Origin: Candidatus Termititenax persephonae
GTDB taxonomy: Bacteria; Margulisbacteria; Termititenacia; Termititenacales; Termititenacaceae
Assembly (NCBI GenBank): GCA_003864475.1
Contig: BGZO01000004.1
Span: 1 to 54,761 of the forward strand
Length of the DNA: 54,761 bases
Direction: 5' to 3'
Shown here: positions 1-54,761 of the stretch, one piece after another
Layout: the number at the start of each line of letters is the position of its first letter
How positions within the stretch are numbered: the first letter of the stretch is position 1
The notes under the pieces: model-generated
The model's input: only the letters and a program-made list of their open reading frames with translations
Told to the model about the DNA's origin: nothing
Databases searched by the model: none
Made by a program: the position numbers and the translations under genes

Positions 1-1
1 T

Positions 2-46
2 GGGCGTAGGAAAGATATCGGCTTTCGCCTTGCCAGAACTATATAA
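2..46 (+). CDS. 3' end of a fibre-family protein with FGE/C-type-lectin-like C-terminus (5' part lies outside the window)
   Basis: The frame reads ...[14 protein letters not shown]. The last codons plus about 18 nt of 3' UTR match the end of the 399-aa paralog at 20163..21362 (41/44 nt by hand alignment). Confidence 0.6.
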   Translation, partial: GRRKDIGFRLARTI

Positions 47-220
47 GATTTGGGGCTGATTGGTCCCCCCGCTTTTTTGAAGTATTCCTCACCCATTCCT
101 CTTAATTTCCCCAGGGGGGTACCATGTCTCGTGCCAACACACATATACATGATGAGGGTGTCCTAGATTTGGCGCAAGACTTATCGAACCGCAACGTAAT
201 TTTGTCCTGCGGAGATTTCC

Positions 221-229
221 TGCTATAAT
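221..229 (+). promoter_or_regulatory. Extended -10 promoter element (TGCTATAAT) for fic
   Basis: The TGnTATAAT motif lies 28 nt upstream of the GTG start. The same promoter type recurs upstream of flgG and of the fibre genes. Confidence 0.4.
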
Positions 230-252
230 CTCCGCAATATCTGCGGAGATTT
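225..252. repeat. 28-bp palindrome-containing repeat, copy 1 (ATAATCTCCGCAATATCTGCGGAGATTT)
   Basis: It is identical over 28 bp to 1345..1372. It has a 10-bp perfect stem (AATCTCCGCA / TGCGGAGATT) with a 5-nt loop, and the right arm contains the GGAG of the fic RBS. An extra half-site, CTGCGGAGATTTCC, lies at 207..220. Confidence 0.9.
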
Positions 253-256
253 AAAA

Positions 257-1348
257 GTGGCAAAATATATTTATGAATGGCCGAATTGGACAGATTTCGT
301 CTGGGACGGCAAGCTGATTTTGGAGTGTTTAACCAAGACTGCGGCTTTGCAGGGGCGGCTCCTAGGCAAAATGCAGCAATTCGGCTTTGGTCTGCAACAG
401 GAAGCCATGCTCAACGCTCTGGCGGAAGAGATTACTAAGTCCAGCGAGATTGAGGGCGAAATCTTAAATTCAGAACAGGTACGCTCATCCTTGGCCAGAC
501 AGTTAAATCTGGATTTTCCTGGGCAGACCGCCACGTCGCGCCATATCGACGGCCTGGTTTCCATCCTGCTTGACGCGACGCGCAATTACCATCAGCGGCT
601 GGACTGCCCACGCCTGTTCGGCTGGCATGCCGCGCTTTTCCCGCTTGGCTACAGCGGTATGCGCAAAATCAAAGTGGCCGGTTTTCGTCAGGATGGTATG
701 CAGATTGTCTCCACCAAAGGCTGTCGAGACATTGTTTATTACGAAGCGCCGGAGCCGCGCCTTGTGCCGTCGCTGATGCGTGATTTTCTGCGCTGGCTGA
801 ACAACAAAAACAATGAAAATAACCTGCTCAAAGCGGCGATTAGTCATCTTTGGTTCGTGATAATCCACCCATTCGAGGACGGCAATGGCCGGATAGCACG
901 AACGATTGGCGACATGCTTTTGGCGCGCGCCGAAAACACTAATCTGCGGTTTTATTCCCTGTCCGCGCAGATACAAAAGGAGAAGAAAGATTATTACCGC
1001 ATCTTGGAGAAAACGACCATCGGCACACGGGATATTACCGCCTGGCTCATTTGGTTTTTTGCCTGTCTGGGCAGGGCTATCGAAGATTCGGCCAGCCTGA
1101 CCGCAATAGTCTTACGCAAGGCCGCCTTTTGGCAAAAAAACGCCGCGGCTATCTCGGACGAAAAACAGCGCAAAATTATCAACCTGCTTTTTGACGGATT
1201 TCAAGGCAACTTGACCTCTGGCAAAGTGGAGAAAATCTGCAAAATTTCACAGGACACCGCCACGCGCCTTTTGCAAAATTTGACGGCCAAAGGGTTTTTA
1301 AAAGTTGTCGGTGCGGGACGCGGGACACACTATATTTTGGCGCAATAA
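257..1348 (+). CDS. fic: Fic family protein (probable AMP-transferase, class II type with N-terminal inhibitory motif)
   Basis: 363-aa ORF with a GTG start. It has the canonical Fic motif HPFEDGNGRIAR and an upstream SSEIEG that fits the (S/T)xxxE(G/N) inhibitory motif. The N-terminus, YIYEWPNWTDFVWD, resembles DUF4172-type Fic proteins. Confidence 0.9.
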   Translation: MAKYIYEWPNWTDFVWDGKLILECLTKTAALQGRLLGKMQQFGFGLQQEAMLNALAEEITKSSEIEGEILNSEQVRSSLARQLNLDFPGQTATSRHIDGLVSILLDATRNYHQRLDCPRLFGWHAALFPLGYSGMRKIKVAGFRQDGMQIVSTKGCRDIVYYEAPEPRLVPSLMRDFLRWLNNKNNENNLLKAAISHLWFVIIHPFEDGNGRIARTIGDMLLARAENTNLRFYSLSAQIQKEKKDYYRILEKTTIGTRDITAWLIWFFACLGRAIEDSASLTAIVLRKAAFWQKNAAAISDEKQRKIINLLFDGFQGNLTSGKVEKICKISQDTATRLLQNLTAKGFLKVVGAGRGTHYILAQ

Positions 1349-1372
1349 TCTCCGCAATATCTGCGGAGATTT
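1345..1372. repeat. 28-bp palindrome-containing repeat, copy 2 (overlaps the fic stop codon)
   Basis: Perfect copy of 225..252. The following CTGCGGAGATTTCC (1361..1374) also equals 207..220. A second small hairpin, CCTTC-N7-GAAGG, follows. Confidence 0.9.
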
Positions 1373-1459
1373 CCCTTCCGCGCTCGAAGGATTCCACGAA
1401 CGGACGAGACGGTAGCGGCATCGTTGGCATCCCTGTGTGCCAGACATCGGCGCTTCGCC

Positions 1460-1921
1460 TTATTCGGCCAAGGCGCTGATGTCTACCTTGATTTTCTCCC
1501 CCACCTCGCGCACAAAATTCTCCACCAGCGGGATTAAAATTTCTTTTTCCCCGGTAACCACCAGCACGTCATGCGCGGGGGACTGGATTATCTCCGTAAC
1601 ACTGCCGAGGAACCGACCGTGCTGGTCGTAAACTTCCTTCCGCAAAACATCCTCGGCCCAGACCGTCTGCCCGTCCGGTTTCGCGGCGATGGTTACCGAC
1701 TGCCGACACAAAGCTACGGCCGCAGTCCGGGACGTGATTTCCCGGAGAGCCAGCAGGATATGCGCCTTGTGCGGACGCGCGGCGGCCAGCGTGTATTCCG
1801 CTCCGCCGATAAAGATTTTTTGGCTGGGGGCAAAAACAAAGTCAGGATACTGGCACCGCAGTTTGACCTCGCCCTTGATACCGTGCGCACCGACGATAAC
1901 GCCGAGGAAGTAAATGCCTAT
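1460..1921 (-). CDS. rimM: 16S rRNA processing protein RimM (start codon uncertain)
   Basis: The listed 83-aa ORF is the PRC-barrel half. The frame stays open upstream through GIYFLGVIVGAHGIKGEVKL, which is an RimM N-domain signature. No in-frame ATG, GTG or TTG precedes that N-domain signature as far upstream as I traced the open frame (to about 2040), so the start may be ATA at 1921 or ATT at 1915. The gene follows ylqD as in the Bacillus rpsP operon. Confidence 0.75.
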   Translation of the reverse strand: MGIYFLGVIVGAHGIKGEVKLRCQYPDFVFAPSQKIFIGGAEYTLAAARPHKAHILLALREITSRTAAVALCRQSVTIAAKPDGQTVWAEDVLRKEVYDQHGRFLGSVTEIIQSPAHDVLVVTGEKEILIPLVENFVREVGEKIKVDISALAE

Positions 1922-2340
1922 ACTCCCCGGATTTCTTGAATCACGCCGTCTTTGAGCAACAGCTCGATGCCGCCCAGTTTTTTGTAGAGATTGTCGCCTT
2001 CCTTGACGGTGGTTGTACCCTGCACCGTCCCCTGCAAAAATTCCGAGCCGAGTTTTAACTCCTTGGCTTCGGCGATTTTTTTCTCTAAGTCAACTTTGGC
2101 CAAGACAGCCTGCTGCTTATCCATGTTGATTTGCTGGACGATGGCCGAGATTTGCTTGACAGTTTTTTCGCCTTGTTTTTTGAGATTTTCGACCAGCCGC
2201 TTGCCCTGCGTCTCCATGGTGGTCAGCTGGGTCTCCATGTTCTTAATCGACCGCTCCAACTCAGAGACCAGATATTTTTTGAACTCCTCGGTTACGGTAA
2301 CTTTCACGGTTACATTTCTCTGTAAAGATAATTCTGCCAT
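1918..2340 (-). CDS. ylqD: YlqD-like protein
   Basis: 140-aa coiled-coil-rich protein. It lies between the KH-domain gene and rimM, matching the rpsP-ylqC-ylqD-rimM order. It has a G-rich RBS. Confidence 0.6.
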   Translation of the reverse strand: MAELSLQRNVTVKVTVTEEFKKYLVSELERSIKNMETQLTTMETQGKRLVENLKKQGEKTVKQISAIVQQINMDKQQAVLAKVDLEKKIAEAKELKLGSEFLQGTVQGTTTVKEGDNLYKKLGGIELLLKDGVIQEIRGV

Positions 2341-2358
2341 AAGAATACCCCCTTTTTT

Positions 2359-2607
2359 TTACTGCGGCTGCTTGTCGTCTGTTACGATTTCCACAGTCAC
2401 TTTCTTATTCTGCTTCGCCCCGGCTGCCTTGACCACCGTGCGGATAGCATTGGCGATGCGCCCCTCTTTGCCGATAATTTTGCCCACATCGTCCGCCGCG
2501 ACACTTATCTCCACGACCGTAATGCTGTTGCCGGAGGTTTCCGTTACATTAACGCCGTCCGGGTTGTCGACCAAGGCTTTCACTAATAATTCTACCAAAC
2601 TTTTCAT
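2359..2607 (-). CDS. KH-domain RNA-binding protein (YlqC/UPF0109 family)
   Basis: 82 aa with the KH GXXG motif region VGKIIGKEGRIANAIRTV. It lies immediately downstream of rpsP. Confidence 0.85.
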   Translation of the reverse strand: MKSLVELLVKALVDNPDGVNVTETSGNSITVVEISVAADDVGKIIGKEGRIANAIRTVVKAAGAKQNKKVTVEIVTDDKQPQ

Positions 2608-2627
2608 GGTATCGTCTCCCTAAACTT

Positions 2628-2870
2628 TTATATCCCTGCTTTTTTTAATAATTTGGCGACTCTTTCCGACGGCAAAGCCCCATTTTTTTGCCATTTTTGC
2701 AATTTCTCAACGTCCACTTGGAAAGCCGCCGGTTTGACTGCAGGATTGTAAAAACCCAAGTTGTCAAGATACTCGCCGGAACTCAAGGCCTTGCGGCTGT
2801 CAATGGCAATTACTCTATAGTAGGGTTGATGTTTCTTGCCCGTGCGTTTCAGCTTGATTTTTACTGACAC
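2628..2870 (-). CDS. rpsP: 30S ribosomal protein S16
   Basis: VSVKIKLKRTGKKHQPYYRVIAIDSR... is typical of S16. I place the start at GTG 2870, preceded by GGAGGTGA 6 nt upstream, rather than at the ATG of the longest ORF (2897). Confidence 0.9.
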   Translation of the reverse strand: MSVKIKLKRTGKKHQPYYRVIAIDSRKALSSGEYLDNLGFYNPAVKPAAFQVDVEKLQKWQKNGALPSERVAKLLKKAGI

Positions 2871-2940
2871 AAACTTCACCTCCACAAAATAACGCATCCA
2901 TTATAACTGCAAATCGGGGGTTTGGCTATAGGAATAAAAA

Positions 2941-2951
2941 TGTGCTATAAT
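2941..2951 (+). promoter_or_regulatory. Extended -10 promoter (TGTGCTATAAT) for the flgG operon
   Basis: A perfect TGnTATAAT lies 39 nt upstream of the flgG GTG, in the AT-rich divergent region shared with rpsP. Confidence 0.5.
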
Positions 2952-2989
2952 TAAAAAGGGTTTGCGTCTCTAATAAAGGGGGAGACAAA

Positions 2990-3778
2990 GTGTTTAGACA
3001 ATTTTATATCGCCGCGACCGGCATGAATGCCATGGAAAAAGACTTGGTCACGATTACCAATAACGTTTCCAATGTCAAAACCACGGGTTTCAAGAAGTCG
3101 CGCATCGAATTGGAAACCTTATTCCCGCAGATTTTAGAGGAAGCGGTGCAGGATGCCGAGACCACTTTTGAAAAAGGCTTGGTGGAGCTGGGTTCCGGTG
3201 TGCGCGTGGTCGGCACGCCCAAGGATTTCTCTTCCGGCACTATCGAGGTTACCAATAATCAGTTGGATGTCGCCATTCAAGGCGAGGGTTTCTTGCGCTT
3301 TCAGCTGCCGGACGGTTCGATAGCCTTCTCGCGCGCCGGCAATCTGCATAAGGATTCGGACGGCCGCTTGGTCAATATCAACGGTTACCCGATGGACCCG
3401 GAAATCCGCATCCCGGACACGGCAACCAACGTTCTGGTTACGACGACCGGCGCGGTGTACGTGCAGGAGGACAATCAGGTTACGCAAAGCCAGATTGGGC
3501 AGATTGAGCTGGTCAAGTTCGTCAACCCGACCTCGCTGAAAAGCGTCGGCGGCAATCTGTACGTGGAGACCGCGGCCTCCGGCATGGGTAGGTAAGGTAC
3601 ACCGGGCGATGAAGGTTTCGGGCAGATTGCCCAGTTCTCGCTGGAGAGCAGTAATGTCGATATCGTGTCGGAGATGATGCAAATGGTTGTTACGCAACGG
3701 TCTTTTGATATTATTTCCAAGGCCATTCAATCCGGCGAAGCGATGCTCAACTCCGCCATCGAAATAGCCCGCGGCTAA
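2990..3778 (+). pseudogene. flgG: Flagellar distal rod protein FlgG interrupted by an in-frame TAA (codon 202 of 263)
   Basis: The N-terminus MFRQFYIAATGMNAMEKDLVTITNNVSNVKTTGFKK is a rod-protein signature. After TAA at 3593..3595 the same frame continues GTPGDEGFGQIAQFSLESSNVDIVSEMMQMVVTQRSFDIISKAIQ..., the conserved FlgG C-terminus, to TAA at 3776..3778. Confidence 0.85.
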
Positions 3779-3783
3779 TTTCC

Positions 3784-4482
3784 ATGAGGGTTGGGATTTT
3801 TTTCTGGATCGCCTTGCTGGCGGCACAGTTTGTTGGGGCGGCAGAAATTTTACCGCATGAATTATTGAGCCTCGGTCTGGCAGAATTACGGACGGTGCCG
3901 CGTTTTGTTGACAAGGAAGTTACGCTCAATTTTTATAAAGTTCCCGACCCGATATTTGTGCCTACGGACAATTACACGATTCGGACGAAGATTTCCGCCA
4001 AAGAAGTTACGCCAGTGCTTTACATCGAATACGAGGTCTATGAGGACCAAACTTTTTTAAAAGGTTTCCGTCTCCGTTACAACGCGGCGGTCTATGCCGA
4101 GGCCTATTACGCGAAGCGGCGCCTGGGCAAAGGCACCGAAGTCAGCGCGGAAGATTTTTACACGGCGCGGACGGATGTACTGCGTTATTCGCGGTGCGTG
4201 GTCGCGCCGTATACGGACTGGGACGGCCATGTGCTGGCCATTGATTTAGCCCAAGACGAGCCGCTCTATGCCTCGATGCTGGGAGCCAAGCAGCTGGTCA
4301 ATGCCGGGGACATAATAACGCTCGTGGTCATCAGCGACACGGTAACGATTAAGGCCAAAGCCAAGGCCCTGCAGCCCGGACTGCTCGGCGACAAAATCAG
4401 GGTGCAGATGCAGAACGAAAAGAAACGCCTCTTGCAGGCGGAAATCACCGCGCCCGGCGAGTGCCGCATAACCTTAGATTGA
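3784..4482 (+). CDS. flgA: Flagellar P-ring assembly chaperone FlgA
   Basis: 232 aa with a signal-like N-terminus. The C-terminal SAF-type region reads GDIITLVVISDTVTIKAKAKALQPGLLGDKIRVQ. The gene lies between flgG and flgH. Confidence 0.8.
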   Translation: MRVGIFFWIALLAAQFVGAAEILPHELLSLGLAELRTVPRFVDKEVTLNFYKVPDPIFVPTDNYTIRTKISAKEVTPVLYIEYEVYEDQTFLKGFRLRYNAAVYAEAYYAKRRLGKGTEVSAEDFYTARTDVLRYSRCVVAPYTDWDGHVLAIDLAQDEPLYASMLGAKQLVNAGDIITLVVISDTVTIKAKAKALQPGLLGDKIRVQMQNEKKRLLQAEITAPGECRITLD

Positions 4483-4595
4483 AAAATAGATTGAAAGGAA
4501 TGAGAAGGGACAGTTTTTTTGAGTTGCTACTAACATAACCATATATTATAATAATAGATTAGGGATTTACAGTTTAATAAAGGGGTAGGGGAGAA

Positions 4596-5210
4596 ATGAA
4601 AAACTACAGCAAAACACTGCTGGGAGCAGTGTTGATAGTCAGTTTTAGTTTGGCGGCATCTCTCTGGAGTGAAAAATCCAAGGCGCAATTCGTCCGCACC
4701 CAAGAGTTTAATGTAGGCGACACGATTACAATCCTCATTGATGAGAGCCTGAGCGCGGCGCAGTCCGGCACAACGCGCCTGGACAGGAGTTCCGATGCCG
4801 CGTTGAATTTTTCCAACCGCGCCGAGTCATCCGCAGAGGCCGGCCGCCGGACGCTGGTGGACACGCAGAGTAACAGCCGCCTAAATCTCTCGACCACGGG
4901 ACGGACAAATTATTCCGGTACGGGCAGGACGGAGCGTTCCAGTTCAATCAAAACGACAATCACCGCCACGGTTATTGATGTGCAGCCCAATGGCAATCTT
5001 TTTGTGCTGGGACAGCGCTCAATCCGTGTCAATGAAGAGGTGGAGACGCTGGAGGTTTCCGGCATCGTCAATACGGAAAAATTAAAAGATGACAATTCCA
5101 TCTCTTCCACCCAGATTGCCAATGCCAAGATTACTATCCGCGGCGCGGGAACGGTATCTTCGCCACAGCAACCGGGTCTTTTGGGCAAAATGTTTGAATG
5201 GCTTTTTTAG
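4596..5210 (+). CDS. flgH: Flagellar L-ring protein FlgH
   Basis: 204 aa with a signal peptide. FNVGDTITILIDESLSAAQSGTT and NLFVLGQRSIRVNEEVETLEVSGIV are typical FlgH blocks. Confidence 0.85.
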   Translation: MKNYSKTLLGAVLIVSFSLAASLWSEKSKAQFVRTQEFNVGDTITILIDESLSAAQSGTTRLDRSSDAALNFSNRAESSAEAGRRTLVDTQSNSRLNLSTTGRTNYSGTGRTERSSSIKTTITATVIDVQPNGNLFVLGQRSIRVNEEVETLEVSGIVNTEKLKDDNSISSTQIANAKITIRGAGTVSSPQQPGLLGKMFEWLF

Positions 5211-5218
5211 GAGCGGCA

Positions 5219-6517
5219 ATGCGAAAAAAATTTTTGAAGGTTCTTTTTTTATTTTTAACCTGCTACGCTCTGGCCGATTCCCCGGCGGTACGCATCAAAG
5301 ATGTCGCCACCATTTCGGGTATCCGTTCCAATCAGCTGATGGGCGTGGGTCTGGTCGTTGGCTTGAAAGGCACCGGCGATGCCAGCTCGACATTCTCGGA
5401 TCGGGCTTTGACTAATCTGCTGATTAATATGGGACTTTCCAGCCGCCAGTCTGATTTGTACAAAAGCAAAAACGTAGCCGTCGTCATGGTTACGGCGGAA
5501 CTGCCCGCTTTCGTCAAGTCCGGGCATAAGATAGATGTTTTTGTCTCCTCGTTGGGCGACTCGACCTCGCTGAAAAACGGTAATTTGCTGATGACCCCGC
5601 TCCGGGGCGCGGACGAAAAAGTTTACGCCGTGGCCTCGGGCCCGATTATGCTGGGCGGCAAGGACGCTTCCGGCGGCAGCGGCGGTAGCGGCGGCGGCAG
5701 CAGCGACCGTAGCGAGACGGTGTGCAAAGTAATCGAAGGAGCCATTGTCGAGCAGGAAGTGCCGACAGACTACATCGGACAAAACAGCATCGCCCTCAAT
5801 CTGCACAAATCAGATTTTAATACGGCGACGCGGATTGCCGATGCTCTGAATCGTGCAGGTTATTCCGGCACGCGGGCCATCGATCCGGTAACGGTGGAGA
5901 TTCCCATCGAGGAAGAGGACAAGGAAAACATGGTCAGTTTCGTCGCGCGGATTCAAGATTTTATGGTCGTGCCGGACAATATCGCCAAGGTGGTCATCAA
6001 TCAGCGCACCGGCACAGTGGTTGTCGGCGAGACCGTGCGCCTGTCGCCTGTCGCTGTTTCGCACGGCGAAGTGGAGATTAGAATCGAGGGGGAAGAATCG
6101 GCAGGGACACCCGGCACACCATGGACACCCGGGACACAAGGCACGCCTTCCACCAGGAGAACCAGTGTGGAAACCAGCGTGGAGACTATCGCCGCCGCGC
6201 CACTGGACACGAGCGTCCCGCATCTTGGCAGGACTGGGCCCAGCGATGCCACGGTCTACTCCAACACAGTCTCTACCGCCACTTCCCCCGGCACGTCCAG
6301 CACCTTTGGCATACCCGGTACTCCTGATATCCCCGGTGGCAGTAGTGGTGAGAGCGTTGCTCAAGCCAACAAATTGGTTGTCCTCAAAGAAGGGTCGACC
6401 TTGAGCAGTTTGGTCAAAGCCTTAAACAGTGTCGGCGCCTCGCCGCAGGATTTGATTGCCATCCTGCAGGCCTTGAAGACGGCTGGCGCGTTGACGGCGG
6501 ACATAGAGGTTATCTAG
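5219..6517 (+). CDS. flgI: Flagellar P-ring protein FlgI with expanded low-complexity insert
   Basis: VRIKDVATISGIRSNQLMGVGLVVGLKGTGD and the C-terminal LVKALNSVGASPQDLIAILQALKTAGALTADIEVI identify FlgI. I chose the start at ATG 5219 after AGGAG. The Thr/Pro/Gly/Ser-rich segment spans about 6086..6366. Confidence 0.9.
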   Translation: MRKKFLKVLFLFLTCYALADSPAVRIKDVATISGIRSNQLMGVGLVVGLKGTGDASSTFSDRALTNLLINMGLSSRQSDLYKSKNVAVVMVTAELPAFVKSGHKIDVFVSSLGDSTSLKNGNLLMTPLRGADEKVYAVASGPIMLGGKDASGGSGGSGGGSSDRSETVCKVIEGAIVEQEVPTDYIGQNSIALNLHKSDFNTATRIADALNRAGYSGTRAIDPVTVEIPIEEEDKENMVSFVARIQDFMVVPDNIAKVVINQRTGTVVVGETVRLSPVAVSHGEVEIRIEGEESAGTPGTPWTPGTQGTPSTRRTSVETSVETIAAAPLDTSVPHLGRTGPSDATVYSNTVSTATSPGTSSTFGIPGTPDIPGGSSGESVAQANKLVVLKEGSTLSSLVKALNSVGASPQDLIAILQALKTAGALTADIEVI

Positions 6518-6518
6518 T

Positions 6519-6836
6519 ATGAGCGGAATTGTGCCGGTCAATCCCGCAGAGTTTATGCAGGATATTATTATTCAAGAGGGCCTGCGTAAAGAGCCGACGG
6601 ATAATGCCGGACGCGAGGCGGTTTTTCGGCAGATGCTTCTGGAAGAAGTCTTCTTGCGGGATATGTTCAGCAATGAAAACAGCGTTTATAAGCCGGAAAA
6701 AGAGGAAAATGAACTGGTCTTGAAAAGTTTGTCTGAAATGTACGGCGGCTATATGAAAAAAGAACTGGCCGCGTATCTGGTCGAGCAGGGGTTTTTGCAG
6801 ACACAGGAAAGGATGCCTAAGCAGAATGGCCGATAA
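6519..6836 (+). CDS. Rod-binding protein (FlgJ N-terminal-domain-like)
   Basis: 105 aa directly after flgI. FRQMLLEEVFLRDMF ... YGGYMKKELAAYLVEQG resembles the rod-binding domain. Confidence 0.55.
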   Translation: MSGIVPVNPAEFMQDIIIQEGLRKEPTDNAGREAVFRQMLLEEVFLRDMFSNENSVYKPEKEENELVLKSLSEMYGGYMKKELAAYLVEQGFLQTQERMPKQNGR

Positions 6837-7653
6837 AAAACGCCTCAACCCTAACCCGCCCAAAAAGCTGAACAAAGCAGCTGAACATAGACCGCTGGCC
6901 GTAGATGTGCGGCAACGAATGTATCAACCCAATGATGACCCGGAAAGCAGGATAAATTTTCAGAATCAAGAGGAGGTAGTTGCGGCTTACACACCATTGG
7001 TACAGGTTATCGCCGCGAATATCACGGCCTCCGGCAAGATTCCGCCCAATTTGAGTTTTGACGATTTAGTCAGCTACGGCACGTCTGGCCTGGTCAAGTC
7101 TTGGGAAAATTTTGACAAAAACAAAAATGTCAAATTTAAAGTATACGCCTCTTACCGTATCCGCGGCGAGATGCTGGACAAAATCCGCAAAGAGTGGAAA
7201 TACCAAAATCCAGGCGGGTATAAGTCGATTCACAAAGTGGAAGCAAAAGTCGCGCAAGCGGCCATCGACACCAAAGGTGTCAGCAAAACTGAGACCGAGG
7301 AAGAGGCCATGAAGAATATTACCGCCAATTCTTCGGTGGCTTACCTTCTGTCGTTTGAGGACACCCGGTCAACCAACGGCGACAGTGTTGCCGACAACGG
7401 GGCTTTGCTGGACGACTCGGTGGCGGAACAGATTGATTTTGCCACCGAAAAAAGAGCCCTCTGGGACGCGGTAAAAACCTTGGCCGAGGATGAGAAAAAG
7501 ATAATCAAATTATTTTACATCGACGACCGCTCGCAAAAAGAGATTGCCGATGAGCTGGGGTATTCCAAAAGTAAAATCAGCCGCCTGCACGCGCAGGTTT
7601 TAAACAAATTACGCACCCGCATTACGAGGAGGTTAAATTATGATTTGGATTAA
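6826..7653 (+). CDS. fliA: Flagellar sigma factor FliA (sigma-28 family)
   Basis: 275 aa. Region 2 reads DDLVSYGTSGLVKSWENFD...YASYRIRGEMLD. Region 4 HTH reads SQKEIADELGYSKSKISRLHAQVLNKLR. Confidence 0.85.
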   Translation: MADKKRLNPNPPKKLNKAAEHRPLAVDVRQRMYQPNDDPESRINFQNQEEVVAAYTPLVQVIAANITASGKIPPNLSFDDLVSYGTSGLVKSWENFDKNKNVKFKVYASYRIRGEMLDKIRKEWKYQNPGGYKSIHKVEAKVAQAAIDTKGVSKTETEEEAMKNITANSSVAYLLSFEDTRSTNGDSVADNGALLDDSVAEQIDFATEKRALWDAVKTLAEDEKKIIKLFYIDDRSQKEIADELGYSKSKISRLHAQVLNKLRTRITRRLNYDLD

Positions 7654-8005
7654 GAAAATCCTGCCGCTGATTCTGGGCTTGAGCCTGGCGCTGGCCGCCG
7701 TGGAAGAGATACTTTTTGATGAGGTAACCTTGCGTCTGGAAAATGACATCAAGGAAGCGACCCGACGGCAGGCGATTATCGCGCACAATATTGCCAACGC
7801 TGAGATTGAGGGTTATCAGCCGATTCGTTTTGAGGAGGAACTGCGTGAACTGCGCAAGACACCTGACGGTGTCTCCAAGGACAGGATAGTCATAGAGGAC
7901 GAAATGGTAAAGATGACCAAGAATCGTATGCGGCACCAAACCGCGTTGAAGCTGTACACTCTCAAGACCGGCGTGGTAAAAACTGTATTGAGCCAAGGAA
8001 AATAA
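7640..8005 (+). CDS. flgB: Flagellar proximal rod protein FlgB
   Basis: 121 aa with RRQAIIAHNIANAEIEGYQP, a rod N-terminal motif. The RBS is GAGGAGG. Confidence 0.8.
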   Translation: MIWIKKILPLILGLSLALAAVEEILFDEVTLRLENDIKEATRRQAIIAHNIANAEIEGYQPIRFEEELRELRKTPDGVSKDRIVIEDEMVKMTKNRMRHQTALKLYTLKTGVVKTVLSQGK

Positions 8006-8033
8006 GAAATAACTAACCAGGAGGGTAATGATC

Positions 8034-8531
8034 ATGAGGAAAATTAAGCTTGGGGTTTTCTTGCTGGGCTGGCTGGCTCTCGGCTGGGGCGCCGGGGCGG
8101 GCCTAGAGAATGCGCTGGACATCAGCGCCTCGGGGGTGGTCGCCCAGCGGACACGCGCGGAAGTGGCGGCGGAAAATATCGCCAACATGGACACGACCAA
8201 GACCTCGGACGGTCTGCCGTATCGCCGCAAGGTAATCCAGCTGCGTCCGGCGGAAAATTTCTCCCGGAGCGGACGCACGACCAGACAAGTTTTGAACGGC
8301 GTGGCAATCGCCTATGTCGGCGCGGAGCCTGACGCGGAGAAAAAGTTTCAGCGCATCTACAAACCGGGGCATCCCGACGCTGACGAGAACGGTTTTGTCC
8401 TGTATCCTAACGTCAATATTACCGAGGAACTGGTGGAGTTGTCGGAAATCAGCGGGGCTTTCGAGAATAATGTTGTGGTTTTTAACAACACCAAGGCGAT
8501 GATGCAGGCCAGCCTAGAACTGGCGCAGTAA
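8034..8531 (+). CDS. flgC: Flagellar proximal rod protein FlgC
   Basis: ALDISASGVVAQRTRAEVAAENIANMDTT and the C-terminal NVNITEELVELSEISGAFENNV identify FlgC. I preferred the ATG at 8034 because it lies 8 nt after AGGAGGG. The N-terminus is unusually hydrophobic. Confidence 0.85.
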   Translation: MRKIKLGVFLLGWLALGWGAGAGLENALDISASGVVAQRTRAEVAAENIANMDTTKTSDGLPYRRKVIQLRPAENFSRSGRTTRQVLNGVAIAYVGAEPDAEKKFQRIYKPGHPDADENGFVLYPNVNITEELVELSEISGAFENNVVVFNNTKAMMQASLELAQ

Positions 8532-8557
8532 TAAATAAAAACAAGGGAGGAAAATTT

Positions 8558-8866
8558 ATGGCGGAAGGAATACAAGCAATCGGTGGAGCAGGAGTCCCTG
8601 GGCTGAACACGATAGTAGCCCCGGCCAATACACAGAATACCACGCCGTTCCAGATCATGCTGGACGCGGCCATCAGCGGACTGCGCGAGGTTAGCGCAGC
8701 CGAGGCAAAGGCGGATGCCTATATCGTACAATACTCGCAGGGCAATGTGAGTATGGAAGAGACGTTGATGGAAGTGCAGAAAATGACCATGGCGGTGCAG
8801 ATGGCCACGACAGTGGTCAACCAAGTAGTCTCGACGTTTAAGGAAATAGAACAGATACCAGTCTAG
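8558..8866 (+). CDS. fliE: Flagellar hook-basal body protein FliE
   Basis: 102 aa. The pattern FQIMLDAAISGLREVS...EETLMEVQKMTMAVQMATTVVNQVVSTFKEI matches FliE. Confidence 0.8.
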   Translation: MAEGIQAIGGAGVPGLNTIVAPANTQNTTPFQIMLDAAISGLREVSAAEAKADAYIVQYSQGNVSMEETLMEVQKMTMAVQMATTVVNQVVSTFKEIEQIPV

Positions 8867-8899
8867 TTTTTAAGTAAAAAAATAAAAGGAAAATAATCT

Positions 8900-10630
8900 G
8901 TGGGCGAAGAAGCTAAAGGCGGCAATAAACTAATCTTTATTATCATCGGTATTGTCGCTATCGCGGCCTTGGCCGTGTTGTTTTTATTGTTCCGCCCCGC
9001 TTTAAGCGGCGGGATAAAAATGGCGGCGGCGGCCGTAACTCCCAAAAAAGAAGCCCCGTCCGGCTATTCGGTGCTGTTCCGCAACTTGGATTACACCGAG
9101 GCGGCGCAGATTGTTGATTCGCTCAAGGCGCAGGGGGTCAAGGATTACCGCCTAGAGGACGATGGGCGGACCATCCTCGTGCCAAATAGAAAGCGGACGG
9201 AAGTGGTGCTGGCTATCGCGCAAGAGGGCATCATGCCAAACGGCGGCGCGATTGGTTTCGAGATTTTTGACAAGGGCAGCGCCCTGGGAGCCTCGGAATT
9301 TGACCAAAATGTTAAATTTTCCCGCGCCATCAGCGGTGAACTGGTGCGTAGCATTTCGCGGATTAACGGCATCGAAGAGGCTCGGGTAATCGTGGTCATC
9401 CCCGCGCAACAGCTTTTTGCCGCGCAGCAAAATCCCAAACAGGCCTCGGTCTTGGTCAAAATTACCGAGGGAGAACTGCTGACCCCGCAGCAAGTGCAGG
9501 CAATTGTTTCTCTGGTCTCTTCTTCGGTCGAGGATTTGCGCCGAGGCAATATCACGGTGGTGGATTATAACGGCAGGGTTTTAAGCTCCGACGAATATGC
9601 CCGAGACTATGACCGCTTGGCGGCCTTATTGGCTTTGGAAAAGAGTAAAAAAGGCAACAGCATTGGTTCCGACCTGCCAATCGAAGATACTGGTGAAATA
9701 GCCGATGAAAGCAGCATCTTTTCGCTGTACTATGAGTCAGACCGCGCCAAACTGAATAGACAAGAGAAAAGTCTGATGCGGGGTATCAATATCAATGTCA
9801 ATGCCAGCGAGGCGGATGTCTATGCCGCCAAAATGAAATTCAAAGAACGCTACGAGTCTTTGCTGGAACGCAACATTAAGCAAATGGCCGACCAGTTCTT
9901 CCCGCGCAAGGCTACGGAAGTAAAAGTCAACGTCGAATTGAACAATGAGCCTTTTAACGCCACGACCCCGAATTCGATGATTGAAAGAATTACAGCAATG
10001 ATTTTACTCGACCAGTATAATCAAGCCGTGGTGCTGACTCCCGAAGTGCGCGAGGCTTTTATGAAATCGATAGCCTCGGCAATCAGTTATGTCAAAGGCC
10101 GCGACCGCATTGACCTGCGCTGGTCGCCCAATGTCAATGTGCGCGGTCGCAAACCGACACCGAGCAAGATAAAAACCGATTCAGTTCCAGAAGTTCCCGC
10201 CCCCAAAGCCAGCAAAAGTGAGAGTTCCACATCGTCCATTTTAAGTGTCCTGCAGCAAGGTTCTACTGACAACAGAAAAAATATTTATTATCTGGTTGGC
10301 GGATTGACTGTTGCCCTGCTGGCTTTAATCCTTTTGTTGCGCCGCCGCAAGTCTTCTAACGTCGAGAAAGTGGGCAAAAAATCTGTTTTTGACGAGCAAA
10401 CGGATGACCGCGAGGGATTTGCTGATTTGGTTTCACCCTCTGCCGAGGCCATCAAAGATTTGGCGGCGCAAAATCCTGACAAAATCGCGGAGATTCTGGC
10501 AAAATGGTTTCAAGAGGATGAGAAAAAAGCCCCGGAACAAAAGCCTGTCCAGTCGGCTAAACCAACTCCGCCTGCCGTCAATCCGTCACAGCCGCAACAG
10601 CCGAGCAGTCCGCCGCCGGACAAGCAATGA
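8900..10630 (+). CDS. fliF: Flagellar MS-ring protein FliF
   Basis: 576 aa with an N-terminal TM segment. YSVLFRNLDYTEAAQIVDSLKAQGVKDYRLEDDGRTILVP is a typical FliF block. A second TM segment lies near the C-terminus, followed by a Pro/Gln-rich tail. Confidence 0.9.
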   Translation: MGEEAKGGNKLIFIIIGIVAIAALAVLFLLFRPALSGGIKMAAAAVTPKKEAPSGYSVLFRNLDYTEAAQIVDSLKAQGVKDYRLEDDGRTILVPNRKRTEVVLAIAQEGIMPNGGAIGFEIFDKGSALGASEFDQNVKFSRAISGELVRSISRINGIEEARVIVVIPAQQLFAAQQNPKQASVLVKITEGELLTPQQVQAIVSLVSSSVEDLRRGNITVVDYNGRVLSSDEYARDYDRLAALLALEKSKKGNSIGSDLPIEDTGEIADESSIFSLYYESDRAKLNRQEKSLMRGININVNASEADVYAAKMKFKERYESLLERNIKQMADQFFPRKATEVKVNVELNNEPFNATTPNSMIERITAMILLDQYNQAVVLTPEVREAFMKSIASAISYVKGRDRIDLRWSPNVNVRGRKPTPSKIKTDSVPEVPAPKASKSESSTSSILSVLQQGSTDNRKNIYYLVGGLTVALLALILLLRRRKSSNVEKVGKKSVFDEQTDDREGFADLVSPSAEAIKDLAAQNPDKIAEILAKWFQEDEKKAPEQKPVQSAKPTPPAVNPSQPQQPSSPPPDKQ

Positions 10631-10639
10631 GGAGATGAC

Positions 10640-11146
10640 ATGGTAGTCATGCAGTTAAAAGGCAAAGAAAAAGCTTTGGTTTTTCTCGCGACACTCGGCG
10701 ACGAGGTTTCCCGTAAAGTCCTGAGCTGCCTGCCTGATAAACTTTCCGGGCGCATCGCGCACGAGTTAAATAAGTTCAAGAAACCTTCGCCGGAAGCGGT
10801 CGCCTTCGTGCTGAAAGAATTGGTGGCTTTCTCGCTGGAAAAACAGCCGGAACGTCCGCAACTGGAAGCCCCGCCGGAGCAGGTCAAGGAAGAAATTGAC
10901 CCCATCGATGCCACCAGCGAACTGGGCCGGATGCCTCTGCCGGAACTGGTCGCTTTCCTGCAAAACGAAATGCCGCAAACGGCGGCTTTCGTCTTGAGTC
11001 ATTTGAGTCCCGCCCGCCAAAACGGTTATTATGAGTTGGTTTCGCCAGGCCGCCGCAGTGAAATTAAACAGTGCGTAGTGGAAAAAACCCCCTGGGCAGA
11101 CAGTGTTTTTGCCGCGCTCAACGAGCGGGCTAAAGCGGGGAGATAA
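10640..11146 (+). CDS. fliG: Short FliG-like protein (N-terminal and middle-type ARM repeats only)
   Basis: It occupies the fliG position between fliF and fliH. KEKALVFLATLGDEVSRKVLSCLPDK and MPQTAAFVLSHLSPARQ resemble FliG N and M motifs. It is only 168 aa, and no C-terminal torque domain is recognisable. Confidence 0.55.
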   Translation: MVVMQLKGKEKALVFLATLGDEVSRKVLSCLPDKLSGRIAHELNKFKKPSPEAVAFVLKELVAFSLEKQPERPQLEAPPEQVKEEIDPIDATSELGRMPLPELVAFLQNEMPQTAAFVLSHLSPARQNGYYELVSPGRRSEIKQCVVEKTPWADSVFAALNERAKAGR

Positions 11147-11151
11147 TACCC

Positions 11152-12183
11152 ATGCCTTTATTAAAAAAGCATACTATTCGGTTGGGAGAACAGGCTGTAC
11201 ATATGGGCGAACAGTTTGGGTCAGCCAATGCGCCGGAGGTTGCCGAGGCTGTCTTGGAACGCGCGGACGATAATCAGATTGTCCAAGAAGTAGTTTCTGC
11301 CGTGGAAGTGTATGCACCGCCGATTCCGACTGTCCCGGTGGTTGACGAGGATGAGCGGCAGAGAGTGCTGCAGAATATCCGGGAAGAAGGCAAAACTCAG
11401 GCCGAGGCCATGGCCGCTGAGATTAAGAAAAAAGCTGAAGAGGAAGCGCGCACACTGCTGGACACGGCGAGCAACAAGGCCAAAGAACTGCTGGAAGCGG
11501 AAACAGCCAAGGGCATCGAGCAGGGCAAGAAAGAAATATACGCACAATTGCGGAAACACATTGAGGAAGCTCAGGATGTCGTCAGGCAGGCGCGTAACCA
11601 GAAAAATGCCATTATCAAATCCGCCGTGCCGGAAATCCTCCGCCTGTCCACGCGGATTGCCGCGCAGGTTGTCCGCAATGAGCTGACGCAAAACCAAAAT
11701 ATTGTTATGGATATTGTCAAAGACGCTATTGAAAAAATTTCCGACAATGAGCAGGTGGTCATCAAAGTTTCGGCGCAGGATTTGCAGAACGTGCGCAACG
11801 AGAAAGACTTGATTATTGACCTGGTGGAGGCCAAAAATTTGAGCATCGTCCCCGACAAGCATTGTGCGGAAGGCGGCTGTGTGATTGAAACCAAGCTGGG
11901 CTTCATCGATGCCAAGGTCGTAACCAAACTGGACATGATTCAGACGGCCTTGCTGGATGTCCACCACGAAGAAAAAACCAAGCGCGAGACCACCCTCAAG
12001 GAAGCCGTGGAACGCGGGGAAGATATAGATATGGCCGCTGAAGAGCAGAAAGATATTGACGAATTGATGAAAGAAACTTCCCTAGAGGAAATCAAGGCAC
12101 AGGAAAAGAAAATGCTGGAAGAGCAACAGGAAAGAGACAAGGCCAACGAAGGCAATAGCGTGGACAAATCACTAGAGTTGTAA
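11152..12183 (+). CDS. fliH: Flagellar export regulator FliH
   Basis: 343 aa with a charged coiled-coil middle. The C-terminal FliH-type block reads ILRLSTRIAAQVVRNELTQNQNIVMDIVKDAIEKI...GGCVIETKLGFIDAKV. Confidence 0.8.
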   Translation: MPLLKKHTIRLGEQAVHMGEQFGSANAPEVAEAVLERADDNQIVQEVVSAVEVYAPPIPTVPVVDEDERQRVLQNIREEGKTQAEAMAAEIKKKAEEEARTLLDTASNKAKELLEAETAKGIEQGKKEIYAQLRKHIEEAQDVVRQARNQKNAIIKSAVPEILRLSTRIAAQVVRNELTQNQNIVMDIVKDAIEKISDNEQVVIKVSAQDLQNVRNEKDLIIDLVEAKNLSIVPDKHCAEGGCVIETKLGFIDAKVVTKLDMIQTALLDVHHEEKTKRETTLKEAVERGEDIDMAAEEQKDIDELMKETSLEEIKAQEKKMLEEQQERDKANEGNSVDKSLEL

Positions 12184-12185
12184 TC

Positions 12186-13502
12186 ATGGTCATCAAAGAT
12201 TTAACTAAATATTTACAGGCCGTCGACAATACCGAACACGTCAAGGTTATCGGCAAAGTTTTGCAGGCGGTCGGTCTGGTCATCGAGGCACAGGTAACCG
12301 GTGTGGCCAACGGCGAGCTTTGTACGATTTTTCTGGAGGGCGAGGACCCGCACCCGGTCTACGCGGAAGTTACCGGCTTCAAAGGCAACAATGTGCTGTT
12401 GATGCCGCTGGGGCAAACCACGGGCATTGCGCCGGGCTGTAAGATTGTGCCGACCGGACATCCTCTGCGGGTCGGCGTGGGCAATCAATTATTGGGGCGG
12501 GTGCTGGACGGGCTGGGACGGCCAATGGACGGCAAGGGCGCGATTGTAACCGAGGAATTTTATCCTTTCGACCGCGACCCGCCGGACGCGACCAAACGCC
12601 CGCGTATCAAGCATCCGCTGGCGACCAGCGTCAAGGCTTTTGACGGGCTGCTGGCTTTAGGCCAGGGACAGCGTATCGGTATTTTTGCCGGCTCCGGCGT
12701 GGGCAAATCAACCTTGATGGGTATGCTGGCGCGCGGCACGGAAGCGGACATCAACGTGATTGCCTTGATTGGCGAGCGCGGACGCGAGGTGCGGGATTTT
12801 ATCGAGCAGTCGCTGGGCGAGGAAGGCTTGCGCCGCTCGGTGGTGGTCTGCGCGACATCCGACCAGCCGCCGATGATTCGTCTGAAAGGCGCGATGGCTG
12901 GCACGGCAATCGCAGAATATTTCCGCGACCAAGGCAAGAAAGTTTTATTTATGATGGACTCGGTAACGCGGTTTGCCATGGCGCAGCGCGAGATTGGTTT
13001 GGCCACAGGCGAACCGCCGACCACCAAAGGCTACACGCCGTCGGTTTTCGCGATGATTCCGCGCCTGATGGAGCGCGCGGGGACTTCCGAGCAAGGGTCA
13101 ATCACGGCGATTTATACCGTACTGGTCGAAGGCAGCGACATGGACGAGCCGATTGCTGACACGGCGCGCAGTGTGCTGGACGGGCATGTGGTGCTTTCGC
13201 GCGACATGGCCGCCAAAAATCATTACCCCTGCATCGACATTGGCCCGAGCGTCAGCCGCTTGATGTCGGAAGTTTGCACGCCCGAGCATAAGGCGGCGGC
13301 AGGCAAGCTACGCGAGGTGCTGGCGCGTTACACCGAGGCGGAAGACCTCATCAATATCGGCGCGTATGTCAAGGGCAGTAACCCGAAGATTGACCAAGCG
13401 ATTGAGAAAATCGACGCGGTAAATGAGTTTTTATGCCAAGCCACGGACGAAAAATTTGATTTTGACGAGACGGTGGCCCGTTTGGAGAATATTTTTGCTT
13501 AA
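12186..13502 (+). CDS. fliI: Flagellum-specific ATPase FliI
   Basis: 438 aa with Walker A GSGVGKST and an F1/T3SS ATPase core (VLFMMDSVTRFAMAQREI). Confidence 0.95.
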   Translation: MVIKDLTKYLQAVDNTEHVKVIGKVLQAVGLVIEAQVTGVANGELCTIFLEGEDPHPVYAEVTGFKGNNVLLMPLGQTTGIAPGCKIVPTGHPLRVGVGNQLLGRVLDGLGRPMDGKGAIVTEEFYPFDRDPPDATKRPRIKHPLATSVKAFDGLLALGQGQRIGIFAGSGVGKSTLMGMLARGTEADINVIALIGERGREVRDFIEQSLGEEGLRRSVVVCATSDQPPMIRLKGAMAGTAIAEYFRDQGKKVLFMMDSVTRFAMAQREIGLATGEPPTTKGYTPSVFAMIPRLMERAGTSEQGSITAIYTVLVEGSDMDEPIADTARSVLDGHVVLSRDMAAKNHYPCIDIGPSVSRLMSEVCTPEHKAAAGKLREVLARYTEAEDLINIGAYVKGSNPKIDQAIEKIDAVNEFLCQATDEKFDFDETVARLENIFA

Positions 13503-13523
13503 ATTGGGTATATTTTTGACATT

Positions 13524-14024
13524 ATGAAAAAACCAAAAAAATCTAAAAGATTTGAATATAATCTTAAGGTAGTCCTGAAAGTCCGTGAGATTTACGAGAA
13601 GCTGGAAAAAGAAAAATTTGCCGAAGCCCAGCGCAAGTATCGGGAAGAGCTTGAACGCGAACAGAAAATGAAAGATTATGAGATGCAGCAGCAACGCACC
13701 TTGAAGAGCGGCCTGCAGGGCAGCATTGATTTTGCCAGCATCATGCACCGCCAAAACTTTCTCAAAAAATACAAACAAGACGTGGTGGAACAGGAAAATA
13801 AAACCAAGGAAGCCGACCAGCACAAAGAAGAGCAGCGCGAGCGCCTAGTCAAATCGATGAAAGACCGCAAGATTTTGGAAAAAGACCGTGAACATAAAAA
13901 AGACGCTTGGAAACGCTTGATGGACCGTGAGGCGACAAAATTTTTGGACGAAATCGCCACCGCCAAACATTTTCAGAAAATGACCGAACGCAAGCTGGAT
14001 GAAGCCAAAAGAAGCGCGTCATGA
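13524..14024 (+). CDS. fliJ: FliJ-like flagellar export chaperone (coiled coil)
   Basis: 166-aa highly charged coiled-coil protein directly after fliI. Confidence 0.55.
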   Translation: MKKPKKSKRFEYNLKVVLKVREIYEKLEKEKFAEAQRKYREELEREQKMKDYEMQQQRTLKSGLQGSIDFASIMHRQNFLKKYKQDVVEQENKTKEADQHKEEQRERLVKSMKDRKILEKDREHKKDAWKRLMDREATKFLDEIATAKHFQKMTERKLDEAKRSAS

Positions 14025-14037
14025 TAAAATAATCTTC

Positions 14038-14727
14038 ATGCGGCGGTTAAAATCGGTATTGTTTTTAAGTTGGATAAGCCTGAGCCTTGTTTTTGGCGCA
14101 GAAGCGGGACTGCGGACCGAAAAATTAACCATCCGCGGGGCTTGGAATTTTTTAGGCGCACTGAACCTGAGATATGTCGAACACGGATATTCTATCGGCG
14201 CCTTCTCGGGAACATTAAAAGAAAACTCCTCTTTTGAACTTGCTTCGGGGTTGACTTTATTTGCGGAATACCCCCTCTGGCGTTTTGGCCGTCAGACTGA
14301 ACTGCTGGGCGGGATTAAATATTCTTTTACGCAGAGCGCACGGCAACTGCACCTGTCCGGCTCTTGGGGCGGATGGGATTTTGCCCCCGAGCGCGAGGAG
14401 CTGCGCCCGGGCGAGTTTGCGGTGCAAAACACGGCGCTTTATCTGAAGCCGCGGTGGCTGACCGGACGCATTACACCCCAGACCGTTTCTTTTTATACGG
14501 CAAGCAATATTTCCTATAATTTCATTACCTTAAGCGGGGAGAGGGCCGCGCCTGCCAAACCAGACAGAGCGATTGGCTTGGGCGCATCGTTGGGCGCGGT
14601 TTTTTATGACGCAGTTGATGCCGAATTTGGCATTGATATGATATACTCCAATATCCTGAATAATGGCGGACGCGGCACATGGTCAGAATTTTATACAGCC
14701 TATTTGGCAGTCGGTTACAGAATTTAA
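14038..14727 (+). CDS. Secreted hypothetical protein, possibly an outer-membrane beta-barrel
   Basis: The ATG at 14038 gives MRRLKSVLFLSWISLSLVFGAEA, a signal peptide. The rest shows an alternating beta-strand-like pattern and ends in AVGYRI. Confidence 0.4.
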   Translation: MRRLKSVLFLSWISLSLVFGAEAGLRTEKLTIRGAWNFLGALNLRYVEHGYSIGAFSGTLKENSSFELASGLTLFAEYPLWRFGRQTELLGGIKYSFTQSARQLHLSGSWGGWDFAPEREELRPGEFAVQNTALYLKPRWLTGRITPQTVSFYTASNISYNFITLSGERAAPAKPDRAIGLGASLGAVFYDAVDAEFGIDMIYSNILNNGGRGTWSEFYTAYLAVGYRI

Positions 14728-14747
14728 AAAATATTAGGAGGTAATCC

Positions 14748-15611
14748 ATGAAGGAAATAAAAGCGTTGTTGCTTTTACTGGGAATATTGTTTTTGAGCGG
14801 ATGCAATGAAAGGTCGTTTGTTGGTTTGACGCTGGACACCGCCGCGCCGCAAAATAAATTGAAATTGGAAGTGCGTTATGCCCGCGCGGCGGCGCAAAAA
14901 ACCGAATTGGAAACTAGCGGCGAATATCAAACCCTCGCCAATCCTTTGGACTTTTTTGAAACGGATGTGCATACAGTCTGGCCGGATGATTTGACCAGCA
15001 AACTGAAAATGACTTTTAGCGACGGGATTTTTTTGGTGGGTAAAGGCAGTAAAACTTACGGGCTGGACGCTGAATATATCAGTCAGCATAGACAGTCTGG
15101 CGAATGGCTGAAATTTCAAGAATTAAACGACGACATTTTCGAGGCCACACTGCCTTTCGAGAAAATTACCGACCCCGACGAGTTGACAGGCATTATTATT
15201 TTAGTCAATTCTAAAATGTGGTGGGAATGGATTGACCCCACCAATGTCCTGCATGACGACAGCAATTTTGCCAAGGCGATTTTCGTGCCAATCAGCAACG
15301 TGAAAGAGGACAAAAACAAAAAAGGGCTTTACCATATAACTATCGAACCGGCTAAAGCCAAGGATGCCGATATTGGTGATGGCATGATTTTTTTGGCGTT
15401 TTTCAGTTTTGATTATGAGAAAACGCGCGGCGATATTTTAAATAAAGTGATTGCACAGGATTATCCTTGTAATTGGGGTAGTAATTTTTTGATACCGTTT
15501 GGCGGTTTATTTAATACCAATCATGCGGCAAAAACATTGACCTACAAGCCTAAGATTACGACTTATTCGTCCGGCCCTTATGGCGGCACGACCACTCATG
15601 TGATTTATTAG
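14748..15611 (+). CDS. Hypothetical lipoprotein
   Basis: The signal peptide carries a lipobox (LFLSGC). I did not recognise any domain. Confidence 0.55.
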   Translation: MKEIKALLLLLGILFLSGCNERSFVGLTLDTAAPQNKLKLEVRYARAAAQKTELETSGEYQTLANPLDFFETDVHTVWPDDLTSKLKMTFSDGIFLVGKGSKTYGLDAEYISQHRQSGEWLKFQELNDDIFEATLPFEKITDPDELTGIIILVNSKMWWEWIDPTNVLHDDSNFAKAIFVPISNVKEDKNKKGLYHITIEPAKAKDADIGDGMIFLAFFSFDYEKTRGDILNKVIAQDYPCNWGSNFLIPFGGLFNTNHAAKTLTYKPKITTYSSGPYGGTTTHVIY

Positions 15612-15620
15612 AAAAATGCC

Positions 15621-15652
15621 CGGCGGCAGATTATCCGAATAATTTGCCGCCG
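15621..15652 (-). terminator. Probable rho-independent terminator shared by convergent genes
   Basis: A 10-bp stem (CGGCGGCAGA / TTTGCCGCCG, with one G:U pair) encloses a 12-nt loop. On the minus strand it is followed by GGCATTTTTC. Confidence 0.45.
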
Positions 15653-15810
15653 ACCGCGAAATCTTCTTTGGCAATGTCTTGAAAAATCACATAAGTGTCG
15701 CCAGCCCGACAGCCCGCCTCTTTAATCAGCAGCTGCTCCAGCTCGGCGGCGATTTTTTGTTTCTGCGCTTTACTGCGCCCCTTGACCCATTGAATGTTTA
15801 CGACTGGCAT
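15631..15810 (-). CDS. 4-oxalocrotonate tautomerase family protein
   Basis: 59-aa ORF, below the length cut-off of the ORF track. MPVVNIQWVKGRSKAQKQKIAAELEQLLIKEAG... has the Pro1 N-terminus typical of the family. The RBS is AAGGAGAA. Confidence 0.7.
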   Translation of the reverse strand: MPVVNIQWVKGRSKAQKQKIAAELEQLLIKEAGCRAGDTYVIFQDIAKEDFAVGGKLFG

Positions 15811-15835
15811 GTTTTCTCCTTACCGCGGCGCGGCT

Positions 15836-18409
15836 TTACTTGGCGACCAAACTCTCTTCCCGCACCGTTATGTTTTTAGCCTGGTCGATATCCAGATACA
15901 GCGCGGTGTCCGCGGCGGCCTGCCCGGCAATGATTTCTTTAGAGATACGATTTTCGATATTGCGCTGGATGGCGCGTTTGAGCGGACGCGCACCGTAATT
16001 GGGGTCGTAACCAATCTCAATCAAATAATCTTTGAGTGCGCTGCTGAAACGCGCCGTGATATTCTGCTGCCGCAATTGTTTGTTGAGTCGCTCCAGCAAT
16101 AAGTCGACGATTTGGCGCACCTCCGCCTTGGTCAACTGTTTGAATAAAATAATCTCGTCAATCCTATTCAAGAACTCCGGGCGGAAAACATTTTTCAACG
16201 CACCCTGCAGTTTTTCTTTCATTTTTTCGTAAGAAATTATTTCCTTTTCCTTGTCCGCGATGAAACCAAAAGCCGCCCTGCCCTGCTCTTCCGACCCGGC
16301 ATTGGTGGTCATAATAATCACGGTGTTCTTAAAATTAACCGTGCGTCCCTGCGCGTCGGTTAATTGCCCGTCATCCATTACCTGCAACAAGATATTAAAA
16401 ACCTCGGGGTGGGCTTTTTCAATCTCATCAAGGAGTATGACGGAGTAAGGATTGCGCCGCACCCGCTCGGTCAGCTGGCCGCCCTCGTCATAGCCAACAT
16501 AGCCGGGGGCCGCGCCAATCAAGCGCGAGACGTTAAATTTCTCGATGTACTCGGACATATCGAGGCGAATCAGTTTGTCCGCGGACCCGAACAAAAACTC
16601 GGCCAAGGTTTTGGCCAACTCGGTTTTGCCCACGCCAGTCGGCCCGGCAAAAAGGAAGACCCCGGACGGCTTATTGGGGTCGGCCACGCCGGCGCGGGAG
16701 CGCCGAATCGCCTCGGCGATTGCCTCGATGGCGTTGTTCTGCCCGACGACCCGTTTGTGCAACTCCGTCTCCATTTGCAAAAGCTTTTCTGATTCTTTCT
16801 GTTCGAGGCGCGTGGCCGGAATGCCCGTCCAGTCCGCGATAATTCCCGCGATGTCCGCCTCGGTAACGACCACCGTAGTCGAACCGTGCGCCGCCTTCCA
16901 CTCGGCGGTTTTGTCCGCCAGATTTTTCTGCAAATCTTTGAGCCGCGCGTTGATTTTCTCCAGCTTGTCTTTGTCCGCCGCGTGGGTAACCGAGGCCTGT
17001 TCTTTCTGCAGCACTTCCGAATCTTTTTTGAGTTTCTGGATTTCGGGCGGCAGAGAAATGGAAGCCAGCCGAACCTTGGCGGCGGCCTCATCAATCACGT
17101 CGATGGCCTTGTCCGGCAAAAATCTCTCGGTAATGTAGCGGCTGGACATATTGACCGCCGCCGTTATCGCCTGGTCGCTGATTTGCACGCGGTGATGCGC
17201 CTCGTAGCGGTCGCGCAGGCCTTTGAGTATCTCCGTCGTGTCCTCTAGGCTTGGCTGGTCGACGTGAATCGGCTGAAAACGTCTTTCCAACGCTGAATCT
17301 TTTTCAATGTACTTGCGGTACTCGTCGATGGTCGTGGCACCGATGCACTGCATCTCGCCGCGGGAGAGCGCGGGCTTCAAAATATTGGCCGCGTCCAAAG
17401 CTCCCTCTGCCGAACCGGCCCCGACCAGATTGTGAATCTCGTCAATAAAAACAATCGTCTGGTCATTGGCTTGGCGCAATTCATCCATGACCGCTTTGAT
17501 GCGTTCCTCAAACTCGCCGCGGTGCTTCGTGCCAGCAATCATCCCGGCCAGGTCAAGCTCGATGACGTGCTTTTTCTGCAAAGTTTCCGGCACATCACCG
17601 CTGACGATGCGCTGCGCCAGTCCCTCGACAATGGCGGTCTTGCCCACACCGGGGTCGCCAATCAGGACAGGATTGTTTTTGGTGCGGCGCGAGAGGATAC
17701 GAATCATGCGGTCGATTTCTTTTTCCCGTCCGATGACGGGGTCGAGCCGGGCTTGATAGGCCAGCTCGGTCAAGTCGCGTCCAAAAGTGGTCAGGGCGGT
17801 GCGCTCATTCTGCGCCGTGCGCTGGAAAAAAGTCTCGTCGATATTTTTGGACTTGCGCGTCTTGCGGTCGCCAAAACGGTCGTTCACGGCCTTGACGGTC
17901 TTTTCCAGCGTGATATTGTTTTTGTGCAGCACCTGCGCCGCCAAGCCCTCATTCTCGCGCAATAGCCCGAGCAGGATATGTTCCGGCCCGACATACTTAT
18001 AGCCGAGCTGCATGGCGGTCTGATACGCCAGTTCCAAGGCTTTTTTGGCGCGCGGGGTCAGCATAATCGGCTGGTCGACAGGAATTTTGTTATTGCTCTG
18101 TCCGACCAAAATTTCGATGTCCGAAAAAGCTTTGACCAAATCCAAGTCCATATCCTTGAGAATCTGCGTGGTGCTGCTTTCGGACTTAATCAGCCCCAAT
18201 AAAATATGCTCCGTGTCGATGGCCTTATGCCCGAGACGGCGCACTTCCTCGGCGGCCAAGTACAGCACCTTATTGGCGGTATTTGAAAAGTAGTCAAACA
18301 TGCGGTCAGGACGGCGCGGACCAAAAATCTGGCTTAAAATCGCCCGCAATTCCGGCGGCAGAAAATCCTCAAACTCGTCAAAATTATTTATCTCATTTAT
18401 TTCAGCCAT
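15836..18409 (-). CDS. clpC: ATP-dependent Clp protease ATP-binding subunit ClpC-type
   Basis: 857 aa with two Clp_N repeats and two AAA+ modules ([16 protein letters not shown]). It has a short UVR-like linker rather than a long ClpB M-domain, and a candidate ClpP loop, FGF. Confidence 0.85.
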
Positions 18410-18416
18410 GAGCCAA

Positions 18417-19577
18417 TTATAACACCGATAGATTTTTATGGAACTTTTTTATCCTGCGCAACGCCTCTTTGAGCAAAACTAATTCCGTGGCGTAACAGCA
18501 ACGCACAAAACCCTCGCCGCCCGCGCCGAAAGCATCACCCGGGACGACGGCGACTTTTTCCTGCTCAAGCAGTCGCAGGGCAAATTCCTCGGAAGTCAAA
18601 CCCGTCCGGCGAATATCCACAAAGACATAAAAAGAGCCAGTCGGCTTGACGACGGGCAGGCCGATTTCCGCCAAAGCATACAGCATAAAATTGCGCCGCT
18701 GGAGATACGACCGCCGCATTTTGACCGCCTCGTCCTGGCAATGTCGCAGGGCCTCCAGCGCACCGTACTGGGACATGATGGGCGCACAAATCGCACAGTA
18801 CTGATGCAGCTTGAGGATTTGTTCCAAGAGCGGGGCGGGACAGCAGACATAGCCGACGCGCCAGCCCGTCATGGCAAAGGCTTTGGAAAAACCGTTCAGC
18901 ACGATGGTCTGGTCTTGCAGGCCGGGCAATGAGCCGATAGAGCTGTGCTGTCCCGAATAAGTAATCTCCGCGTAAACCTCGTCGGACAGGACAAAGATTT
19001 TATGCCGCCTGACCAGCGCGGCAATCTTGCGCAGCTCGGCTTCAGGGATGGTCGTGCCGGTCGGGTTATTCGGGGAGCAGATAAATAACGCCTTGGTGCG
19101 CGGCGTGATAAGCTTGGCTATCGCCCCGGCGGTCGGTATGAATTTTGTCTTGGACGTGTCGAGCGTGATGGGCTGGCCGCCCGCCAGCATTACCAGCGGC
19201 TGATAAGACACATAGCAGGGCGAGGCGACAATGACCTCGTCGCCGGGATTGAGCAGGGCACGCAGGGCGATGTCGACGGCCTCGGACACACCGATAGTGA
19301 TGAGAATCTCCGTCTCCGGGTCATAACGTAGCTTATATTTGGCAAGATATTTGGCGATTTCCCGGCGCAGTTCAGGCAGGCCGCGGTTGGCGGTATAAGA
19401 GGTCAGCCCCTTGTCCAGCGCGGCAAAAGCCTCCTCACGGATGCTCCACGGCGTAACAAAATCCGGCTCGCCCACGCCAAGGCTGATGATGTCTTTCTGC
19501 CCGGACAGCAAATCAAAAAAACGGCGGATACCGGAGGGCGGGATTTGCTCGACCAAACGGGAATACTGCATGTCCAT
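18417..19577 (-). CDS. Pyridoxal-phosphate-dependent aminotransferase (class I/II)
   Basis: 386 aa with the PLP-lysine motif SKAFAMTGWRVGY and NPTGT. Confidence 0.85.
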   Translation of the reverse strand: MDMQYSRLVEQIPPSGIRRFFDLLSGQKDIISLGVGEPDFVTPWSIREEAFAALDKGLTSYTANRGLPELRREIAKYLAKYKLRYDPETEILITIGVSEAVDIALRALLNPGDEVIVASPCYVSYQPLVMLAGGQPITLDTSKTKFIPTAGAIAKLITPRTKALFICSPNNPTGTTIPEAELRKIAALVRRHKIFVLSDEVYAEITYSGQHSSIGSLPGLQDQTIVLNGFSKAFAMTGWRVGYVCCPAPLLEQILKLHQYCAICAPIMSQYGALEALRHCQDEAVKMRRSYLQRRNFMLYALAEIGLPVVKPTGSFYVFVDIRRTGLTSEEFALRLLEQEKVAVVPGDAFGAGGEGFVRCCYATELVLLKEALRRIKKFHKNLSVL

Positions 19578-19580
19578 ACC

Positions 19581-20066
19581 CTAAGGGGTTACGTTCAGGC
19601 GCGCGGATTTTTCTTTGCCAGAGAGGATGATGCCATGTTCCTTATATTTTTTGAGGACAAAATGCGTCTTGGTACTGCGCACCCCGCTCAAAGGCGCGAG
19701 TTTTTCCGAAACGAAGAAGGCGACTTCTTTTAAAGTCCGGCCCTCGATGATGACCTGCAAATCATAACCGCCGGAGATAAGGTAGACGGACTCCACTTGG
19801 GGAAACTTATAAATCCGCTCCGCCAGAGTATCAAAACCCGTCTCGCGCTCAGGGGTTACGCCCAGCTCGATGATAGCGCGGACTCGTTCTTTTTGCTTAG
19901 GGTCTTTTTCGGGATTGACTATCGCACCGTATTTGATAATCACGCCGTCCTCTTCGAGGCGCTGGATTTTGCGCCGCACGTCCTTGACGGGCTTTTTGAG
20001 CATGGCAGCAATGTCTTCCGGCGCTAACCGCGCGTCGCCCCGCAGTAACTCCAGAATCTCGTCCAT
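19581..20066 (-). CDS. Lrp/AsnC family transcriptional regulator
   Basis: I chose the start at MDEILELLRGDARL, preceded by the RBS GGGGAGG. The protein has an HTH_AsnC N-terminus and a RAM-type C-terminal domain. Confidence 0.8.
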   Translation of the reverse strand: MDEILELLRGDARLAPEDIAAMLKKPVKDVRRKIQRLEEDGVIIKYGAIVNPEKDPKQKERVRAIIELGVTPERETGFDTLAERIYKFPQVESVYLISGGYDLQVIIEGRTLKEVAFFVSEKLAPLSGVRSTKTHFVLKKYKEHGIILSGKEKSARLNVTP

Positions 20067-20162
20067 AAAAAACCTCCCCGGCAGATTGGAGAAAGTATAC
20101 ACTTATTTGGCGGGAGATAAAACCTCTTTTATCCTGTGAACAGACCCCATCAGCCCCAAACC

Positions 20163-21362
20163 TTATATAGTCCTGGCAAGGCGAAAGCCGGTATTTCTGT
20201 TGTCAAAGGAGACATTAACAGCCGACGACTCAAAGAAGAAGTCGACTCTATCGGTGTAGGGGTTGTAGTCATTATAAGCACCGCCTCGGATTACATAATA
20301 ATCATTAAAATTCGTATACGTAGTAGTTGAACACCACTCCGCAACATTGCCCAAGACATCGTAGAGGCCGTAGGCATTGGGTTTTTTCTGCCCCACCATG
20401 TGCGGCCGTCCGGAAGAATTGTTGTAATACCAGCCGTATTTGTCCATCTCTGTCTCACTCCAATCATCGCCCCAGATGTACTTCGTCGTCGTCCCGCCAC
20501 GGCAGGCGTATTCCCATTCCGCCTCCGTCGGCAGGCGGTAGCACCCAGCATAACTCGACCCTGCCGCCACATCGTTGTATGCCATAGTTTTTACTCTTAC
20601 ATCATTGTAGTTGTTGCGAAGATTCACTAATCTATTCTGGTCGACATAGTATTGGCGTATTCTGTCCTTGACTGCGGCCGCTACGTCATCGGATTCCAGC
20701 GTCAGGTGCAGGCAGTATTGTACGGCATCGTCCCATGAAGCACGTACCGGGATATGTATGTCCAAATGTGAATCTGAATGTAAATCTGAGTTGTTGGTTG
20801 GGGCATAACCCATCACCCCCACGAACTCATCATACGTTGTTTCGCATTTGGCGATATAGAAACTCCTTCCTCCAGTCTCCAGTCTCACGAACTTACCCAT
20901 GTCCATGACCACCGCCAGCGGTGTAAAACTCTGGAGCAAATCCCACACTGCCTTGGTCGATGGGTATTTATCATCCATTGTATCCGCCGTTATCGTGCTT
21001 ACCCTGTTCGCCGTGCGCTCAATGTCGCCGCATTCTTGCAGATATGTCCACACTGCCTTGCACGTCGGGTATTTCTCGTTGCTGTCCTTGTTGGCCGCCC
21101 AGTTGTCCGACGACGTTACCTTATTTGCCGTAATCTCTTTCCCCGCCGCGTTCTGGACTATTCTCTTCTCCGCCTCTTTCAGCGAGTCTTGGACCACCTT
21201 GGCAGACGGGTACTGCGTATTTGTGTTGCCGTCCGACAGCACCCCCGTCTCCACCTTGTTCGCCACTTTCTCCATGAGGTTGAGCGCCGCTGTCATCTTC
21301 TCCGCGCTTAGCTGTTGCCCGCTCCCGATACCATCGTATGTGTCATTGTAATTGTTGGGCAT
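20163..21362 (-). CDS. Fibre-family protein A1: shared N-module with three YP(S/T)xKAV repeats plus an FGE-sulfatase/SUMF1-type (C-lectin fold) domain
   Basis: [36 protein letters not shown]...[17 protein letters not shown] and KYPSTKAVW form the N-module and repeats. The C-terminal half carries [39 protein letters not shown] and GFRLARTI. There is no signal peptide. Confidence 0.8.
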
Positions 21363-21421
21363 AAGCTGGTTCCTCCACCTTTTTAGTTATTGCGCATAAT
21401 GCACAGTCCCCGCTACCGCTT

Positions 21422-22633
21422 TTAAACAGTCCTGACAATGCGAAACCCAATGTTAGCGGCGCGATGATTGAAGGGGTGGGTATAGGAAAGGTCAAAGGCA
21501 GGATAAATCCCCATAGACCCGCCCCGTATAATACTATTTCGATAATCTTCGTTATTACCACACCACTCCCAAACATTGCCCAAAACATCGTAGAGGCCGT
21601 AGGCATTTGACAGCATCGTCCCAACTTCCCGTACACCATTGGTGTAATACCCCGCATAATTGTTTCTTTCGTATTTATTATCGGCATCCTTTTGATTAAA
21701 ATCGTCGCCCCAGAAGTACTTCGTTGTCGTCCCACCCCGACCAGCATACTCCCACTCGCTTTCGAACGGCAGGCGATAACAACCAAGGCGGCCAGACAAT
21801 GCCGCCAGCTCATTGTATGCCAACGTCTTCGTCCTGCTTGTATAATTATTGTCCCAATCATATGCAGTCTTGCACGCATCCGGGTCGACATAGTACTGGT
21901 GTATCCTGTCCTTGACTCCGTCCGTTACGTCATCGGACTCCAGCGTCAGATGCAGGCAGTATTGTACGGCTTCGTACCATGTAACATTTGCTACCGGAAA
22001 ACGCTTCCTCTCAGGATATACTGGGTTATATGTATATGCTGGGTTATAGCCCATTACCGCCTCGAACTCACCCTGTGTCGTCTCGTATTTGGCGACATGG
22101 AGTTTCCTTGGTCCAATTGCCAGCTCCACGAACTTATCCTCATTCAAGGCCATCTCCAGCGGCGTAAAACTCTGGAGAAAGTCCCACACCGCTTTCGCCG
22201 ATGGGTATTTCCAGCATTCTCTACTATCATTTATATCTGCCGTTATCGTATTTACCTTGTTCGCCGTGCGCTCAATCCTGTTGTTGTCGATGTATTTTTG
22301 TAGTACAGATTCCACCAGATTGCAGGTAGGATATTTCACGTCGCTGTTCTTATAATCGTTCCAGTACCAGACGACCAAGCCGCTCGCCAACTTGTTCTCC
22401 GTAAGTTCCTTGCCCATAGCGTCTTGGGTTATCCTCCTCTCCGCCTCTTTCAGCGAGTCCCAGACCACCTTGGCGGACGGGTACTGCGTATTTGTACTGC
22501 TCCCTGACAGCACCCCCGTCTCCACCTTGTTCGCCACCTTCTCCATCAGGTTCAGCGCTTTCGTCATCTTCTCCGCGCTAAGCTGTTGCCTGCTCCCAAT
22601 ACCGTCATACGTGTCGTTGTAACTGTTTGGCAT
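21422..22633 (-). CDS. Fibre-family protein A2: shared N-module plus an FGE-sulfatase/SUMF1-type domain
   Basis: The first 50 or so aa are about 90% identical to A1. It carries [39 protein letters not shown] and GFRIVRTV. The C-terminal 45 aa are unrelated in sequence to A1. Confidence 0.8.
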   Translation of the reverse strand: MPNSYNDTYDGIGSRQQLSAEKMTKALNLMEKVANKVETGVLSGSSTNTQYPSAKVVWDSLKEAERRITQDAMGKELTENKLASGLVVWYWNDYKNSDVKYPTCNLVESVLQKYIDNNRIERTANKVNTITADINDSRECWKYPSAKAVWDFLQSFTPLEMALNEDKFVELAIGPRKLHVAKYETTQGEFEAVMGYNPAYTYNPVYPERKRFPVANVTWYEAVQYCLHLTLESDDVTDGVKDRIHQYYVDPDACKTAYDWDNNYTSRTKTLAYNELAALSGRLGCYRLPFESEWEYAGRGGTTTKYFWGDDFNQKDADNKYERNNYAGYYTNGVREVGTMLSNAYGLYDVLGNVWEWCGNNEDYRNSIIRGGSMGIYPAFDLSYTHPFNHRAANIGFRIVRTV

Positions 22634-22652
22634 GGTTTTATCCTTTTTTTAG

Positions 22653-23165
22653 TTATTTGCGCGCCGTGAAAAGATTGTGCATCCTGAACCTTCGCCAGAT
22701 GGCATTTATTACCCCTTCTACCGTCGGATATTTGTCGTCCGTGGAAAACATGGAGATATCGATACGGTTGGAATCGTGGCTGTTGATGTAGTAGAAGAAA
22801 CGACCGTCGTAATCACTCCTGTTTGTGGTAAGTTCCATGCCACCACCACTGACGGCGGCATTCCATGCGGCCTCTAGGGCGCCGCAACTCGGGTATTTCA
22901 CGTCGCTGTTCTTGTTGTCGTTGGCTCCCCATGTCGTGGATGTTACTTTGTTGTCCGTGATTTCCAAGCCTGCCCCGCTCAAGGCCGCGATGGCCGCATG
23001 CGCAGCCTTCGCCGATGGGTATTGCGCCGCCGTGCTGTTCGCCGTTACCGCGTCAGTCTTGTTTGCCACGCGCTCCAGCAAGTTCAGCGCCGCGGTCATC
23101 TTCCCGGCTTCCGCCTTCACGCCTTTGGTTATCCCCGCGTAGCCGCTTGTGTATGGTGATGCCAT
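22653..23165 (-). CDS. Fibre-family protein A3 (short member, N-module plus small C-terminal domain)
   Basis: [36 protein letters not shown]...QYPSAKAA, VKYPSCGALEAAW and DKYPTVEGVINAIW mark it as a family member. It is the first gene of the A3-A2-A1 operon. Confidence 0.7.
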   Translation of the reverse strand: MASPYTSGYAGITKGVKAEAGKMTAALNLLERVANKTDAVTANSTAAQYPSAKAAHAAIAALSGAGLEITDNKVTSTTWGANDNKNSDVKYPSCGALEAAWNAAVSGGGMELTTNRSDYDGRFFYYINSHDSNRIDISMFSTDDKYPTVEGVINAIWRRFRMHNLFTARK

Positions 23166-23198
23166 AACCGCCCCCCATGTTAATTTGACTGCATGTTA

Positions 23199-23209
23199 AG
23201 TATAGCACA
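23199..23209 (-). promoter_or_regulatory. Extended -10 element (TGTGCTATACT) for the A3-A2-A1 operon
   Basis: It lies 34 nt upstream of the A3 ATG. The pattern TGTG(C/A)TA(T/A)ACT is conserved at the same distance in the fibre loci at 41501 and 53416, with variants at 31764 and 26399. Confidence 0.5.
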
Positions 23210-23319
23210 TCTTATCATAAAACACAAGAAAAATATTTAATAGTATTTTGTAAATGACAGAGGTTTTTTTATAGTTAAACTATCTATGATAAATAACTAG
23301 TAGAAAGGATTTATAGTAG

Positions 23320-23742
23320 ATGGACATACAAATTGAACAAAGGTTGAAGACCTTGATTAGTAAAAAGCTACAATTGTTGCGTAAAAGAGACAATTGCACT
23401 ATGGAAAAAACCGCTGATTTTCTGGACTTAGATTATTCTCTGTATCATGGTTTGTTGCACGGCACCAGATTGCCGCACTTAGCCACGCTCATGAAAATCA
23501 ATCAAGCCTACGGATTAAATATGGACTGGTGGTTTAGAGATTTTGCTGAAACCTACTCTGCCGCCGCGCCATTGCTTAAAGTAAATGTGGCCAAAAAAGC
23601 CGCCGAAAAGGAATTATTAGGGAACTTCAACAAATTGGATGCCCGCTCCCAAAAAGCCCTGCAAAGAATCCTCAAAACTATGCTCAAGAAACGCCGCGAC
23701 CGCCTTCCGCTCAATAATGTGTATTTTCTTCAATGCGCTTGA
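23320..23742 (+). CDS. XRE-type HTH regulator R1 (fibre-locus-associated paralog family)
   Basis: 140 aa. The HTH region reads TMEKTADFLDLDYSLYHGLLHGTRLPHLATLMKINQAYGLNMDWWFRD, and the C-terminal motif is FNKLDARSQKALQRILK. It is divergent from A3 and paralogous to R2, R3 and R4. Confidence 0.8.
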   Translation: MDIQIEQRLKTLISKKLQLLRKRDNCTMEKTADFLDLDYSLYHGLLHGTRLPHLATLMKINQAYGLNMDWWFRDFAETYSAAAPLLKVNVAKKAAEKELLGNFNKLDARSQKALQRILKTMLKKRRDRLPLNNVYFLQCA

Positions 23743-23764
23743 ATGTTTTAAATATACTCAAAAA

Positions 23765-24217
23765 TTAATTGTTTTTCATGAATAAATTTAGTTCTTCTTT
23801 TAAAACAGCCCATATTTCCTCCATGTTGACCACCAAATCTTCTATTTCTGTCCATTTTAATTTAAAACTATAGGCGTGCCTGACAAAATGGCGGAAATTC
23901 AAATATTCACTTATTTTTTCTTTAAAGTCTTCTCTAAACACGGCTGTTCTAAGGTTTGTTTGTTCAAAGGCTCTGTCCAATAGTTTTTTATGCCATTTAT
24001 CGCCAATAGGAATTTCTGCATCTATCTGTTTTACAATCAACAACAATATATTTTCTACACCGTTATAAAAAGAATGCAGACATAATGCGGCGGCAGATAA
24101 TTCTACAAAATCCGGCACTTTTATTTTACACAGAGCCAGCAATGGTTCAGCATCACTAAGCAATTGATCTAGTTGCGTTATTTCAAACTCTATCTTTCTC
24201 TTAACACCGCTATCCAA
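23765..24217 (-). CDS. hepT: HEPN-domain toxin (HepT-like, type VII TA)
   Basis: 150 aa with the Rx4HxY motif RHFVRHAY. It overlaps the upstream nucleotidyltransferase gene by 8 nt. Confidence 0.7.
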   Translation of the reverse strand: MDSGVKRKIEFEITQLDQLLSDAEPLLALCKIKVPDFVELSAAALCLHSFYNGVENILLLIVKQIDAEIPIGDKWHKKLLDRAFEQTNLRTAVFREDFKEKISEYLNFRHFVRHAYSFKLKWTEIEDLVVNMEEIWAVLKEELNLFMKNN

Positions 24218-24515
24218 TTTTCACAACCTCGCCCAAAGAATTTAGCAGGGCAAAGAAATCTTTATTTTCATCAAAATCCACCAAATCAACCTTTTTAGTT
24301 AGACGGTCATCCAGCTTGGCATAAACTTTAAAAAATTTTTTCTCTGGCAGACCAGAGATGCCGATATCTATATCCGAATGTTTGTGCAGGTGTCCTGTTA
24401 CCAGTGAACCAAACAAATACACAGCCCCGCACCCCTCGCTTTTTAATAAAGCCGAGGCCGTGTCTACGTCCTGCCGATAATCTTCTGGAAGTTTAAGTGA
24501 TTCCATACACAACAT
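24210..24515 (-). CDS. mntA: Minimal nucleotidyltransferase antitoxin (MntA-like)
   Basis: 101 aa with the GSxxxG...SDIDIG motif (LFGSLVTGHLHKHSDIDIGISG). Confidence 0.75.
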   Translation of the reverse strand: MLCMESLKLPEDYRQDVDTASALLKSEGCGAVYLFGSLVTGHLHKHSDIDIGISGLPEKKFFKVYAKLDDRLTKKVDLVDFDENKDFFALLNSLGEVVKIG

Positions 24516-24543
24516 AATATTCTATATTAGACTGGATTTCAAT

Positions 24544-24603
24544 TTAATGAAGTCTGAGCGCCGCCGCCTTATATGACGAGCGCACGAAAATCCCGGAAAA
24601 GAC
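24544..24603 (-). pseudogene. Relic copy of the lipA 3' end
   Basis: It reads FSGIFVRSSYKAAALRLH*, against FSGPFVRSSYRAAEVYLSV* at the end of lipA. Positions 24561..24603 match 25294..25336 at 39/43 nt. Confidence 0.75.
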
Positions 24604-24610
24604 ATAATTT

Positions 24611-24880
24611 CTAAGCAAAGCTGACTTTTAGTTTTCTTCCCGTAGCCAGAGCAATTTTGCTCAGAAATTCTAACGTCGGATTATAATTACCGCTTTCCAA
24701 ACGAGAAATATTGGATTGTTTTGTGCCAATTAATTCCGCCAAGCGTTTTTGCGTAAATTTCTTTTCCTTACGCGCCAAAATTATATCTCCAATAATTTTA
24801 TATTCCATCTTATTGTTTTCTAATTCCCGGCGGACTTCTTTATTCTTTAAAATTATTTTTTTCGCTTTGTGCCAATTCAT
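24611..24880 (-). CDS. XRE-family HTH antitoxin (HigA-like)
   Basis: 89 aa with FTQKRLAELIGTKQSNISRLESGNYNPTLEFLSKIA. It overlaps the upstream toxin gene by 4 nt. Confidence 0.8.
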   Translation of the reverse strand: MNWHKAKKIILKNKEVRRELENNKMEYKIIGDIILARKEKKFTQKRLAELIGTKQSNISRLESGNYNPTLEFLSKIALATGRKLKVSFA

Positions 24881-25233
24881 AGGTGCTTCCTCCTTTTGTA
24901 ATCATTTATTCTGGCGACAGCTACTGCTAATTCTTTTTGCGGTGTTTTATTAGCCTTCTTAACAAAGCCATGTAATAAAACACAATGGTTAGCATAAAAC
25001 ATAAAGTAAAAAATCCTAAAAGCATCCGAACCAAATTTTATTCTTAATTCCCATAAAGATTTTTCTCCCTCTATCTTCCTAACATGCGGAAAATGTAAGG
25101 CGTTGCCAAACTTTTCCAATAATTCAATTTCCCGATATATTTTAGCCTGCTGTTTCGGCGCTAAAGACAAAATAAAACCAAGCACGGGACTATTGCCGCT
25201 GTTTTTCTCGTACAACTCAATCACATATTCCAT
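24877..25233 (-). CDS. Gp49-like / HigB-RelE superfamily toxin
   Basis: 118 aa. The pattern LWELRIKFGSDAFRIFYFMFYANHCVLLHGFVKKANKTPQKEL matches phage Gp49/DUF891-type toxins. The order is toxin first, as in higBA. Confidence 0.7.
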   Translation of the reverse strand: MEYVIELYEKNSGNSPVLGFILSLAPKQQAKIYREIELLEKFGNALHFPHVRKIEGEKSLWELRIKFGSDAFRIFYFMFYANHCVLLHGFVKKANKTPQKELAVAVARINDYKRRKHL

Positions 25234-25273
25234 GACTATAATATATCATATATGATATTAGTGTCAAGTATTA

Positions 25274-26116
25274 TTATACTGACAAATAAACCTCCGCCGC
25301 CCTATATGACGAGCGCACGAAAGGCCCGGAAAACACCGCCTTAAAACCCAGTTCTTTTTCGCCGTATTCTTGATATTCCGCGAATTTGTCGGGGTGGACA
25401 AATTCTTGGACTGGATAATGTTTGGGGGACGGCGGCAAATACTGGCCAAGCGTAACGATAGACGCGCCGCTGTCTTTCAAATCCTGCAGCGTGGACTTTA
25501 TCTCCGCTTCTGTCTCGCCCAAGCCCAGCATCAGTCCGGTCTTGGTCAGGATGCCGGATTGCGCGGCATGGCGCAAAATGTTCAGCGAACGCTGATAATC
25601 CGCCTGCGGACGAATCGCCGCGTATAGGCGCGGGACGGTCTCGACATTGTGATTGAAAACGTCCGGCGAGGCGGCAAGAACTTTGTCCAGCGCGCCAAGG
25701 CTACCCTGAAAATCGGGAGTCAGAACTTCGACAGCGGCGCGCGGCAGTCCCTGCCGCGCCGCCAGAATGGCGGCGGCGAAATGCGCCGCGCCGCCGTCCG
25801 GCAAGTCGTCGCGCGTTACCGAGGTGATGACAATGTGCCGCAGTCCCAGTTTCCGCGCGGCTTGGGCAATTTTTTGCGGCTCGTCAGCATCCACAGGCTC
25901 CGGCGCGGCCTTGGTTACGGCGCAGAAGCGGCAGCCGCGCGTGCAGACCCCACCGAGAAGCAGAAATGTTACAGTTCTCCGGGCAAAACATTCTCCGCGG
26001 TTGGGGCAGAGCGCGGACTCGCAGACCGTCCGCAGGCTGTCGTCAAGATAGGCGCGGATGCGCAGTCCGGCGGCGGACTTGGGGACATTTTTTTTTAGCC
26101 AAGAGGGGTACGCCAT
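25274..26116 (-). CDS. lipA: Lipoyl synthase
   Basis: 280 aa with two Cys clusters, CESALCPNRGEC and CTRGCRFCAV (radical SAM). Confidence 0.9.
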   Translation of the reverse strand: MAYPSWLKKNVPKSAAGLRIRAYLDDSLRTVCESALCPNRGECFARRTVTFLLLGGVCTRGCRFCAVTKAAPEPVDADEPQKIAQAARKLGLRHIVITSVTRDDLPDGGAAHFAAAILAARQGLPRAAVEVLTPDFQGSLGALDKVLAASPDVFNHNVETVPRLYAAIRPQADYQRSLNILRHAAQSGILTKTGLMLGLGETEAEIKSTLQDLKDSGASIVTLGQYLPPSPKHYPVQEFVHPDKFAEYQEYGEKELGFKAVFSGPFVRSSYRAAEVYLSV

Positions 26117-26230
26117 GCCGATAGTTTAACAAAGAACCGCCCAAAATCACTAGACGGTGGTTGTTGCTGGTCGCACTCCGCTCGCTGGTTGCTCGCTGGG
26201 ACTTCCTCGGGCGCAATGAACTTCGCCCTC

Positions 26231-26342
26231 GGTCGCGCCCTTGGTATTATTTTTTGGGCAAAGAATACCCCAAAAAATATCACGCCGCCGCTGGTCGCGG
26301 CTTGGTATTATTTTTTGGGCAAAGAATACCCCAAAAAATATC
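26231..26342. repeat. Two tandem copies (61-bp period) of a hairpin-forming unit in the lipA/B1 divergent region
   Basis: CTTGGTATTATTTTTTGGGCAAAGAATACCCCAAAAAATATC is identical over 42 bp at 26240..26281 and 26301..26342, and both copies are preceded by GGTCGCG. Each unit can form an 11-bp stem (TATTTTTTGGG / CCCAAAAAATA) or the alternative GGTATT / AATACC stem. Confidence 0.9.
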
Positions 26343-26398
26343 GATGCAAGTATCTCCGCATCCCCGACGATAGTTGAGTCGGACAAGGTATTAATACT

Positions 26399-26409
26399 TG
26401 TGATAAGAT
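26399..26409 (+). promoter_or_regulatory. Candidate extended -10 element (TGTGATAAGAT) for the B1-B4 operon
   Basis: It resembles the TGTGnTAnACT elements of the other fibre loci but lies about 313 nt upstream of the B1 ATG, which implies a long leader. Confidence 0.35.
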
Positions 26410-26573
26410 AATAAAATATTCTGGACAATCAGCCGCCGCGCCGACACACAAAGCGCGAGGCGTATGACAAGGAGACATCTCATGGTTAGTAGCAAGACAC
26501 TAGGACACTCAGATAACCGCGCGGCCGCCGCGGAGTTTCCGCGCCGTTCAGGCGTAGTGTTAAGTAACATTTA

Positions 26574-26585
26574 CCCCCCCCCCCC
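26574..26585. repeat. Homopolymeric C12 tract in the leader of the B1-B4 operon
   Basis: Twelve consecutive C residues, counted directly, lie 137 nt upstream of the B1 start codon. Confidence 0.95.
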
Positions 26586-26722
26586 AAGATTTTTCGCGTA
26601 GATAAGCCAAAAACCAATCATCACACAAAAGACATCCACCGTGGTACCGTTCTAACGGCGGCCGTCCACGCCTCGGCACCCGGACGCGCTGACGGCCAGG
26701 AACAAACTGGGGGGATGACATC

Positions 26723-27214
26723 ATGACCATAGCGACAAATCAATTAATCACGGCGAGCGACATGACGGCCGCCCTGAACACCAAGGAGCAGGTGGTCAAC
26801 AGGGTCGACGCGGTTGGTTCCTCATCCACGGACGACCAGTACCCGTCCTCCAAGGCGGCCAGTGCCGTAATCAGCTCCATACGCAATGTCTCGCTGAAAG
26901 ACAAAGCCTTGGACAATGCCGTTATACACCTGAACTCCGCCGATGCGGCGAGCATATCCGGGGCAAAGAATTTCAAGACCTCGCCGACGATAGCGAACAC
27001 CGCCACCGAGGCGGGGAATTACAATAACAAGCTGGCCTTCGAGGCACAGTTGTACGCCATTAACAGCCGGGTCGAAAAGACAGTCAGCAAGGTCAGCAAC
27101 TCCAACTGGGCATCGTACAGCAGCAGCGACGACCATTATCCCAGCTGCGCGGCTGTCTATAAGGCCATAGAGGACTTGAAAAGTACACTGCGCACGGCGG
27201 GGATGATTGATTAG
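26723..27214 (+). CDS. Fibre-family protein B1 (short member)
   Basis: ITASDMTAALNTKEQVVNRVD...DQYPSSKAASAVI and DDHYPSCAAVYKAIEDL mark it as a family member. A G6 Shine-Dalgarno tract precedes it. Confidence 0.7.
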   Translation: MTIATNQLITASDMTAALNTKEQVVNRVDAVGSSSTDDQYPSSKAASAVISSIRNVSLKDKALDNAVIHLNSADAASISGAKNFKTSPTIANTATEAGNYNNKLAFEAQLYAINSRVEKTVSKVSNSNWASYSSSDDHYPSCAAVYKAIEDLKSTLRTAGMID

Positions 27215-27257
27215 GCAGGGTTTTATTTTGACTTGATTTTTTCTGGGGGGGAGAAAT

Positions 27258-28091
27258 ATGGCAGGTAATTACAGCAGGACATACGACGGGATAGCGAAGG
27301 GCAGCTCCCTCAGCGCGGCAAAGACGTGTGCGGCGCTAAACCTCCTAGAGCAGACGGCATACAGGGATACGACGGTCGGCAGCAGCGCAGACAGGTATCC
27401 GACCGTCAAGGCGATACAGGATGCCGGGCTGGAGGGCGAAATCAATGCCCGAGCCGCCGACAGCGCCGTCCTGCACAGGACAGACAATAAGACGGAGACG
27501 ATATCCGTGGCGAAGACCTTTACCGCCATGCCGTCCGTACCGATAAAGGCTTCGACACCGGGAAACAACCTGACGACCATAGCCACGGAGGCGCAACTCT
27601 ACAATGTCTACAATGGCACGGAGAAGACGGGTAATAAAAAAAGCACCATCACCGCCAGCAGCACCAACACGGAATACCCCACGTGCAGCGCCGTGTCCAA
27701 CGCGCTGAATACCGTGATAGGATTGATTAAGAACGAGATTACTTTTTACCCGAGCGATTTATATACTGCCAGCTCGACAAAACTTCCCGTTAATAGGACC
27801 ACCCGGACGATTACTTGGAACATCGGGACGATTAGAAGTAAGGACGTAAAAAAAACAACGATTCTCGACGGTGGCTATGCCATGCTTGGTCACATCACGT
27901 GTTGCGCACCTCAGGAGAACATGGTATTTACCGTCTATACCACCAGCAATGGCAACGCACACTCCGGTCAAAGTGCCACGCTGACCATCGATATTTACGG
28001 TAGGGTCATGCTCTCCAATGTTTTATACTGTACCGCGCATCCCGGCATCGCGACTATTTATTACAACACATCAATCAGCTGGACATATTAG
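27258..28091 (+). CDS. Fibre-family protein B2 (N-module plus unknown beta-rich C-terminal domain)
   Basis: MAGNYSRTYDGIAKGSSLSAAKTCAALNLLEQTA...DRYPTVKAIQDA and TEYPTCSAVSNAL mark it as a family member. I did not recognise the C-terminal 110 or so aa. Confidence 0.7.
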   Translation: MAGNYSRTYDGIAKGSSLSAAKTCAALNLLEQTAYRDTTVGSSADRYPTVKAIQDAGLEGEINARAADSAVLHRTDNKTETISVAKTFTAMPSVPIKASTPGNNLTTIATEAQLYNVYNGTEKTGNKKSTITASSTNTEYPTCSAVSNALNTVIGLIKNEITFYPSDLYTASSTKLPVNRTTRTITWNIGTIRSKDVKKTTILDGGYAMLGHITCCAPQENMVFTVYTTSNGNAHSGQSATLTIDIYGRVMLSNVLYCTAHPGIATIYYNTSISWTY

Positions 28092-28100
28092 GGGGGATTT

Positions 28101-29357
28101 ATGGCACGGAACTCTTACAGCGACAGTTACAACGGGATAACGGCCGGGAACAGGGCCAAGGCCTCCGACATCAACAATGCCCTGGCCAAGATGCAGAATG
28201 TGAGCGACAAGCTGACATCTGCCACGACCAACGCGGACTCATACGCCAGCTTCACTGCCAACTCCGCCAACCACAACATGTACCCCTCGGCCAAGCTGCT
28301 CCACATGGTCAAGGGTCATCTGGACTCGCTGATCCCGTCCAAGGCCGATGACAGTACGGTCGCGCATCTGGCGGGTAGCGAGGACATCTATGGGCAGAAG
28401 CATTTCTCCGTGGCGCCCACGGTGCCGACCAAGGGCAACATCCCGGCAAATGCCAACGGCACGACAATCCCGACGACACAAGCCCAAGTATATGCGGTAA
28501 ACAATGCCAATCTTGAACTCACGAGCAACAGGGTGGACAGCTCCGCCTGGAATAATAACAATACCAGCATGACTAAATACCCCACGTGCAGGGCCGTGCA
28601 GGCCGCCATAGACAGTATTGACGCAAGTGGTTTTCCGACACCTCCGGATCCCCCGCCACCAACACCAGCACCGACACTGGGACCAGCAGCACCATCGACA
28701 AAGTTTATCTTCACCGGAGATGTTCAAATATTTACCGTACCAGAAGACGGCACGTATAGGCTTGAGGTCTGTGGCGCACAGGGAGGGAATGTTAATAATT
28801 ATTTTGGCGGTAAGGGTGGCTACACAAAATGTAATATATCCTTGACCACAGGTAACACACTTTACGTCTATGTCGGTGGCCAAGGCGGCTATAACGGCGG
28901 CGGCGTATCGACTGGTAACGGTAAAGGTACGCTTTATGGTGGTGGCGCTACCGATATACGTCTTGGAGGACAAAATTTAACCAATCGTATAATCGTGGCA
29001 GGCGGTGGTGGCGGTGCGGGGAGCAGCATAGACGGCGGTCCAGGAAATGATGACTCACATATTAATTCATCGCTGGGAATCGGCTCCAGCTATGGCCATG
29101 GTTGTTCCAATAATGTAGGTGCGGGCGGTGGAGGTTTGCATGGCGGACTATCCGGGTCTGACAGCGGTGGTGCGATTGCAAAGGGCTATGGCGGTTCTGG
29201 TGGTTTTGTCGGAAACGCAACCGACGGTTCCGCGGAGACAGGCATACGTGAAGGCGATGGCATAGCCAGAATAACGCTACTGTCGGAGGGTCCACTCTGG
29301 GTGCCGGATGAGGGTCCACTCTGGGAGGATGGGATTCTCGCGGAGGAGACTCTCTAG
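28101..29357 (+). CDS. Fibre-family protein B3: N-module, Pro-rich linker and ALK/LTK-type glycine-rich domain
   Basis: MARNSYSDSYNGITAGN...MYPSAKLL and TKYPTCRAVQAAI form the N-module. The linker reads PTPPDPPPPTPAPT. It is followed by FTVPEDGTYRLEVCGAQGG..GGKGGYTKCNISLTTGNTLYVYVGGQGG...GGGATDIRL...NRIIVAGGGGGAG, the pattern of the Gly_rich (PF12810-like) family. Confidence 0.7.
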   Translation: MARNSYSDSYNGITAGNRAKASDINNALAKMQNVSDKLTSATTNADSYASFTANSANHNMYPSAKLLHMVKGHLDSLIPSKADDSTVAHLAGSEDIYGQKHFSVAPTVPTKGNIPANANGTTIPTTQAQVYAVNNANLELTSNRVDSSAWNNNNTSMTKYPTCRAVQAAIDSIDASGFPTPPDPPPPTPAPTLGPAAPSTKFIFTGDVQIFTVPEDGTYRLEVCGAQGGNVNNYFGGKGGYTKCNISLTTGNTLYVYVGGQGGYNGGGVSTGNGKGTLYGGGATDIRLGGQNLTNRIIVAGGGGGAGSSIDGGPGNDDSHINSSLGIGSSYGHGCSNNVGAGGGGLHGGLSGSDSGGAIAKGYGGSGGFVGNATDGSAETGIREGDGIARITLLSEGPLWVPDEGPLWEDGILAEETL

Positions 29358-29777
29358 GTGTCGGCCTCGCTGACGGAGATACAAATCACTTGGTACAATG
29401 CCGTGAGGAAATGCATCGAACAGACGCACGCCGCCTCTGACGTGCCGACCGACGTGAAGTCCGACATGACCGCCAATGGGTACACAGCCAGCGCCACTGA
29501 GGCAAACTGCATCGCCTATCAGGACACATACGCCCCCGGCAAGAGAATGGTCTACCGCCTGCTGACGGAGGCGGAGTGGATAGAGTGCTATAAGACGGGC
29601 AAGCTGAACTCCCACCCCCAATTCGAATGGGTCGGGGATGCTTATGATTTTTCTCGTCGTGTTTTGCGTATTTATGATAATCCTACTAATCGATCTAATG
29701 ACTCTCCCGGCGATGATTACTTCAACTACTACAGCATCTACAACAGCTACGGTTTTAGGCTTGCCAGGATTGTTTAA
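29358..29777 (+). CDS. Fibre-family protein B4: stand-alone minimal C-type-lectin/FGE-like domain
   Basis: The GTG start immediately follows the B3 TAG and is in the same frame, with GGAGGAG 9 nt upstream. TWYNAVRKC, YRLLTEAEWIEC, FEWVGD and YGFRLARIV parallel the FGE-domain landmarks. The protein is homologous to the C-terminal domain fused in E1. Confidence 0.65.
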   Translation: MSASLTEIQITWYNAVRKCIEQTHAASDVPTDVKSDMTANGYTASATEANCIAYQDTYAPGKRMVYRLLTEAEWIECYKTGKLNSHPQFEWVGDAYDFSRRVLRIYDNPTNRSNDSPGDDYFNYYSIYNSYGFRLARIV

Positions 29778-29832
29778 GAGTTCAAGCTTGCAGTTGGTCA
29801 CGAAAAAACAGCTCTTGTGTTAAAATATTTTT

Positions 29833-30987
29833 ATGAAATATTTGATTCTTATCGGTGATGGCATGTCTGGCCGCCCGCTGACCAGTCTCGGCAGTCAGAC
29901 CACATTAGAAACCGCCAGGACACCCAATATTGACAAGCTGCTGTCCGCCGGGCTGACCGGGCTGGTACAAAACGTGCCGCATGGCCTGAAGCCCGGTTCA
30001 GACGTGGCCAATATGTCCATTTTCGGGTACGACCCGCGAAAATACTATTCGGGACGCGCACCGCTCGAGGCCGCCGCCATGGGCATCCGGCTCGGCAGAG
30101 GCGACGTGGCCTTCCGTTGTAACCTCGTTACTATCAGGGACGGCAAGATGCAGGACTTCACCGCCGGACATATTCCGACTAAGGCCGCCAGACGGCTCCT
30201 CAAAAAAATCAACAAAAAATTGGGCGACGCGCGTGTCAAATTTTATCCCGGCGTAAGCTACCGCCATCTCTGCGTCATCAAGAACGGCAACCTAAAAGTC
30301 AAATGCACTCCGCCGCATGACATCACGGGGCGGAGCGTTAAAAAATATTTGCCGCCGGATGCCCTACTGCAAAGGCTGATGACCGTTTCGCAAGAAATTT
30401 TGGCACCAGAAAAAACCAAGGCCACCCAAATCTGGCTGTGGGGACAGGGCCAGGCCCCGAAGCTGGTCTCTCTTGCCAAGAAATACAAATTGCGCGGCGC
30501 GGTCATCACGGCGGTCGACCTCATCAAAGGCCTTGGGCATTACGCCGGATTGAAACCGCTTAAAATCACGGGCGCGACCGGGTTCCTCGACACCAACTAC
30601 GCGGGCAAGGCGCGGGCAGCGCTACGGACCCTGCGCCGACAAGACATCGTGCTGGTGCATGTCGAGCCGCCCGACGAGTGCGGGCATATGGGCGACAGCA
30701 AATTAAAAATTCGCGCGATTGAAGATTTTGACCGCAAAATAGTCGGCCCTATCATCAACGCGCTGTTCAGGCAAAAGACCCCGTTCCGCGTACTTATCCT
30801 GCCCGACCATCCCACGCCGATTTGCCTGAAAACCCATTCCGGCGAGCCGGTGCCTTTTGTTTATTTTGACTCGGCCAAGCCGCGCCCGCGCTGTCCGCGG
30901 AAATACTCGGAAAAGACCGCCCGGCAAACGGGGCTTTATATCCCGCACGGACACGAGCTGCTGGGAAAACTATATGCCGGTTTTTGA
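29833..30987 (+). CDS. apgM: Cofactor-independent phosphoglycerate mutase, ApgM type
   Basis: 384 aa. MKYLILIGDGMSGRPL and HVEPPDECGHMGD are metalloenzyme-superfamily motifs. Confidence 0.8.
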   Translation: MKYLILIGDGMSGRPLTSLGSQTTLETARTPNIDKLLSAGLTGLVQNVPHGLKPGSDVANMSIFGYDPRKYYSGRAPLEAAAMGIRLGRGDVAFRCNLVTIRDGKMQDFTAGHIPTKAARRLLKKINKKLGDARVKFYPGVSYRHLCVIKNGNLKVKCTPPHDITGRSVKKYLPPDALLQRLMTVSQEILAPEKTKATQIWLWGQGQAPKLVSLAKKYKLRGAVITAVDLIKGLGHYAGLKPLKITGATGFLDTNYAGKARAALRTLRRQDIVLVHVEPPDECGHMGDSKLKIRAIEDFDRKIVGPIINALFRQKTPFRVLILPDHPTPICLKTHSGEPVPFVYFDSAKPRPRCPRKYSEKTARQTGLYIPHGHELLGKLYAGF

Positions 30988-31297
30988 TTTTGTCTGCCGC
31001 CGTTGCCAAGAAAATTTTTCCGAACTGGTCTGTGGCGGCGAGAAAACAGCCTGTCCCCGCTGTGGGGCGGACAATCCCCAGAAATTATTTTCCGGCTTCC
31101 ATACCATCTCTGACGCGACCAGATTGGAGACCGGAGCCGCCGACCTGCCGACCATGGAGCAATGGGAAAAAGCGCGGCAGACCAAGCCCTCGGACAGCGG
31201 ACGGAACCGAAGCGTCCGCCAACCCCGAGATAAAGTGAAACGTTTATCCCTGAAAGACCTCAAGCCGCGCCCGGCAGTGCAGAGAAGAACACGCTGA
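30974..31297 (+). CDS. FmdB-family zinc-ribbon protein
   Basis: I chose the start at MPVFDFVCRRCQENFSELVCGGEKTACPRCGA, which has two CxxC pairs. The upstream extension of the longest ORF overlaps apgM. Confidence 0.7.
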   Translation: MPVFDFVCRRCQENFSELVCGGEKTACPRCGADNPQKLFSGFHTISDATRLETGAADLPTMEQWEKARQTKPSDSGRNRSVRQPRDKVKRLSLKDLKPRPAVQRRTR

Positions 31298-31673
31298 CCA
31301 CCTCGCAACCTTTTTGTTTGCGGAGATAATGCCGCAATATTTTCAACGTGGCTTTCTGCGCCTTGATATCCAGCCGATTAAAGACCCGCGCCAGCTCGGA
31401 AAATTCCCGTCGCCGCACGGCTCTCTCTCTGACCGCTAGTTTTTCCACATCCCGAAACCAAGCCTCCAGCGGTATGCCATAAGTCTCACTGATTTGGAAA
31501 AGTGTAACCATGCGCGGCAAAGTCCGGCCTTTGTAAATGCTGTAAAACGAAGCGTAATCTAGGCCGATTTCATAAGCCATTTCTTCCAGCGAATATCCGT
31601 TCTTTTCTTTGATTTGTTTTAGTTTCCCGCACATCAGAGTTTTTAGTCTTTTTTCTATCTCGCTTTTTTCCAT
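31260..31673 (-). CDS. XRE-type HTH regulator R2 (fibre-locus-associated paralog family)
   Basis: The start is at MEKSEIEKRLKTL, after AGGTGG. The protein carries SLEEMAYEIGLDYASFYSIYKGRTLPRMVTLFQISETYGIPLEAWFRD and FNRLDIKAQKATLKILR. Its 3' end overlaps the convergent zinc-ribbon gene by 38 nt. Confidence 0.8.
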   Translation of the reverse strand: MEKSEIEKRLKTLMCGKLKQIKEKNGYSLEEMAYEIGLDYASFYSIYKGRTLPRMVTLFQISETYGIPLEAWFRDVEKLAVRERAVRRREFSELARVFNRLDIKAQKATLKILRHYLRKQKGCEVVSVFFSALPGAA

Positions 31674-31763
31674 TTGCCACCTGCTTAAAGAAAGTTTAGT
31701 CAGCTTCCCAAAATTACTACATGGTAAATACATCAATAAATAATTATTGCTTTTTACTACAAG

Positions 31764-31774
31764 ATATGCTATAA
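31764..31774 (+). promoter_or_regulatory. -10 element (TATGCTATAAT) for D1
   Basis: It lies 38 nt upstream of the D1 ATG, the same spacing as in the other fibre loci. Confidence 0.45.
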
Positions 31775-31812
31775 TTTTTTCAGTAAGTAAGTTTTCTTTG
31801 GGGGGAATGGTT

Positions 31813-32793
31813 ATGGCAAATGATTATGGCGACCAAGCAAAATATAAGGCGGAGCCTTATAACATAGATTCCGAGAAGAGGATTACGGCCTCGGGCATGA
31901 GGACGGCCCTAGGGACGAAAGAGGACGTGGCGAACAAGAAAGATACCCTCGCCAACAGTTCCACAGAGTATCCGTCATCCGCGGCTGTCTACGCGCACAC
32001 GTCCAATAAAAACAACCCGCACGGCGTAACCAAGGCGCAGGTGGGCCTGGGCAGCGCGGACAATACGAGCGACGCGAACAAGCCTATCTCGACGGCGACA
32101 CAAACCGCGCTGAACGGCAAGCAGGCCCTGCTCCCCGTCGGCACGATACTGATGTATGACGGCACGGGCTGGGCGGACAACAGCACGTTGCCCGGCTGGT
32201 ACCAGTGCAACGGTAAGAACGGCACGCCAGATTTGCGGGACAAGTTCATCCGCGGCGGCAGAAGCGGTGAAAACATGGCGCGCGGCGGGACGGGCGGCGC
32301 GGACAGCCGGAGCATAACCCTACAGAAGGTCAACCTGCCGAGCCACAATCATAGTCTGACCGCCCTGACGCTGGGTAACGAGTCGGCGCACACACACTCC
32401 GTCTCGGCCACCACGGACACCAAGACACACAGCCATACATTTAGTGGAAACAATCTCTCCGGGGATACTCCATATTTTCAAATGGATTATTCAAGAACGG
32501 GTACTAATAATACAAATGGAATTATAACCAGCACGACCCAAGTAGGCGGTTCGACTGATAGCGGCGGCGGACATGACACTTGCGCTTCTTTTTCAATAAG
32601 CTTTACCCCTTCTGGCACAATCAACGGCAACGGCAGCCACGCGCATAGCTTTACCGCGACCAGCGGTGCCGGGAGCGGACACACGCACAGCCTGTCCAGC
32701 TCGACAATCAGCAATACCGGCTCCGGCACGGCGTTCACCGTCGACACCGTACCGACTTACTATTCCATGATTTATATCAGGAGATGCGCGTAG
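31813..32793 (+). CDS. Fibre-family protein D1: N-module, phage-fibre GLG..NTSD..KP motif, tail-collar domain and His-x-His repeats
   Basis: I chose the start at MANDYGDQAKYKAEPYNI by comparison with E1 and E2, after a G7 tract. It carries ITASGMRTALGTKEDVANKKDT...EYPSSAAVYAHT, AQVGLGSADNTSDANKPISTATQTALNGK, and GTILMYDGTGW..PGWYQCNGKNGTPDLRDKFIRGG (Phage_Tail_Collar-like). The His-rich part reads SHNHS, AHTHSVS, THSHTFS, SHAHSFT, GHTHSLS. Confidence 0.8.
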   Translation: MANDYGDQAKYKAEPYNIDSEKRITASGMRTALGTKEDVANKKDTLANSSTEYPSSAAVYAHTSNKNNPHGVTKAQVGLGSADNTSDANKPISTATQTALNGKQALLPVGTILMYDGTGWADNSTLPGWYQCNGKNGTPDLRDKFIRGGRSGENMARGGTGGADSRSITLQKVNLPSHNHSLTALTLGNESAHTHSVSATTDTKTHSHTFSGNNLSGDTPYFQMDYSRTGTNNTNGIITSTTQVGGSTDSGGGHDTCASFSISFTPSGTINGNGSHAHSFTATSGAGSGHTHSLSSSTISNTGSGTAFTVDTVPTYYSMIYIRRCA

Positions 32794-33743
32794 TTTGTCG
32801 AGAGTTGCGGTTTGAGCAGTTTCTCTAAGCCTGCATAATCATCGATAGTATTTATCTCCCGCCGCAGCTCCGCCGCACCGGAAAAACTGCTGATATACCG
32901 TGCCGCAAATTTACGCATCTCGGCAATGGCTTGGCGTTCGTTGGCAGGTCTGTACTGCAGGAGCCGCCGCGTGTGCGCCAAATATACCTCGATGCGCTGG
33001 CGCAGCGACGGTCTGACCTCAGTGGGTGCAAAAATCCACGGATTGCCGATTGACGCGCGGGCAACCATTACCGCGTCGCAACCTGTCTGCCGCAGCATTG
33101 CCGCAATGTCCGCCCGGGTTTTAATGTCGCCGTTGCCAATCACAGGGATTTTCAAGGCCTGTTTTAATTCCTTGATTTTTGTCCAGTCTGCCGCGCCTGT
33201 GTAAGACTGTTGTCTCGTGCGCGCGTGGAGCGTAACCGCCGCCGCGCCAGCTTGTTCGGCGATTTTGCCCAGCTCCACAAAATTCAAGCTTTGGCTGTCC
33301 CAGCCCAGCCGAAACTTGACCGTAACTGGCACTGGCGACTTGGCCACAGTCAGCTCAATAATTTCTTTGGCCAAATCCAGATTCCGCATCAGGGCCGCGC
33401 CAGAACCAGAACTGACGACCTTGCGCACCGGACAACCCATATTAATATCGATGCAGGCAAAGCCGGAATGTTCCGCCAAAAAATCCGTCGCCTTGGCAAA
33501 CTCTTCAGGATTTTTGCCAAAGAGTTGGACGGCCACCGGGCAGTCCTTGCCAAGGTCGAGATAATGCAGGGTCTTGCGGTTTTGCCGCGCCAAGCCGGAC
33601 ACCGAAATCATCCCGGTATAAGTCAGCCCCGCACCGTATGCCGTAGTAATCTCACGAAAAACTAAATCAGAAATCCCGGACAGCGGCGCGGACAATATGT
33701 TGTTCTTCAGGGTTAAGCCGCCAATTCTAAATTGACTGTCCAT
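32772..33743 (-). CDS. dus: tRNA-dihydrouridine synthase
   Basis: I chose the start at MDSQFRIGGLTLKNNILSAPLSGISD. The protein has a Dus TIM-barrel (IDINMGCPVRKV). The upstream part of the 497-aa ORF is antisense to the surA-like gene. Confidence 0.85.
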   Translation of the reverse strand: MDSQFRIGGLTLKNNILSAPLSGISDLVFREITTAYGAGLTYTGMISVSGLARQNRKTLHYLDLGKDCPVAVQLFGKNPEEFAKATDFLAEHSGFACIDINMGCPVRKVVSSGSGAALMRNLDLAKEIIELTVAKSPVPVTVKFRLGWDSQSLNFVELGKIAEQAGAAAVTLHARTRQQSYTGAADWTKIKELKQALKIPVIGNGDIKTRADIAAMLRQTGCDAVMVARASIGNPWIFAPTEVRPSLRQRIEVYLAHTRRLLQYRPANERQAIAEMRKFAARYISSFSGAAELRREINTIDDYAGLEKLLKPQLSTNYAHLLI

Positions 33744-33774
33744 AAAAACACTATAGTATGTTAAAATAGGGCAT

Positions 33775-34485
33775 ATGCGCAAGCTGGCATTTTTGTTCTG
33801 TCTCGTCTTTCTATGCCGCTCCGTCAGCTCGGCTGTGCCGTATGCCGCCAAGGTCAACGGTGCCATCATCCCGCTGGACACATTCGAGACGGCGCTCATT
33901 GTCGCCAAGAACACCTTGACCGCCCAGAACAGTCTCGATCCCGAATCCGCCGAAGGCAGATTTATCCTGGCGACCACGCAACGGTCGATACTGGACGACA
34001 TGATTAACCAAGAATTAATCCACCAGCAGGCAGAAAAAATGAATATCCAAGTTACCACGGCAGACGTAACGGAAGAGATTGCCCGCCTGCGTTCTGGTTT
34101 TCCGTCGCAAGAATTATTCGAGGAAACTCTGGCACAGGAGCATATCAATTCGGAGGAGCTGGCCGCCGGAGTCCGTGCGCGCTTGGTCTCAGAAAAAATC
34201 AAAAAACTGCTGGCCAGAAAATCCGCCGTTTCCGACAAAGAATTAAGCGGTTTCTTGAAAAACAATCAGGAACTTTTCCCGGAGGAACAGGGCGATTCGG
34301 ACGAGGCGCGCAAGTATCTGATTCGCAAAAAAGAAAACGAGATTTTTGACCGTTGGTTTGCCAAAATCCGCAGTGCGGCCAAGATTGAAATCAACCCCGA
34401 CCTGCTGGCCGGAGACGATTTAGTCGCCCCGCCGGGAGACGACCAGCCTTTGCCTGACAAGACCATCAGCAATGGAAGAGTTTAA
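33775..34485 (+). CDS. SurA N-terminal-domain periplasmic chaperone-like protein
   Basis: It has a signal peptide and a SurA_N-like region (AAKVNGAIIPLDTFE...ILDDMINQELIHQQA). No parvulin domain is evident. Confidence 0.55.
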   Translation: MRKLAFLFCLVFLCRSVSSAVPYAAKVNGAIIPLDTFETALIVAKNTLTAQNSLDPESAEGRFILATTQRSILDDMINQELIHQQAEKMNIQVTTADVTEEIARLRSGFPSQELFEETLAQEHINSEELAAGVRARLVSEKIKKLLARKSAVSDKELSGFLKNNQELFPEEQGDSDEARKYLIRKKENEIFDRWFAKIRSAAKIEINPDLLAGDDLVAPPGDDQPLPDKTISNGRV

Positions 34486-35266
34486 CCGCCTGCACGAGAC
34501 TATCCGCCGCCTGCGCGCCCCGGACGGCTGTCCGTGGGACAGAGTGCAGACGCATGACACGCTGAAACCCTATCTGCTGGAAGAAACCTACGAAACCTTG
34601 GACGCGCTGGACAAGAAAAATCCCGAATTGCTCAAAGAAGAATTGGGCGACTTGCTTTTGCAGATTGTCCTGCACAGTGTCATCGCCGCGGAAAGCAATG
34701 ACTTCACGCTCGGCGACGTGGCGCGGGGCATCACGGAAAAAATGATTCGCCGTCATCCACATGTTTTCGCGGACACCAAAGTCAGCGGACAGAGCGAGGT
34801 TTGGCAAAACTGGGAACGCATCAAGAAAACAGAGTCCAGCCAGCGGGAGGCCACGAGCATCCTAGACTCCGTGCCGCGCCAATTGCCTGCCCTTTTCCGG
34901 GCAGCAAAAATTCAGAAAAAAGCCGCGCGAGCCGGGTTCGATTTCACGGAAACAAAATCCGTTTTAACAAAAATCAAAGAAGAAATTGTCGAGTTTGAAG
35001 AGGCCTCCCTGCGGCAGGCCCAAGCTGAGCCGCCCGCTGGTCAAGAAAAAATCATTGACGAGTTCGGCGATATTTTGTTCTCGCTGGTCAATCTCGCCCG
35101 CAAACTGGATTTCGATGCCGAGGACGCGCTGCGGCTGTCCACCAAGAAGTTTGAGACGCGCTTCCGTAAAATCGAGAACAAGTTGCGGCAAGAGCAGAAA
35201 GATTTTAAAGAGTGTTCCGCCGCCGAATTGGACCGGCTGTGGGGCGAGGCCAAGCTCTCTACCTAA
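34472..35266 (+). CDS. mazG: Nucleoside triphosphate pyrophosphohydrolase MazG
   Basis: LRAPDGCPWDRVQTHDTLKPYLLEETYETLDAL, with two MazG EEXXE-type repeats. Confidence 0.9.
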   Translation: MEEFNRLHETIRRLRAPDGCPWDRVQTHDTLKPYLLEETYETLDALDKKNPELLKEELGDLLLQIVLHSVIAAESNDFTLGDVARGITEKMIRRHPHVFADTKVSGQSEVWQNWERIKKTESSQREATSILDSVPRQLPALFRAAKIQKKAARAGFDFTETKSVLTKIKEEIVEFEEASLRQAQAEPPAGQEKIIDEFGDILFSLVNLARKLDFDAEDALRLSTKKFETRFRKIENKLRQEQKDFKECSAAELDRLWGEAKLST

Positions 35267-36842
35267 CCACGCTCAGGACATTCCGTCCGTAGCTGATCTC
35301 GCCGTCCGTGGTCGTTACTTTCACAACGTAAATATAAGAGCCGTTGGCCACTTCTCTGCCGTCGACCTGCAAATCCCATTCCGGCGTGATGTAAACCCCG
35401 GCCATGCCGCGGTCGCCTGCCAAAGTCGTGATTTTACGGCCACGCGAATCGTAAATCAGCACCTCGACCTGCTCCACGGCCTTGTCCGTCTTGAAAGAAA
35501 ACTTGGCGTATTTCTCAGCGGGATTGGGAAAAGACAAAACTTCCTTGAGTTTTTGCTCGCCAGAACTTTTTGTCGGAATATTTGCCAGCGCATGATAGAC
35601 ATTTATCATGCCGTAACCAAATTCGCGGTCGCGCCCGGTCGCGCCCAAGTCGTCCGCGGTATTCTGCAAAATCAAGCGTATCTGCTGGGCGGTGCGGTCT
35701 GGATATTTGGCCAAAAGCAGGGTGCATAAACCGCTGACCTGCGGTGCGGCAAAACTGGTGCCGTTGCCGCCATCGTGTTTCCCGTAAGTCCCATCCCTTA
35801 AAGTAGAAAAAATTCCCTCGCCCGGAGCAACCACGTCCGCGCCATTGCCGATTACCGAGAAATCCGAAAGATTCCCTTGCGCATCAAGACTGCCCACGCC
35901 GATAACGTTCTCAAACAAGGCCGGACACATCGGCGGCAAACCGCTGCCCGGGCGGCCGTCTTTACCGCCCACGCCATTATCATTGCCCATCGCCGCCACC
36001 AAAATCGCTCCCCGCTCATAAGCATAATCGCAGGCAGCTTGAATGAAGAGGTCAATCCCTTCCATGCCCAGGCTCAGATTTATCACAGCGGCTCCTTGAT
36101 CGGCGGCATATATGATGCCCTCGCCTACCCAACGAGAATTCCCTTCACCGTTCTCATTCAACACTTTGACCGGAATTATTTTGGCCTGCCAATCAAGCCC
36201 GGCCACGCCTCGACCGTTATGGCCAGTCGCCGCCGCGAGGCCGGCCACCGCCGTACCATGCCCATTATCGTCATCGGGGGTCTCATTAGGACTGACAAAA
36301 TTGCGGCCAGCCTCAAGCCTGCCCTGAAAGTCTTCGTGGGTCAGCCGCACTCCAGTATCGACAATCGCAATCTTGACGCTCGGACTGCCCGTCGACAAAG
36401 TCCAGCCCTCCGGCGCGTGAATCCGATTCAAATGGGTTTGGCTGGGAAACGACGGGTCGTTCGGCTGAAACGGTGCCACGTCCTGCGTCCTGTAAATATA
36501 GACGGGCTGGGCGTGTTCGACAGACGCATCGCTCTGCAGCAGCGCGACAAGCAGCGGGACATTGACGGTTGACGGGTATTCCGCCAAAAAATACCGCCCC
36601 AATGGGTCAGCCAAAGCCTGCGTTGCGGCCTGTGTTTTGCCTGTCGAGACTTGGCCGTCCGAGATTTTGCTAATCTCCGCCGCACCCTGACTGTTCAGCA
36701 GAGTTCTCAGCCCCTCTGGCAATCCAGCGGACACCGAACGCGCGGTCAGCGCGGGTTCTTTGAGTTTTATCAAGACCTGATTGGGCAAATAATCCGCCAG
36801 CACCAAACTCCAGCACAGCAAAAAAATTACTACTCGTACCAC
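35259..36842 (-). CDS. Secreted S8 (subtilisin-family) serine peptidase with C-terminal FlgD-Ig/T9SS-like beta domain
   Basis: It has a signal peptide and the catalytic blocks VDTGV, HGTAVAG and GTSFAAPQVSG. The C-terminal domain reads FPNPAEKYAKFSF...YIYVVKV. Confidence 0.85.
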   Translation of the reverse strand: MVRVVIFLLCWSLVLADYLPNQVLIKLKEPALTARSVSAGLPEGLRTLLNSQGAAEISKISDGQVSTGKTQAATQALADPLGRYFLAEYPSTVNVPLLVALLQSDASVEHAQPVYIYRTQDVAPFQPNDPSFPSQTHLNRIHAPEGWTLSTGSPSVKIAIVDTGVRLTHEDFQGRLEAGRNFVSPNETPDDDNGHGTAVAGLAAATGHNGRGVAGLDWQAKIIPVKVLNENGEGNSRWVGEGIIYAADQGAAVINLSLGMEGIDLFIQAACDYAYERGAILVAAMGNDNGVGGKDGRPGSGLPPMCPALFENVIGVGSLDAQGNLSDFSVIGNGADVVAPGEGIFSTLRDGTYGKHDGGNGTSFAAPQVSGLCTLLLAKYPDRTAQQIRLILQNTADDLGATGRDREFGYGMINVYHALANIPTKSSGEQKLKEVLSFPNPAEKYAKFSFKTDKAVEQVEVLIYDSRGRKITTLAGDRGMAGVYITPEWDLQVDGREVANGSYIYVVKVTTTDGEISYGRNVLSVVR

Positions 36843-37228
36843 GGCCTCGTTTCTCCCCCCTGCTTGCTGGACAAGACGCGTTCCGCCTTGGGCCTCGGCA
36901 AATGCCCCGCATAGCCGACAAAATAAATGTCGTCCCCGACCCCCACCAAGCGAAAGCCCGCATCGGCAAAAACATAATCAAAGCCTGCCAATTCGAGCAG
37001 GGCCGCACTGGTTACTTTTATTTTTTTATCCGTGTGCCACGTAATCAATGGCTGTTTTTCGTAATAATACAGGGCCGCACTCTCCGCCATCTCCTGCGCC
37101 TGAATCCGCGCCAAATCCAAGTCCGCGGTCTTGCGCCACCGCGTCAAGGTCAAAGTAAAAAAAGCGGCGGCCAGCAACAAACTGCCCAAGATTAACAAGA
37201 CCGCCAGATAAGCAAAACCTCTTTTCAT
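36830..37228 (-). CDS. Pseudopilin-like protein (ComGG/minor pilin-like N-terminus)
   Basis: MKRGFAYLAVLLILGSLLLAAAFF is a prepilin-type hydrophobic N-terminus. The gene overlaps its neighbours within an operon. Confidence 0.4.
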   Translation of the reverse strand: MKRGFAYLAVLLILGSLLLAAAFFTLTLTRWRKTADLDLARIQAQEMAESAALYYYEKQPLITWHTDKKIKVTSAALLELAGFDYVFADAGFRLVGVGDDIYFVGYAGHLPRPKAERVLSSKQGGETRPWYE

Positions 37229-37638
37229 CGGCGCGCCAGCCTGGTCCAGGCCTGCCCCTTACCGCCGTGCAAGACAATTTCCAGCAGGCCGTTTTGATAA
37301 TCGGCACTCAAGCTTTGGAGCGCCAGCCCTGCCGGAGTAAGATATAAATAAGCGTCCTTGCGCCGCGCCAGACGCTGATTATTGAGCAGGTAAACATAAT
37401 CCGCGCCGTCCCGTGTAAGCAGCACCCGGTCGGCATAAACCGCCACCGTATCCGCATACTTGATGTCTTCTACCATCTTATCCAAAACATTCTGCACCAA
37501 GACCGTCTCCTGCAGCCGCTGCTGCCAAGCCAAATCCCGCCGCAGAATATTCCCCAGCGCCAACATACTGCCGCCGAGAATCAACACCAACAGCGTGAAA
37601 TAAACCTGCAACTGCACATAGGCAAAACCATGGCGCAT
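37225..37638 (-). CDS. Pseudopilin-like protein (ComGF/minor pilin-like)
   Basis: The N-terminus MRHGFAYVQLQVYFTLLVLILGGSMLA is prepilin-like. Its size and position fit a minor pseudopilin. Confidence 0.4.
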   Translation of the reverse strand: MRHGFAYVQLQVYFTLLVLILGGSMLALGNILRRDLAWQQRLQETVLVQNVLDKMVEDIKYADTVAVYADRVLLTRDGADYVYLLNNQRLARRKDAYLYLTPAGLALQSLSADYQNGLLEIVLHGGKGQAWTRLARR

Positions 37639-37670
37639 AAGAAAATTATACCATATAATAAACCAGCGTC

Positions 37671-38186
37671 ATGGAAAGCCCAAAAAGAAAATGTCCAGCC
37701 TGCCAGAAGTCTATTAACGCCGGGGCAAAATTTTGTAATTTTTGCGGACAACGCCAAGTCCAGCCGTCCGCCAAAACAGCCGACCTGTCTCAGAAAAAAT
37801 TTTTGACCGCCGCCGAATTGGCAACTCTGCGGAACGAAATTGCAGAAAAAAAACCGTCGGAAATCGCCGCATTTTTTGCCCATGCCAATAAATATTTGCG
37901 CCGCGCCGCGCTGGAGATTTTTTGGCAAAAAGCCGGGGAAACAGAGCGTCAACAGATTGTCGCGCGGCATTTGGACGACGGAGATTTTGTCGCCTGCCTG
38001 CTGGATTTACAGCCGGACTGGGGGGATTTGTTCGCCGAACTGTGGCTGCGCGCCTCGGAAAATCCCTGGCTGGCGCACAAATACCTAGCTTGGGCCAAAA
38101 AAAGAAATTATCCCCTGCCCGCCGAGGCCGTGCGTTATCTGGAATCAACCACGGACCTGTATCTTAAAGAAAAATTATCCCGTTAA
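37671..38186 (+). CDS. Zinc-ribbon domain protein
   Basis: The N-terminal KCPACQKSINAGAKFCNFCG is a zinc ribbon. I did not recognise the remainder. Confidence 0.5.
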   Translation: MESPKRKCPACQKSINAGAKFCNFCGQRQVQPSAKTADLSQKKFLTAAELATLRNEIAEKKPSEIAAFFAHANKYLRRAALEIFWQKAGETERQQIVARHLDDGDFVACLLDLQPDWGDLFAELWLRASENPWLAHKYLAWAKKRNYPLPAEAVRYLESTTDLYLKEKLSR

Positions 38187-38224
38187 TATCTCTTCTTTTT
38201 AATCTCCTCAACAAAAGTAAACGT

Positions 38225-39841
38225 CTAGAAAAACAATTTTACTTCCGTCCCCCGCCGTGGTTTGGAGGCCAGCGTTATTTTCACTTTATGCTCGTCAAGG
38301 ATTTTCTTGACGATGCTCAATCCCAAACCTGCGCCGGATTTTTTCGTCGTAAAAAATGGGTCAAAAATCTGCGGCAAAACTTCCGGGCTAATCCCGCGCC
38401 CCGAATCCTGAAAAATAACTGTTTTTTTCTGTGTCAAAGTGATTTTCAGCCTGCCGCCTCGGGGCATGGCCTGCAGGGCGTTCAGACCGAGATTCAGGAA
38501 AACCTGTTCGATGGCGCGCGGGTCGCCCCGAAACCTTACCCGCGGTGCGCTAATCTGCTCAATAATCACGGCCTGCTGTTGAGCCTGCGCCGTCAGCAGG
38601 ACAACGCTCTGCGCCAAAATTTGGCCGAGGTCGAAGCTGACTTTTTGACCCGAAGCAGGGCGACTAAGATTGAGGAGATTGGCGAGCAGGGCATTGATGC
38701 GCTCAATCTGGCGCGGCACGATGTCCATAAACTCACGGAGAAAACCGACCTTTCTGTAGTCGCGCGGCAGCAGGCTGACCAGATTGCTCAGCGCGGCAAG
38801 CGGATTTTTAATCTCGTGCGCCAAACCAGAGGCGAGCCTGCCCAGCGCGGTCAAACTCTCCTGTCGCGCCAAGCGCAGCTGTGCCTGAAAAATATATTGA
38901 TAAATCTCCGCGCAGGACAGCCAGACAAAGAAAATCAGCCCAAAAACCAAAGAAGTCAGCAGGTATTGGCGGTCAAAAAATTCCGCGCCCTGCCGCCCTA
39001 CCAGCGGCCAGATAACCAAAACCAACAGCAACAAAATCAACAAAATAAAAATCGACTGCGTAAGCGCCAAAATATTTTTGCGTAAAACATCGCGGGCGCA
39101 CCGCCACTCACAGAACACAGTCAGAACCCCAGCCAGCACAAAAACAATCAACTGCAACATAATCAGTAAACGCAGCTGCGTAAAACTGAAAAACCAGAAC
39201 CGCTCAAACGCGCTGTCCGTACCGAACAACGGCCAAGTGCCAAGGACAAGGCTCTCGCTAAGCGGCGCCAGCCAGAGCCAGCCGTGGCAGTCCGCCCGCC
39301 AATAACGGAAAAACAAGTAGCCGAACCAAGCCGAGCCGATATGCTTCAAGAAGAAAAGCGTGCCGGCCAAGGTTTCCAGCCCGCCCCACGCCAGCAAATC
39401 CTGCGCGGCATCCGTCGCGGTATACAGGGCAAAGCTAAGCGCCAAAAACAACAAATCATCGGAGCGGGGCGAGCGCTTGATTGCCCGCACCAAGCAGGTC
39501 AAAAGCAGAATCGCCGCCGTAACCGTCAGATTAATCAAGGGAAAAAGCAGGCCGTCCGCGTCCTCGCCCGGCAGGCGCAGCTCATAGGGAGACGGCGGCA
39601 GCGGCGCCGCGCCGACAATCAGTCGGCCTTGTTTGTCCGCCACGGACAGCTCGTATTGGTCCGGCAAAATATTCAGGGAGAATTTTCCGTTGACGGAGGT
39701 CAGAGCGGTATATTCCCGCGCCGCGTTGAAAACCTTGACCACGTGGCCGTAATTGTCCCATTGCCCGCTACGCACAACCCGCCCCGTAAAATTTGCCGCA
39801 ACAAGGGCGCACAGGAAAAACAGCAGGAACATTTTACGCAT
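38225..39841 (-). CDS. Membrane sensor histidine kinase
   Basis: An N-terminal signal and beta domain is followed by about 7 TM helices. The HisKA block is LASGLAHEIKNPLAAL, and the HATPase_c block is FQDSGRGISPEVLPQIFDPFFTTKKSGAGLGL. Confidence 0.85.
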   Translation of the reverse strand: MRKMFLLFFLCALVAANFTGRVVRSGQWDNYGHVVKVFNAAREYTALTSVNGKFSLNILPDQYELSVADKQGRLIVGAAPLPPSPYELRLPGEDADGLLFPLINLTVTAAILLLTCLVRAIKRSPRSDDLLFLALSFALYTATDAAQDLLAWGGLETLAGTLFFLKHIGSAWFGYLFFRYWRADCHGWLWLAPLSESLVLGTWPLFGTDSAFERFWFFSFTQLRLLIMLQLIVFVLAGVLTVFCEWRCARDVLRKNILALTQSIFILLILLLLVLVIWPLVGRQGAEFFDRQYLLTSLVFGLIFFVWLSCAEIYQYIFQAQLRLARQESLTALGRLASGLAHEIKNPLAALSNLVSLLPRDYRKVGFLREFMDIVPRQIERINALLANLLNLSRPASGQKVSFDLGQILAQSVVLLTAQAQQQAVIIEQISAPRVRFRGDPRAIEQVFLNLGLNALQAMPRGGRLKITLTQKKTVIFQDSGRGISPEVLPQIFDPFFTTKKSGAGLGLSIVKKILDEHKVKITLASKPRRGTEVKLFF

Positions 39842-40054
39842 AAACCAAATCCTCTGCCTTGATTCTCCATCTATTTATCGTAATTTTTCGCAATCTGTTG
39901 CAGTTTTGGCGGGAATTGCCTGCCATAATCCCAACTGCGGCAAGTTACGCGCAGCGCCGGATATAAATATTTTATAGAACGGCCAATGGTTGGCTTTCTT
40001 TCTTGCTTTGCTGTACGGTGATGTTCCCACCCCGCAACGGCAGATAAACCAAAT

Positions 40055-40082
40055 AAATATCCGCAGATACTCTGGAGATAAT
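40055..40082. repeat. Degenerate third copy of the fic-flanking 28-bp motif
   Basis: On the minus strand it reads ATTATCTCCAGAGTATCTGCGGATATTT, matching the motif at 225..252 at 23/28 positions. It lies 14 nt downstream of the restored E1 stop codon. Confidence 0.5.
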
Positions 40083-40096
40083 CCCGATAACAATTG

Positions 40097-41000
40097 CTAG
40101 GCAATCCTAGAAAGTCTGAAACTGATAGCGTTACCGGGGTTGACGTACGCGCCGTACATGTAGTGGAGGGTGGGATCTCCGTAAAGATAAGGATGGATAT
40201 CATACCTCCAGTACATAATAACACGATTATCGGAATCATGGGCATCCCCTACCCACTCGAAAAAGGTGCCGCCGTTGGGGGGGGGTACTCAGCTTGTTTG
40301 TGGTACGGCACTCCATCCACTCTGCCGCCGTCAGTAGCCGATAAATTTTGTGCCTGCCCGGTACATACATGTCCTGATAGGAGATGCAGTTTGCCTCAGT
40401 GGCGCTGGCTGTGTACCCATTGGCGGTCATGTCGGCTTTCACGCTATACGGCACGTCCGTAGCGGCATGCGTCTCCTCGATGCACTTCCTCACGGCATCG
40501 TACCAAGTGGTTCTCACCGATGTCTGCGAGGCCGACACCCGGAGTCTTGGCTTCGATGCTTGTACGAAGTCCCACACCGCCTTGGCCGTCGGGTAGTGAG
40601 AGTGAGTGGATGACACGCTGATAGATTGCACCCAAGTAATTGTGTTTTGCTTGTTGTTCAACGCGGTCTGTTCGGCGGACGAAATTGCTCTGCCCGCGTC
40701 GCTCGTGTTGTTCACGCTGCCCAAGCCTATGTCGGACTTCGTAAATATCCGTGTCGAGGGGAGCGCCCCGAGTTGTGCTATGGTTACGCCGTGCGGGTTG
40801 CTTTTATTGGACGTGTGCGCGTAGGCGGCCTTGGCTGACGGGTAATATGTGGAGTTGTCAGTGATGGTGTCCTGCTTGTTCGCCACGTCCTCTTTCGTCC
40901 CTAGGGCTGTCCTCACGCCCGAGGCCGTAATCGCCTTGCCGAAATTTATATTGTAAGGGTTTTCCTCGTATTTTGCTTGGTCGCCGTAATTACTCGCCAT
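40097..41000 (-). pseudogene. Fibre-family protein E1 (N-module, GLG..NTSD motif, C-terminal minimal CLec-like domain) with its frame broken at a C9 tract
   Basis: With 9 C residues the ORF stops at 40236 (254 aa, ...KLSTPPQRRHLFRVGRGCP*). Removing one C gives ...KLSTPPNGGTFFEWVGDAHDSDNRV...NAISFRLSRIA*, which ends at 40097 (300 aa) and is colinear with B4. Confidence 0.8.
40277..40285. repeat. Homopolymeric G9 (C9 on the coding strand) tract inside E1
   Basis: Nine consecutive G residues, counted directly, sit exactly at the E1 frame break. Confidence 0.95.
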
Positions 41001-41018
41001 GACGGCATCCCCTCTCTT

Positions 41019-41471
41019 TTAAAGTTCACGCTGAACCAGTTCATACACCGCCTGGGCCGTCGGGTACTCATAGTGAGTGGACGACGCGCTGATAGAAGTT
41101 GCCCAAGTAATTGTGTCTTGCTTGTTGTTCAACGCGTTCTGCGTCAAGGTTGAGACGGGCTTATTTATGTCGCTCGTGTCGTTCACATTGCCCAAGCCTA
41201 CGTCGGATTTCGTGGGTACCCATGTCGAAAGACGCGCACCAATCTGCCCCGCCGTTACGCTGTGCGGGTTGTCCACCCTAGACGTGTGCGCGTAGACGGC
41301 CTTGGCTGACGGATAATATGTGGAGTTGTCAGTGATGGTGTCCTGCTTGTTCGCCACGTCCTCTTTTGTTCCCAAGGCTGTTCTCACGCCCGAGGCCGTA
41401 ACCACCTTATCGGAACTTATATTGTAAGGACTCTCCTTATATTTTATCTGGTCGCCATAATCGTTTGCCAT
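41019..41471 (-). CDS. Fibre-family protein E2 (short member with GLG..NTSD motif)
   Basis: I chose the start at MANDYGDQIKYKESPYNI. It carries VTASGVRTALGTKEDVANKQDTITDNSTYYPSAKAVYAHT and SDVGLGNVNDTSDINKPVSTLTQNALNNK. The DNA of its N-terminal region is about 95% identical to E1. Confidence 0.75.
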   Translation of the reverse strand: MANDYGDQIKYKESPYNISSDKVVTASGVRTALGTKEDVANKQDTITDNSTYYPSAKAVYAHTSRVDNPHSVTAGQIGARLSTWVPTKSDVGLGNVNDTSDINKPVSTLTQNALNNKQDTITWATSISASSTHYEYPTAQAVYELVQREL

Positions 41472-41500
41472 AACCATCCCCCAACTTAAACCTTGCAATG

Positions 41501-41511
41501 AGTTTAGCACA
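41501..41511 (-). promoter_or_regulatory. Extended -10 element (TGTGCTAAACT) for E2-E1
   Basis: It lies 30 nt upstream of the E2 ATG and belongs to the conserved TGTGnTAnACT pattern. Confidence 0.5.
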
Positions 41512-41595
41512 TATATTGTATAAAGTCAATTGGATTATAAACAACAATCGGGCAATGTTTAATCTCTAAAATAATTAAAAGGCGGTCAAGAAATA

Positions 41596-41940
41596 ATGTC
41601 CAATCTCCAGCAATTAAAAAGCCATCTCGGCAAATGTTTAAAAGATTTACGCTTAAAGAAAAATCTAACTATCGAGGTCTTAACTGGCTTAATCGACATG
41701 GACTTTTCCAATTATGTCCACCTAGAAACCGCCCGCCGCAGTAACCCTACTTTGGAAACTTTATATAAGTTGGCAGAATTTTACGGTGTTTCTATCCATT
41801 ATTTTTTTCAAGACTACAAAAGCACCGCCGCGCTAGCGCCCAAAACTAATGTTCTCGAAAAAAAGTTATTAAAAACTTTCCGCCGTCTCCACCCCGACAG
41901 CCAGCGGCTTTGTGTCCAATTTCTTGCCAGCGTTAAGTAG
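41596..41940 (+). CDS. XRE-type HTH regulator R3 (most divergent fibre-locus regulator paralog)
   Basis: 114 aa with TIEVLTGLIDMDFSNYVHLETARRSNPTLETLYKLAEFYGVSIHYFFQD and FRRLHPDSQRLCVQFL. It is divergent from E2. Confidence 0.7.
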   Translation: MSNLQQLKSHLGKCLKDLRLKKNLTIEVLTGLIDMDFSNYVHLETARRSNPTLETLYKLAEFYGVSIHYFFQDYKSTAALAPKTNVLEKKLLKTFRRLHPDSQRLCVQFLASVK

Positions 41941-41956
41941 CTTTGTTTTTGATTAT

Positions 41957-41985
41957 TTGACTTTCCCCAAAACTCATGTTACTCT
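41957..41985 (+). promoter_or_regulatory. Candidate sigma-70 promoter of the trp operon (TTGACT-17 nt-TACTCT)
   Basis: The -35 TTGACT lies at 41957..41962, followed by a 17-nt spacer and the -10 TACTCT at 41980..41985. Confidence 0.45.
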
Positions 41986-42004
41986 GTTTCTATATATAGA
42001 AACA
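41985..42004. promoter_or_regulatory. Perfect 20-bp palindrome (TGTTTCTATATATAGAAACA), a candidate operator of the trp operon
   Basis: The perfect inverted repeat starts at the last base of the -10 element and ends 16 nt before the trpE ATG. Confidence 0.55.
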
Positions 42005-42020
42005 AAGGACAAAGTAGCTA

Positions 42021-43397
42021 ATGCAGTGTATTTATAAAACCATCAACGCCGACAGTTACACTCCGGTCATTGTCTTCAAGAAACTCCACGGCATTGCCCT
42101 GCTGGAGTCCGCCGTGCTGGAAGGCACGAACCGCTACTCTTTTATCCTGCTGGCAATCAGCAGCGTCCTGTCTCTCACCAAAAACGGCATCGTCGAGACA
42201 ACCGCCGGGCAAGAGATATTGCGTGAGCAAGACCCGCGGAAGTTTCTGGACATAGTAATAGAAAAGGGTCAAGCAATTACCATTCCAGAATTGCCTTTTC
42301 CGCTGCCCGCACGCGGCGTGGGGTATTTGAGTTACGAGTTTTGCCGTTTCTGCGACACAATCAAAATCACGGAAAAACCTGCGGCTATCGAAATACCCGA
42401 AGCCTGTTTTCTTTTTGGCGGGGCGTTTATTGTTTTTGACCATTACCGCGACGACTTGCATGTCGTGGTCATCGGCGACGAGGCGGCGGCGCTGGAAAAC
42501 AAAATTGCCGGATATTTAGCCGCACTCCAGGACAACGACTACCGCGCTTACACCCCAGACCAAACTGTCTATCCGGCGCTGGCCGAACTGCCCAAAAAGG
42601 ACGCATACCTGCACGGCGTAGCCGAGATAAAAAAAGCCATCACCCGCGGCGACTTAATCCAAGGCGTGTTGTCCCAGCAACTGACCGTCGATTCTGCCCT
42701 GCCGCCTTTTGAGGCTTACTGCCGTCTGCGCCGCGAAAATCCCTCTCCGTATCTTTTTTATTTTGACTTCAGGGACTTTCAACTTTTCGGCGCGTCGCCG
42801 GAGATTATGGTGCGGTTGTCCGGCGATGCCGTAACGCTTAAACCCATCGCCGGCACACGGCCACGCGGCCAAACGCCCAGCGCGGATGCCGCGCTGGAAA
42901 AAGACCTGCTCGCCGACGAGAAAGAACGCGCCGAACATCTGATGCTCATCGACCTAGCGCGCAATGATGCCGGGCGCATTGCCGTGCCGGGGTCGGTAAA
43001 AGTTGTCAACTCATTTTTTATCGAGCGTTACGCCTATGTCATGCATATCGCTTCGGAAGTCCGCGCCCAGAAACTGCCCGCCGCAGGCTTGGCGGACATT
43101 ATCCGCAGCGTGTTTCCTGCCGGAACCGTCTCCGGTGCGCCCAAAATCAAGGCCATCGAGCTGATTGCCGAACAGGAGCCGCGGCGGCGTGGGGCTTATG
43201 CGGGGCTGATTGGCTACTTTGACGTGAACGGCAGTTTTGACTCCTGCATTACCATCCGCTCGGTGCTGCATCAGGGGCAAAAATTTATCGCGCAGTCGGG
43301 GGCGGGCATTGTCTATGATTCCGTGCCGGAAAAAGAATATGAAGAGACCCTGAATAAAGCCCGCGCGACCATCCGAGCCTTGGGAGTAAGTATATGA
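42021..43397 (+). CDS. trpE: Anthranilate synthase component I
   Basis: 458 aa with a chorismate-binding core (LFGASPEIMVRL, GTRPRG, LADEKERAEHLMLIDLARND, GAYAGLIGYF). Confidence 0.95.
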   Translation: MQCIYKTINADSYTPVIVFKKLHGIALLESAVLEGTNRYSFILLAISSVLSLTKNGIVETTAGQEILREQDPRKFLDIVIEKGQAITIPELPFPLPARGVGYLSYEFCRFCDTIKITEKPAAIEIPEACFLFGGAFIVFDHYRDDLHVVVIGDEAAALENKIAGYLAALQDNDYRAYTPDQTVYPALAELPKKDAYLHGVAEIKKAITRGDLIQGVLSQQLTVDSALPPFEAYCRLRRENPSPYLFYFDFRDFQLFGASPEIMVRLSGDAVTLKPIAGTRPRGQTPSADAALEKDLLADEKERAEHLMLIDLARNDAGRIAVPGSVKVVNSFFIERYAYVMHIASEVRAQKLPAAGLADIIRSVFPAGTVSGAPKIKAIELIAEQEPRRRGAYAGLIGYFDVNGSFDSCITIRSVLHQGQKFIAQSGAGIVYDSVPEKEYEETLNKARATIRALGVSI

Positions 43398-44983
43398 TTT
43401 TGCTCATCGACAATTACGACTCGTTTACTTACAATCTGGCGCAATACCTGCAAATATTGGGACAGACAGTCCAGACTGTCCGCAATGACGCACTCACGCT
43501 TGCCGAGATTGAGAAACTCAAGCCCTCGCATATCGTTATCTCGCCGGGGCCGGGCGGCCCGTCCACCGCAGGCATCAGCGTCGAGGCGATACGGCATTTT
43601 GCCGGAAAAATCCCGTTATTCGGCGTGTGCCTCGGTCATCAGGCGATAGTCGAGGCTTTTGGCGGAGAAATTATCGGTGCCAAGCAAATCATTCACGGCA
43701 AAACCGACACTATTCAACACGACGAGCGCGGCGTGTTCCGCAATCTCAAGCAGGGCTTGACCATCGTGCGCTATCACTCACTGATTGCCAATCCGGCCAA
43801 ACTGCCGGACTGCCTGGAGGCCACGGCCTTCGCGGCGCGGGATCAAGCCATCATGGCGGTGCGCCACAAAAAATACCAAATCGAGGGCGTGCAGTTTCAC
43901 CCCGAATCTTTCAGCGCGGAACAGGGTTTGCCACTGCTGGAAAACTTCCTCAAATATCGGCGCGGCGGTTCGCAAAAATTAACCCTGTTGCGTAAATTAT
44001 CTTTAGGCGGCAGCCTGACCCAGAAAGAAGCGTCGACGATTATGGATGAAATAACCGACGGCGAATTGACGGACAGCCAACTGGGGGCTTTTCTGGGCGG
44101 ATACGCGGTCAAAGGCATCTCGCCGGAGGAACTGTCCGGCTTCGCGCTGGCGATGCGCCAGAAAATGACCAGCAAGCAAAAAAAGCCTGACACGCTGGAC
44201 ATTGTTGGCACTGGCGGGGACGGACAGCACACTTTTAATATATCCAGCGCGGCGGCACTGGTCTGTGCGCGCTACGGAGTCCCGGTCGCCAAGCACGGCA
44301 ACCGCGCTTTCACTTCGGCCTCAGGCAGTTTTGATTTTCTGCAGGCTTTGCAGGTCAAAACCGACGGCGACCTGCCCGCCAATCTAAAAAGCCTGCGCCA
44401 AAATAATTTCGCATTTTTCTTCGCGCCGCTCTATCATCCCGCGATGAAGTATGTTGGCCGTGTGCGGCAGGAAGTCAAATTCCGCACGGTGTTTAATCTG
44501 CTGGGACCGCTGATTAATCCTCTGCAGGCGGGCTACCAAATGATTGGGGTTTATGACCCTGCTCTGCTGGACTTATTCATCCAAACCTTAAAAAAATTGG
44601 GGCTAAAACGCGCCTTAGTTGTCCATGCAGAGTCCGGCATCGACGAGATAAGTATTTGCGGCAAAACGCATGTGCGCGAACTGACCGCCGCCGGGAAAAT
44701 TAAGTCTTATCGGCTCGACCCGCAAGATTTTGGCATCAAGGGTTTTAAAAGCGAGGACTTGCGCGGCGGGACGGCCAGGCAAAATGCGGAAATGTTTTTA
44801 CGCATCATCCAGCACGGTATTAAGACACGGAAAGACCAGGCCTTGGCCGCGGCGGTGGCTCTGAACGCAGGAGCCGCGTTGTACTTGCGCGGCAAAGTGC
44901 CAACTATCCGGGCTGGGTACGCCAAGGTAGCCAGCGACATCGCGGAGCTTAAATTGGCCGACTGCGTGGACAGGTTGCGCTAA
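43394..44983 (+). CDS. trpGD: Fused anthranilate synthase component II / anthranilate phosphoribosyltransferase
   Basis: The N-terminal GATase reads MILLIDNYDSFTYNL, GVCLGHQ, HPES. The C-terminal TrpD reads DIVGTGGDGQHTFNISSAAA, KHGNRA. Confidence 0.9.
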   Translation: MILLIDNYDSFTYNLAQYLQILGQTVQTVRNDALTLAEIEKLKPSHIVISPGPGGPSTAGISVEAIRHFAGKIPLFGVCLGHQAIVEAFGGEIIGAKQIIHGKTDTIQHDERGVFRNLKQGLTIVRYHSLIANPAKLPDCLEATAFAARDQAIMAVRHKKYQIEGVQFHPESFSAEQGLPLLENFLKYRRGGSQKLTLLRKLSLGGSLTQKEASTIMDEITDGELTDSQLGAFLGGYAVKGISPEELSGFALAMRQKMTSKQKKPDTLDIVGTGGDGQHTFNISSAAALVCARYGVPVAKHGNRAFTSASGSFDFLQALQVKTDGDLPANLKSLRQNNFAFFFAPLYHPAMKYVGRVRQEVKFRTVFNLLGPLINPLQAGYQMIGVYDPALLDLFIQTLKKLGLKRALVVHAESGIDEISICGKTHVRELTAAGKIKSYRLDPQDFGIKGFKSEDLRGGTARQNAEMFLRIIQHGIKTRKDQALAAAVALNAGAALYLRGKVPTIRAGYAKVASDIAELKLADCVDRLR

Positions 44984-46336
44984 ATGAATATCCTAGACCA
45001 GATAGTCGCCGCGCGGCGCCGCACTTTTCAGTCCTATGCTTTTCCGCCGCGCAGTGTTCCGCTGGTGCCGTTTTTCCGCCCAAAACCTTTTCTCATCACG
45101 GAGTTTAAGCGTTCCTCGCCGACGCAGAAAAAAATCAGCACTTGTTCGCACGCGGAACTGGCGCAGGATTATTATGCCGCCGGAATCCGTAATTTTTCCG
45201 TCCTGACCGAGCAAAATTTTTTTGACGGCACATTGCGGGACCTATACGAACTCAAACAAAAATATCCGCATTGTGCTTTCTTACGCAAAGATTTTTTGTC
45301 CTGCCGGGCAGACATCACGCAGGCCTATCAAGCCGGGGCGGATGCGGTGTTACTGATTGCGGAGATTTTATCTGACCAGCTTTTGCAGGAACTAATCAAT
45401 GCGGCGCACAAATACAAGCTGCAAGTTTTGGGCGAGGCGTACAGCCTGCCGTCTTTACAGAGAATGTTGCGGTTAAAAAATCCGCCGGACGCTATTGGCA
45501 TCAATTCCCGCGATTTAAAAACTTTCCGGATTCAGCCCGACCAGCCGCTGCGCTTAAAACCCTATATTCCCCAGAATATCCCCGTCGTGTACGAATCCGG
45601 CGTGGACAATGATTATCTGCTGGAAATTATCGGCAACGCTGGCTTCCGCGCCGCGCTCATCGGCGAGGCGGCGGTCAAGGCGGCAAATAGAAAGCAGACC
45701 GTCAAAAATTTTGCCCATGCTCTCCGGCGCGGCGCCGAACAAAAACCAAACTTTTTTACTAAACTTTACGCCCAGCCAAAAAATATTTACGTCAAAATGT
45801 GCGGTTTGACCAGTCCCGCCGACGTAGAGCTGGCCGCCAAGTCTGGCGCGGATGTCGCTGGTTTTGTTTTCGTGCCGGGGTCGCCGCGCCGCGCGGCGGC
45901 AAAGTTATTGCGGGCAGTCAAGCCTGTACGGATTTTAAAAGCCGCCGTGGTCAAAAAAGTTACGCCGCAGATAAAAAAGCTACTGCGTCTCGGTTTAATC
46001 GACGCGGTGCAGACCTATACTGAGGCGGATATTTACGCTCTGGCGGGGAATGCCTATTTCGTCGCCGTCGACCCGCGCCGCCGCGCCCTGCCGATTACAC
46101 TCTATGACGCGCCGAAAACCAAGTCCATGCGCCAAGGGCGGCCAATCCCGGCACGGGAGCATCAACACATTTACGGTCAATGGCTGGCGGGAGGCTTGAC
46201 TCCGCAAAATGTGCGCGGCCTGATTAGAAAAATTCGGCCTGGACTGGTCGATGTCAGCTCGGGCATTGAAAAAAGCATTGGACAGAAAGACGCACGGAAA
46301 ATAAAATTGTTTTTACAAGAGGTGGCGCGTGCCTAA
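44984..46336 (+). CDS. trpCF: Fused indole-3-glycerol-phosphate synthase / phosphoribosylanthranilate isomerase
   Basis: The N-terminal IGPS-like half contains LITEFKRSSPTQ and IGINSRDLKTF. The C-terminal PRAI half contains VKMCGLTSPADVELAAKSGADVAGFVFVPGSPR. Confidence 0.85.
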   Translation: MNILDQIVAARRRTFQSYAFPPRSVPLVPFFRPKPFLITEFKRSSPTQKKISTCSHAELAQDYYAAGIRNFSVLTEQNFFDGTLRDLYELKQKYPHCAFLRKDFLSCRADITQAYQAGADAVLLIAEILSDQLLQELINAAHKYKLQVLGEAYSLPSLQRMLRLKNPPDAIGINSRDLKTFRIQPDQPLRLKPYIPQNIPVVYESGVDNDYLLEIIGNAGFRAALIGEAAVKAANRKQTVKNFAHALRRGAEQKPNFFTKLYAQPKNIYVKMCGLTSPADVELAAKSGADVAGFVFVPGSPRRAAAKLLRAVKPVRILKAAVVKKVTPQIKKLLRLGLIDAVQTYTEADIYALAGNAYFVAVDPRRRALPITLYDAPKTKSMRQGRPIPAREHQHIYGQWLAGGLTPQNVRGLIRKIRPGLVDVSSGIEKSIGQKDARKIKLFLQEVARA

Positions 46337-47549
46337 ATACTTCGGACAATACGGCGGGCAATATGTCGGTGAAGTTCTGCGTCCCGCGCTGGACGAACTG
46401 GCCGCAGGCTTTGCCAAATACAGTCGGGACAAAAAATTTTTGGCGGAATATGCGGACTTGCTGACCAACTACGCCGGGCGGCCAACACCGCTCCTGTATG
46501 CCGCGAATCTCACGCGCGAATTGCAGGGAGCCAAGACTTACATCAAGCTGGAAGGCCTGGCCAATACCGGGGCGCATAAAATCAATAACGCGCTGGGGCA
46601 GGTATTGCTTGCCAAAAAAATTGGCAAAAAACAGGTCATTGCCGAGACAGGAGCCGGACAGCACGGTGTGGCCACCGCCGCCGCCTGTGCGCGGCTGGGA
46701 CTGCGTTGCGAGATTTTTATGGGCGCAATCGACGCGGCTCGCCAACAGCCTAATGTTTTTTTGATGAAGCAGTACGGGGCAAAAATCCATATCGTCGAGG
46801 ACGGCACGCGCATCCTCAAGGACGCGGTAAACGCCTGTCTTAAAAACTGGACGGCACGGGCGGCTGACACGCATTATCTTATCGGCTCGGCTTTGGGACC
46901 CTATCCCTATCCCGACATGGTAAGATTTTTCCAGAGCAGCATTGGCCGTGAAATAAAAAAACAATTATGGCAAAAAGAAAAAAAATTGCCGGATGTTTTA
47001 ATCGCCTGCTGCGGCGGCGGCTCCAACTCCATCGGCATGTTTGCCCCGTTTTTGCGCAATAAAAAAGTCCGCCTCATCGCGGTCGAGGCAGGTGGGCGCG
47101 GTCGGAAAGCCGGACAACATGCCGCGCGCATCTGTTCCCGTAGCCCGCTGGGGATTGTCGAGGGCTACAAATCGCGCTTCATACAGACGGATGACGGGCA
47201 GGTCTTGCCCACGCACTCCGTCTCGGCGGGATTGGACTACGCCGGGATTGGTCCAGAATTGGCGGCCTTGGCAGAAGCCCGGCGCATCGAGTTTTTGACC
47301 GCCAGCGATAAAGAAGTCCTGCAGGCCTATCAATATCTGGCGCGGACAGAGGGACTTTTGTTTGCCTTGGAATCCGCCCATGCCGCCGCCGCCGCACTGA
47401 AAATAATCCCGCGTCTGGGCCAAGACCAAATCGCCGTGATTAATATGTCCGGGCGCGGCGACAAAGATATTTTCATCACGGCGGCGGAGTTATCGAAAAA
47501 AGAATGGGGCGAGTTTTTAAAGCAAGAGGTCGAGCGTTTATGCGGTTAA
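46329..47549 (+). CDS. trpB: Tryptophan synthase beta chain
   Basis: GTG start, with YFGQYGGQYV, KLEGLANTGAHKINN and GGGSN. Confidence 0.95.
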   Translation: MPKYFGQYGGQYVGEVLRPALDELAAGFAKYSRDKKFLAEYADLLTNYAGRPTPLLYAANLTRELQGAKTYIKLEGLANTGAHKINNALGQVLLAKKIGKKQVIAETGAGQHGVATAAACARLGLRCEIFMGAIDAARQQPNVFLMKQYGAKIHIVEDGTRILKDAVNACLKNWTARAADTHYLIGSALGPYPYPDMVRFFQSSIGREIKKQLWQKEKKLPDVLIACCGGGSNSIGMFAPFLRNKKVRLIAVEAGGRGRKAGQHAARICSRSPLGIVEGYKSRFIQTDDGQVLPTHSVSAGLDYAGIGPELAALAEARRIEFLTASDKEVLQAYQYLARTEGLLFALESAHAAAAALKIIPRLGQDQIAVINMSGRGDKDIFITAAELSKKEWGEFLKQEVERLCG

Positions 47550-48265
47550 TGGTGCATCTCATCGCGGGCTTCCCGTCGCTCCAAGGTTTCACGGAGGCGG
47601 CGCGGGCTTTGCGGGCTGGCGGCGCGGAAATACTGGAAATCCAGATTCCTTTTTCCGACCCGACCGCCGACGGGCCAGACATCACGCGGGCCAGCGAGGC
47701 CGCACTGCGCGGCGGCTTCAAGGTACGGGATATTTTTAAATACCTCCGCGCCGCACGGCAAGCCGGGTTTCGCAGAATCTTGGTGATGACTTACGCCAAT
47801 ATTCCGTACCGTTATGGCATAAAAAAATACGTCAGCGATTTGCAAAAAGCCGGGGTAGAGGGGCTAATCGTGCCGGACCTGCCGCTGGAAGACGAGGAGA
47901 GTTTTTACCAGCTGGCGCGGCAGAAGCATATCGCGCCAGTGCCGGTCGGTGTAGTCGGCATGCCCGCCCGCAGATTAAAACTGCTGGAGCCGTATCACAA
48001 ACTCTATATCTCCCTGCGCGGCGGCACGACCGGCACGGCAACCAGAATCTCCGCGGAAACCCAAAAATTCCTGAGCCAGTTGTCCGTCCGGCATGAGGTC
48101 TACGGCGGCTTCGGCATCACCAGCGCACGGCAAGTCAAGGCGCTCGCGCCGTTTGTTCACGCCGTGGTCGTCGGCTCCTACTTCACGCGGACATTGCAAG
48201 AAGCCGGGCGGGCCAACGCCCCAATTTACCAAAGCGTCGCGGGGGCTTTGCGGAAATTACTTTAA
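47540..48265 (+). CDS. trpA: Tryptophan synthase alpha chain
   Basis: The start at ATG 47540 overlaps the trpB stop. The protein carries LEIQIPFSDPTADGPDI and GLIVPDLPLEE. Confidence 0.9.
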   Translation: MRLMVHLIAGFPSLQGFTEAARALRAGGAEILEIQIPFSDPTADGPDITRASEAALRGGFKVRDIFKYLRAARQAGFRRILVMTYANIPYRYGIKKYVSDLQKAGVEGLIVPDLPLEDEESFYQLARQKHIAPVPVGVVGMPARRLKLLEPYHKLYISLRGGTTGTATRISAETQKFLSQLSVRHEVYGGFGITSARQVKALAPFVHAVVVGSYFTRTLQEAGRANAPIYQSVAGALRKLL

Positions 48266-49272
48266 AGTTCGCGGTATATATTCAGATACCCCTGCAACAT
48301 TTTCTCAACCGTGTAGTTTTTCGTAAACCGCGCTAAGGAATTGGCGGAGAACCTTTGGCCAACAGCCTCGTTTTCCAGAATATACTTTATTTTCTCCGCG
48401 AACAAACCAGCATTGTTTTCCACCAGATAACCGTTTTCCCCGTCCGCCACCAGCTCGCCCAGACCACCCACCCTAGAGGCCACCACCGGCTGGCCATAAC
48501 TCAACGCTTCCAGCACGACCATGGGCAAACCCTCATAATCGCTGGGCAACATGAAAACGCCCGCCAGCATATTGAAACGCGCCGCCTCAGGAATACTCCC
48601 CAAGCAAAAAACATTTTCGGGTAAATTTTGCTCCGCCGCCTGACCGCCCAGCCAAAGAAAAGCATAGGCGGGCAGCAACCGGGCGGTCGCCAAAAAAATA
48701 TCAAACCGCTTGGGCTTGGCGTTCCGCGCTATGCACAGCACTGCCTTGGCATAGTTTTTCGCGAAAGCCGGTCTAGCCACTCCATTATAAACACAATGCA
48801 CCTGGCGCGTGATTCTTTCCGCCAGTAAATTTTTCTGGTCATACTGGCTGACCGCGACTATCGCGGCGCAACGGTTTTGCAAAAATCTTTCCAAGGGTAA
48901 ATATTGCCTGTAAGCCACGCGGATAGAGTCGAAACCATGCACCGTATATACGATTTTATTTTTGGCAAACGCCAGCCTGCCCAAGATACCCGCCTTAGAA
49001 GAGTGCAGGTGAACCACGTCGGGGCGGTACTGCCAAGATAGTTTTAAGAAAACGAGCATTGTCCAGAAATCCGCCAGCGGGGAAATTTTCCGTCGGAGAG
49101 AATTTATTTTTAGCCGCCGGACGGCAGGACTGAGCAGCTGGAACATTTTGCCGTCGCCCTCTCCCGCGGCGACGATGACTTCATGCTCCGAAACGAGGGC
49201 ATTGGCGAGATTGGCAACCACCGACTGGGCACCGCCCAATTCCGACAAAGTAATTATCTGCAAGATTCTCAT
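48262..49272 (-). CDS. Glycosyltransferase family 4 (GT-B fold)
   Basis: MRILQIITLSELGGAQSVV, with the C-terminal EGLPMVVLEALSYGQPVVASRVGGLGELV motif. Confidence 0.8.
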   Translation of the reverse strand: MRILQIITLSELGGAQSVVANLANALVSEHEVIVAAGEGDGKMFQLLSPAVRRLKINSLRRKISPLADFWTMLVFLKLSWQYRPDVVHLHSSKAGILGRLAFAKNKIVYTVHGFDSIRVAYRQYLPLERFLQNRCAAIVAVSQYDQKNLLAERITRQVHCVYNGVARPAFAKNYAKAVLCIARNAKPKRFDIFLATARLLPAYAFLWLGGQAAEQNLPENVFCLGSIPEAARFNMLAGVFMLPSDYEGLPMVVLEALSYGQPVVASRVGGLGELVADGENGYLVENNAGLFAEKIKYILENEAVGQRFSANSLARFTKNYTVEKMLQGYLNIYREL

Positions 49273-49283
49273 GCCACCTCATT

Positions 49284-49598
49284 CTAACTGGCAAGCGTTC
49301 GCCGCATCAACACCGCATCCTCGACAGGATTGTGGTAGTAGGCTTGGCGCCAGCCGACCCGCGCAAAGCCCAATTTGGCATACAGGCTTAGGGCAGGCTG
49401 ATTGGCGGCGCGGACTTCGAGATAGGCATTGGCTAAGTTTTTGTTTTCCGCCAATAATTCCCGCAAAGCATTTTTCGCCAGACCCTGCCGCCGATATTCC
49501 GGCCGCACATAGACATCCAGTATCTGCAACTCGTCCGCGGCAGTGATGTATTCGACAAAACCAATTTCTTGGCCATGCTTTACGATGTTTTTACGCAT
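49284..49598 (-). CDS. GNAT N-acetyltransferase, RimI-like, short
   Basis: VRPEYRRQGLAKNALRELL is an acetyl-CoA-binding motif. The ORF is only 104 aa and in-frame stops lie directly upstream, so the N-terminal part of the fold is missing. Confidence 0.6.
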   Translation of the reverse strand: MRKNIVKHGQEIGFVEYITAADELQILDVYVRPEYRRQGLAKNALRELLAENKNLANAYLEVRAANQPALSLYAKLGFARVGWRQAYYHNPVEDAVLMRRTLAS

Positions 49599-49731
49599 AA
49601 ATTAATTTTACCGCATAAAGCCTGATTTTTGCTTGCCGAAAAAATATTAAATATTCGGGTATACAGTTACTTGTCGATTTTTCATCGCACCGATATAATT
49701 AAGTGCTTATTTAATAATTAAGGAGTAAAAA

Positions 49732-49959
49732 ATGCCAGTACCAAAAAAGCGCCGTCCTCATGCTAGGACGCGCACCAATCACGCATATAATTTCAAGGCC
49801 GAGGGTAAGGCGACCGGAATTTGTAAAAATTGCGGAACCGCCGTCCTGCCGCACACAATCTGCCCGGCCTGCGGATTTTATAAAGGTCGCAAAGTCAAAG
49901 TAACCAAGATTGAAAAACGCAACGCGCGCCAAGCCCGCAAGGCCGAGGACAAAAAATAA
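49732..49959 (+). CDS. rpmF: 50S ribosomal protein L32
   Basis: MPVPKKRRPHARTRTNHAY...CKNCGTAVLPHTICPACGFYKGRKV. Confidence 0.9.
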   Translation: MPVPKKRRPHARTRTNHAYNFKAEGKATGICKNCGTAVLPHTICPACGFYKGRKVKVTKIEKRNARQARKAEDKK

Positions 49960-49961
49960 CA

Positions 49962-50963
49962 ATGCGCATAGTGCTGGACGCGATGGGCGGTGATTATGCC
50001 CCTGCCGAGATAGTCAAAGGCGCGGTGGACGCGGCCAAGGATGAAACCTTGACGGTCATTCTCGTCGGCGACCAAGCCAAGGTCGGTTTAGAATTAAAAA
50101 AATATCCCAAGAAAAGCAATATCGAGACGGTACATGCCAGTGAGGACATTGCCATGTCGGAGCATCCCGTCGAGGCAGTACGCCAAAAAAAGGACGCTTC
50201 CATCAACGTCTGCATGCGCCTGCTCAAAGAAGGCAAGGTGGACGCGGTGGTCTCCGCCGGCAATACGGGCGCGGTCATGGCGGCGGCCTTATTCGGCCTC
50301 GGGCGCATCAAAGGCATTGAGCGTCCGGCGATTGCCAGTCTTTTCCCGGCAGTCAAAGGGCATACGGCTTTGCTGGACATCGGTGCCAACGCGGACTGCC
50401 GTCCCAATCATCTGGTGCAGTTTGCCTACATGGGCAAGGCGTATATCGAAAAAGTCATCGGCGTGGAGAATCCGCGCATCGGACTGCTCAATATCGGCGA
50501 GGAAGATGAAAAAGGCAGTGAACTGACCGTGGCCTCTAATAAACTGCTCCGCCTCGAACGTGCCAACGGCCTGAACTTTATCGGCAATATCGAGGGCAAG
50601 GATATTTTGGAGAACAATGCCGATGTGGTGGTCTGCGACGGTTTTGTCGGTAATGTCGTCCTCAAATTTGCCGAAGGATTGATTTTTTCACTGAGCAGAC
50701 TGATTAAGCAAGGCCTGTCTCCGCTGGCCTGGCTCGGCTTGCTGCTCATGCTCGGCTCGTTATTCAAAATCAAGAGCAAAGTCGATTACAAAAAATACGG
50801 CGGGGCCCCGCTCCTCGGTGTGAACGGCGTGGTCATCATCACGCACGGACGCGCCAAGTCCGAGACCATCAAAAATTCTATCACCGCAGCCGCCAAGGCC
50901 GTCCGACAAAACTTAATCGACGCTATTCGCCAAATCAAACCCTTGGAGAACCCTGTTGGCTAA
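49962..50963 (+). CDS. plsX: Phosphate acyltransferase PlsX
   Basis: 333 aa with MRIVLDAMGGDYAP, VSAGNTGA and VVCDGFVGNVVLK. Confidence 0.95.
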   Translation: MRIVLDAMGGDYAPAEIVKGAVDAAKDETLTVILVGDQAKVGLELKKYPKKSNIETVHASEDIAMSEHPVEAVRQKKDASINVCMRLLKEGKVDAVVSAGNTGAVMAAALFGLGRIKGIERPAIASLFPAVKGHTALLDIGANADCRPNHLVQFAYMGKAYIEKVIGVENPRIGLLNIGEEDEKGSELTVASNKLLRLERANGLNFIGNIEGKDILENNADVVVCDGFVGNVVLKFAEGLIFSLSRLIKQGLSPLAWLGLLLMLGSLFKIKSKVDYKKYGGAPLLGVNGVVIITHGRAKSETIKNSITAAAKAVRQNLIDAIRQIKPLENPVG

Positions 50964-51954
50964 ATTATTTTACGCGGGCATCTCCGGTCTAGGCTCCGCT
51001 GTCCCCGACAAAATAATGACCAATGCCGACTGGGCAAAGCTGGTCGACACCTCTGATGAATGGATACGCACCCGCACGGGCATTGAGGAACGGCGGATTT
51101 GCGCTGAGGACACCGCCGCATCCGACCTGGCTTTCCTCGCGGCGCAAAGGGCTTTGCAGTCTGCCCAAGCCGCCCCGGAGGAGATAGACCTGATTGTCGT
51201 GGCGACCAGCACGCCGGATTATCCTATTTTTCCGCCAGTGGCGGCTCTCCTGCAGGACAGGCTCGGCTGCGGCAAGGCCGGCGGTTTCGACCTTTCGGCG
51301 GCCTGTTCGGGTTTTGGCTATGGTTTTTATACCGCCGCGCAATTTATCGAAAGCGGGGAGTTGCAAAAAGTCCTGCTCGTCTGCGTGGACACCCTGAGCA
51401 AAAACGTCGACCGCACCGACCGCAGTGTCTGCGTCCTCTTCGGCGACGGCGCGGGGGCGCTCGTGCTGGAACGTACCGAGGTCGGCTACGGGCATTTGGC
51501 TTCGATTGTCGGACTGCGCGGTTCGGGTGCGCCCGACCTCATCGTCAAACTTGGCGGCTCCAAAACACCCTTGACCAAAGAAAATATCGGCAACCAAGAC
51601 CAGTATATTTCTATGAACGGCAAGGGCGTGTTTAAATTTGCGGTCAATATCATGGGCGAGGCCACCGAGCAGGCGATTCGGAAAGCGGGTTTGACAAATA
51701 AGGACATTGATTTTTTCGTGCCGCACCAGGCCAATATCCGCATCATCGACGCGGCCATGAGGCATCTCGACCTGGCACCGGAGAAAGTCATCGTCAACAT
51801 TCAAAAATACGGCAATACCTCTAGCGCATCCATACCGCTGGCCCTCGACGAGGCCTACCGCGACGGCAGGCTGAAAAAAGGCTCGCTAATCGCGACCTGC
51901 GGTTTCGGCGCAGGTTTGAGCTGGACGGCAAACGTGCTGCGGTGGGGCAAATGA
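50956..51954 (+). CDS. fabH: 3-oxoacyl-ACP synthase III
   Basis: TTG start. The protein carries DTSDEWIRTRTGIEERR, the active-site block LSAACSGFGYG, HQANIRI and GFGAGLSW. Confidence 0.95.
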   Translation: MAKLFYAGISGLGSAVPDKIMTNADWAKLVDTSDEWIRTRTGIEERRICAEDTAASDLAFLAAQRALQSAQAAPEEIDLIVVATSTPDYPIFPPVAALLQDRLGCGKAGGFDLSAACSGFGYGFYTAAQFIESGELQKVLLVCVDTLSKNVDRTDRSVCVLFGDGAGALVLERTEVGYGHLASIVGLRGSGAPDLIVKLGGSKTPLTKENIGNQDQYISMNGKGVFKFAVNIMGEATEQAIRKAGLTNKDIDFFVPHQANIRIIDAAMRHLDLAPEKVIVNIQKYGNTSSASIPLALDEAYRDGRLKKGSLIATCGFGAGLSWTANVLRWGK

Positions 51955-51971
51955 TTTAAAAACACCAAGGG

Positions 51972-53384
51972 TCAGTTCACTCTCATTATATAAATTACCG
52001 TATAGTAACTCGGCACGGTGGCGACAGTGAACACTGTGCCAGAACCTGTAGCGGCTGTCGAGCCACCCACTGTCCCGCCGGAAACCGTCCCTGTTACGGA
52101 ATGGGTGTGTGCGCCCGCGGAAGAGGCCTTGCTGGTGGATGTGAAATCGTGTATATGCGCACCATCGGAAGCGGCTGTGCCTGAAGTCGAATGCTCATGT
52201 GCGCCATCATGGTCTATTGTAATACCTGTCGTACTATAATAAGTATTTGTTTTATATGAAGCATCTTTAAGGAGTCCGCCGCTTTCATACACAGTTTCAG
52301 GATTTCCGCCCGTACTATCCATATGCCCCAATTCGTGCCTGTGTCCACTCCCACTGTTAGGCTCGATAATTCCGTGGCTATGACCCCCCGCTAATATTGT
52401 AGAACCAGTTGTTGAATGTTCATGGTTTCCTGCGAGAGCGGCTCCGCCGGATAGGTCATGCTCATGCGCACCGTCAGAGGCCGCGACACCATCCGTAAAG
52501 GACAGACCTGATATGGACAGTCCGGTCGCTCCGTGATTGTGCGCGGGTAAATTTGCTGTCTGTAAGGTTATGCTCCGGCTGTCCGCGCCGCCAGTCCCGC
52601 CGCGCGCCATGTTTTCACCGCTTCTGCCGCCCATGATGAACTTGTCCCGCAAATCTGGCGTGCCGTTCTTGCCGTTGCACTGGTACCAGCCTTTCAACGT
52701 GCTGTCATCCGTCCAGCCCGTGCCGTCATAAATCAGTATCGTGCCGATAGGGAGCGCGGACTGAAGGGTGGCGACGGCTTGCGTCCCGGGTTGCCCGCCC
52801 GCCGTGGCCGGGGCTGTCAGTAAGTTTGCTGGGTCTGTCGCGGTTATCTTGTCCTGCTTGGCGGACAATTTCGTGTTGACATCGTTCTTCGTGTAATATT
52901 GCGTGTCGTGGGTGTGGCTATCGCTCAGTACCTGCCACGTCTTGTCGCCGCGCCAGTATTTGGCGTTCGTCCCCATCGCGATGGTGGCTTCCTTGCCGCT
53001 CAGCGCGGTGTAAATGCCGCCGGACGTTACGGGGTTCCCGCTGTCCGCCGTGGGCGTGCTGTCGAAGGTCAATGTGTCCTGTTTCCTGTCGAGGTTCGCC
53101 CCCACCAGCGTGGACGACGGGTAGTAGTCATTGAGAGAATCGCCGTTCAAGGTGTTGTCGGCGTGGTCGCTGGTCTTGCTGGTGTCGTATATCTGTTTGT
53201 TTTCCACCTTCTCCTTGGTGTGCAGGGCGTTCCGCATCCCTTCCGCCGAGATTTTCTTCTCGGAGTATATGTCGTATGCTACGTTCTCTCCATTTTCGTT
53301 TACATATATCCCATTGATGAAGTCCGTGTCTTCCGTGCTGTTCGTGCCATCTACGTATTTCGTGTATTTATTTGCGTTCGCCAT
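51972..53384 (-). CDS. Fibre-family protein F1: extended N-module, tail-collar domain and long His-x-His / G-[AG]-H-x-H repeat region
   Basis: ISAEGMRNALHTKEKVENKQ...DYYPSSTLVGANL forms the N-module. GTILIYDGTGWTDDSTLKGWYQCNGKNGTPDLRDKFIMGG is the tail-collar block. The His-rich part reads AHNHGA, GAHEHDLS, GNHEHSTT, GGHSHGI, GHRHELGH, GAHEHSTS, GAHIHDFT, GAHTHSVT. The C-terminus FTVATVPSYYTVIYIMRVN parallels D1. Confidence 0.8.
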   Translation of the reverse strand: MANANKYTKYVDGTNSTEDTDFINGIYVNENGENVAYDIYSEKKISAEGMRNALHTKEKVENKQIYDTSKTSDHADNTLNGDSLNDYYPSSTLVGANLDRKQDTLTFDSTPTADSGNPVTSGGIYTALSGKEATIAMGTNAKYWRGDKTWQVLSDSHTHDTQYYTKNDVNTKLSAKQDKITATDPANLLTAPATAGGQPGTQAVATLQSALPIGTILIYDGTGWTDDSTLKGWYQCNGKNGTPDLRDKFIMGGRSGENMARGGTGGADSRSITLQTANLPAHNHGATGLSISGLSFTDGVAASDGAHEHDLSGGAALAGNHEHSTTGSTILAGGHSHGIIEPNSGSGHRHELGHMDSTGGNPETVYESGGLLKDASYKTNTYYSTTGITIDHDGAHEHSTSGTAASDGAHIHDFTSTSKASSAGAHTHSVTGTVSGGTVGGSTAATGSGTVFTVATVPSYYTVIYIMRVN

Positions 53385-53415
53385 AATAATCCCCCCATAT
53401 ATTTTACTGATTCAT

Positions 53416-53426
53416 AGTATATCACA
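53416..53426 (-). promoter_or_regulatory. Extended -10 element (TGTGATATACT) for F1
   Basis: It lies 32 nt upstream of the F1 ATG and belongs to the conserved pattern seen in the other fibre loci. Confidence 0.5.
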
Positions 53427-53519
53427 TTTTTATAGTAAGTCAACATATATTGGATAACAATAAAAGCGTGGGACATAATCCATTAAACTAAATTATCGGT
53501 TGGAAAGGATTGATTTTTT

Positions 53520-53885
53520 ATGAAAGATATTGAGAAAAAATTAAAGTCTCTAATCTCTGCAAAACTACAACAAATCAGGCACGGTAGCGGCGAAACTCTG
53601 GAAAAAATGGCTGAGACACTTTCCTTGGATTATAGTGTTTTTTATCATCTCTATAAGGGTTCCTATTTGCCGCGTTTAACCACTTTGTGGCAAATATCCA
53701 AAATCTATAATATCCCCATCGAGGATTGGTTTAAGGAATTGAACTTTGAGAAAAAAGTCAAAGCAGACAAGAACAGTTTAGAGTTTTCCCTGCTGCATAA
53801 TTTTCGCAAACTCGATGTCAAAACTAAATCCGTTTTTGCAAAAATCTTGCAAAGGTATACCGCCAAAGAACGCCAGCATCGTTAG
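53520..53885 (+). CDS. XRE-type HTH regulator R4 (fibre-locus-associated paralog family)
   Basis: 121 aa with TLEKMAETLSLDYSVFYHLYKGSYLPRLTTLWQISKIYNIPIEDWFKE and FRKLDVKTKSVFAKILQ. It is divergent from F1. Confidence 0.8.
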   Translation: MKDIEKKLKSLISAKLQQIRHGSGETLEKMAETLSLDYSVFYHLYKGSYLPRLTTLWQISKIYNIPIEDWFKELNFEKKVKADKNSLEFSLLHNFRKLDVKTKSVFAKILQRYTAKERQHR

Positions 53886-53986
53886 CCTGTTTCTTGCCTA
53901 AAATATCTTGACTAGACCCAGTTTTGCCTTAAAGATATAAAATCGGTTAGAATCTGACCTGAAAAAATCGCACCAAGGGAGTTGGA

Positions 53987-54761
53987 ATGAAATCAGCATT
54001 TGTCTTCCCCGGACAGGGGTCGCAGTCGCCCGGCATGGGCAAGGACTTATATGACCATAATCCCACGGCCAGAGAGGTTTTTCAGGCCGCCAATCAGACC
54101 CTTGGTTTCAGCCTGACCGATTTGATATTTGCCGGCACGGCGGAGGATTTACAGAAGACCAGCAACGCCCAGCCAGCCATTTTGACCGTATCCGTCGCCC
54201 TGCTCAAAGCCAAAAACACCATCCCTGCCGTGGTGGCCGGACATTCTCTTGGCGAGTATTCCGCGCTGGTCTGCGCGGGCGCGCTGGATTTTCGCGAGGC
54301 GGTCAGCCTAGTGCGTTTTCGCGGCGAATGCATGGAACGCGCCGCGCCGGGCGGCATGGCGGCGGCGCTGGGGCTGGACGACCAGATTATCGAGCAAATC
54401 TTGGCTAAACACCCGGGGGTCGAGATTGCCAACTACAATTGTCCAGGACAGACAGTCATCTCCGGCACCAATGCTGAATTGCCGCTAGCCTGTGCCGACC
54501 TGACCGCCGCCGGAGCCAAGCGGGTCGTGCCGCTGGCGGTCAGCGGGCCTTTTCATTCCAGCCTGATGCGGGAGGCCGCCGAGGAATACCGACAACGCCT
54601 GAAGACTGCGGACATCCATGACCCCCAAATCCCTGTCATCGCCAATGTTACCGCCGATTACGCACGGGAGGCCGCCGTTATCAGAGATTTATTGTACCGT
54701 CAAGTGTTCTCCTCTGTACGCTGGACGCAATCTGTGCGTAAAATATTGGCATCCGGCGTGG
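53987..54761 (+). CDS. fabD: Malonyl CoA-ACP transacylase (3' end outside the window)
   Basis: MKSAFVFPGQGSQSPGMGKDLY, the active-site block GHSLGEYSAL, and the RBS AAGGGAG. The ORF is still open at the window edge. Confidence 0.95.
   Translation, partial: MKSAFVFPGQGSQSPGMGKDLYDHNPTAREVFQAANQTLGFSLTDLIFAGTAEDLQKTSNAQPAILTVSVALLKAKNTIPAVVAGHSLGEYSALVCAGALDFREAVSLVRFRGECMERAAPGGMAAALGLDDQIIEQILAKHPGVEIANYNCPGQTVISGTNAELPLACADLTAAGAKRVVPLAVSGPFHSSLMREAAEEYRQRLKTADIHDPQIPVIANVTADYAREAAVIRDLLYRQVFSSVRWTQSVRKILASGV

Follow-up and report, generated by a model that had tools for sequence, protein, structure and literature searches.

A dispersed family of fibre-type genes

The window we analysed, a 54,761-nucleotide stretch of the Candidatus Termititenax persephonae genome, carries a family of tail-fibre-like genes in six chromosomal cassettes, all of which sit between core genes. 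Ten of the family's ORFs are complete, an eleventh is frameshifted and a twelfth is represented by a 3' fragment; there are one to four fibre genes per cassette, and the proteins are 150–470 aa long. An earlier note on this DNA had placed eleven ORFs at six sites wedged among core genes; ORF calls and translations confirmed the coordinates, and the core-gene context held for all six cassettes. Searches with Pfam and PHROGs found no phage structural genes in the window, as the note had stated. GC3 was 0.58–0.76 in fibre genes versus 0.65±0.04 in core genes, and AT-rich toxin-antitoxin modules adjoin cassette A.

The family is held together by its N-terminal part. All-versus-all BLASTP linked A1–A3, B1–B3, D1, E1, E2 and F1 to one another, and a homologous N-module opens nine family ORFs. 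Comparison of the A/B and D/E subfamily N-modules with hhalign gave a probability of 97% (E 1.1e-10, 55 columns), so the similarity is not low complexity, an objection that the earlier note had itself raised. The shared opening of ~60 aa that it described is thus significantly homologous by BLASTP and hhalign, but only the first ~25 aa, a lineage-specific cap, are specific to the family. The remainder is the first copy of a widespread repeat (profile positions ~27–65), which recurs in longer proteins among the best 150 of 2831 matches. Nor does the module open every ORF that had been listed, as none was detected in B4 or in the fragment at 2–46.

The fibre proteins follow a common plan of a ~25-aa N-cap, one to three shaft units of 35–45 aa (…ANK…YPSxKAV) and then a tip or none. 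Extra YP(S/T)xxAV units number two in A1–A3, one in B1–B3, E1 and E2, and none in D1 and F1, which agrees with the one or two further units of ~35 aa reported for most members. The motif GLGxxxNTSD..KP(I/V)S was found in D1, E1 and E2, again the number of members first reported. Neither a transmembrane segment nor a hydrophobic N-terminus was found in the family proteins (maximum KD19 1.24), in keeping with the earlier reading that signal peptides and transmembrane helices are absent, and the proteins did not match S74 in a Pfam search.

Cap-bearing proteins with a named source all belong to Candidatus Termititenax or a termite-gut Margulisbacteria MAG, and the cap stands at residue 1 in 34 of the best 150 of 2831 profile matches. 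The family has most likely expanded within this termite-gut Margulisbacteria lineage, Candidatus Termititenax and its relatives, and is specific to it. IMG/VR contigs lack the cap, and catalogued phage genomes hardly ever contain the YPSxKAV repeat, so the phage link of the A/B subfamily rests on its homology to D, E and F and on its tips.

Tips of several kinds

Two members carry a TvpA-type C-lectin tip of the FGE-sulfatase fold, as had been proposed. A1 (20163..21362, minus strand) combines the N-cap and three YPS units with this domain (PF03781, E 1.2e-28), and A2 (21422..22633, minus strand) is its paralogue (54% identity; PF03781, E 7e-26). The best PDB match of the A1 lectin domain is Treponema denticola TvpA (2Y3C, E 6.6e-20), outscoring FGE enzymes by ten orders of magnitude, and the alignment ends exactly at the would-be start of the TvpA variable region. 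At the equivalent C-terminal position A1, which ends in GFRLAR, has a hypervariable patch framed by conserved WEWC and GFRLAR(T), in which codons for N, Y, D, T and S are plentiful. When A1, A2 and two homologues from T. persephonae are compared, identity falls from 60–89% in the N-terminal part to 55–62% in the lectin core and 13–27% in the patch, and paralogue patches are unequal in length through indels. Positions 2..46 (plus strand) translate to …GFRLARTI*, the last residues of another C-lectin-type member whose gene is truncated by the edge of the window; a 49-nt stretch there, downstream flank included, is 92% identical to the A1 3' end.

A reduced form of this domain occurs in B4 and E1. 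B4 (29358..29777, plus strand; identified by tblastn, BLASTP and hhalign) consists of the reduced tip alone and has a GTG start directly behind the TAG stop of B3, in frame with it. Frameshifted E1 (40097..41000, minus strand) has the N-module, the GLG motif and one further YP(S/T) unit ahead of its tip. B4 is 70% identical to E1 residues 155–242 (BLASTP), and hhalign shows the mini-domain to be a homologue of the lectin domain in A1 and A2 (probability 97.9%, E 5e-13), which bears out the minimal C-lectin-like domain suggested for both.

The tips of D1 and F1 are HxH-rich and of Felix-O1 type. D1 (31813..32793, plus strand) has a tail-fibre tip rich in HxH behind its N-module and GLG..NTSD motif (PHROG 8469 'tail fiber', E 2.7e-17; PDB 6OV6, E 2.7e-5), and F1 (51972..53384, minus strand) is a D1 paralogue with a long N-region. 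Over most of its length, D1 is homologous to the Felixounavirus short tail fibre: residues 18–295 align with wV8 gp083 (pairwise E 1e-12), an alignment that covers the NPHGVTKAQVGLG motif, PVGTI, LPxHxH and recurring HxH motifs. The first ~17 residues of D1, which belong to the cap, have no phage counterpart. In the phage, the gp083 gene follows baseplate genes directly; D1 instead sits between apgM and dus, and F1 between fabH and fabD, each with a regulator. The earlier assignment of a tail-collar domain plus HxH repeats therefore stands for the HxH tip but not for the collar, as PF07484 matched neither protein (E limit 0.1), nor any of 19 aligned family members including both (E limit 0.01).

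Another tip is a glycine-rich domain in B3 (28101..29357, plus strand; ALK_LTK_GRD, PF12810, E 1.3e-14), as the earlier note had predicted; it also matches PHROGs 5811 and 7388, and a B3 homologue is present at locus L008 of another genome. The note had further grouped four C-termini as carrying no recognised domain. This description fits B2 (27258..28091, plus strand; BLASTP), whose ~110-aa C-terminal domain behind the N-module matched nothing in Pfam or PHROGs, but the other three are short and tip-less. They are A3 (22653..23165, minus strand), the first gene of cassette A, with the N-cap and three YPS units in 170 aa and homologues in Ca. Termititenax persephonae at 47–69% identity; B1 (26723..27214, plus strand; 163 aa), in which the first cap residues are missing; and E2 (41019..41471, minus strand; 150 aa), the first gene of cassette E.

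Regulators and control regions

Four cassettes pair their fibre genes with a divergently transcribed regulator of ~110–140 aa, and the paralogy of these XRE regulators confirms what had been noted. R_A (23320..23742, plus strand; HTH_3) is a paralogue of R_D (31260..31673, minus strand; start revised to ATG at 31673), R_E (41596..41940, plus strand; HTH_3, E 6e-10) and R_F (53520..53885, plus strand), just past which fabD begins. R_F alone had no Pfam match and was recognised as XRE-type through its paralogy with R_A and R_D. Neither a regulator nor a regulator remnant was found in cassette B by tblastn. In cassette A, the divergent control region (23166..23319) contains an extended -10 (TGTGCTATACT), a G-run Shine-Dalgarno sequence and an ATGGCA start; an extended -10, a G-run Shine-Dalgarno and an ATGGC start are common to the aligned control regions (n=4).

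The same pairing recurs outside the window. An HTH regulator is paired with a fibre gene at other core junctions in L008, L012, L013 and L014. The regulators of the first three are clear homologues of those in the window (R_E is 44% identical to the one in L013), and that of L014 is only weakly so. In L009, the family member at the contig end has an HTH gene facing it that is only distantly related. Phage structural genes were not found within reach of these five loci, and neither the window nor the ~10-kb flanks of the six other loci showed a docking platform.

Only two G/C tracts of at least 9 nt occur in the window, and both fall in cassettes, which lends some support to the contingency repertoire that the earlier note had considered. 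One is a C9 tract (G9 on the plus strand, 40277–40285), where a +1 frameshift breaks E1 and C8 would restore the frame; sequencing error or simple decay may account for the shift. The other, a C12 tract (26574..26585, plus strand), lies in the gap of 600 nt between lipA and B1, 138 nt ahead of the B1 start, and is a candidate slipped-strand switch.

Proposed recognition fibres and alternative readings

Our preferred reading, which we put forward tentatively, is that these genes encode domesticated phage receptor-binding (tail-fibre-type) proteins with common-cap docking and modular tips, switched locus by locus. The unit would be a small autonomous cassette in which an XRE-type repressor gene diverges from one to four fibre genes driven by the conserved control region. 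With no export signal, the fibres are probably assembled in the cytoplasm, like phage and tailocin fibres. They would dock as trimers via the cap onto one partner structure encoded elsewhere, with the tips giving alternative binding specificities. Local repressors, perhaps together with G/C homopolymer slippage, would turn single cassettes on and off, and the set of fibres shown by the cell or its particles, and with it the recognition of other cells, could then change. Such a switchable set would matter to a lineage that is reportedly an attached ectosymbiont living on Treponema spirochetes.

The earlier proposal of alternative fibres, a constant N-terminus with interchangeable receptor-binding tips, is supported, since every recognised tip (TvpA-type, Felixounavirus-type and glycine-rich) belongs to a kind found in the binding proteins of phages or DGRs. 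Bordetella phage Mtd, a DGR protein of C-type-lectin fold, is the tip of a phage fibre. Two AlphaFold models had mean pLDDT of 42 and 33 and so lend the fibre or trimer state no structural support. Tailocin, eCIS and RcGTA fibres likewise lack a signal and combine a conserved end for docking with tips that vary, but particle genes were not seen here. It counts against our reading that tailocin and eCIS fibre genes normally form part of the structural cluster instead of being dispersed with regulators of their own, and multiple cassettes with individual repressors are, to our knowledge, no feature of these systems. RcGTA tail-fibre and head-spike genes are located outside the main cluster, which shows that a domesticated particle need not have all its fibre genes in one place.

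The closest analogue is the mosaic adhesive trimer (MAT) fibre superfamily of Bdellovibrio bacteriovorus, whose members have signal peptides, a ~130-aa β-rich N-domain and long β-helical shafts (about 600–1300 aa) and often carry an S74 chaperone-protease (Caulton et al. 2024, PMC10769870). The earlier note had not recognised a described system; the literature we searched holds none, but the MAT repertoire is a functional analogue (PMC10769870). In both cases a bacterium that attaches to other bacteria has a chromosomal repertoire of many paralogues resembling phage tail fibres. Their N-terminal domain is invariant and presumably binds a self structure, and their C-terminal tips fold independently, are swappable and include lectin-like ones. 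Unlike MATs, the Termititenax proteins are short, have a ~60-aa N-module and no signal peptide or S74 match, and are encoded in cassettes with private XRE regulators.

This likeness raises the alternative, which we consider unlikely, that the proteins are direct cell-surface adhesins with no tail-like particle: exported non-classically and anchored by the cap to an envelope component, they would themselves attach to spirochetes. An attached lifestyle and hypervariable lectin tips would suit such adhesins. Many paralogues with an invariant N-terminal domain and swappable tips also follow MAT logic (PMC10769870), but every MAT has a signal peptide, whereas signal peptide, lipobox and transmembrane segment are all absent here, and the proteins are short beside MATs. 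The resemblance of A1 to TvpA, a DGR variable protein, the end of their alignment where the variable region begins, and the framing and codon content of the patch would also fit C-lectin members (A1, A2, B4, E1 and the 2–46 fragment) that are present or past targets of a DGR encoded elsewhere, whose retroelement rewrites the C-terminal patch. We regard this as quite improbable, as no template-repeat-like copy of any of the five patches was found in the window, and neither there nor in the regions flanking the other loci was a reverse transcriptase found. The lectin core has diverged as well, and the indels between paralogue patches could not be produced by homing from one template.

Phage-type fibre genes beside phage-type XRE repressors, the frameshifted E1, the tip-only B4 and the toxin-antitoxin modules could instead point to functionless remnants of decayed prophages, kept by chance. 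This is very unlikely given that the same two gene kinds, and no others, occur at five window sites and the same pairing at four sites in other MAGs, with mostly intact ORFs, conserved cap, promoter and Shine-Dalgarno, near-native GC3 and no other phage genes found nearby. It is highly improbable, too, that the cassettes are small mobile or selfish elements or anti-phage modules (for instance, decoy fibres that disrupt the assembly of phages, or modules that change the target of a helper phage). Occupied core junctions differ between genomes and the regulators have a higher AT content than the fibre genes, but integrase and transposase genes are absent and PADLOC returned generic HTH matches only. 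A 9-nt direct repeat, CACCAAGGG, flanks F1 and R_F exactly between fabH and fabD; flanking repeats were not found at the other cassettes, and by our estimate this 9-mer is expected by chance at roughly 9%.

A shared N-terminus and exchangeable tips

The fibre-like genes of the window are arranged in cassettes A (A1 to A3), B (B1 to B4), D (D1), E (E1 and E2) and F (F1), with a 3′ fragment at 2-46. An earlier note, made from the sequence alone, had proposed a dispersed tail-fibre-like family, and all the ORFs it assigned to that family are present where it placed them. In an all-against-all BLASTP comparison, A1-A3, B1-B3, D1, E1, E2 and F1 were joined through their N-terminal 60-170 residues, and they form two subfamilies, A/B and D/E/F. 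The note had named one way in which this N-terminal similarity could dissolve, as non-significant low complexity. This objection fails, since the profiles of the two subfamilies match over the first ~65 residues with a probability of 97% (E 1.1e-10, 55 aligned columns, profile-profile comparison). Additional YP(S/T)xxAV units were counted by motif: two in A1-A3, one in B1-B3, E1 and E2, and zero in D1 and F1. The motif GLGxxxNTSDxxKP(I/V)S is present in D1, E1 and E2. The proteins also lack signal peptides and transmembrane helices, as claimed, with a maximum 19-residue Kyte-Doolittle mean of 1.24 and no hydrophobic N-terminus.

The N-module, the shared start of about 60 residues, comprises a lineage-specific cap and the first copy of a widespread repeat. 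Searched against 1.84 billion representative proteins, its profile gave 2831 matches at E<=1e-3. Among the 150 best of these, the longer proteins matched at profile positions ~27-65 exclusively, several times per protein, and these positions correspond to a repeat of the type …NKVTxIxSxSTDxQYPSAKAVYD, for which Pfam holds no model. Some carriers of the repeat have PHROG tail-fibre matches, and hardly any copies occur in catalogued phage genomes. In 34 of the same 150, the alignment began at the first residue of profile and protein alike, and these matches have in common the cap MANNY(T/N/G)D…(Y/F)xG…I…. Every cap carrier with a source name among the matches listed comes from Candidatus Termititenax persephonae, Ca. 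T. aidoneus or a MAG named "Candidatus Margulisbacteria bacterium". Neither two scans of IMG/VR contigs nor the species-representative genome set yielded the cap; scans of genomes and metagenome contigs with the N-module returned only loci, Arenibacter-like and others, in which the repeat part (query residues ~20-66) is shared and the cap is missing. We note that this repeat part (…GTKEDVANK…YPS…) occurs in proteins of marine Flavobacteriia (Arenibacter; loci L001-L006) at 40-57% identity. A resemblance between the YPSxKAV unit and the "…AATPKAV…" repeats of P2 gpH was considered and rejected (hhalign of the N-module profile against gpH, probability 0.1%).

The fibre proteins of the window are 47-69% identical to T. 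persephonae counterparts, which places the window in a relative of that species within the same lineage. Family members are named "hypothetical protein", "phage tail fiber protein" or "sulfatase-modifying factor protein" in databases, and none of the papers covered by a literature search describes the family.

Judged by sequence and not by genomic context, D1 and F1 belong to a phage tail-fibre homology group. Both matched PHROG 8469, "tail fiber" (D1 E 2.7e-17, F1 E 1.7e-12), and a tblastn search with D1 hit 452 phage records, the best-ranked spanning D1 residues 18-212 at about 33% identity. Residues 18-295 of D1 align with gp083, a short tail fibre of 391 aa in Felixounavirus wV8 (BLASTP, pairwise E 1e-12), and the alignment takes in NPHGVTKAQVGLG, PVGTI, LPxHxH and the HxH repeats; in the phage, the gp083 gene comes after baseplate genes. 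The Collar domain PF07484, expected in both proteins, gave no match at E<=0.1, nor did it appear at E<=0.01 among 19 aligned family members that included D1 and F1, for which Pfam returned only weak Gp10_C and BppL_N matches. The motif LPxGW..C.G..GTPDLR is nonetheless recognisable and aligns to PDB 6OV6 (D1 E 2.7e-5). AlphaFold2 monomer models had a mean pLDDT of 42.5 for D1 (19-sequence alignment) and 33.4 for A1 (4 sequences), too low for the models to be of use.

The sequences of A1 and A2 place them in the FGE-sulfatase/C-lectin fold family, closest to DGR variable proteins. PF03781, predicted for both, was recovered at 100.9 bits in A1 (E 1e-28) and 91.8 bits in A2 (E 7e-26), with a cut-off of 23.3. 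Among solved structures, A1 is closest to TvpA, a DGR variable protein of Treponema denticola (2Y3C, E 6.6e-20), and formylglycine-generating enzymes reached about E 1e-9 in the same search. The alignment of A1 with TvpA stops exactly at …GNVAEWC, the expected start of the TvpA-type variable region. In TvpA-type proteins, the variable region that binds the ligand is found where the lectin domain ends, on its C-terminal side. In a comparison of A1, A2 and two homologues from T. persephonae, the first 150 residues are 60-89% identical and the lectin core 55-62%, and identity falls to 13-27%, with indels, in the ~45 residues that precede the conserved GFR(L/I/V)(A/V)RT end. Within the lectin domain, this hypervariable patch likewise lies at the C-terminal end. 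DGR variable proteins are marked by a C-lectin with a variable C-terminus, and this is the combination found here, with TvpA as the top PDB match and a patch at 13-27% against 55-89% elsewhere.

B4 and the C-terminus of E1 are a shortened form of the A1/A2 lectin domain (hhalign probability 97.9%, E 4.7e-13), a tie to the PF03781 fold that runs solely through this comparison with A1 and A2. These mini-lectins follow the same divergence pattern as the A1/A2 lectins. The start of B4 coincides with a conserved junction, (V/I)SxSxT..(I/T)TWYxAV, which also opens the lectin domain in E1 and in a relative of 217 aa encoded by another MAG. B4 and the 2-46 fragment had been counted as carriers of the shared N-module, and this did not bear out: B4 is a tip alone, and of the fragment the lectin C-terminus alone is visible. 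The last 49 nt of the fragment, with the downstream flank, are 92% identical to those of A1. B3 and B4 (28101-29777) form one frame with a single stop, the B4 GTG (29358) standing directly behind the B3 TAG (29355-29357), and GGAGGAG lies 9 nt before the GTG. Such an arrangement might reflect a two-tip gene split by a nonsense mutation, a candidate for readthrough, or recombination that left a tip module behind.

The remaining tips are of other kinds. B3 carries the ALK/LTK-type glycine-rich domain PF12810, as anticipated (55.2 bits against a cut-off of 24.5, E 1e-14), and its homologue in locus L008, from another termite-gut Margulisbacteria MAG, has the same domain. Unrecognised domains had been proposed for A3, B1, B2 and E2. 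This stands for B2, in which a C-terminal region of about 110 aa has no database match, and falls for A3, B1 and E2, which are short proteins that have no tip and each open their cassette.

Regulators, homopolymers and chromosomal setting

The four XRE regulators that the note had reported (R_A, R_D, R_E and R_F, beside cassettes A, D, E and F) proved to be paralogues of one another (BLASTP E 1e-8 to 4e-30). HTH_3 was matched in R_E (E 6e-10), R_D (2.7e-5) and R_A (1.1e-4), and R_F is linked as a regulator only by paralogy and PADLOC HTH models. The start of R_D was revised to 31673. All four have the core …LDY..Y..L..G…P.L.TL..I…YGI…WF(R/K)D in common, and each is divergent from the first fibre gene of its cassette over 124-154 nt. 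On the fibre side, the four control regions share an extended -10 (TGTGCTATACT-like), a G5-6 Shine-Dalgarno sequence and an ATGGC(A/G) start. The G-run Shine-Dalgarno sequence is also found at B1, B2 and B3 and is almost absent from core genes. An S8 subtilase gene (35259-36842) has one like those of the fibre genes, and its product carries a C-terminal FlgD_ig or weak Por_Secre_tail-like domain. Cassette B has no regulator or regulator remnant. An ORF upstream of B1 (26150-26428, minus strand) was considered as a fifth regulator and rejected; it has no Pfam or PHROG match and no regulator similarity, and is probably not a gene.

Comparable cassettes occur in other termite-gut Margulisbacteria MAGs. 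A regulator accompanies 107-aa, 343-aa glycine-rich and 125-aa members between nrdR and glmS (L008), a 308-aa HxH member between an acetyltransferase gene and recJ (L012), a 344-aa HxH member between fic and rho (L013), and a 334-aa member between rlmD and a radical-SAM gene (L014). A regulator faces a family member at a contig end in L009, and in L007 two family members adjoin pemK and the rpmG-secE-nusG operon. Clear homology to the window regulators was seen for those of L008, L012 and L013 (best pairs 44% identity, E 7e-33 and 8e-27), and only a weak relationship for those of L014 and L009 (best E 1.5e-4 and 5.8e-5). Four of the five MAG control regions have the G-run Shine-Dalgarno sequence (GGGAGG in L013), and four of the five have the ATGGC start (ATGACA in L009). 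Since the pairing of regulator and fibre recurs at different core junctions across the MAGs, the conserved unit is a regulator with its fibre gene or genes, placed at different core junctions in each genome.

The window is ordinary chromosome. It runs from fic, rpsP, a flagellar cluster, clpB, an aminotransferase gene and lrp to cassette A; through hepT/mnt, higBA and lipA to cassette B, then apgM and cassette D; through dus, mazG, an S8 peptidase and a histidine kinase gene to cassette E; and through the trp operon, a glycosyltransferase gene, plsX and fabH to cassette F and fabD. GC3 is 0.58-0.76 in the fibre genes against 0.65±0.04 in core genes, lower in the regulators (0.43-0.54) and much lower in the neighbouring toxin-antitoxin genes (0.31-0.41). 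As their GC3 resembles that of core genes, the fibre genes are long-resident and not recent imports.

Only three G/C homopolymers of at least 7 nt occur in the window, all inside cassettes: a C12 tract 138 nt upstream of B1, a G7 tract in the B2 Shine-Dalgarno sequence, and a C9 tract breaking E1 (G9 on the plus strand, 40277-40285), with a chance expectation in 54.7 kb of about 0.4 tracts of at least 9 nt and about 0.01 of at least 12 nt by our simple composition estimate. The E1 reading frame exits the lectin domain at C9, the remainder lying in the +1 frame up to a stop at 40097-40099, and a run of eight C in its place gives an intact E1. Contingency loci have tracts placed to switch an ORF or a promoter, and such placement is seen in the C9 tract, where C8 restores the frame, and in the C12 tract. 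The tracts fit slipped-strand switching; a fixed frameshift or an assembly error is equally compatible.

Possible roles of the fibre family

Together, these results show a lineage-specific, chromosomally resident and modular family that derives from phage receptor-binding proteins, has private regulators, and carries tips that have been exchanged and whose divergence is fastest at the binding site. We favour reading it as a repertoire of fibres, the most likely of the accounts considered, held at somewhat less than even confidence. The proteins would be assembled in the cytoplasm like phage, tailocin or CIS fibres, to which the lack of any export signal points, and the cap would dock onto one partner, as its strict conservation suggests. 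Four elements of this account are our inference: a docking partner, the oligomeric state, the XRE proteins acting as repressors, and the biological target. Direct adhesins that do without a signal are a rather unlikely alternative. That the lectins are DGR targets is improbable. The likeness to TvpA and the position of the hypervariable patch are those of a DGR variable protein, and a retroelement origin of the patch diversity is not supported locally, because the patches are unequal in length, no template-like copy for the five patches was found in the window beyond paralogue flanks (blastn, word size 7), and no reverse transcriptase or Avd was present among the window ORFs scanned or in related loci.

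Prophage debris is a very improbable account. The claim that the 54.7 kb holds no phage structural gene was upheld (Pfam, and PHROGs for ORFs with no Pfam match), and the flanks of L007-L009 and L012-L014 likewise had none, so that the fibre genes do not lie within a tail or baseplate module. Least probable of all are mobile or anti-phage cassettes. No convincing flanking repeats were seen as a mobility signature except a 9-mer around F1 and R_F, and PADLOC, searched for anti-phage defence systems, gave only generic HTH matches on the regulators and none on the fibres.

By published description, the closest functional analogue of the Termititenax family is the MAT fibre superfamily of Bdellovibrio, whose 21 paralogues each carry an unvarying N-terminal domain behind a signal peptide and display exchangeable tips on the surface of the predator (PMC10769870). 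By the definition given there, a MAT protein has a signal peptide and, behind it, a conserved β-rich N-domain of ~130 aa. The Termititenax family departs from this definition on both counts, with no hydrophobic N-terminus and an N-module of about 60 aa, and it adds per-cassette regulators.

The molecular basis of bacterium-to-bacterium attachment in uncultured episymbionts is poorly understood. The Termititenax lineage is reported by Utami et al. 2019 (ISME J) to live attached to ectosymbiotic Treponema of termite-gut protists. We tentatively suggest, as a doubtful but specific extension of the fibre-repertoire reading, that the cassettes are its long-sought attachment apparatus, made of phage-derived, individually switchable recognition fibres that bind Treponema partners. 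A paralogous repressor network and homopolymer slippage would decide which tip is displayed, and the lectin tips would evolve hypervariably at the binding site. If true, the MAT principle would have been invented a second time and independently, with no signal peptides and a private switch for each cassette. Such a finding would extend the idea, known from the MAT family, of bacteria domesticating phage fibre architecture into large adhesin repertoires, adding signal-peptide-less cytoplasmic assembly, per-locus repressors and possibly simple-sequence switching. The family offers a concrete and testable attachment candidate, compact and modular with distinct docking and binding ends, kept with its own regulator per cassette in a lineage living attached to spirochetes. 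Its tips amount to naturally exchangeable binding modules carried by a minimal scaffold of ~100 aa, and may interest protein engineers.

Other repeats and neighbouring genes

Several further features of the window were observed beside the cassettes. The 9-nt direct repeat CACCAAGGG, at 51963-51971 and 53971-53979, flanks F1 and R_F exactly, its copies falling after the fabH stop and ahead of the fabD ribosome-binding site. The pair may be a target-site duplication, with a chance expectation of about 0.09 by our own estimate. Between cassette A and lipA, the HepT/MNT and HigB(Gp49)/HigA pairs adjoin each other (23765-25233). A 43-nt direct repeat (24561-24603 and 25294-25336, 91% identical) duplicates the lipA 3′ end beyond the AT-rich higB/higA, and looks like a toxin-antitoxin insertion with target duplication. 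In the 600-nt gap between lipA and B1 there are two perfect 42-nt direct repeats (26240-26281 and 26301-26342), each holding an AT-rich hairpin, ATTTTTTGGG…CCCAAAAAAT (fold z-score -2.3); Rfam gave no match at gathering thresholds, these repeats included.

A family member adjoins a DUF4172-Fic gene both in the window (2-1348) and in L013 (5298-8027, MAG GCA_031267055.1), which may be coincidence or a conserved neighbourhood. The FliG ORF (10640-11146) encodes only 168 aa, comprising FliG_N and the start of FliG_M and lacking FliG_C, and fliH comes immediately after it. A truncation of the flagellar switch or torque protein in this attached symbiont is one possibility, a split gene call another.

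Follow-up and report, generated by a model that had tools for sequence, protein, structure and literature searches.

A poly-C tract in the lectin-like tip region of a fibre gene of Candidatus Termititenax persephonae as a candidate phase-variable site

Fibre genes in the window

In this study, we analyzed a stretch of 54,761 nucleotides of Candidatus Termititenax persephonae, referred to as the window. It carries about eleven chromosomal tail-fibre-like, adhesin-like genes, which are distributed over at least five loci within 35 kb. The fibre islets are located at 20163-23165 on the minus strand, at 26723-29777 (cluster B) and 31747-32793 on the plus strand, and at 40097-41510 (E0-E1) and 51972-53384, again on the minus strand. 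Lectin-like, FGE-sulfatase and tail-collar-type tips are mixed within this family, and the nearest relatives of the fibre proteins are annotated Candidatus Termititenax persephonae proteins. The chromosomal genes of the window further include flagellar genes, clpB, the trp operon, plsX/fabH, dus, a subtilase gene and a phosphoglycerate mutase gene. Among the window ORFs, no capsid, tail, baseplate or terminase genes were found, so that the test for a prophage, tailocin or injection cluster was negative.

The fibre gene E1 is surrounded by a histidine kinase gene, an XRE regulator gene and the trp operon. It is accompanied by E0 (41019..41477, minus strand), a short shaft-only fibre paralog that is a tandem copy of the N-terminal part of E1 (period 471 nt, 79%). 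The E0-E1 pair is matched by the T. persephonae proteins P0003 and P0001 on one 2-kb contig. Upstream of the pair, a sigma-70-like promoter sequence (TAAACA-16-TATAAT; 41534..41561, minus strand) was detected as a consensus match only, and a divergently oriented gene for an XRE-family HTH regulator (41596..41940, plus strand) adjoins it. The adjacent histidine kinase shares 62-72% identity with proteins from Candidatus Margulisbacteria MAGs of the termite gut. In two contigs of related Margulisbacteria, the synteny of histidine kinase, S8 peptidase and MazG is preserved and an E1-like gene is missing next to the kinase, which marks the unit of E0, E1 and the XRE regulator as accessory.

Shaft and tip module of E1

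Residues 1-149 of E1 (40554..41000, minus strand) form a tail-fibre-like shaft with the conserved head motif MA(S/N)(N/D)YGDQ and GLGxVNNTSD...KPxS repeats. The shaft matches PHROG tail fibre and minor tail families with E-values of 1e-8 to 1e-10, and matches over the repeat of about 40 aa have E-values of 1e-8 to 1e-11. In the restored reading frame described below, residues 150-300 (40097..40553, minus strand) constitute a tip module, which was assigned as C-type-lectin/FGE-sulfatase-like by hhalign, with weak Foldseek matches of an AF2 model. An exhaustive HMM search for this module among 1.8 billion representatives returned 8 matches, one of them spurious, and a word-based search recovered the same few relatives, nearly all of them T. 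persephonae proteins, together with two JGI metagenome proteins. No relatives of the tip module were present in the viral contig collection.

Using a ten-member tip profile, the two PF03781 (FGE-sulfatase) proteins of the window were matched by hhalign with a probability of 98.1% and an E-value of 9.7e-14, confined to module columns 12-85. Restored E1 itself gave no Pfam match at E <= 0.01 and stayed below the gathering score of PF03781, for which one of ten tip-module relatives reaches E = 0.005. The CLec-like domain that had initially been proposed around the tract is thus supported at the level of profile homology and not at that of the Pfam threshold. The sole PDB sequence matches of the tip were formylglycine-generating enzymes (E about 1.4), recognized via the RLPTEAEW and WEWC motifs. 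Conserved core motifs ending in (C/V) as well as the GFR-AR C-terminus are seen in A3.

Structure prediction with AF2 from four sequences was unusable (pLDDT 42), and a confident model was obtained only after addition of P0051-P0056 from the exhaustive HMM search, the alignment of ten sequences yielding a pLDDT of 84 and a pTM of 0.85. Foldseek matches of this model were weak, with TM-scores of 0.33-0.48: The C-terminal domain of Legionella Lcl ranked best (E 0.08, prob 0.93), followed by the CLec tip of Bdellovibrio Bd2740 (E 0.34) and snake-venom CLecs (E 2-3). Against a viral structure library, likewise only weak matches to an S74 fibre and DUF1566 were found. E1 is a candidate surface adhesin; no signal peptide was found in E1 and no secretion context in the window.

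The C9 tract and the reading frames of E1

On the minus strand, the order across the tract is AAGCTGAGTA-CCCCCCCCC-AACGGCGGC, with exactly nine C residues as read from the window (40277..40285, plus-strand G9). The codons are read as AAG CTG AGT A-CCCCCCCCC-AA CGG CGG, and the tract encodes Thr-Pro-Pro in a loop at aa 239-241. As assembled, E1 (40236..41000, minus strand) is an ORF of 254 aa composed of the shaft, tip-module residues 1-89 and 15 out-of-frame residues. It ends with ...NKLSTPPQRRHLFRVGRGCP*, the stop being reached after 17 codons in the C9 register. Without one C (C8), the ORF comprises 300 aa and ends with ...LSTPPNGGTFFEWVGDAHDSDNRVIMYWRYDIHPYLYGDPTLHYMYGAYVNPGNAISFRLSRIA* at the stop codon 40097-40099, the peptide spanning the restored junction being LSTPPNGGTFFEW. 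Eleven C residues result in the same ON frame with one additional Pro (301 aa), and C10 is the third frame with a stop after 13 codons. The 3' remainder in the C8/C11 register (40097..40276, minus strand) consists of 59 codons and a TAG and encodes all beta-strands and the GFRL-type C-terminus. Direct reading therefore bore out two statements of the preliminary description, namely that the C9 run terminates the ORF at 254 aa and that C8 or C11 restores a frame ending at 40097. The tract and its three frames are real as sequence, and the tract is statistically unusual.

In the AF2 model, the tract corresponds to module residues 90-92 in a surface loop connecting helix 76-84, the last helix of the tip, and strand 98-104, its first core beta-strand. 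This loop comprises 4 residues in B4, P0051, P0052 and P0053, 5 in P0001, 6 in P0007 and 8 in E1; since its length varies across the family, extra prolines should be tolerated. According to the model, the C9 product keeps the shaft, but of the tip the five beta-strands are all missing, as is the hypervariable C-terminal face, and C9 is thus predicted to be a functional knock-out of the E1 tip.

Long G/C homopolymers

The window contains ten G/C runs of 6 nt, one of 7 nt, none of 8 nt, one of 9 nt and one of 12 nt. From a log-linear fit over lengths 1-7, 0.075 runs of at least 9 nt and 0.0006 runs of at least 12 nt would be expected. With two runs of at least 9 nt observed, long G/C runs are about 25-fold in excess of expectation, a value that refers to the window and not to the whole genome. 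Order-0 to order-3 Markov simulations, which ignore the observed depletion, gave 0.18-0.5 runs of at least 9 nt.

All three G/C runs of at least 7 nt (C12 at 26574-26585, G7 at 27245-27251 and G9 at 40277-40285) lie in fibre-gene clusters. The G7 run is positioned 7 nt ahead of the ATG at 27258. The C12 tract (plus strand) is intergenic or part of a leader, lying 137 nt ahead of the gene with which fibre cluster B (26723..29777) begins, and falls within an ORF of 45 aa. At C13 or C10, this ORF would reach an ATGA overlap with the first cluster B gene.

The orthologue P0001 and the origin of the tract

A full-length orthologue of E1 was identified in P0001, a T. persephonae protein of 353 aa that covers the whole restored E1 and is named 'phage tail fiber protein' at NCBI. 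The identity amounts to 111/121 residues before the tract and 53/56 after it, and the 59 codons downstream of the tract contain no stop in the C8/C11 register. The downstream part is no more diverged than the upstream part and thereby gives no sign of relaxed constraint. Judged from this conservation, the restored E1 tail is genuine coding sequence, and a downstream frame that is both open and conserved implies that the frameshift is very recent, reversible or artefactual.

P0001, the sole orthologue found and available as protein, reads LSYGSTFFEW with neither Pro-Pro nor a C-run (loop alignment: LS-Y-GSTFFEW in P0001, LS-TPPN-GGTFFEW in E1). The E1 tract is accordingly young or lineage-specific and does not represent a conserved switch. 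Collections of genome, metagenome and viral contigs, scanned with peptide patterns, gave no orthologous DNA, exact-protein look-ups of P0001, P0007, P0002 and P0059 returned no record, and the flank pattern with any tract length had zero metagenome matches. Its sole genome match, in a Calditrichaceae gene for a 2-oxoacid dehydrogenase E2 (KKLSIDEMNGGTF), was rejected as an irrelevant chance hit.

Compared with P0001, E1 carries 10 extra nt (A plus C9), AGT [A CCCCCCCCC] AAC GGC GGC ACC, and its AAC codon is homologous to a Tyr codon of P0001, so that C8 would equal a clean insertion of 9 nt or three codons. Compared with the paralog B4, every base of C9 has a counterpart in CCCACCCCC (Ser-His-Pro), and the frame difference shows as an indel of 13 nt shortly downstream of it; on this alignment, the original insertion may never have been in frame. 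The family thus has a loop that was C-rich ancestrally, from which a pure run could arise via point mutation and slippage, and E1 may never have existed in the C8 state. An inverted-repeat arm ends at the tract, but a mosaic origin of E1 from B4 was rejected, since the part of E1 upstream of the tract resembles P0001 (92%) much more than B4.

Disrupted genes in the window and possible recent pseudogenization of E1

The preliminary description had named B4 as an intact paralog colinear with E1. The colinearity holds for the C-terminal module, but B4 is not intact: a TAG lies in frame at 29355-29357, which ends a Gly-rich N-terminal part of 418 aa (28101..29357, plus strand) and is followed by the tip module, a paralog of the E1 module, with 139 aa (29358..29777, plus strand). 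In P0007, the counterpart from T. persephonae, the two parts are fused, and the position of the TAG is occupied by Trp. A GGAGGA motif lies 10 nt ahead of the GTG that follows the TAG, and we conjecture that this arrangement could permit separate synthesis of the 139-aa module. Two flagellar genes are affected as well: flgG contains an in-frame TAA (3593-3595), beyond which the C-terminal rod domain resumes in frame, and fliG is cut short at 168 aa, its C-terminal domain being found nowhere. Reassignment of stop codons was rejected as an explanation of the B4 TAG and the flgG TAA, as two different codons are involved and both also end well-supported genes.

These disruptions of flgG, fliG and B4 are unambiguous cases of gene decay that do not involve homopolymers, and they make simple gene decay a realistic alternative. 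In that case, E1 would be a plain recent pseudogene in which a dispensable fibre gene of a decaying symbiont genome received an out-of-frame insertion of 10 nt or a fixed +1 slip, with no switching role. We consider this somewhat unlikely. It is consistent with the accessory nature of the E0-E1-XRE islet, which is absent beside the syntenic kinase in two related Margulisbacteria contigs, and with the missing tract in P0001. Furthermore, both fibre genes of the E1 module type, E1 and B4, are disrupted here, while T. persephonae has intact counterparts in P0001 and P0007, which favours relaxed selection. On the other hand, the 59 stop-free downstream codons with no extra divergence require that the inactivation occurred very recently. 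In addition, C9 is intrinsically unstable and revertants should arise, selected or not, and decay leaves the excess of long G/C tracts in the fibre family unexplained.

Possible consensus error

An unlikely alternative is an error of the consensus or assembly. The true tract would then be C8 (or C11) and E1 an intact gene of 300 aa, the extra C having been introduced by amplification, library PCR, sequencing or assembly. The contig belongs to the draft genome of an uncultured symbiont, Termititenax genomes were reportedly obtained following whole-genome amplification, and amplification and short-read chemistry err most readily at G/C homopolymers of 9-12 nt. The fully open downstream frame with 95% identity to P0001 is also what an intact gene would show. 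However, the majority call of a short-read consensus is seldom wrong at a 9-mer, and such an artefact would not account for the location of all long G/C tracts in one gene family. Furthermore, none of the 25 A/T runs of 7-9 nt in 34 domain-supported intact ORFs (37.5 kb) breaks the frame, which argues against a general homopolymer-indel problem of the assembly. The earlier caveat that an erroneous consensus would be indistinguishable from a real tract still stands, weakened by these 25 intact runs.

If E1 is a pseudogene or the product of a consensus error, the annotation should flag E1 as homopolymer-frameshifted, B4 as TAG-interrupted, and flgG and fliG as decayed.

Possible recoding and other mechanisms

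It is very improbable that C9 is stable and recoded at the level of expression, where slippage, either of tRNA-Pro by +1 on CCC-C or of RNA polymerase on the run, would hold the ratio of full-length to truncated protein at a fixed, low value. CCC-C is a +1-prone site, and transcriptional slippage on homopolymers rescues frameshifts in insect endosymbionts. A shift of the P-site tRNA-Pro from C6-C8 to C7-C9 would be followed by AAC GGC GGC ACC and reproduce exactly the C8 protein, so that a leaky OFF state is possible. Against recoding, the 111-nt region folds no better than shuffled sequences (z = +0.9), providing no stimulatory RNA structure, no Rfam family match was obtained anywhere in the window, the codon in the A-site, CAA, is a common one (41% of Gln codons), and P0001 has no such site and needs none. 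Programmed ribosomal frameshifting was rejected, since the slippery CCC-C is accompanied neither by RNA structure nor by a slow codon nor by conservation in the orthologue.

E1 was also rejected as a DGR target, as no reverse transcriptase (RVT) was present among the scanned window ORFs and no template repeat in the window. Four 3' segments had no second copy in the window except for a 28-nt match at the contig start.

A possible slippage-prone tract caught in the OFF state

We tentatively favour the reading that the C9 of E1 is a genuinely slippage-prone tract captured in the OFF state. It would be a candidate for a contingency locus, of a kind well known elsewhere but new to this phylum. This is the most likely of the readings considered, although its probability is rated slightly below one half. 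Features of SSR contingency loci were found in several respects: C9 is uninterrupted within an ORF, one register is intact and the others are truncating, and the excess of long tracts in the window falls in fibre clusters. In Neisseria meningitidis, homopolymers of at least 8 nt are predominantly variable, and G/C tracts dominate the strong phase-variable candidates (PMC5084427). The contingency-locus reading had already been put forward in the preliminary description. It gains from the position of the tract in a lectin-like tip, from the single register restoring an orthologue-backed ORF, from a length above about 8 nt and from the G/C-tract excess, and loses from the absence of the tract in P0001 and from the non-homopolymer pseudogenes in the same window.

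Nine C residues are sufficient for slipped-strand mispairing, and under the contingency-locus reading such mispairing during replication would alter the tract length. At C9, the ribosome would leave the frame and stop 17 codons further on, thereby producing a shaft that lacks the tip core (OFF). Daughter cells with C8 or C11 would produce the complete protein of 300 or 301 aa with TPP or TPPP in the loop (ON), and C10 would be OFF as well, in another frame. Sequencing would accordingly have captured one or more cells in the C9 OFF state. Length variation within populations and an adaptive use of the switch would be expected.

A broader reading, which is doubtful at present, is that Margulisbacteria of the Termititenax type use a chromosomal repertoire of adhesins derived from phage tail fibres for attachment to spirochaete or protist partners. 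The tips of individual adhesins would be switched by poly-C/G tracts in the tip (E1) or in the leader (cluster B, C12). Its parts, a shared N-terminal anchor and swappable tips of the lectin-like, FGE-sulfatase and tail-collar types, are put forward with the same reserve. If true, this uncultured phylum would gain its first contingency-locus system, and the system would combine a fibre arsenal like that of the Bdellovibrio MAT fibres with homopolymer phase variation in the style of Campylobacter. If the tract of E1 varies, it would provide the first example of SSR phase variation in Margulisbacteria and indicate fibre proteins as the molecules by which Termititenax attaches, in an unusual manner, to another symbiont. 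Binding studies would then have a concrete candidate in the lectin-like tip.

Comparison with known systems

With DGR variable proteins such as Mtd and TvpA, the E1 tip appears to share the CLec/FGE-sulfatase fold class. The E1 tip family also has a hypervariable Asn/Tyr/Ser/Gly-rich segment right before the conserved GFRLAR-type C-terminus. Unlike in DGR proteins, the variable segments of E1 and P0001 are almost identical, the window has neither reverse transcriptase nor template repeat, and the diversity of E1 would stem from frameshifting instead of mutagenic retrohoming.

The MAT fibres of Bdellovibrio are chromosomal and phage-fibre-like, occur as many paralogs and carry interchangeable C-terminal adhesive tips; the tip of Bd2740 is a trimeric C-type lectin, whose trimer mode matches Mtd (PMC10769870). 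The window fibres resemble them in being chromosomal, in their many paralogs and in their mixed tips, and Bd2740 was the second-best structural match to the E1 tip, although this match is weak (E 0.34, TM 0.33-0.44) and no sequence homology was detected. MAT fibres differ in their length of about 1000 aa and have no reported homopolymer switching.

In Campylobacter phages, polyG tracts lie in receptor-binding protein genes. The hypermutable polyG tracts of these phages, the subject of Sorensen et al. (2021, Cell Rep 35:109214), and the contingency loci of phages (bioRxiv 10.1101/2025.10.21.683753) share with E1 the homopolymer as a frameshift switch, which in E1 lies in the fibre tip. In contrast to phage contingency loci, E1 is located outside a phage or prophage, and its tip has no relatives in viral contigs.

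A further close comparison is with the poly-G/C contingency loci of Campylobacter, Neisseria and Haemophilus. E1 differs from them in being known from one consensus, in the absence of the tract from P0001 and in its host, an uncultured Margulisbacteria ectosymbiont, and the two or three tracts in 55 kb contrast with a genome-wide phasome. In common with these loci, E1 has an uninterrupted run of at least 8 nt in an ORF, of which one register of three is full-length. Its plausible product for surface interaction, the excess of long G/C tracts and the position of one of these tracts upstream of a paralogous cluster likewise correspond to the contingency loci of these bacteria.

Fibre cluster B and its upstream region

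A C12 homopolymer (26574-26585) lies in the 600-nt divergent intergenic region ahead of fibre cluster B (26723..29777, plus strand), 137 nt upstream of the first cluster gene (26723..), and is a candidate for a second phase-variable site. It is the longest G/C run of the window and is contained in a 45-aa ORF (26464..26601). As read from the sequence, tracts of C13 or C10 would lengthen this ORF to an ATGA overlap with the start codon at 26723. The same intergenic region carries two perfect 42-nt direct repeats (CTTGGTATTATTTTTTGGGCAAAGAATACCCCAAAAAATATC) at 26240-26342 with 61 nt between the copies, each copy being palindromic within itself; these may function as an operator or as a terminator-like element, or constitute a small mobile repeat.

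Cluster B is characterised by G-rich ribosome-binding sites. A G7 run (27245-27251) serves as Shine-Dalgarno-like sequence 7 nt ahead of the ATG of 27258..28091, and the sequence of the first cluster gene reads G6 at the equivalent position. In the fibre gene B4, an in-frame TAG (29355-29357) divides 28101..29357 from 29358..29777 and thereby separates a Gly-rich (PF12810) fibre protein from the lectin-like module; in T. persephonae, the orthologue P0007 is a fused protein with Trp at this position. A GGAGGA motif is located 10 nt 5′ of the GTG following the TAG and might permit translation of the lectin-like module on its own.

Other fibre loci and adjacent regulators

The N-termini of the frame-disrupted fibre gene E1 and its short shaft-only paralog E0 derive from a 471-nt tandem duplication (40574-41461; 79% identity). 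Since their T. persephonae counterparts P0001 and P0003 each have one extra fibre repeat unit, the repeat-unit number differs between the two species. The fifth fibre locus of the window, 51972-53384 on the minus strand, encodes a 470-aa protein which matched the tail-fibre families phrog_8469 and phrog_2097 of the PHROG phage protein collection and gave no Pfam match.

The contig opens with the last 46 nt (1-46) of a further gene of the lectin/FGE family (...GFRLARTI*). A 28-nt stretch of it matches the 3′ end of 20163..21362 at 96% identity, with the likeness extending beyond the stop (TAAGrTTTGGGGCTGAT). The assembly probably broke within a paralog of this family; a common 3′ element of the diversity-generating retroelement type is conceivable but less likely.

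XRE-family HTH genes (23320-23742 and 41596-41940) are placed divergently upstream of fibre clusters A and E, respectively, which suggests that every fibre islet comes with its own repressor.

Flagellar genes and low-GC islet

Flagellar gene decay is found in the flgG and fliG regions. In flgG (2990-3760), Flg_bbr_C-like sequence runs on in unchanged frame beyond an in-frame TAA (3593-3595), while fliG (10640-11146) encodes only 168 aa, which cover the N domain plus the beginning of the M domain; the C-terminal domain is missing. The nearby flgA/H/I and fliF/H/I/J appear intact.

The region 23200-25340 has a GC content of 37-40% compared with about 53%, and two of its genes are HepT-like (a toxin gene, 23765..24217) and Gp49/HigB-like (24877..25233). 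The 3′ end of the radical-SAM gene is duplicated in a repeat of 43 nt (24561-24603 and 25294-25336; 91%). This islet looks like an integrated toxin-antitoxin island.
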